38,325 bases of DNA from contig JALJEE010002845.1 of the NCBI GenBank assembly GCA_023231475.1, positions 1-38,325 on the forward strand, written 5' to 3'. How positions within the stretch are numbered: the stretch's first letter is position 1; each line of letters begins with the position of its first letter. The position numbers were made by a program, and so were the translations under genes. This DNA comes from Seison nebaliae (Eukaryota). Below, piece by piece: positions 1 to 38,325 of this stretch. The notes under the pieces were generated by a model, which saw nothing but the letters and a program-made list of their open reading frames with translations, did not search any database and was not told the DNA's origin.

Positions 1-907
1 AGTAAGCAGACACTCGAACAAGGAGGTGAAGCATTGGAACCCAATATTCGAACCAAAAATAAGAACGGAGAAGCAAACCAAGTTCAAGAAAATCTACGAA
101 GTGGATTCAATCCCGTTTAGATGGAGCGATATGGAACACCAGGTATATATAATAGGTATATTTAATAAAAAATAAAACCGATGTTTTCCTTCTACTGGAG
201 AGGGGGAAAAAAAACTCAATCCGTCACATCAGCCACTCCCAACACACCATCGAGTAGCACAGTATTAGATGGAGAAATTCAAGCTGCACAAAATGGCAGT
301 CTCACATCACCTGGCTCTCGAAGGAAACTTCGTGGAAATACGAATTAAAAAAGAAAAAATTGGAGGAAATCAACCTCGATAAAACGATACAATAATATTG
401 TCTTCTTTCGCCGCACAACCCACCCACCCACCATTTGATTCTGGAGTGAATGGAAGAGATGACAACACCTCCTTGGTCAAGAGCAACCACCCGCTAACTT
501 GGGATAAACCAATGTGGTTTTAATAGGGTCGGACCCAAACAATACTTTTATAACTAACGATTGCAATTTGGATAGTTGATTGCGCCGGTGACTCAAACAA
601 GGAGATTAATAACATCTGAAAGGCGAAAAACGAGTAATTACTCACCTGGACAAAAAAGACAAGGGTACACATTACCTATAGTTATCGTATACTGCCAAAG
701 GAGTGAATAAATTACTTTAAATATAACATTAAAGGTTATGACTAAACAAGTATGCATTTTACGATGAAAGAAAGAACAAAACAAAGAAGTAAAGTATAAT
801 TTTATATTATATATATAAAAGAAAATTTATTGAAAATATGATAATGAAAATAACAAAATAATAAAAAATCAATGAACTGGATGGAAAGGATGAGAAATTA
901 TAAAATG

Positions 908-1798
908 TCAATATTTTGATAGTTCGAGATAATGGTAGGTGAAAGGACTTTTGGTCACTACCAACGGATTCACACGATGGCGATCCACAGTGTCCATATG
1001 GTCAATACACGAAATGAAACAATTGGGATTTGATATTGTTTCTTGTATTACTTGATACAATCTCACCTGAGAGGATACATTACGTCGGATATACTGACAG
1101 GCTTTACGTAATAAACCATTACTGAAATCACCAACTGATTGAGCAGAAGTAATGAACGGATCGTACACGAACAAGAAATCATCAACACGATACATCAGTA
1201 TTGTATGGAAGGGACCAGGAGAACAACCATTTGTAGTCTGGTATAATTCGTAGTCCAACAGTACTCCTAGTCCATTCTTCTTAAGATATCGTAAGATCCG
1301 ACTGACACTAGCGGAAGATCCTATACGCACCAATATATCTTCAGTTCGTGCGTGGCACCGATGCTTCTGTTTCATACCAATATATCGAATGACAACTGAA
1401 GATATTATACCCTTCTTCACGGCCGATTCAAATTGATTCTTTTGACAATGTATCAGATTACGGGCATTATCACCAAAAACACTGGTGGCCCCACCGGAAG
1501 GAATGATCGGAGTACGACCATTGTTATTGGCATCATAATGTTCTAACAAGATCCCGCAACCATCAATAAGCTGATGACGATACTGAATAGTTCGGTCCGA
1601 CTCTTCATATCCTGTCCAATATACATAGAAAAGCTCGTGGCTGGATCCATGTCGCCCACTACAATGTTCTAATCGCTCAACCTCATATTCAGTGGAATCA
1701 ACCAAGGCTGACGGTAGAAGCACACCATCCAGTCGTATCGTCTTCACCACTTCTATTGCCTCATCGCTGGAACTGCTGATACGAACACTTTTAACCAT
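908..1798 (-). CDS. Intronless chromodomain + putative clan CE (adenain/Ulp1-like) cysteine protease fusion, ~296 aa; probably mobile-element derived
   Basis: First ATG is at 1798 (the track start at 1804 is TTG). The N-terminal EYEVERL...FYVYWTGYEESDRTIQYRHQLIDGCGILLEHY fits the chromodomain pattern. The C-terminal GPFHTILMYR...LFVYDPF...QVIQETISNPNCFISC has His-Asp-Gln-Cys in clan CE order. Recognised by eye only. Confidence 0.7.
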   Translation of the reverse strand: MVKSVRISSSSDEAIEVVKTIRLDGVLLPSALVDSTEYEVERLEHCSGRHGSSHELFYVYWTGYEESDRTIQYRHQLIDGCGILLEHYDANNNGRTPIIPSGGATSVFGDNARNLIHCQKNQFESAVKKGIISSVVIRYIGMKQKHRCHARTEDILVRIGSSASVSRILRYLKKNGLGVLLDYELYQTTNGCSPGPFHTILMYRVDDFLFVYDPFITSAQSVGDFSNGLLRKACQYIRRNVSSQVRLYQVIQETISNPNCFISCIDHMDTVDRHRVNPLVVTKSPFTYHYLELSKY

Positions 1799-3279
1799 CT
1801 TCAATATAGAATGGGAGGAGAGGAGAAAAAGGAAAAAGAATTATAAATATCTATTGGGGAGAGAAAAAAATTATATATGAAATATATAAAAAAATAGATA
1901 GAACTACTAGGGGAAGTTTGTCCAGAAATTACATCACCTCAAAATACATAAAAGGTATGAAATGAACAAACAAAAAGATATATATCGTAATTTACATATA
2001 TTAAATTCATGCATTTAATGAAGATATGAAAAAAATTGGAAGAAACTCAAATTGAATTTATATTCCAATACAATATTTGATGAACGATTCTATGACACAC
2101 AAAAGGTGGAAGTCATAGTAATCAATTAATCAAATTGATTGAGTCGGTTTGATGAAGAATGCTCAGCATAACGAAAGCAATAGAGAAAAACTTCATCAAA
2201 ACAAAATTGTCTAACAATTGTAAGATATCAATTACCCCCATGATCCACAAGAATACGGAGTAAAACAAATTAAACAATTTGCAGTAGTTTAACATATTAT
2301 CCAATACGGATCAAACCGATCCACCGACAAATACAATGTCTAATTGAGTCGAAATAAATTGATTAAGGTGGATGGAACAAAATTGAACAAAATGTCCATA
2401 TAACTGCAAGAATTCAAATACATCCACAAAATTCATACACATAACTCACCCACAGTTAAGTGTGTCACATCATTCCACTATCCGTCCCTCACTATAGTTC
2501 CACCCATTTAACGCTCATCCGTATATACCATCCTACTTCTTAAGTGTCAAATCACCTTATAATAATGACGTAAAAGTCAGACAAAATCTTATTATTACAC
2601 TCTAAGCTCAATCTCACTAGTGTTGGAAGGCTCTGCAAAAGATCCCTCAGTAACATATCGAAAGATATTGGATGTATTGGTAGAGAGCATATACAACACG
2701 AGTGGCACGATGTTGAAGATTAATTACTAGTATGTGTGTCACACATACCGTTTCATATCTCATATAAGAGAATGAAAATGATTTAATAGCAATTAATAGG
2801 GCACAGTAGATTAAATACAATTGTCCTGAAGAGGTTGAAAAAGGATTTGGAGACGTGCATCCACATCAACACGATGGGATTCATACGAACCTCTCGCAAC
2901 CTACTTCATAAATACCTAGGCATAGAAAATGGTACTAATATTGGTTACACAATATCTATAGTGTTAACCATAAGGTACAACCATTAAAGAACAAAACACA
3001 AGATTTAGAAAAATCTCAGATTATCGGACATCCAAAGACACGTTTGATAAACGGTCCTGGAAATAAATAGTCCAAAAAAAAGATACATCCAACCAGAGAT
3101 ACAACTGAACATGTCGTTGATGTCTTCTCTATCCCTAATACAAGGTATAAATTGTAAGTCCGGATTAGAGTTGCGTTCCAAATACCACGGATTATTCAAA
3201 AAATAATTTTTTAAAAAAATAAAAAAATAAAAAAAAAAAAACCAGATCCACAACATTGGAGCGTCCATGAATAAACTGA

Positions 3280-3990
3280 CAAGGTATATTTGATATAGTA
3301 CAGTATCGATATCAACTTACTACTGGATGTGCTGCGTTATTGGAGTTAATTGATGCGAAATATTGGAATTGCCCTCCAGTGATTCCTTCTGGTGGCGTCG
3401 TTACTGTTGTGGGCTCTGAAGCTGCACAATTATTAGAAAATCAATCCCAGTTATATGAAGCACTGGTGAATCGTGGTGTGATACACAAAGACATCATACG
3501 TTTTCTCAATATAGTACAAAGACGTAAACTGTTATCGGAAGGGCGCGTGGTTGATGGGCGGATTGGTCGTTCAACCTGCGTGACCCGTATATTAAATATT
3601 TTGTCAATTAATGGGCCTGGAGTCCTTCTGGATTATCAGTTATTTCAGACACACAATGGATCGACTCCAGGTCCTTATCATTCGATTCTGCTTTACCGTA
3701 TATCTGATGTGATATACGTGTATGATCCATCAGTGACTCGTCTTCATGTAGCCAATTCTATACATTCCAAATTGGACAACGGCTTGTTCCAACATGCGTG
3801 TAGATTGATACGAAAAAAGGCCTCTCGATCCGTGGAGATCCAATTGGTCGTCGATGTTACTTCCAATCCTGGAAACTGCTTCGTCAAGTGTTTGGAACAT
3901 ATGTCCGTTATATGTGAAAATCGAGACCTTTGTACAATAGTGACATCTTCTCCTTTTATTTATCATCCTATCTCCTTCCGTTCTTATTGA
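3280..3990 (+). pseudogene. Diverged paralogue of 908..1798 with an intact protease-like domain and a disrupted chromodomain end; 5'-truncated gene or pseudogene
   Basis: Clear similarity to the first copy: IPSGG, GVLLDYQLFQTHNGSTPGPYHSILLYR, YVYDP, NCFVKC, SPFIYH. The frame extends upstream of the TTG at 3340 (IVQYRYQLTTGCAALLE versus TIQYRHQLIDGCGILLE) to an in-frame TGA at 3277. There is no in-frame ATG at the 5' end. Confidence 0.65.
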
Positions 3991-4795
3991 GTTTTTCTTT
4001 CATTTATTTTCTTTCATCTCTTTTATTTCATCCTATCTATCTTATATATTTTAATAAATTTTATAATTCTTTCAATTCTTCTACTTTCTCATTAAATTTC
4101 TTAAAATATTGAACTTGAAATTGAATTTAAATTAGAATTTATTAGCCTTATTCAATCTTATAACAAGCTGACTTTTGATTTCCAGTGTAGTTATTGTTCT
4201 TTCGGATCTGAGTTTTTCCTGTTGTTGTTTCCCCTCGTCTTTACAAATATGACCACTTGTCATCTTTACTTCCATTCCAGATATGTGCTGTAGATCTCAT
4301 CAACACACTCGGAACAACTGACTATTCTTGTTGTTATAGTACAATGATATTATTACGTTTTTGTGGGTATGATCCTCTAAAAATCGATAAAAGATCATCT
4401 AATCTAAAAAAATAGATCATAAGATTACTAGATCAAAAAAACAACTTCCTTAACAATCAACAAAATCTGAATAAGGATAGAAGTTGATTTTGTAACGAAT
4501 GGGTGAGAAGAATAGGATCTCACGCCCAAAAATGACTAATTAACTACACGATGACATTTCCGGAGATGCACGTATCTATTATTTGTAATATTCGTAATTT
4601 AAATTACCCTATCTTCTTCAGCATCATCGATAACCCAGAAATACATATTCTTATTAAAATTGGTAACATACACCCATATTTTTTTTTGCATTTTTTGTGG
4701 AAATCTTTAACCGCTCAGCACGGTACCTAATTCGGAATCGTTTTTTATAAAATGGATCGCAAATTAATCGTCTATTATTTCTTAACCTATGTTTA

Positions 4796-5014
4796 AAATT
4801 TCATGTCAATAGCGTCAATATTCTTTATTTTAAGGATAAAACTATAAGAAACATTTTTTAAGTTTTTCGCTAATTTTTGACTAAAAAGTATTATTTAGTA
4901 GTATTTTTAGCATTTTTAGTAGTTTTTAGTCAAAAATTAGCGAAAAACTTAAAAAATGTTTCTTATACTTTTTTCCATAAAATAAAGAATATTGACGCTA
5001 TTGACATGAAATTT
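4796..5014. repeat. Foldback/MITE-like inverted repeat: ~92-bp arms (4796-4887, 4923-5014) and a 35-bp spacer
   Basis: AAATTTCATGTCAATAGCGTCAATATTC...GACTAAAAA is mirrored by TTTTTAGTC...GAATATTGACGCTATTGACATGAAATTT, with 3 mismatches. Confidence 0.9.
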
Positions 5015-5126
5015 ATGGTAACATTTAAAGCATTAAACGTTATAATTTGACTTTTAAATTATCTCGTTAATTTGTACAGTTTCAATTAAAGGCCAAAAAT
5101 TTTATTATTTTTACAAATAAACGATA

Positions 5127-5523
5127 ATGATTGAAATTACGTGCAATGATCGTCTTGGAAAGAAGGTTCGTGTAAAGTGCAAGTTTATCTTTATTTTATC
5201 CTCTTTTTATATTCAAGGTGTTTTGTAACCGGAAATTCATCTAGTCCCAACGACACAATAGGAGATTTAAAGAAGTTGATTGCTGTGCAAATTGGAACGA
5301 ATTACGAAAAAATCGTTCTTAAGAAATGGTTAATATATTTATCGAATTTTATTGTGCATAGATTTAATAAGATATTTAACTGATATGAGCAAATCATTTA
5401 CATTATTCATTTTATGAAATAATTTATTATTTATTTTGCAGGTATACAATCTACAAAGATCCAATTTCTTTGGCTGATTATGAGATTCATGACGGAATGA
5501 ATCTGGAATTATATTATCAATGA
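5127..5523 (+). CDS. UBL5: Ubiquitin-like protein 5 (Hub1), 73 aa; exons 5127-5182, 5245-5328, 5442-5523
   Basis: Spliced product [73 protein letters not shown] is unmistakable UBL5/Hub1, ending in YYx. Introns are GTTTAT..TAG and GTTAAT..CAG. Confidence 0.97.
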
Positions 5524-6040
5524 AACGGGATGGGTTCAAGTTAAATTACTAAATAAAGGGTAAAGAACTTAAAGAAAACATTTCCCGGTCGACATTTCAA
5601 ATAAACCAGATAGATAAGAAATATTTCAATATTTTTTATTTTCCAAATAAATTTTTTGTTCTCATATTTTGTTCAGTAAAATTTTGAAAATTTCTTATTT
5701 GCCTGTACAGAAGATTTCGACATAAAATTATTGAACAAGTTTTCCGAATAAGAATAAGTGATTGTCTTGAATGATCAAGTTTCCTGTCAACTTCCTTCAT
5801 TTAGTTGACTTCCGCCGCTGATCTTATCAGTCATTGGAAAGATGGAAAAGCGGCCGAATGAGACGCAATTTAAGAATTTACAATGAAGTATATATAATAA
5901 TATTTTAGTCGAAAAAAAATTAGTAAAATCGATTCTGTTCAAATTAAAGATTTTGTATTTCTTGAGATTTTTTTCCGTCCACTTTCGACACCAACTAAAA
6001 CAGAAGAGATGAGAAGAAAACAAAAGGAGAACTCCAGGGA

Positions 6041-8595
6041 TCAAGTAGTTTCCAGTGGAAGAAATTCTTGCTGCGTAAACTGACGATCTTGAAGTTCGAC
6101 ATCATCACTTGATGTTTTATAACGACCTTTTCGATTATTATGCTTGAGGGGACCCCAGTCCATTGCAGGTTTGAGTCCGCGGAAGAACGCTGCTTTATTA
6201 GCGCCTTGTCGTATCCAAAAACAGAGGGCATATATTGGGATGGGTAGTAGGGGAATGATAACGACACACCACCCGAACAATATTGCCCATTTCGGATATT
6301 CATATACTTTATTATATTTTGGTGCTTCGTACATGGCGATGGATAGGATCATCGTTAACAATAAGACGACTGGAGTAAGGAATTTCCAACAGACGAGCCA
6401 GAACGTTTTGAGAGGTAATTTTCTTTTTAACATCATTTCAATATCGTCCACTAAACGGTCACTTCCTATAAGTAAAAAAGAAAAATAAAAAGAAGAAACT
6501 TATAATTCTAACCATAACAATAACAGCAGACTAGTAACTCTAATACGGAGATTAAGAGAATTGGTATTCCACTGATGAATTCGTCAACTAACGTTAGAAC
6601 ATAAATACCACCCCGTGTAACAAAAACGAGACCAACCAATAAGAATACGACACACACCGTTCCACGAAGAATTAGTCCCAAATGTTTTTTCGAGATTCTT
6701 AATCTCAATGCATCGATGAGTGTGGACATGATAGTTTCGATGATAGATAATTCACTTCCAAATCCAATGGTGAGCATCATAAGAAAGAATAAGATTGACC
6801 ACATGGTCGGAATAGACATTTGTGCTAATCCTTCAGGATAAACAATGAACACGAGACCTGGTCCAGTTACCGCCAACGTTTTCACATCTACTCCCAATTC
6901 ATGTGCCATATATCCTAAGACGCCAAAAACGGCAAAACCGACATAAACACTTGTGAGAACATTGACAAATGGAACGAGAAGAGTATCTCTTAATATGTTG
7001 TTATTGAATTTACAGAAACTGGCCATCGCAACAACACCACCAGTGGCGATATTAAGAGAATAGAAAACTTGAGTAGCGGCATGTAACCAGACCATTGGTG
7101 ATTTTAGATGTTCCCATTCCGGTTTAAGATAATATAATATTCCATCGATACATCCATCTAATGTAGTACATCGGATGATGAGTGCCGTTATCATGATGTA
7201 TGGATAGATAGCAGTGAAATAACTGACTTTCCCAAGAGATGTTACTCCTTTGGAGAGTGCGGCAAATATCAAAAGCCAAGCAGCGAGAAGTGCTAAGGCT
7301 AAATGCCATTGAACATCGCCTAATTCCTCAATTCCTGAAGATATATTGAGAACGTTCCGAGTGAAATAATCATCAGTCGGATATTTCATTGATGCAGTAA
7401 TGTTGGGTTTTATATTCGTCAAATTTGAAGTATCCACACAATTTTTTGATGCCCAAATATGATCACAACCGATCCATGGAGGTATTGATCTCATCGAAGC
7501 GATCATATAAAAGATGGAATAGCAAATGATCACATTGTAATAGAGACCAATAATTCCATTACAAATGAGAGCGGCAATACCCAAACCGCGGAAGAGTGGA
7601 GCTAATTTCCAAACATTCACCGGCCCCTGACTAGAGAATTGTCCTAATGCCAATTCGAGGAAATTGATTGGTATTCCGACAATTATCATTAAAAGGAGAA
7701 ATATCAGGAGAAATGCACCACCTCCATAAGTAAAGCATAAATAAGGAAATCGCCATACATTACCCAGACCGACACCGTACGATATACAAGTAAATATGAA
7801 ATCTAAATGATTGTTCCATTCGGGACGAGTATGATTTGCCGGATTGGGAACATTCACATCACTCGTCGATGACATTAATGGAGATTTATTGAATTGTTTC
7901 ACAAACTTCTCATTATTGAGATTATTTACCAGATTGTTGTTTTGATTTAAGTGAATCATGTTGTTGTTATTGTTATTCGTATTGAGATTGAGATTATTGT
8001 TATTGTTATTCACATTTAAATTATTATGATATCGATATGATTTATGCGTTTTACTTTTATCTAAATCAAGATCATAATCTATAACTTCAGTGGGTAGAAG
8101 TCGAACACGACTACCTTCCTCCTCAATTAAATTTGTATCAAATTCTTCATCATTTTCATTCAAAATGACATTATCTGAATAGAGATTAGGATCAGTTCCA
8201 ATGATTCCTTCAATAGCAGCACCGGAATGAGTATTCCGTCGTAAACGAGGGAAATTTTCATCCGTCTCCAATTCATTTTCATTCATTACTGCAACATTCG
8301 ATTGACCGATGGTTTGTGAATCATAATATGAGAAGATCGGTGGTGATGGTGGTAAAGAAGATGAATAATTCGATGATGAGTTCTGCTCTTCAACTTTATC
8401 TATTCTTTTCTCATTAGGTTGATATTGTTCTTGATTATCTTCTTTATCTGTGAAATAACTGTTATTGTTGTTGTTGTTGTTTGTGAGAGTTGTATCGTTA
8501 TGATAAGTATGAGAATCGAGATTCAAAGAAGGAATGATTGGCTTGCCATGCTCATTCAAACCTGTTTTATTGTACCATTCATTGCCACTTGCCAT
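6041..8595 (-). CDS. SLC6 sodium:neurotransmitter symporter family transporter, ~835 aa, with a long Asn-rich N-terminus; exons 8595-6513 and 6465-6041
   Basis: Contains SNF motifs RPEWNNHLDF, GLGNVWRFPYLC, GGGAFL, GPGLVFIVYPE. A 47-nt intron (6466-6512, GTTAGA..TAG) joins it in frame to DDIEMML...CWKFLTP. First ATG is at 8595. Subfamily not assigned. Confidence 0.93.
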
Positions 8596-9709
8596 TAACG
8601 GATGAAATGTCAAAAATTCAGATGAAATTGACAATAAGTTGATTGTCCAGAAATTTGTTTTGATAAAGAATTTTCCTTTCTCTTCTGTAGAGGAGGATGA
8701 TAATAATTTCTTGAATTAATTGTCTCGTTCAAATGAATTTGATAAGTTTCTTGGAAATTTTCTAAAATTTTTTCAAAATAAACAATTTTCGTGACGATTG
8801 AAACAATAATTATAAAATAATAATAATAATATTCAGTTCAAATAGAGAATTCAAAAGAAAGCAAAATAATTCGAACTTCTCCTTTCTCTCTTATCGACAC
8901 AACACTCAAACTAGCCCAGAGAAGGAAAAATAAACAAATGGAATTCCGATATGGATCGAACAATTACGTCTGCAAGTCAGTCAAAACGTCCAAATATGTT
9001 CTCCAAAAGTCAGAACGATAAAATTTCTTAATTCTTATTCAGATTATTTTCGTCGATTTACGAGGCAAATAAACAGTTCATAATAAATTCTCTGTTTATC
9101 GAATCTTCTTAATAAGAAATATTACGACATATTACATGATTCTCCTTTCAATGCCGTTCTTATAGTTCTAAACGGAAAAATAGTTTTGGAACTGCCATTG
9201 CCATTCTGCCTTATATTTATATAAGAAATGGTATGTCTGTTGCTGTTGGGATATATGAGCAGCAACGGATATATGTATACTTCTCAGAAGTTTATAAAAG
9301 ATATTTGTGTACATGATATTATTATCGAAGTAGAAAAGATGTCGACAAGAGGAATTTAAGAAGAATAAATAAGTTATAAGAGTCCAAAACAAAGGAAGAT
9401 TGATTCGAAGAGAAACATGGCTGTTTAAAGCGGACACATATTGAACATAGTAACATTCCTTCATATTATGAGATGAATCATATTATCGTTCTATAATTAT
9501 CTATCTTTATAATCATGTCTCACAATCAATCAGCCAATCAGTCAATATATACCTCATCGATTTATCCATAAAAATAATTAGTTTTTTATTACAGATGCTC
9601 TAATGAGAAAAAAACCGTAAGTAACAATAGAAAGACCTTCCTTCCATTCACTCATTCATTCATTCATCTCATACTTCATGAGACATATATCAATTTGAAT
9701 GAATTGTGT

Positions 9710-9741
9710 GAGAGAGAGAGAGAAAGAGAGAGGGAGGGAGA
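9710..9741. repeat. Imperfect (GA)n microsatellite
   Basis: gagagagagagagaaagagagagggagggaga. Confidence 0.8.
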
Positions 9742-10155
9742 ACAAATGAGGAAGAGAGAAACGGACCGTTCTTATAGAGACCCCTCAAATTCCCATAAAT
9801 ATACACATGAACATTCAAATCTCATAAGACTGTTATATAAAATTATATGAAATTATTATGTAATATTGATGATAATCGTCCAGTTTAATGATGAGATACT
9901 ATTGATGAATGGATCTAATATCCATTCGCCTTCGTGAGAGAAGAAAATTTTATTCAAAATTTTGCTTATTCCTTCACATTTATTAAGAGTTGATATTTCA
10001 CACCATCATCACTTTTATCTATCAATGACTCACACAACATCGTTTCAGTGATTATTGCACGCTTTCTATTACGCAGCGTTGTAAGACAGATTCTTCTCTT
10101 CAACATCTCCTCATTACATATACAAAGTATTCGATACATATATATCAATCTCCCT

Positions 10156-10205
10156 CACACACACTCACACACTCACTCACTCACACACACACACACACAC
10201 ACACA
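10156..10205. repeat. (CA)n / CACT microsatellite
   Basis: cacacacactcacacactcactcactcacacacacacacacacacacaca. Confidence 0.85.
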
Positions 10206-12499
10206 TTAAATTGTACATACAAAATAAGGCATATATTATAATCGACAGAAAATTTCATTGACTTGTACACAGACATGCATCTCAACCTTTACTTGTTAGT
10301 CCGTAAAATAAACTTTTATTTTCAATTTTTTTCTGTTTTGAACACTTCTTTCAAAAAAACATTGGAAGATTGAAGGGGCGAAAGCAGAAAGAGGATGAGA
10401 GAAAACTAATAAATATTATTCAACTTCTACGAACAGAGCACTCTTTGTGATAAGTATCATAAAACACAGAACACACAAATGGAATATATGCACACACCAC
10501 AACATGACACGACATACCATGTGGTAAATTTTTCAAAAATGAAGAAGCAATGAAATGAGAGGAAACTGTAAGCAGTTTTCAACAAAACTTTAAATATTGT
10601 ATACCTGAGAAGTAAATGGTAAAAGTAATCACATACTAATGATAGGAGAGCTTCCTCCCTCATTTCTCATGTGCATCATTTGCTGTTGAGATTCGTGATT
10701 TAATTTAGTGAAGAAAATTTCTCAAACTGACCATTTCACTATGAAAATTTTTCTTAATCAGAAAATACATGAATTTTTCCGACATACCCAGACATTTGAA
10801 AGAGCTCCAAGTAAAATTCATTTCAAGTTGACATTAGAAAATGCTTAGTTATTTATGCTGCTGGTTAGGAAAGGATGAAGTGATTTTATTTGAATTATAA
10901 CTCTTATTTAGAGAAACAAGGAAAGAATGCAATCGCTTGAGAACAGCTTCGAATTTTAGTATAAGATGAAAATAATTAATCGTATCTCTTAATCTTTTTT
11001 ATTAAATTAAATTGAAATGAGGAGCAAATTGTTTCTTATCTGCAACTAGTGCAATAAAGGAAATTACACGAAATTAATTTCATTATAAAATAAAACTAAT
11101 TAAAAAGGAAAAAACTTGAAAGAGAATCATAATTTGGAGAATAGAAATTTGAAATTTTTTTTCATTTTACATGAGAGTTCGATAAGAGAATTGAAATAAG
11201 TGGTAAATTTATAATAATTGAATATTAAACAGCTTCACTATTATTAATACGAATTACTTTTGAGTAGTCATTATTGAAATTATATTACGAAAGATGATGG
11301 ATACATGAAAGAGAATGTATGTTTGTAATGCACAATTATCAAGGAATAAATGGATTTATACTCGATGAAAATAAATTGTTTTATTATTTGAGATAATTTA
11401 TTTCATCTCTATTACGAATATTTTGAAGAATAGATAATAAAAGAAATATTTCAAATGAAATTAGATCAATTATAAAAGGAAATCTTTCCATGATCCACTG
11501 GTAAGTCGATAATAAAAAGAAGAGTTGGTGGAGATGTTGAAAAAATAATATTCCTTCTTTGGTCCATCCCATTTTACATATTCTTCTTCTATGCAACCAA
11601 TTCTACATGTCGGTGTGCGCAAGATAAATTCCCTTTCTTACCCAATATATTTTCTTTTCTATGAATGATTGTCATTGCAGATACTTCCATGTTACAGATA
11701 ACTCATCTCCACAATTATTAGTCAGTGAAATACTCATTTCACATAGGTTTAGTTGGAAAGCTCATAAATTTTTTGCTGCTCTTCTAATTCGAGTTAATGT
11801 CAAGAGAATGAATGACAAATTTGCTCATATCGTTACTAAATGAATAACCATGTTGTCTCGAAAGAAAATGATTAGAAACTTTTTCTGTTTTATCTCAAAT
11901 TTCATTCCATAATCATTAAAAAATGGAAGTGGTCTTATTACATTTAACTTATGTTGATGACCAATAAACATTGGTCATTTAGTTTTATACAATTTTTGAT
12001 ATTCTCACAAACTTAAGTAATTTATGAAGAGAAAGAGATCTGATGAAAAAGACAAACGACTGGTTTGCGTAGGGGGTGGACGAATACCTCGTCTGATGAA
12101 CCGAAGTACAAAAAAGAAATGAAAGAACAATGAGAGTGTAGCTCGTTATTGCAACGCATGCGCTGCTAGGAATTAATTATTAGACGAACGTGAATAATTG
12201 AAAAAAAATTTAATATTTGACTGATATTTTGAATTTGGGTTAAATTCAAACTTCCAAACAACAACAGTGATAATTTGATTAAATTTTCCAATTTAATAAT
12301 TACTCATCTTTCCATTGACGACGTCCTCTTAATCATCTTCCAACATTTTCTTTTTCTTCTAATCGATGGCTATTCATTCGATGATGAGTTGTCCAGTTTT
12401 CATTCTCATCTTATTCATCGAATGAATTTTTAATTTGCAATTTAAATTTAAAGGGAAATATTTTTTATTTTTTTTCAAATTAATGTTCTTTCAAACTGC

Positions 12500-12548
12500 C
12501 ACACACACAAATACACACAAACACACACATATACACAGAGAAACACAT
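12500..12548. repeat. Imperfect (CA)n microsatellite
   Basis: cacacacacaaatacacacaaacacacacatatacacagagaaacacat. Confidence 0.7.
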
Positions 12549-13357
12549 ATTGAGGCACATTGAAATATTTATGTATAATTTTTCTGTTTATATGTTCTTA
12601 TAAAAATGGGAATGTAAATTTTGATTTTTCCATTAGTTCACTCTATGATAATTGTTTATGTAAGCAATCACATATGTCAGAGTCAATAAGGAAGAATGGA
12701 GAAATCGAAATTTATTGAACGATCAATCAGTTGACCAACATCGATATTCTTCCTTTCTTCCTCTCCTCATCGATTGAAGTACGATAGAAGAAATTCGATC
12801 TGATACATTTCCTTTTTCCCAGCATCAACTCAATTCCAGTTCCAACACAATTTTACATAATTGAATTGAAGGTGTTGACTAACTTTTCTGTCTCTTAAAA
12901 ATATTTTGAACTCAAATTTTCCCTCATTTGAAATGAAATAACTTTTGAATTCTAATTTCAATTATTCAATATAATAAATGGAGAGATGATTTCTTATCTA
13001 ATTTTTATCGAACAATTCAATTTGATGAGACATGACAAATTTAATTATTTTTCCACTAATATCTATTTGTTGTTTAGAGATTATCTTCTCGTTATGAGAA
13101 AGAGATTGAATATTATTAATTTTCAAAATTATTAGTTGATCTAAAATTATTGATTGAAAACTAATTGTCATTCAATTGATAAGTGTCACTAATTCACATT
13201 TGAATTTTCTATCTTTCAGAGTACATTTCATTCCCTGTCAACTTGTCAACGTTCATTTAAGTAAACAAATTAATAAACTGCAATAAACAATTCAACGAAT
13301 TTTCATGAATTCAATTTAAGTCATTTTCTTTATTCATTCAATCATTTTTCCAATTTC

Positions 13358-15321
13358 ATGGAGCTCGAATGGAAAGTTGATCTTTGGGTTATTTTTCTTT
13401 CAATTTTACCGTTTCTTTCACGAAGGTATTTTTTAGGACAAAGTCGATAGTTTGTTTGTGCACGCATTCAAAGGCATTGAATTCTCAGAAAAGTTTCGGG
13501 ATTATGTTAAAGAACGGAAATCGGTTGAAGAGAAATATGCATCTAATTTAAGGTTCTTTTTCTTCTCCAATTATTCAAATTATAAAATTAATTTTTATAG
13601 AAATCTTACTTCCAAATATCGAAAAGAAGAAAATGAAGAAGAGTTAATTAATTTTTTATTTCTTTTAATTTCTTTTCATATTTATTCAGTTTGTCTTGTA
13701 ATTTGGCGTTTAATCGAATGTTAAAAGAGACATATGATATGGCGAATCAACATCAATTAATCGCTGATGAATTGGAACCGATCGTGAAGACAAAATTGAA
13801 TAGTCTTCGAAACAAATTGAAAGACGATGCAACGAAAGTTTCGATTTCTAAACTTCTCTAAATTTTCTCTTTTAATTTAGCAACGACGTTTAAGGAATGA
13901 TAAACGTGCACAGTTAGGTAGAGAGAAAGATCAATTGATGAGAGTTAAATTTGTTCAACACAAAATTTTCAATAAATATTTCAGGCATTGGAACAATCGA
14001 AACGAGCATTTTCTACATGGAAACGAAGTCATCAAAATGCTATTCGTGCTGAGAATGATGATACATGTAGTCGAGCAGATATTCAAAAAGCAAAAAATAT
14101 TGAATCAGGAAAACAAGATGAATTTTTGCAAAGTGAAGGAACATATGCAGCGACATTGAATCGTTTTAATGAAATTCAGAAATCATTTTATTCTCAACAA
14201 TTACCATCGATTATTGATGATATTCAAAGAACTGAAAGTTTCCGTATCGAAACATTGAAAGAAGCGATGGAATCAATTGGTAAAACAGAAGAATCAATTC
14301 TTCCCATTCTCAATCAATGTGTTAAAGGAATGTTGGTTGGAAGTGAGAGAATTGATTGTCAAAATGATTTCAGAGTATTAACTAATCGATATAAAACCGG
14401 TTATTCACCACCTGGAGATATCGAGTTTATTGATCTGAAAAAATTGACAAATGGATCGTCGACAAGTATCGACCATGTTGATCATTCGACAGTAAATGCG
14501 AAAAAATTATTCAGTCGTCTAACTCAAAACAATTCGGAAAAAGTTTAATAATTTTTAAATTTTCATATCAGAATTTCTTCTTTTTATTTTCAGAATGAAC
14601 GACCTAAAGAAGATTATTCTCATTTACCACCTCATCAACGAAAGATCCGTTTGGAAACGAGTATTAACGATAGGAAAACACAACTCATCAAATTGCAGAA
14701 TGGATTGAAGGGAATGGAAAAACTGAAAATTATTTATCAGAAAAGTCCCCAATTAGGTGATAGTGAGAAAGTATTAAAAGATATTGAAAATCATCAACTG
14801 ATGATTCAGAAGATTGAAGACGAGCTAAAAAAATTTACCGTTAATTTAACAATTCTTTTTTCTATTTTCAATTTCATATTTCACAGATTTGGCACGATGA
14901 AGCAAAAGAACATATTCATCATCCAGAAAAATCAGATTTTGATGATGATACTACTCATTTGCCTGTTATAAACCATAATCGTCCCAGTACAATTAGCATG
15001 TCAGATAATACGAGTCGATATATCGATTCTGATTTGAAGGAAATGAAAAATGGATCAAGTCCGATAGTTGAAGCAATTCCCAATTCTAATCAAAAGTCTT
15101 TGAATTATTTGCATATGAAATTTGATTATTCAGGTTATTTATTCATTTCGAGGTTAAAGTTCATTAGATTATGAATAGGTGAGAATTTCCATGTAAAATG
15201 TGGCGACAGACTGAAAATAACAGAGATCGACATCGGAGATGGTTGGACTCAAGTTCAACTTGCAGATGGAGCATTCGATTATGTTCCTACTTCGTTTACT
15301 GATATGTCTCCATCAAAATAA
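13358..15321 (+). CDS. FBP17/CIP4/TOCA-family F-BAR + HR1 + SH3 protein, 530 aa; exons 13358-13387, 13437-13552, 13601-13642, 13690-13837, 13881-13943, 13985-14542, 14594-14839, 14887-15133, 15179-15321
   Basis: N-terminus MELEWKVDLWDKVDSLFVHAFKGIEFSEKFRDYVKERKSVEEKYASNLRNL resembles FBP17 (WGTELWD...FVKERTEIE...). Also YKTGYSPPGDIEFID, the HR1 start EDYSHLPPHQRK, and SH3 DIGDGWTQV...YVPTSF. The 8 introns of 41-51 nt give an exact frame (1593 nt). Confidence 0.93.
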
Positions 15322-16974
15322 TTTGATAGTTCCCCTAATAATTTTCCATTCTAATTATTCCTAATATTTCTCTTATCGTCAACGAAATCATCATTATCAA
15401 ACATTGGCAAGAACAAAAGTCACATTCATCTTAATTTAATCGAAATTACCTTTTTTTATTTATTCTAATTTCTTCTTCATTTCTACTTTATAACATATTA
15501 TATTTTTCTTCTGTTGAATGATTTTCTCTTCGATCCATGTAATTATTGAGAAGGATATCTATTTCTATCCATTCCTCTCTTATCCATATTTACTTCTACT
15601 TAATACCAATGTGGAATTCATTTAAAATAAAACAGATTTGGAAGAAAAATATCTTCAGCAATCTCAATTTTAGCACGGTAGTCTAATGAATTTGCATAAT
15701 TTATTCATGTCTCGATAAATATTGAACGTGTAAATTACAATTTAACCACTAATAAATTTGAATTCGAATAATCTGTGAGGATACTGTAATGAAATAAATA
15801 AAAAGTTATGATAATTTTACAGTAACTATTAATGTTGAAAGGAATATTTCAAGAAAATTTGCAAAATTTATTTCTTTCCAATCATCTTCTTCAAATAAAT
15901 ATCAGTTATTCTCGAAAATAAGTTAGCTATTTGGCAGCTTGAATATTTGCGAAGTTTTTCTAAATATTCCTCATAAAAAAGAAGAGAAATAAATAATTAG
16001 GATGAAAAATATAAGGACAAATAAGGATACGGAGGAAAATTGAAGAATATTAATTAAAATAATGATGATAATCCATTTTTCTCGATTGGAGGTGGACGGA
16101 ACATTGGAAAGGAAACTTTTGATGAGAAAAGACAAATACAGTCTACTTTTTAGGTGTAGTTGAGATGTTTGTTTTAAGTTTTTGTGTTGGATAAATCTTA
16201 TATTAATTTATCTCGTTTATTTTTATTTTTCAGCACCATATTGTCTGTTTTTAGATCGATCTTTTACATCATATCATTCATTCAGTGATCAGTTTATTAA
16301 ATTAATAATGAGATGAAATACTTCGAACTAAAGTTTCTTTATCTATGGGATGTTGTTGTAAACAGTTTTAAGGTTAAATGTTATTGTGGAATCGAAATTT
16401 TCATTTATGTTCCATTACACGTTAAACTGTTTTCTACAATAGATGTGAATTTATTAATTCTGCTACATTGGATATTCATAGTAATAGAAATATGGATCCA
16501 GCAATTATACTAGGAGACTGAACTTGTAATTGAAGAATATGTATGAGGAATATATAGATATATATGTTGGAGCACTCAGGAGCACTCGTCGATAATTAAG
16601 AAGATTGTAAGATATACAAATAACTGACCGTTGTAGCATTCGACATAAACAATAATTGTACCTTCTATTATTCAGTATGAATTTATTTTCTATTTGCCTT
16701 CCAATTTTAACGTCTAATTGAAAATTTCCCCAACGATTTGTAAAGAAAAATTTCGGCTATGAATTTCATATTATCATCATCCTTTATTCTTTTGTCTCTA
16801 GTGACCTCTGAAAGGAATTTCCAACAATTCTAAACATTTGTATAATTAAGTTTATTAAGAAATTTTTGTCCGATAACTAAAACTTTCTCGTTTCTTAAAC
16901 TTAACTAAAATAATTGTATGCTAATAAATATTATGATCTATCCTACAAATTCTACCCAGAGATTATTTCTTCGG

Positions 16975-17021
16975 TCCTAATACATATCCTAATACATATC
17001 CTAATACATATCCTAATACAT
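16975..17021. repeat. 12-bp tandem repeat (TCCTAATACATA) x ~3.9
   Basis: tcctaatacata tcctaatacata tcctaatacata tcctaatacat. Confidence 0.9.
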
Positions 17022-17986
17022 TCGGTTTATACTACATAATTTTTCTATTGCCAATTATTAGCATATAAAGTTTCCTTTGTTTTCTAACAGTATTACTGTT
17101 GTATAAACTAACTAAATTGTATACGGATATTTTGGAAGACGACGTAATATTATTATTTTGTCTTGTCGTTCTGTCTTTCACTATGATGTAATTAATCTCA
17201 CAAAAATAATTAAAGAGAACATCTAATATGAATTGTTGTTGAGGATTGACATCATTCTTAGAATTTACTAGTAAATATTTTTTGAAAAATGTGAGGCATT
17301 CCGAATGTTATAATTTAAAATACTCATCTAAAGCATGAATGTCAAATGGGAAGAAAGAAAGACAAAAATATGATTTTCAGCTTCCTCTACATTTTGGAAT
17401 TCTTCTAATAGAATGAAAAAATTTTCCTCTGCTTTATCCCAATTTGACGTTTATGAATTAAAAATTCTCATCTAAAATAAATTCTGTTCAGAAGACAATA
17501 ATCTTAAAATATCCAATAAATAAAAAATAATTTTTTTTTGTGTAATTTTAGAATACGATAACGTAATAAAGAATTAAATTTAATTAAAATTATTTTAATC
17601 ATTCGTCATTAATTAGATAGTAAATAGATATTTGGAATACCAAATTAATTTCTTGGAAACAGTTTCGTCTAAACATTAATGAAGATGACGAATCTTTTGA
17701 GTCATCCTTTATCTCCACGAAATGCTCACATTTGATAACTCACAATTAAGTTTCTCAAAACGAGATATGTAGTATGAGACCATTTGTCTGATAATATTCT
17801 CCTTTTTATTTAATTATATTTCCCATTCACATTATTAAAATATCATAAGAAAAGTAATAATCATTTGGGAGTTATTTGGGAGTGTTTATTGAGTCTTTCT
17901 ATTCCTTGAGTGAAATTATTATTATAGGACATTTATAAAAACTTTTCATATAATAAAATATTTCAAAGACTTTTGAATTATTGAGT

Positions 17987-18124
17987 GGACACTTCTACTT
18001 CTCTTTAAGAAATTACGGACAATTCTACTCCATTTTTTCTTATTTTTGGACAGTTCTACTTCTTTTTTTAATAAGATAGGACATTTCTACTCCTTTTCCT
18101 AAATATATGGTCAGTTCTACACCC
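17987..18124 (+). repeat. Array of five GGACANTTCTACT motifs at a 30-31 bp period with non-identical T-rich spacers
   Basis: Copies start at 17987, 18017, 18048, 18079 and 18109 (the last is degenerate, GGTCAGTTCTACA). Confidence 0.8.
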
Positions 18125-19692
18125 AATTTTGAAATTTTAAGAACATATTGACATACAACACCTTTTTCTCACTGTCCGGCTACCCCATTTGTTAACACTT
18201 ACGTCTCCATTGTCGTTTTTCTCTTCGTACTACACTCTTCCGAAGCCTACCCGATTGTTCAATGCAAGAAAAGTGGTAGATCAATTCTCCTTCGAATACT
18301 TGGCAAATCATCCCTGATCCTATAGGAAAATCATATACAGTACCAAGATGTTATGGACTAATTTCCAACGACCAACGTCGTGAATTTTTAATCTTTATTT
18401 ATCAATTACTCTGTAGATAATTTATATTAAAAAAAAAATTATTTTACCAATTTTTCTTTTAGGAACGAGTTCTTCTAGAATAAAAACTTCCAAATGAAGT
18501 TCCACAAATCGCCGAAAGTGAATCTGATGCTGATAATCGGAAATTAAATTAGGAAGCTAAGATCTATTATTTTGAAGTGCAGAATTGGTATGAAAAATTT
18601 AAAGTACAAAATCTGTCGTAAAAGCACGACATCCAGAAACACTTCGAGTATTTAATCATATAATAGAATAATCATTTCGTTATTCACATATACCACAATT
18701 AGCTTCTGCTCTAAGTAGTATTACTACTTCGACATATTAATAATATTAAAATTTGTCATTTTCATTAGGTTAGTGACTTTTTGGACCTTTTGACGTTTTA
18801 TTTTTGAACGCTTTATTGGATCAGTTATTCCATTTCATTTTCCATTAAAAACAGAAATTTTTTACTTGTCCAACTAACATTATTACAATAACTGAATTTC
18901 CAATGTTGATTATGTTAACGAGGTTAACTCGTCCGTTTGACGAAAATAAATTAAGAATATTGATAAAAAAGATATTTATAAATATCTTTTTTCGAAAATA
19001 AATTAACAATAAATATATATTCCATTAATCTCTTAATCGAATATTAATATTGAAGGTTATGGGTCAGATGTGCTTGAATATTATATCTTCAACGATGATC
19101 TCCAACGGACATCATTGGACCATTGAACCGGTTTATTATCAATAATTGAAACAGTAAAATAAAATCTTGAAAATTCCGATGGAAATAATTTGATTAATGC
19201 GTGAATTCATTTGGGTTTTTCGAGAAGCCGCAATAGGTAATCGAGTCAAATGTAGATTATATAACAACATGTTCAACTATGAATGTAGGAAACATGATAA
19301 TTCTCTATGATTATTTCCAAAACATTTCCAAAAACAATATAATAGTACGATAGAAATTCAAAAGATAAGGAAGGAAAACATCATGAGCAGGTGAGTATTA
19401 GTCGATTGAGAATGTGAAAACAAAAAATATTTTTGTTTTTTGGATTATTTTAGACAGTCAGTTCCTGTAACAGATTATAAAGTAATTATTTCTTACTTTG
19501 TTTCACTACGATGAGAATCATAATTTGTGTATCTAATGAATAATGTCGTGAAGGATTAATAAAAGAATTAATAATTCTTGCAAGATTTTAATGGTTTATT
19601 CAAATATTTGTTATCATTCTAATAATACAACAACTTCGAAATTTACGTGAATTTCCATGTCTACGAACGAGATGATTAACAAAATTTTTTCT

Positions 19693-22188
19693 CTATTCTT
19701 TGCAGATACAAAAGGGTTTGAGATATTGTTCTACGCATTTTCCCGTCCAACCATAAATTCCCAGACGATCAAATTTATAGATGGTCAAATATTTGTTTTC
19801 GATTTGTAGAACAATTCCCTCAAAATAAACGGGAAGATGATCTGCATCGTATTTCATTATAAATTTGAACATTTTGTCATTTTGTACAATATCAGGTACA
19901 TCGAATGTTTCTCGAGAGAAACTGCTAATTTCAAGATCAACAAATTCTCTGAATTTCAAAGGATGACATTTCTGCAACAGATAATTATACAATCTTTTAT
20001 TTATGATGTTTATGATTTCTTTCTTCATTTTCTCCTCATATATTTTTATTCTTCTGTTTAACCTGAAATTCGAAGGTGCATTTCCATACCGAAACTTTCG
20101 TGTTTTATCCAATTCCATTGAATGCTTTAAGGTATGTAAATTTGTAACGTTTGTTTTGCATGTACATAATGAAAGGTCAATCGATGCATCAGTACAGGAA
20201 CGCTGTAACGGAACTTCATTTTCGAATATATTAAAATTAGTAATCTCTCCTCCATCAGGCAATTGTCGGTGGAAAATATTTATATTCGACTTTTTCCGGT
20301 TCGTTATTTCTTTATGTATGACGTCAACTAATGTTCTATAGACATCTAACCATGTAATCAGTTTGAATTTGTTCTTTAATATTGTCCGGATATTCTCCAT
20401 CTTTCGTGGTAATTTAATTGCTAGAAATGGCAGTTGTCGTTCTGACCGACCCCGATTAGACAAATTTGCGTAATCGACGTTCCTGTTTAAGAAATAGAGG
20501 TGTGGCAATGGAATGAATATACCGACGGTAATTATAACAGTTTTTCCTTTAGACATAATTAACCTGATACCATGATCGCTGAAAATCAAAAATATTGTTT
20601 TGGCAGAGAATTCTTCCTTTTCTAATAAACTTTTGAGATGAAGTGAGATATCTTTATCAATATTCTTTGCGCCTCCATTATCGTCATGTGTTTGTTCACT
20701 CAATATTGAATATTGGAAAAATGGAAGATCGTATTGTTGCGTCATATGCACGAAAGATTCAAGTTGTCTCAGGAAGAATTTATGTGATAACTCGCCATGT
20801 CTACACAGACGATTAGTGGAAGAAGATTTCTGAATATATTCCATCATTAATTTTCTTGATGGGACGTCGAATGTTTCGTGGTGGAATCCTCGAAGACCAT
20901 GATTATAAAATGTACCGGCAGATGGCCAATCTTCTTGCCATTGAACTGCATAATAATTTGGTAGGAATTTCCACAGAAATGGTAATTCATCAACATAAGA
21001 AGAATTAAGTTGGAAAGTATTAGTGAGATTAATTTGGTGTGGGAAGATAAAGACGTTCGAATTCCAATCATATCTCAGAAATTTAGGTGTAGTAATTCCT
21101 GCAAGAAGTGCTACGGTATTCGGGAAAGTATTAATACCATTGGAATGAATTCCATTGAAAAAATGAAAATTATTCTCTTCAAGTAATTTAAATGTCTTTC
21201 TCAAATGATGTTGGGCAGAGAAGCGTGAAATTGAGTCGATGCCGAATATGATGAAATTGTACTGAATCTTCTTGTCACTTCTACTCGAGCTTTCAATTAA
21301 CATTTTACGTTTATCAGCCAGTCGTTGATGGAATGTTCGACTATGCCAATTATATAGTACCTGTCTGACAAGCTCTTCACCATCATAATGACAAGAAAAT
21401 ATAATGATTTCACTCAATGTACTAACATTTTGTCTACGAAGTATTCTTTGTTTCTCTCTTAATATGATCTGCAAACGATGACGATAGATGATTTTATTTG
21501 TTGATGTTTTAATTTGGCATATTATATCATTCCTTTCCTTTCTCATATGTACAATTTCTCGTTTATTATCACAGTTCATTTCAAGTAGCTCTAACAAATC
21601 ATATATTTCTGTCCATTTACACTCCCCCAAATATCGTAGTCGCTCACATTTGATAATCATATTTTCCATTTGCCTTCTCAAATCCATTTGAGGGCGACAT
21701 GGCAATAAATCTATCTGTGCCATATTCAATCGGTAAATATATTGACGATTGAGCACCACCATCTGCAAACGATGCAGTCTAGAATAATTAAGGATTAATT
21801 CCCCTTCATTTCTCATGCCATGTCTTTTATTGGTCATTATTAAAAATGAACCAACCTCCCCAACATAATTGTGCATGCAATCTAGTCTTATGAGTGATTT
21901 CCGATCAGACATCTCTGATTTCCAATTTGGATGTTTACCCTCAATTTCGTCCAAATCGTTCGCATGTAAAATTGGAAAACATTTTGAATGTTTCTCATGA
22001 ATATGCCATCGTACTGGAGGTAAATGTTGACCAACAAAACTTAACATTTCCAATGACGTACTCATGTTTTTCCCATCTTCACTAACACGTTGTTCTGATG
22101 AATGATAAATAAACCATACAATGAACTGAAGGAGACAGAATGTCGGGGATAATAAGATAACCCATTTCCCAAGTTGCTTAATCATCAT
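19693..22188 (-). CDS. DUF229 family protein (alkaline phosphatase/sulfatase-like superfamily) with an N-terminal membrane anchor; probably contains an in-frame 81-nt intron at 20483-20563
   Basis: Motifs IIFGIDSISR, NTFPNTVALL, QWQED, FSDHGIR, ERQLPFL, RSCTDASIDLSLCTC and terminal PFCICK. N-terminal hydrophobic helix. Confidence 0.85.
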   Translation of the reverse strand: MMIKQLGKWVILLSPTFCLLQFIVWFIYHSSEQRVSEDGKNMSTSLEMLSFVGQHLPPVRWHIHEKHSKCFPILHANDLDEIEGKHPNWKSEMSDRKSLIRLDCMHNYVGEVGSFLIMTNKRHGMRNEGELILNYSRLHRLQMVVLNRQYIYRLNMAQIDLLPCRPQMDLRRQMENMIIKCERLRYLGECKWTEIYDLLELLEMNCDNKREIVHMRKERNDIICQIKTSTNKIIYRHRLQIILREKQRILRRQNVSTLSEIIIFSCHYDGEELVRQVLYNWHSRTFHQRLADKRKMLIESSSRSDKKIQYNFIIFGIDSISRFSAQHHLRKTFKLLEENNFHFFNGIHSNGINTFPNTVALLAGITTPKFLRYDWNSNVFIFPHQINLTNTFQLNSSYVDELPFLWKFLPNYYAVQWQEDWPSAGTFYNHGLRGFHHETFDVPSRKLMMEYIQKSSSTNRLCRHGELSHKFFLRQLESFVHMTQQYDLPFFQYSILSEQTHDDNGGAKNIDKDISLHLKSLLEKEEFSAKTIFLIFSDHGIRLIMSKGKTVIITVGIFIPLPHLYFLNRNVDYANLSNRGRSERQLPFLAIKLPRKMENIRTILKNKFKLITWLDVYRTLVDVIHKEITNRKKSNINIFHRQLPDGGEITNFNIFENEVPLQRSCTDASIDLSLCTCKTNVTNLHTLKHSMELDKTRKFRYGNAPSNFRLNRRIKIYEEKMKKEIINIINKRLYNYLLQKCHPLKFREFVDLEISSFSRETFDVPDIVQNDKMFKFIMKYDADHLPVYFEGIVLQIENKYLTIYKFDRLGIYGWTGKCVEQYLKPFCICKE

Positions 22189-22633
22189 AAGATAGATAAA
22201 ATTCTCTTATTCATTCTATTTCTTTCTACATAATATTTTCTTCCTACTCACACTCTTTTTACCTTATCAATAAACAATATCAGTTTATTTCAATTTCATA
22301 CTGCTCCAGTTGGTCCCAATTATATTATATTCTTATCGGTATTTTATACTGTTCGCAGAAACCTTACTCACAATTTCTACCAGTTTTTTCTCTTCTAAAC
22401 AAACTGTATTCTTCATATGTGCGTTTTCCTTATTTCCCAACTTATAACAGTTTATCGAAAAGCCGATAGGTTTCTAACAAGAATTTCTCTAATAAAAAAA
22501 CTTTGAAAATGATATGAAAGTTTTAACCAAAAGAATTTCTTGTTTTATTTTTCATTCAACTTCCATTTTCTTTGAAATTACTTTTTTCCTTCTAGTTAGG
22601 TAAGGAAATTTGTTTCTTTTAATTTAAAAACGA

Positions 22634-23368
22634 ATGATGCTGATTCAGTTGAATATCGTCAACATCATAATTCTTGGTAGTTTTTCTATCCTCGATTCAA
22701 CACAAATTGTCAAAAAAATTTTTTTAACATATAATATACCTCAACTTGTTGATTGCCCACTCAATTCAACTGACTTCCAATGGACGAATAATAGTATTAA
22801 TAGGATATTTTCATTTTCACTTTCAGTCAAACGAAGTGACAATCAAAATAAACTAATAGTAAATTGGATACGGAGGTTTTCATTAAAATCCTTAAGAAAT
22901 TTCACTTTCGAATGTTTTGATCCGAAGGACATAGGAGTAGTCGAATTGGAATTTCTACCGAAAATTGTCGGAAATAAAATTCATAAAATTGTCTTAACTG
23001 ACGATAAGCATGTTAATTTGAAATGTGGAAATACAATTCTCGAATATGATAATAACACTCACGAGATCATTTGGATCAAAAATGTGTTGATGACTAATAA
23101 TACCGTTTTTAACATTACCGACTCATTATCATCTCAAAAGCAGTTTATCCATCATTTCGATATACCTGCCCATTATGAACCTGTGAATTTCACTTGCGTT
23201 ATTCAGGACGAAATTCTAGGAATTATCGATTATACGATAATTCAAATTCGATTCGTGTCACTGCTGAAAATTTATTACATACTCGTGGGTGTTGTATTTC
23301 AAGTATTTCTTTCTTGTCTACTAATATTACGTTTCTCTAACAAATTGACGAAAGTACCAAAAAATTAA
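22634..23368 (+). CDS. Type I membrane protein with two Ig-like domains and a very short tail, 244 aa
   Basis: Signal-like N-terminus. Two C..W..C units (LVDCP..FQW..FTFEC and VNLKCG..IIWIK..VNFTCVI), several N-x-S/T sites, and a C-terminal TM helix (YYILVGVVFQVFLSCLLIL). Confidence 0.65.
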   Translation: MMLIQLNIVNIIILGSFSILDSTQIVKKIFLTYNIPQLVDCPLNSTDFQWTNNSINRIFSFSLSVKRSDNQNKLIVNWIRRFSLKSLRNFTFECFDPKDIGVVELEFLPKIVGNKIHKIVLTDDKHVNLKCGNTILEYDNNTHEIIWIKNVLMTNNTVFNITDSLSSQKQFIHHFDIPAHYEPVNFTCVIQDEILGIIDYTIIQIRFVSLLKIYYILVGVVFQVFLSCLLILRFSNKLTKVPKN

Positions 23369-23807
23369 TAATCGCTATTAGATAATATTCGGCCAAAGCA
23401 TTTTTCTTCTTTCATTATAGGTTTCTATTTCAACGGAATTCCATTCAAACTTTCTTCAATTACAATTCATCATTCTAATCTTCAAATATATCATTTTTCC
23501 GCTTATTAATTTAACTTTCTTATAATTATCCTCCTGAAAATCGGAATAATTTGAAATAAACATATTTTCCAATACTCATGTTCGTTTCTCATTTTCAGTT
23601 TTCCAGAGAAAGTTATTGATTCCTATAAATTAATTTCATTTTATTCATTTTTCCAATTTCAGTTTCTTTTTCTTAGAATTTCTAATTTCTCCAAATTAAT
23701 TTCATAATTTCTTCTATTATTCTAATTTGTAAAGATTTTTTCGTAATCTAATGTAATCATCTTCATTTCATAATAGATAAAATTTATTTTTTTAATTATC
23801 ATTTGGT

Positions 23808-25502
23808 ATGTTAATGTATAATCGTACGGATACATCATTATTACCCGCCACGAAATATCAAGACCAAAGTGATGGAGAGAAGAGACATACTTGCATGTGT
23901 CACACTCTATTACTCATATTTTCAATTATTGGGATAACAGCGAATAGTCTTGTACTTTACGCTTACTATAAGAAATGGACAAGATCTACCGGAATATTCC
24001 TCATATGGATATTAGCATTGGTGGACGTGATTGTAGCCGGAATAATTATGCCAACAATTGTAGCAGATGAACGATGGATTGAATATCAGCGAACGACTTT
24101 ATTTAAATTCATTTGTAAGAGTCATACTCTACTTTTCTCAAGCAATGTTCCATTTTCTTGTGCAATCATGACATTGATTGCTTTCGATCGATATATCTCC
24201 ATTTGTTGTTCACGTGTTGCGAGAGCTATTAGGAAGAAGAAAGTGAAGAAACGGGAAAGTTGTTCCTATTCGAAAAATTCATGTTCCTCAATTAATCGAC
24301 TATCACGATTGAATTCGATCGATGAGAATTGTCAAAATTTCGGACTTTACATGTTCACCGATTCTTTCCGAAACTCCACCAAATTCACTTTGAAGGGTAC
24401 AACTCCTTATATTTTCGGAAAGATACAACGCCAAAGAACTAGAAATGCCACTTTCTTCACAACGCCAACTTCACAAGTTAAATTGGAGGGAGAGAAAACA
24501 AATTTGAAATATTTCCTGAATAAAACCGTTCGGAAACCATGTAATCGAAAGAATATCCAATTTACAATTAGTCGTGCTAAAATTACATTATTTGTTCTCT
24601 TCTTCTTCAGTGTGACAATGGCAATCATTCCCACTTATGTAACAAACTTACAACATGTTTGGCATACTTCCAATATTTATGTGACGGATAAACATCTCAA
24701 TTATCAATGGAAGGCTGAGATCAATCAAACGAAAGCTGCTTTGAATGAATTGAGTAATGGAAAGAAAATATTCGAAATTTACTCCATGGAAAATTCATCC
24801 ATCATAGAAGAATTGACATATATCCGAACTGGTTGTTACATTCATCAAAAACATTATTCCCTAGCTCGACTTGCATCGAAAGTAAGAGGATTATTTTTTC
24901 TGTTTTGTGGTGCTACTATGATCTTTCTTTATATTCGAGTTTACATTTTCATTTGGCAAATCAGAAAGAATTGTCTTTCAACTTATTCGAAAGGAAGAGA
25001 AACGAATAGAAACATGAAAAGTAAAAATAATCCAAAATCGAAAGTTCATCAGCAAATCTCTCTAGTTATCGACAACCGAAATGATGAGAATGACAAATCA
25101 AAAGATATTACTCCAATTCATAATATCCGTAAAGTTCAATCGTTACCAATCCACAAAAATGAACAAAAGCCTCAGAAAAACAAATGGTCAGATTATCGGA
25201 AATCATCAACTAAGAAATTGCCATTCTGTCGTCGACGATACAACTCGAATATCCATAACGCCATCGTACTCAGTATCCTCACCCTATTTTTCGTCATTAC
25301 TTATGCTCCAAGCATCTTGTCAAATCAACAAATTTTAAACGTTCCAAAAAATTATTTATGTTATGTGCGACATCTTTATCTCATTAATCATGTATTCAAT
25401 CCCATCATTTATGGATTCATGAATGAATCATTCCGTTCACAACTTTTTACTTCACTTTCATCCATCACATTTTTCACAAAATTTTTTCGAAAAAATTATT
25501 AA
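23808..25502 (+). CDS. Rhodopsin-like (class A) GPCR, intronless, 564 aa, with large ICL2/ECL2/ICL3 loops
   Basis: TM1 GITANSLVL, TM2 LALVD, TM3 C...IAFDRY, TM6 FVITYAP, TM7 NHVFNPIIY, helix 8 NESFR. Confidence 0.9.
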   Translation: MLMYNRTDTSLLPATKYQDQSDGEKRHTCMCHTLLLIFSIIGITANSLVLYAYYKKWTRSTGIFLIWILALVDVIVAGIIMPTIVADERWIEYQRTTLFKFICKSHTLLFSSNVPFSCAIMTLIAFDRYISICCSRVARAIRKKKVKKRESCSYSKNSCSSINRLSRLNSIDENCQNFGLYMFTDSFRNSTKFTLKGTTPYIFGKIQRQRTRNATFFTTPTSQVKLEGEKTNLKYFLNKTVRKPCNRKNIQFTISRAKITLFVLFFFSVTMAIIPTYVTNLQHVWHTSNIYVTDKHLNYQWKAEINQTKAALNELSNGKKIFEIYSMENSSIIEELTYIRTGCYIHQKHYSLARLASKVRGLFFLFCGATMIFLYIRVYIFIWQIRKNCLSTYSKGRETNRNMKSKNNPKSKVHQQISLVIDNRNDENDKSKDITPIHNIRKVQSLPIHKNEQKPQKNKWSDYRKSSTKKLPFCRRRYNSNIHNAIVLSILTLFFVITYAPSILSNQQILNVPKNYLCYVRHLYLINHVFNPIIYGFMNESFRSQLFTSLSSITFFTKFFRKNY

Positions 25503-25613
25503 CATTTCAATATTCTATAATATAGAATCTATATTTTATTTTATATATACAAATCAAAAATATGTTATAATAAACTTTAACGATATTTTGATAAATAATT
25601 TTTTCACTTTTTA

Positions 25614-26654
25614 ATGGCGCACTCTTTCAAAGTAAAACGATATAGTAATACTACTTGTAAAGCGGTTGTTATGAAGGAACTAGAGAAGCATGCTTGGGAA
25701 ATAAGAAAATTCTTAGAAGAAGAAGAACCATCGATGCAGATATTGGACAAGAATATCGAAAAAAATGAATTGTTTATAAAGAAACAACAAAGTCTGATTG
25801 ATATCCAAAAGAAGATTAATAACGAAATGAAAAAACGAATAGAAGACTTAGCGAATGTGAAAGTGTCAATGGAATTAGATTCATTAAGTACGAATCCACC
25901 ACCAACCAAAAGCGTTGATGTTAAAGAGAATAAATTAGAAAAAGTGAATGTGTCACGAACTGTAGGACCAAAACGAAATCGGAAAGTTCATATTTCGGAC
26001 GATGAAGATGTCGATGAAAGACAAAAATTTAATAATTTAATTAAAAATAAAACTCGAAATTTACTCGAAGATAAAATCTTGAAAAATCTCAATTTAAGTA
26101 ATAACAGACCGAACACACCATCAGAAGAAGAGAAATGTGAAGAAAGGGAAGATCTTATTGAAATAAACGAATTGGAATTAACAGATAATGAATCGATGAA
26201 TGAAACTGATCTCCCAACTGAATCGATTTTTTACTCTACTGGAGACAGTACTCCAATTTATTCATCATCAGATGAACAGACTAAAATTGAAGAAATTCCA
26301 TATTGTAAGAAAGAGGAAACTGAAAAGAAATCGATAGGAATCAATACAAATGAAATTTCGATGAATGAAATTGCCAATCATGTAAATCTTTTAAATTTAC
26401 AAACTTGTTTAAAAAGTAAACGACTACCGATGAATAACAATAACAACATGAGAAGTAAATTGAATTTACCGAAATATGGTAATCGTTTAGAGAATGAAAA
26501 TAAATATATCGATCGTCGATTGAACATGTTGAGGAAACAATTAAATGAAATAGATAAAGAAACATATGCGGAAACGATGTTGCTCATTAAACAATTTGAG
26601 AAGAGAAGAAATAATAATTTGACTCAAATTGAGAATAAAAAGAAATTTAATTGA
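25614..26654 (+). CDS. Hypothetical coiled-coil/low-complexity protein, 346 aa
   Basis: Long ATG-started ORF in AT-rich DNA, with K/E-rich predicted coiled coils at both ends. No recognised family. Confidence 0.7.
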   Translation: MAHSFKVKRYSNTTCKAVVMKELEKHAWEIRKFLEEEEPSMQILDKNIEKNELFIKKQQSLIDIQKKINNEMKKRIEDLANVKVSMELDSLSTNPPPTKSVDVKENKLEKVNVSRTVGPKRNRKVHISDDEDVDERQKFNNLIKNKTRNLLEDKILKNLNLSNNRPNTPSEEEKCEEREDLIEINELELTDNESMNETDLPTESIFYSTGDSTPIYSSSDEQTKIEEIPYCKKEETEKKSIGINTNEISMNEIANHVNLLNLQTCLKSKRLPMNNNNNMRSKLNLPKYGNRLENENKYIDRRLNMLRKQLNEIDKETYAETMLLIKQFEKRRNNNLTQIENKKKFN

Positions 26655-26864
26655 ATTTAAATTTTAAAATTCCAAAAATATTTTTCCGATATAATTTGCA
26701 ATAAATTCAACAATTTCATTAAAAGGAAGAAAAAAGATATGGTTATGAAGTGAACAATCGTTAAAAGAAAATAAAAATAATTATACTAATAATTATACTA
26801 ATAATTATTATAATTATTAATTCCGAAAAACTTTTAATTTTTCCCCCAAATCGCCTGAAGAATT

Positions 26865-28338
26865 TTAATGTTTATTGTTAGTTTGTGAAATGATTTGTGA
26901 GAGTAGTCCACCATAACGATCAGCTAACGATCTTGTTAAATTAATGATTTTTTCATAAGGACATGAATAATGTGGAGTAATTACGATTTGATTATTCTCA
27001 TGATCAATTTTGATTTCATTTGAAGAATTTCTAGTGACACTAACCACCCATGATTCCACTTCCACTAAATTCATTTCAAACAAATCAGAAAACGTTTCCA
27101 ACGAGACATTTTTATAAGTATGAATTATATTATCGAACCAGAATCGACGTGCTGCTTCCATAATATCTGGCATAAATGGATTAAGAAAGAAATCATTCTC
27201 CAACATCTTCTCACATTCTTTCAATTTCTTTTTCGCTTTCTCCATATCATATTCGATGTGAACCGCTTGCACAAAATCAGTGAGAGGATCAATATAATTA
27301 TATCGTTCGCTCTGTAAAATTTTCACTAATTCCTTTGTATGAGCGATACGTCTAGGAGAAACGAGAGCTGCCGCTGTTAAATATCGAAGAAGATATTGAC
27401 AACTCGTTTGAATGGTAATAAGACCATTCCCCAAAAATAGATCCAATAATCGTTCACTCTTCATTTCACTAGAGAAGCGAAAGAAGACGAATAAAGACCA
27501 ATGTAATAACCAACATCTCCATTGCAATCTCTGCAAATGAGATATTGATGGTGAATCATCATTAATATAATCAGTCAACATTCTCAAATAATTGTAGACG
27601 GTATCGAATTCAACATCACTACTTAAAATAACAGCAGCTAAATTCCCAAATCGTAAAGATGCGATTTGTTTATTAATATCCATCGATTCTCCCTAAAAAT
27701 TAATTTAAAGAAATTATTTGATGGAAAAAAGCGATCAAACCTCAAACATCAAATCAAAACAATATCTCGAATCCTGATATTTTCCCGTTTCATAGAAATT
27801 CTTCGCTAATCGAATTAGAACATGTTTCTTATTCCGTTTATCTGTCTATATGATAGAAATATTAGAAATTATTGTTAGTGTTGTTGTTGGATAGATAAAT
27901 GGGAACAGATTGAAATAGTTTATGTGTATCTTTATCATAATCTCCAATATTATTCGACCATTCATTATGATCTGATTCAATTTGTGCATCAATAGCAGCA
28001 CATTCACTAATTCTCTCTTCTAAATAGAAATGAGAGAAATGAAATTTCATAAAAATTTAACTTTCATTCTTCATAGGAATATTCAATTTCTCTCGAAGAT
28101 CCTTCTCATATGATAAGAGACATGTTCGACTCACCAATTCCAGACGATAATGATTCAAACGATTTAAAAACTATCAAATCTTTAAAAAGGAAATCGGAGA
28201 AGGAAAAAGAAAGAAAACTTCAATTTCTTCTTTTGTTTCCAATTCGCCATCTGTCTCACACATGAAATCAAGAATTTGGAGAATCATGTGAGGATCGATG
28301 AATCGAGTCACTTCGTCGAATAAATCATAATATTTCAT
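26865..28338 (-). CDS. EIF3E: Eukaryotic translation initiation factor 3 subunit E, divergent, 424 aa; exons 28338-28219, 28170-28062, 28019-27907, 27845-27741, 27692-26865
   Basis: MKYYDLFDEVTRFIDPHMILQILDF (cf. MAEYDL...FLDRHLVFPLLEF), LQWRCWLLHWSLFVFF, IQTSCQYLLRYL, LENDFFL and a C-terminal PCI domain. Four GTT..TAG introns close the frame. Confidence 0.92.
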
Positions 28339-28560
28339 GACTCTTTTCCACAAATGATAATTTCGTTTCACTCACCAACTGTTGTTGTTTGTTTGGCTTT
28401 TGAATTAAACGTGAAATTTGAAAATGATTAAATGTTTTGTGTTGTTGAATATTTGGAAATAGAAGTTGAAATAGTTAAATTATTTAATTGTCTTGTGTTT
28501 CCTTTTCACGAGATTAACGTCATCTCGTTTTATTGTCGATATCATAAAATAAGATTCGAG

Positions 28561-28873
28561 ATGGAAATTGAAGAAGGAAAGAAATTGAGAAAGATCGATG
28601 AATCAAGTAATTCACGTTCATCTCTAGAATTTGAAGATGATCCAGTAGAACTTAATGAATTGAATGAATTACATAAAACAATGAAATCGTCAGATACCAC
28701 TCTCTTCCTCAGTCAATTTGCGAATAATTTGAAGCAATTGAGACGAGTTAATAATTGGATAACAAATAAATCATCATCATCATCTATTAAACAATCACAA
28801 TTTTATCATGTGAATACATTAGAGAAATATGAGAATGATGGAAGTGATAGAAGTGAAGAATCGGATGATGATG

Positions 28874-28905
<32 letters not shown>

Positions 28906-29295
28906 AAGAATGAAGAAAGTGAAGATTCGAATCAAAGTGAAGATGAAGAACAATTTAATGAATGGATAAATGAACAACATGAAATTTTATTGAATGAGTT
29001 CGCAGATGTCAATGTAGGTGAGAAAGAAATGATGTTATTATGGAATCGACATATGAACAATATCAACATTATTGCTGATCATCAAATATCTTTGTCGTGT
29101 TTCTCATTTCTACTCGAACACATCAATCTCATTATTCATCGTGGAATCGAACGGAATTGTATTCTCCATTTTATTAATCTTTATTCGTTCGGTCTCCTCA
29201 ATTCCATCCAATTATTCCTTCTCATCAATTCGTTACAAATACTCGAACAGAAAATTATCAGTAAACGTATCGACAAAAATGATTTTCTCGAATAA
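28561..29295 (+). CDS. VEFS-box protein (SUZ12-like, C-terminal domain only), ~244 aa
   Basis: QFYH...EQFNEW...LNEFADVNVGEKEMMLLWNRHM...IIADHQISLSC..F...RNCILHFINLYSFGLL matches the SUZ12 VEFS box. ATG at 28561 is preferred; an upstream in-frame ATG at 28432 is possible. Confidence 0.8.
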
Positions 29296-29399
29296 TTTCC
29301 TTTTGTTTTTCCTTCCCAAATCTGTAAAGAATAATATTTTCCTCGTTTGTGTTTTCTGTTTTTTCTTAATTTTCAAAAAATAGAAATTCTCCAGAAATT

Positions 29400-31341
29400 A
29401 TGAAAGTTGTGGAAGGAATAAAATCGGTGAAAGAATTTTTAGAATTCTCTCCACAATTCGATAATGATATAATTGTCGATTATTCTATCAAATTTTCTAT
29501 GTGGCGAAATGAAACGAAAACAATCGTTTGTCATGATATGAAAGGAGGTTATCTCCGAGACAAGTTTAATTAAATGAGAGATTATTCATCATTCTCTTCC
29601 AGATATACTGATGGATATATAATGACGGAAGACGATGAAGGAAAAGATTGTTTCACATTTGCCGCTTGGAATTTCATTGATATGTTCATTTATTTCTCTC
29701 ATTCATTTATTACTCTCCCACCCATCGGATGGATAAATGCTGCTCATAATACGGACACTGCAATTCTCGGTTAAATAATTATGTATATTCCTTATATTCC
29801 TCCAATCTCTAATTCGATTCAGGTACGTTTATTGTGGAGCGTCATGAAGTTTTAGAAGAAATCTGTAAAAATTTTGATAAAATCGCTCATAAATTAGATG
29901 AGATAACGAAAAAGTTTAAATTACAAGGATGGTTATTCAATATCGAATGTGATGGAACGGTTGGTTAACAATGACATTTATCGATTCCAATTAATTTATA
30001 TTCTTTAGCAAACTGATATGATGTTGTTCTTTCAATTCTTAAAATTACTCAAAGAAATATTTGGTAAATATCGAAAAGAAGAAGATCGAATGATTCATCT
30101 GATGTGGTATGATGCTCTATTACCGAATGGAGTAGTCTCTTATCAGAATATGGTGAACGAATCGAACAAGTTTCGACAATCTCCTCATTTCAAATGTTCA
30201 AATTAAATTCTAGAATTTATTTAAATTATTTCGATTCCATTTTCCTGAATTACAATTGGTCTCCCAACTCGTTGGGTTGTTCTCGTGCAAGTGTTCTCTT
30301 TTATGTCATTCGTTTCCTTCATATTCCATTGTTGTTCAGGTGAATAATTATGAAAATCGAATATATGTTGGATTGGACGTTTTCGGAAGAGGGATGATTG
30401 GCAACGGAAAATTTAACACATTCAAAGTTTCTTTCTTTTGATATTATAAAAAAACAGCAAATTGAGAGAATAATATGAGAAATTAAAGATAAAATAATTT
30501 TTAATTTAATTTTTGATCAAAATAATTTGTATAGAAATTCTATTACAATAATTCTTATTAATATATTAGGCACTACAAATTGTACGACGTTACAGTATGA
30601 GTGCAGCACTCTTTGCATTTGGTTGGGTACATGAGTGTTGTGATTTCAAGTCAATGAATGAAAGTTTCCACAATAATCTTTAGTTAGTAACATGTTGATT
30701 AAAGGATGAGACGTTTAAACAATTTTCAGTTTTTGGAGAACATTATTAGATTTCTTGAAATTGAAACCGGTGCATAAAGGAAAGAATATTTCTTTCAACA
30801 TATCTTGGTATCAGCAAGAGGAGCAGATTGTTTGTTTCCACCTCTCGAAAACATGTTTATTGCCAAATCAATTCTTTTATGATAATCTCATGGCAGTAAC
30901 ATTTGTTGAGGGGAAAAATAACAATTTTATTTTTTGTCGACAACCAAATACGAAATAGTTTAATTTCTTTTATTTCCTCATTCTTTTTCATTTTATAGTT
31001 CATTATATACTCTGAGATTATATGCTGAAGAAGTAGCAGATATTGAAGTGAATGTATTTTATGAGAATGAGAATTGTCAATTTAAACTAACATTGGAACA
31101 ATCTCATGAAATACCATTAGTCTTCACAGATAAGTTGGAGAAATTAGACAAACTATCTGAAATAAAATGTTCCGAATTACATAGAAAGTTCAATTAAATT
31201 TCCTTCTTTCTTATTTTTTATTTGTCCGTTAACAGAACTATTTTATTCAAACAAGAAAATCCGAGTCAAGTTATCAAAAAATATTCGATCTTGTTGTGGT
31301 CGAACGATAAATTTTACATAGAATCTATAAAGATCATTTAA
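29400..31341 (+). CDS. ENGASE: Cytosolic endo-beta-N-acetylglucosaminidase (GH85), 476 aa; exons 29400-29563, 29603-29769, 29823-29959, 30009-30169, 30214-30292, 30340-30426, 30570-30682, 30730-30957, 30999-31187, 31236-31341
   Basis: Motifs VCHDMKGGY, DMFIYFSH..ITLPPIGWINAAH, LGTFIVE, GWLFNIE (catalytic NxE), WYDA, FLNYNW, YVGLDVFGRG and SAALFAFGWVHE. Nine introns give an exact frame (1431 nt); the last two exons rest mainly on frame continuity. Confidence 0.92.
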
Positions 31342-31646
31342 ATTCATTTGAATATTGATTAGAATTGTTTATATAAATTATTTATTATTAAATATTATAA
31401 TTATATTTATGAGAGATAAATGGAATTTTGAATTAAAGGGTGTCCAATCAATAATTGATGACGTTCCATAATTTATGTCACTAACAAGTAGACCAGATAA
31501 CATAACTATTTATTTAAAGTTTTTTTATTTGACAAATAAAATTTTCACAAAAAGAAAGATTTAAAAGGATGAACATATAAAATAGAAAGGAAACTTTGGG
31601 TATGATAGTATATTAGAAATTGAGTGAAAAAGAAAGTTAATATGAA

Positions 31647-32651
31647 TTATTTTCTATATATTTTCTTGATGATTTTCTTTTTCACTTCACAAAATGTTTG
31701 ACTGAAACATGAGAGTGAGAAGAAGATGATGATAGGTTGAAATCCGATAAAAACAGTAGAATAATTATAAATTTCATTATGTGAATTGGTTTGTGAATGT
31801 ATAAAGGCGATGATATAGTGAAAGATCATTGACACAAATCGTGAACTGTTATAAACTATGATAATTTGTTCAAATCCTTTATATTCGTTCTGATGTGGTA
31901 GTAAAGTAGATGATGGTTGAATATAATTATGTCGATAGATAACAAAGAAGATACTGAAGGATGATGAAAGAAGAAATAGAATAAAAGGAAATGATACATA
32001 AATGATGCGCCATACTTCAGCAAACAAGCGAATAGACGTTTCTACACAAGCAATTTGGACTTCATATAAAATATGAAGTGAGAAAAGTATTGATAAGACG
32101 AGAATGAGAATATTATAGAGAATGACATTCCCAAACAATTGGAAGAATCTGATGAATTTCCGATATTTCACTTTCAATACCACAACAACATTGTCATCAT
32201 TCTGATGAATTCTCACTCCTTCCTGTTCTGTCGAACTACTTCCCACACTCATCAATTGAATTTCATTTTTGATGATATTTTGACGATAATTATGTAATTG
32301 AACCGCTATCGTCAAACATGAGAATTCGATGATTAGAGATGATATTTGATAGATATAATAATTCCATTGACAAACAATTATCTCCTCGATGATGAGTGAT
32401 GATTTAATAAGTGAAGTGATCAATAAAGAGATATGATAAAATTGAATTGTACACAATTTCAAGAGAATTTTCTTCGCCATAGCTGTAAGAATTGCATGTC
32501 GATCATAAAGGATAGAAGGACTGTCATCAATCTTCAGCGAATTCCAATAGAAACAGAAATAGACGAAGATAATGATATGTAGAGGAATGGAGATAGATAA
32601 CGTCAAAATGATGTTAAAAATAGAAAAGAATTTTTCGTTCAAAATTTTCAT
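31647..32651 (-). CDS. Divergent multi-pass (about 7TM) membrane protein, GPCR-like, 334 aa
   Basis: About seven hydrophobic segments, a Cys at the start of TM3 (VCQWNYY) and a TM7-like QPIIIF. No DRY motif. Confidence 0.6.
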   Translation of the reverse strand: MKILNEKFFSIFNIILTLSISIPLHIIIFVYFCFYWNSLKIDDSPSILYDRHAILTAMAKKILLKLCTIQFYHISLLITSLIKSSLIIEEIIVCQWNYYIYQISSLIIEFSCLTIAVQLHNYRQNIIKNEIQLMSVGSSSTEQEGVRIHQNDDNVVVVLKVKYRKFIRFFQLFGNVILYNILILVLSILFSLHILYEVQIACVETSIRLFAEVWRIIYVSFPFILFLLSSSFSIFFVIYRHNYIQPSSTLLPHQNEYKGFEQIIIVYNSSRFVSMIFHYIIAFIHSQTNSHNEIYNYSTVFIGFQPIIIFFSLSCFSQTFCEVKKKIIKKIYRK

Positions 32652-32688
32652 TTATTACAAAGTGAATGATAAAAATGAAAATTTTATT

Positions 32689-33783
32689 TCACTTCTCCTT
32701 TCCTTCATCTTCACGAAGCTTTTCGATCGCTTCTTCTAGTGTTTCTAATGGTTTCTAATCGATTAGAAATTATAAAAATTAAACTCAAAATTCAACTAAC
32801 TGGTCGATGAACATAAAGTCGTAATAATGTGAGACAAATATCGTTAATGTGTTCATCAGTTGCATCATACATATAATACCAAGCTGGATTATCGGGAAGA
32901 GGAACCTGTTGAAAAGAAATAAAGAAAAATTTTAATTTATATAATTCCAACTAATAAATCACGAGCAGATAAATGGATACAAGCACAAGCGATAATTTCT
33001 GGTGGGAATCTGGTATAAAGATCAGTTCTCAAACTGTCATTCATATAATTCCAAGAAGTTTGAACGAGTTTTCGATTTCCAACACATTCCAAATATTGTA
33101 GATACATTACTATGATCTGATTAATTGAAATTTTATAGAAAATAAAAGAATGAAACTTTATGTGGATGTTTCACATAAACACAAAATCCCAATACCTTTA
33201 ATAACATCCGTTCCATTTTAATAAGTTTCTGTTTCAATATAATATAATGCTCATCCAATTTTAATGGTTTGATTGGTCTTCACAAATTAATAATAAAAAA
33301 AATAGATAGAAACATGATAAAATTAACAAATTTTGTCGTATTTGATCCATATGAGTGAAGACATTAATCACATCTCGAATTCGACGAGAAGTCTCTTCTA
33401 TTTTTGCAGCTAAAGTTATCGCAGCCATCGCCATAAACTAAACGGAAATTTTAATATATTTTGATGACAAAAATCAAATAAATAACTTTACAATCAAATT
33501 GGAGAAAAGACTTTGCATAATAAAATCGATGAAATAAAACTTGTGCCGTTGCGGCAGCCGTCTGTGGCAATTTCAAGAGAATGGCAGCACTTTGAATTAA
33601 TTCACAACCAACAAGTCGCAGATCTAATTCAACTCCGAGTGGAACTCCATCTCTTTCTGATGGAGTCTCTTCAAATGTTTCTTTTGGAAGAATGACATGA
33701 TGAAGTGATAAAACAACTTTCGTTTCTGGTGGTGAATTCGAAGGAGAATTTGTTTCAGATGACATCGAATTCGATACTTCCAT
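32689..33783 (-). CDS. CCNL: Cyclin L lacking the C-terminal RS domain, 287 aa; exons 33783-33487, 33437-33328, 33277-33157, 33116-32952, 32905-32801, 32754-32689
   Basis: TPSERDG...[104 protein letters not shown]. Five GTT introns close the frame (864 nt). Confidence 0.93.
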
Positions 33784-34057
33784 AATTCGAAATATTTTCA
33801 AAAATTCACATTGTTTGAAGCCATTTTTTAAAATTTAAGAAATTTCCTTTTAATTATTGCTAGTGAAAAATTTTCATTTTTTTTTTCACATTTTTTTCGC
33901 GATTGACACAAAGTCCTTTTTATGAGATTATTTATGATTATTTTATTACATTTTTTTATTTGATTTATTTATGTTTTATGATTTGTAAATAAAATAGTGA
34001 GTCTGGTAGTGAAGTGAAATTTGTGAGTTTAACTGAAATTAATTGATCGGAGCGAAA

Positions 34058-34493
34058 ATGGAAACATCAAAGAATTCACATATCAAACGACGAATGCAAA
34101 TGACTGCATGTGGAGAAGAAATGGAATTGATAAGTTTCTTCCTAATTACAAGAAAGATGGAATTGTTGACCGAACTGATGAGAATGGATGCATACGCTCA
34201 AATAATTGGAGCGGTAGTTAAATTTACACTTCCGATTAACTCAGATAAATTATATATGTCGTCGCTCTACTCTAATTATAATGAGGGGAAGTATTTAGAT
34301 GAAATTGTCATGTGAAGATTTCATATACCTGAGATCTAATTTCAGATTCACTTGTTCATTCTCTGATTTCTGTGAATTGTTCTGTATCATTTTTGAATTG
34401 AATGAATATCGAGAAGACGATGAACATGAACAATTGTTGATGTTTATTTTGGTTAAAAAGATTTTGATAAAAAATAAAAGGAATTTGTTCTGA
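34058..34493 (+). CDS. Possible small two-exon orphan gene (34058-34216, 34299-34493)
   Basis: Two adjacent track ORFs can be joined in phase 0 by an 82-nt GTTAAA..TTTAG intron (34217-34298). No homology recognised. Confidence 0.25.
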
Positions 34494-34787
34494 ACAGCAA
34501 CAGAAAAGATGAGTAGAACAGACGACAATATTTGATTGGTGTTTAGTACGTGCAAATTTCCATAACAGTGAATCGTCTTTATTCTTTTGATAATTAGAAT
34601 CAATTGTCAAGTGCCTTTATGCTACTTCGTCTAATGAACATGTATTCATCTAATATCTCTGCATATGGATCAAGTGCTTGACGATATCTACAGCTAATTC
34701 GATTTCCACTCTTATCCGCTCATCATTCTCCACAATTCGCTCAACTTCTTTCAAACTTTTTCCTCCACTTTTCATTTTCGACTTTCG

Positions 34788-35851
34788 ATGGAAACTTTAA
34801 TTAACGATACCAATCATGATTCACACGATCATATTCCAACGACATATATTAATCATCAATCTAACATCTTGACGGATATTATTGTCAAATCGCCCTCAAA
34901 TATTCTCACAAAAATTGAAAAGAAGAATTCAAATAATACGAATAATAAACAAATCTTCGAAAATGTCTGTTGTTCATGTAATCAAATAATAGAAAGTAAA
35001 GATATTCTCATTCTCAGTAACAAGACACGATGGCATCAAAATTGTTTGAAATGTTCAGTTTGTAATCAGATAATTGTTGAAGATTCGGATCAATCAACTA
35101 ATTCCTCATCGAAAAAATCGAAAACTTTCAATTTCTCACAAAAATGTTTTCTTGATAAGAATAATGAAATTCTTTGCAAAACTGATTATTATAAGTTGGA
35201 ATCTTTAAATAAAATCTCATTTTGAATAATTTCAATATTTTCTCTTCATAACAGATTATACGGTGTCCAATGTGCGAAATGTAATCGCGGTATCAGCTCC
35301 AGTGATTGGGTGCGAAAAGCAGAGAATCAAATTTTCCACTTAGCTTGTTTCTCTTGTCACATTTGTAAGAGACAATTATCTTCCGGTGAAGAATTTGCCA
35401 TCAGTCGAACGAAGAAAGGAGATCTCCTATGTAAATCTCATTATAATATACTCATTTATGGTGAAGATAAATCTGGTTAATTTAATTAATTTATTTTTCT
35501 CTAAAATTATTCTAATTCTTCTTTTCTAAATTTCTAGCGAAAGAATCTCGAAATTGTAAATCGAAACGAGTTCGTACAACTTTCACTGATGAACAGTTGC
35601 AGATTTTACAAGCCAATTTCGATTTGGATTCAAATCCAGATGGTCAAGATCTCGAACGAATTGCTCAACTCACTGGACTTTCCAAACGAGTCACTCAAGT
35701 TTGGTTCCAAAACTCGCGAGCTAGACAAAAGAAACATAAAGAAAAGTTTCAATATCATCTAGAAACATCACCTAATTCTTCAGGTCACACCAATAATAAC
35801 AACAACACTAATTGTATATTTTCTTCTTATTCTTCGAATGAATTTGGATAA
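34788..35851 (+). CDS. Awh: LIM-homeobox protein of the Arrowhead/Lhx6-8 class, 313 aa; exons 34788-35194, 35255-35475, 35538-35851
   Basis: Two LIM domains (CCSC...[11 protein letters not shown]...CKTDY and [14 protein letters not shown]...[21 protein letters not shown]) plus homeodomain [58 protein letters not shown]. Confidence 0.95.
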
Positions 35852-35990
35852 ATTTCTATTATTTTATTTTACACATCTAAAAAATTTCATATTTTTCTTA
35901 TTTAAATTTATAATTGAAACATTGGAAATATATGGAAAGAATTTATTTAAAAAATAAAATTATCATAAAATGGTTTTCAGAAATTTAAAA

Positions 35991-36807
35991 TTAATAATGT
36001 TCATTGAAACTATCTAGAGGAATGGAAACATTTGGAGTACTATCCATATTCACTTGTTCCACCGTATTTAAACAGAGACCGGTATTACCACAAACATTAC
36101 CGTCCTCAAATGTACTGTTCGATTCGAGAATAGTCAATAATTCCCCACAATCTTTCCGTACCAAAAAAGAACTATTATCACTTCGAGGTAATATGCCACA
36201 ATTTTCCAAAAAACCTTCATTTTTCTCTCGATATTTGGCAATACTAGATGTCATTTGTTTATCTTCTAAATTCATAGTCAAATCATAAATTGTTCCTTGG
36301 ATGATTTGAAGGAGAAGATTAAATTCTTTTGGTTTAATTTCTACATCATCTTTATATTGTATGTCTAATGCTCTCACCGGCGATCTTCTCACATTTATGT
36401 CAATATTGGGGAATTTCTCTTCAAGTTTAGGCAGTCTGAATTGTTTGAAATATAAAAAAATTTTCTCATCTGGAAATTCGATTGTTTCCTTCTTAATTGC
36501 TTCATATTCCTCTTCAAACAATCCAATCAATTCCTCGAGTGATTGAAACGTTATTTTTTGTTTCTTGTTAAAAAGTCCTCGAATAAATTTCGCTTTAATT
36601 AAAATATAATAATTTTGGAGAGAATAAATATGAGAACTTGGATGTTTCAATCTTGATTCCGTTTTATCTGATTCATTCTTACGATGAGCTATTATTTTTA
36701 TCTTATCAAAGGTCTCCTGATTAATGGAAGTGAATGAAAATAAAATGAAAGATGAAAACATCGATTAATTGATAGATTTGATGTATATCTATTCCATGGC
36801 TGACCAT
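35991..36807 (-). CDS. Hypothetical protein; probable exons 36807-36760 and 36716-35991
   Basis: Long ORF. Its track N-terminus (MFSSFILFSF...) looks like a 43-nt GTTTTC..CAG intron (36717-36759) that joins an upstream MVSHGIDIHQIYQLID exon in phase 0. No family recognised. Confidence 0.55.
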
Positions 36808-37455
36808 AATTAGTAAATTAACAATTAACCAATTCAAGAAGTTTTATGATATTATTGAGATCTTAATAGTTTCATAATCACATTCTAATTTCATATTTTT
36901 TTATTGACGTCACATTTAGAATCTGTTTCAAGGATTCAAATTTATTGAGTTTATAGACAAATTTATTTCAATACATAAATCGGAGAATAACGTTCGAATA
37001 AGAAGAATGTTTCGAAATGTTTAGTGAGTGGGAACATGTCAAAACTTTGAATATTCTTTATGAAGAATGGATCTCCGAAACATCTTTTCGATCTCTCTTG
37101 TAACAAGCTCTTAAAATTATGTTTCATTTGTTTAATATCACAAGAACATAATTTAATTAAAGAAACGTCAAGTGATATTGAATGAAAAGTGGAAAAGATT
37201 TTGACATTTCTCCTCTCCACCAAAACACAATATGAATTAGAGAATAAAAAATTAAAAGAGGAATCATCAGAAATGAAGAAGAAAATGGAAGAAACAAAGG
37301 AGGAGTATGGGAAAAGAAGGAAAGAGAAATTTCTAATATGAGAAGTAAATGGGAATTTGAATATAATCGATTGACGAATAACAATAAATAATTGTTATAT
37401 TGTTTTAACTGGTAATCTCGACTACAGTGACATAAGAGTATTCTCGATGGTAACC

Positions 37456-37717
37456 GGACAGATGGTAACCCTATATAAAAATTTTATAGAGGACAGTTCT
37501 CAACCCAAAAATAGGACAGTTCTCAACCCTTCGTTCGTTCTTTCCGGACAGTTCTCAACTTTTTTTTTATTTTTCGGACATTTTTCAACCTTTTGAGAAA
37601 AAAAGGACAGTTCTCAACCTCAAAACATAATAGAAATTGAACTGGAAAAATAATAAGCATACATAAAAATCCTCAAGGGGACAGTTATTAACTCATGATT
37701 CAAATGACAGTTCTTGA
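37456..37717 (+). repeat. Array of GGACAGTTCTCAACC motifs with variable spacers
   Basis: Copies at 37491, 37514, 37546, 37576 and 37605; degenerate copies at 37456, 37679 and ~37705. Confidence 0.85.
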
Positions 37718-37782
37718 TTTAGTTTTTCAATGGTTTTTAAATAATAGAAATGAACATGTCAGGCACTCATTATTTTGGTACG

Positions 37783-38030
37783 CGGTGATTTCGTCACCCT
37801 TAAATTTCGTCACCTTTTTTTTTCTTATTCGGACAATTCGTCGACTTTAAAACGGACAATTCGTCTCCTTGTTTTAATAAATTCGGTGATTTCGTCACCC
37901 TTTTTCTTCAAAATTAATCATTTCATTCCGTTTTTTTGGTCAATTCGGTGATTTCGTCACCTTTTTTCCTTAAAATTAATCATTTCATCTCGTTTTTTGT
38001 TGAATTCGGTGATTTCGTCACCTTTTTTAA
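37783..38030 (+). repeat. Array of CGGTGATTTCGTCACC / CGGACAATTCGTC motifs, including a 61-62 bp tandem repeat
   Basis: CGGTGATTTCGTCACC at 37783, 37884, 37946 and 38007; partial copy at 37804; CGGACAATTCGTC at 37830 and 37853. The motif is itself a small hairpin (GGTGA...TCACC). Confidence 0.85.
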
Positions 38031-38098
38031 AAAATAAAGTTAATACTTTATCCAAAACCATTGAAAGCAAGAAACAAGTGACCGTTGATTTCTTCGGT

Positions 38099-38305
38099 CT
38101 GTCCATTAGTTTTTCAATTTCTTCGGACTATTTTTTATTAAGGAATAGACCGAATGAAAAATTTTTTTGTTATGGACTGTCCATTAGAACTATTTCTCGT
38201 ACAAAAATTTTTTGGTTTAAAGGACAGTCCATAAGAAAAAAATTTTCCATTCGGGCTATTCCTTAATAAAAAATAGTCCGAAGAAATTGAAAAACTAATG
38301 GACAG
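38099..38305. repeat. Foldback/MITE-like inverted repeat: 84-bp arms (38099-38182, 38222-38305) and a 39-bp spacer
   Basis: CTGTCCATTAGTTTTTCAATTTCTTCGGACTA...GGACTGTCC is mirrored by GGACAGTCC...TAGTCCGAAGAAATTGAAAAACTAATGGACAG, with 3 mismatches. Confidence 0.9.
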
Positions 38306-38325
38306 CCCATTATACAATCGTTGAG

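Follow-up and report, generated by a model that had tools for sequence, protein, structure and literature searches.

Introns predicted on one contig from Seison nebaliae, a rotifer, support a lineage-specific donor rule, in which U at +3 is the sole fixed base beyond GT. The window analysed, a single contig of 38,325 nt (JALJEE010002845.1, assembly GCA_023231475.1), carries 32 such introns across seven intron-bearing genes, alongside several long intron-free ORFs. At the DNA level, all 32 begin with GTT; none has a purine at +3, and none starts with GTC. Animal introns usually start with GTA or GTG, and about 95% of human donors carry a purine at +3. Since GTT replaces these usual starts in 32 of 32 cases, the splicing machinery of Seison has likely been rewired. 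An earlier, sequence-only reading had listed 31 introns, all GTT and none GTA or GTG, between 5183 and 35537. The re-derived hexamers are identical to that list, and the two coordinates are indeed the first donor base and the last acceptor base. That reading had also proposed an altered spliceosome. The part that stands directly is the +3U rule on this contig, from which an altered recognition step can be inferred.

The 31 introns were re-derived by rebuilding the seven genes into open proteins colinear with their homologues (Table 1). No stop interrupts the translation of any of the seven models, and every one of the 31 introns ends in AG. Deposited S. nebaliae proteins for three of the genes agree at 21 of 21 junctions: the eIF3e and F-BAR models are identical to P0001 (4/4 junctions) and P0121 (8/8), and ENGase shares 9/9 junctions with P0122. 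The last protein implies one extra intron, also GTT, which is weaker because it is in frame and free of stops, so that read-through is possible. Placement of F-BAR introns 5 and 6 and of ENGase intron 5 comes mainly from these proteins. UBL5 exons 1 and 2 match residues 1-19 and 21-47 of human UBL5, and the position of intron 1 is set by this colinearity. Positions 1-441 and 440-522 of the Pfam SNF domain abut across the SLC6 intron, and moving cyclin L introns 1, 3 or 4 costs at least 11 bits against a profile of 66 homologues. For the LIM-homeobox gene, named Awh in the sequence-only reading (Lhx6/8 type), intron 2 is placed from a diverged copy that aligns through +4; alignments of two low-depth diverged copies run as far as +3 and +4 in the donors of this gene. 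Against distant homologues, eIF3e aligns too loosely at its four junctions to place them alone. DNA contigs from runs X1 and X2 match 18400-36000, their main pieces without difference over that range. The two runs are not taken as independent, because X1 depth tracks X2 at about half throughout.

Table 1. Intron-bearing genes and additional introns of the window; minus-strand introns are given from donor to acceptor.
Feature	Span	Strand	Product	Introns
UBL5/Hub1	5127..5523	+	73 aa	5183-5244, 5329-5441; both GTT...AG
SLC6 (SNF) transporter	6041..8595	-	835 aa	6512-6466; GTT
F-BAR/TOCA	13358..15321	+	530 aa	13388-13436, 13553-13600, 13643-13689, 13838-13880, 13944-13984, 14543-14593, 14840-14886, 15134-15178; all GTT
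eIF3e	26865..28338	-	424 aa	28218-28171, 28061-28020, 27906-27846, 27740-27693; all GTT
ENGase (GH85)	29400..31341	+		29564-29602, 29770-29822, 29960-30008, 30170-30213, 30293-30339, 30427-30569, 30683-30729, 30958-30998, 31188-31235; all GTT
Tenth ENGase intron, implied by P0122	30855..30896	+		42 nt; GTT start
Cyclin L	32689..33783	-	287 aa	33486-33438, 33327-33278, 33156-33117, 32951-32906, 32800-32755; all GTT
LIM-homeobox gene (Awh)	34788..35851	+	313 aa	35195-35254, 35476-35537; both GTT
Candidate phase-0 intron, from frame closure; excluded from count	36717..36759	-		43 nt; GTT start

The host gene of the candidate intron has no known homologue and an ATG at 36807; an intron-free start is possible as well. 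A canonical-looking CAG/GTGAGT at 19391 is backed by neither an ORF nor a homologue, so it was left out of the counts either way.

That the pattern is local or an artefact, whether through drift toward T at an unconstrained position, bias in placing the introns or an atypical contig, is very improbable. The evidence does come from the DNA of one contig, and T follows GT at a frequency of 0.38 across the window but in 18 of 29 cases inside introns. Even at the intron background, however, the chance of 32 GTT donors in 32 is 0.62^32 = 2.3e-7, an upper value. The result therefore survives the T-rich background, with 0.91 as the 95% lower bound for the proportion of GTT donors. Further against drift or misplacement, T occupies just 11 of 32 sites at +4 and 15 of 32 at +6, for 23 of the 31 introns no donor other than GTT keeps the frame within 30 nt, and the same start recurs in seven unrelated genes on both strands. 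The eight introns that do have such an alternative are UBL5 intron 1, cyclin L introns 1, 3 and 4, F-BAR introns 5 and 6, ENGase intron 5 and intron 2 of the LIM-homeobox gene, placed by the evidence given above. The earlier argument that AT-richness would favour GTA equally proved too simple, as T makes up about 50% and A about 30% of the introns on the sense strand, a composition that favours GTT over GTA. Coding sequence shows no clear depletion of GTT, either in the intron-bearing genes (151 vs 160 +/- 6.5 expected) or in the intron-free ORFs of the window (77 vs 85 +/- 5.4). U12-type introns, whose donor motif is RTATCCTT, were rejected, as no donor has A at +3.

All 32 introns are of the GT-AG kind, with acceptors TAG (17), CAG (14) and AAG (1, in cyclin L intron 2). 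Despite these ends and a mostly pyrimidine acceptor -3, they depart from the GURAGU consensus in its +3 purine and +5G features. They are short (median 48 nt), and matches to the YTRAY branch-point motif spread from -8 to -43 without a peak. Positions +4 to +6 are degenerate. G is enriched at +5 (7/32 vs 6.6% background, p 0.004 uncorrected) and at background level at +6 (2/32). The last exon base is a purine in 27 of 32 cases (p 0.0002), most often A. U exceeds the intron background at +7 (23/32, p 0.005), and likewise at +8 and +11, all uncorrected; this excess is lost after correction for about 75 tests.

Some of these features recall a shifted U1 register, which Roca and Krainer reportedly described in 2009 at atypical human 5' splice sites. 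A standard U1 might pair with the donor displaced by one base, or bulge at +2/+3, leaving +3U opposite U1 A7 in place of +2U. Both the -1 purine and +7U match the prediction of a +1 shift, and the available part of Tan et al. 2016 (PMC4856993) proves shifted or bulged registers at human sites that share with Seison the GUU start, -1A and +7U. In that part of the study, however, such sites are a minority class and depend on +6G, and an oligonucleotide with +6C loses the shifted duplex; GUU is the sole class found in Seison, and the G that would be needed to pair U1 C4 is scarce at +6, with enrichment at +5 instead. The scarcity of +6G disfavours the shifted register, which outscores the unshifted one in 14 donors, falls short of it in 15 and equals it in 3, and which leaves the absence of any unshifted donor unexplained. 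This is an improbable reading, a step less credible than the protein reader considered below.

The best explanation, held tentatively and at a little short of an even chance, is that a U-to-A change at position 6 of the U1 snRNA enforces +3U. The usual U at this position accepts A or G at +3. An A in its place would, without any change of register, pair with U at +3 and with no other base, which fits both the single fixed base and the absence of GTC donors. The residual donor signal also lies in the normal register, G being enriched at +5 and not +6. In Entamoeba, the only published +3U lineage, the same U1 position has changed, according to the available part of the preprint (bioRxiv 10.1101/2022.06.08.495308). 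On this reading, the GTT rule would extend genome-wide, and recognition would draw on a three-base GUU core, helped by tightly limited intron length, by U-richness and by exon ends rich in A, the last possibly acting through contacts of the U5 loop 1 type. Weakened U1 pairing and T-biased drift would have come first, followed by a compensatory U1 change that rendered +3U obligatory.

Old introns would thereby have been converted in place rather than newly gained. Homologous cyclin L predictions break near the Seison junctions (51/174 breaks, p 0.013). An introner origin was tested and rejected: intron pairs score a mean of 7.55 vs 7.13 when shuffled (best 17 vs 13.5), and breaks in the homologues fall close to junctions 1 and 2 of cyclin L, which speaks against new positions there.

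Several observations weigh against placing the change in U1. A search with the U1 bait L075 gave one U1 contig in each DNA run containing the window (X1-X3). The gene from these runs aligns through its 5' arm, with 10 differences within the end zones (about 30 letters from the ends); among 28 U1 sequences with a standard arm the mean is 9.8. Because of this similarity, a standard arm fits the gene as well as an arm with one change. The gene may, however, belong to another organism. Pair counts are alike in all four registers (z 2.6-3.0), and scoring by register and by duplex energy left the models unseparated.

Two further searches concerned RNA genes. Rfam found no RNA families in the window. 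A scan of metagenomes for U1 genes, with any base allowed at position 6, yielded at least 136 matches at at least 132 loci, with T in 133 of the matches listed; the three listed exceptions are apparent chance hits, L031 and L098 having no Rfam U1 match and the third being identical to L031 at the match.

One fixed base surrounded by loose positions has the look of an active-site requirement, and U6 G44 is in contact with +3. U1 could be standard and +3U enforced later, in the catalytic core, where either the U6 ACAGAGA position facing +3 or Prp8 residues around it would have changed. The ordinary difference count of the U1 found favours this, as does the changed U6 ACAGAGA of Cyanidioschyzon. 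On the other hand, if the U6 G were unchanged, C at +3 should be tolerated, yet no donor is GTC; U6 ACAGA is invariant in 240 fungal genomes, and Entamoeba retains it despite +3U, as far as the available part of the preprint goes (bioRxiv 10.1101/2022.06.08.495308). Enforcement in the core is unlikely, though more credible than the other rivals. A similarly low probability attaches to its fuller form, in which an intron-rich animal has its code cut to GUU, a rewired core (U6 ACAGAGA/Prp8) rather than U1 checks +3, and length and U-richness add information.

Both snRNAs might instead be standard, with a protein (U1-C, LUC7, TIA-1/Nam8, SNRNP27K or UBL5/Snu66) reading GUU and the U-rich run behind it. 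TIA-1 recruits U1 through U1-C to weak donors with U-rich RNA downstream, in keeping with the uncorrected U excess at +7, +8 and +11. Donor changes at +4 in yeasts follow METTL16/SNRNP27K and not snRNA sequence, occurring with no alteration of U1 or U6 in 227 and 229 of 230 genomes; those of Thecamonas and Micromonas likewise lack a U1 or U6 change, and all of these cases also weigh against a U1 change in Seison. A protein reader is nevertheless distinctly unlikely, as the U excess fails correction, Seison UBL5 (the sole splicing protein examined) is conserved in the exons tested, and we know of no protein that fixes +3 as U.

Set beside known systems, the contig most resembles Entamoeba, whose donors are GUUUGU[U], with 97-98.5% GUUUGN and a co-evolved U1 arm ACAAAC, in the available part of Roy and Bowser (bioRxiv 10.1101/2022.06.08.495308). 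On the same partial source, both share +3U as a rule and a preference for +7U (78-83% there vs 23/32). The hexamer is strict in Entamoeba, whereas Seison has GTTTGN in 1 of 32 donors and GTTTGT in none, with +4 to +6 loose. Entamoeba is also an intron-poor protist, in contrast to an animal with 32 introns in seven genes on one contig, and the U1 change shown there is only proposed here. The +4 switches linked to METTL16/SNRNP27K, described within a division of donors into U5-type (AG//GU) and U6-type (//GURAG) classes, likewise alter one intronic base of the donor at the level of a lineage, and involve donors that pair weakly with U6 and follow exon ends rich in A. They differ in that they concern +4, +3 stays a purine and the snRNA is unchanged, in the parts available of both sources (PMC11347140, PMC10581693). 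A literature search found no animal with a +3U donor rule, and no data on sister taxa came to light. The sequence-only reading had overlooked Entamoeba +3U with its co-evolved U1, the degenerate +4 to +6 and -1 positions, and the shifted U1 register as a rival.

Published donor transformations come mostly from intron-poor lineages with strict, uniform signals, and on this link rests the view that co-evolution of introns and spliceosome requires most introns to have been lost first. If the rule is true, an intron-rich animal in which +3 has gone from purine to U, with every other donor position loosened, would break that link. Splice models and gene finders whose training comes from other animals would likewise misjudge the Seison lineage. 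The question is directly testable, because the genome and RNA-seq of S. nebaliae are public (RNA-seq with PMC8351084), and the lineage would serve as a natural experiment to tell whether +3 is read by U1, by U6/Prp8 or by a protein.

The GTT donor pattern in Seison nebaliae is real, and it is strong on the DNA evidence of one contig, from which all intron statistics given here are taken. The sequence-only reading had placed 31 introns, all starting GTT, in seven genes (UBL5, SLC6, F-BAR, eIF3e, ENGase, cyclin L and the LIM-homeobox gene Awh). Rebuilt models of these genes return the identical 31 hexamers, with GT-AG ends in 31/31 predicted introns and no stop in the translated models. Deposited S. 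nebaliae proteins are identical to the rebuilt models of eIF3e and F-BAR; for ENGase, the deposited protein and the model share nine junctions. The deposited ENGase also implies a tenth intron (30855-30896), which starts GTT and has weaker support because it is in frame and stop-free. All 22 introns implied by these three deposited predicted proteins start GTT, as do 32/32 predicted introns overall. A canonical-looking donor at 19391 is a possible exception to the pattern.

For 23 of the 31 introns, no frame-keeping donor other than GTT lies within 30 nt. Against a cyclin L profile built from 66 homologues, with Seison left out, the non-GTT alternatives listed for introns 1-4 cost at least 11 bits, and the best six of 17 alternatives for intron 5 are also GTT. 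The sole non-GTT alternative in eIF3e costs 6 bits. UBL5 exons 1 and 2 align to human UBL5 residues 1-19 and 21-47; F-BAR introns 5 and 6 and ENGase intron 5 are placed mainly from the deposited proteins. UBL5/Hub1 is a spliceosomal protein tied to the use of non-standard 5' splice sites.

It had also been argued that AT-richness would favour GTA as much as GTT. Composition does favour GTT over GTA, as T follows GT in 18/29 cases within introns (0.38 of 3,354 GT in the window; 0.375 in exons), but the GTT excess survives this correction, with a chance probability of 0.62^32 = 2.3e-7 and a 95% lower bound of 0.91 on the GTT share (32 introns). While T occupies +3 in 32/32 predicted donors, it is found in only 11/32 at +4 (A14 T11 C4 G3) and 15/32 at +6 (T15 A12 C3 G2); drift of an unconstrained position towards T therefore does not account for +3. 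The main pieces of contigs from X1 and X2, two sequencing runs that behave as DNA, are identical to the window over 18400-36000, which makes assembly error at those donors unlikely.

According to the accessible text of its genome paper (PMC8351084), S. nebaliae is a seisonid rotifer hosted by Nebalia crustaceans; its nuclear genome measures ~46 Mb (32% GC), and the species comprises two genetic lineages. Alignments of two low-depth contigs, ~90% identical to the Awh exons, end at 35197 (+3 of Awh donor 1) and 35479 (+4 of Awh donor 2). On these two cases only, GTT seems to be retained at both donors in a second lineage or in a paralogue.

Judged by their ends, the introns belong to the U2 type, yet they depart from the GURAGU consensus. 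Their lengths range from 39 to 143 nt (median 48, measured prior to two small boundary corrections), and T makes up about half of their bases and G about 6%. At -1 (A18 G9 T4 C1), the purine excess over background (p 0.0002) holds after correction for ~75 tests; neither G at +5 (A14 G7 T6 C5; p 0.004) nor T at +7 (23/32; p 0.005) does. A shifted U1 register would agree with -1A and +7U, but the duplex needs +6G (accessible text of PMC4856993), found in only 2/32 donors, and this explanation is very doubtful. Neither a positioned branch motif nor similarity between introns was found in this set. In cyclin L proteins predicted for other organisms, breaks fall near these junctions more often than at random (51/174, p 0.013), mostly at junctions 1 and 2; the homologue set was chosen with exon 1, and the excess at junction 1 is possibly inflated. 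Together, the dissimilarity of the introns and these nearby breaks suggest old introns, converted in place.

Other features accompany these genes (table). The two related ORFs near the contig start are possibly relics of a mobile element. Six long intron-free ORFs, interspersed among the intron-rich genes, encode a DUF229 protein, a rhodopsin-family receptor, a VEFS-box protein and three proteins without a Pfam match. Cyclin L usually has a long RS-rich tail, and may be truncated in the Seison lineage.

Features of the window outside the counted introns
Feature	Position	Strand	Remarks
Intron-free ORF	911-1840	-	related to next; no Pfam match; GC-richer first 4 kb
Intron-free ORF	3280-3987	+	no Pfam match; GC-richer first 4 kb; without open 5' part
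UBL5/Hub1	5127-5523		first two exons well conserved
CAG/GTGAGT, perfect canonical donor	19391-19453	+	TAG acceptor 63 nt downstream; no supporting ORF
Long intron-free ORF	19696-22188	-	
Long intron-free ORF	22628-23365	+	
Long intron-free ORF	23796-25499	+	
Long intron-free ORF	25599-26651	+	
Long intron-free ORF	28432-29292	+	
Long intron-free ORF	31650-32651	-	
Cyclin L model	32689-33783	-	ends at 287 aa, without long RS-rich tail
Candidate GTT intron	donor 36759	-	no homologue; left out of count
A+T-rich imperfect repeats	37480-38325		contig end; similar stretch near 17900-18150

U at U1 position 6, the base opposite +3, accepts A or G at +3. A compensatory change to A would enforce +3U, as it would pair only with U, and this matches both a single invariant position and the lack of GTC donors. 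Entamoeba, the sole published +3U lineage, carries that U1 change (accessible part of bioRxiv 10.1101/2022.06.08.495308). Given this fit and this precedent, we tentatively prefer a candidate compensatory U1 change, at slightly under an even chance. Against it, +4 switches in yeasts (PMC10581693, accessible text) and other lineages occurred with U1 and U6 unchanged, and pair counts do not set apart the four arrangements that were scored (z 2.6-3.0). Read-out of +3U by U6/Prp8 would account for a fixed +3 while other U1-paired positions are loose, although we consider it unlikely. A protein reader such as TIA-1/U1-C (PMC9311317, in its accessible part) agrees with the U-rich run and seems distinctly improbable.

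With regard to the preferred U1 change, metagenome contigs were scanned for U1 genes with position 6 left open. Among the at least 136 matches listed, 133 had the standard T at this position; the three non-T matches look like chance hits. U1 adjoins U5 in one marine metagenome contig (L075:845-1011 with 1834-1951) and U4 in another (L012:279-419 with 760-926). With the invertebrate-type L075 U1 (Rfam U1, 150 bits) as bait, four runs were compared: X1, X2 and X3 gave exactly one U1 contig each (positions -2 to 116, ungapped, 17 differences from the bait), and no contig was found in X6. The Sm site lies in the downstream loose end. Seven differences are interior, including a G to T at L075:878 in the U1-70K-binding loop of stem-loop I; the U1-70K contact may be changed as well, if the gene is Seison's. 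The remaining ten, whose letters are not listed, fall in end zones including the donor-binding arm. In a comparison set of 28 U1s (animal-type, standard arm, 5-9 interior differences), these zones average 9.8, so a standard arm and a single change both fit; that this U1 looks ordinary by difference count speaks against a U1 change.

The U1 contig has a depth of 15-16 (X2, X3), half of the window's ~30, and 3/9 joints listed for X2 likewise come from half-depth contigs. A lower-depth class is described for S. nebaliae (~80 vs 131; accessible text of PMC8351084). Pointing away from Seison, the 30 letters upstream of U1 are 53% GC, a value that only 1.5% of window 30-mers reach. Our judgement leans towards this U1 belonging to Seison.

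Seison introns resemble those of Entamoeba at +3 and +7. However, they show neither the strict hexamer nor the intron poverty of Entamoeba, and are therefore not classed with that system. In the main text of open articles in PubMed Central and bioRxiv, GTT donors are described neither for Seison or other Syndermata nor for any other animal; the pattern could still sit unremarked in large cross-species logo tables. Donor sequences are not a topic in the accessible portions of the Seison genome paper (PMC8351084), of a lamin paper using that genome (PMC10125929) or of a genome paper on an acanthocephalan (PMC7310846). Seison is apparently the first case of GTT donors in an animal.
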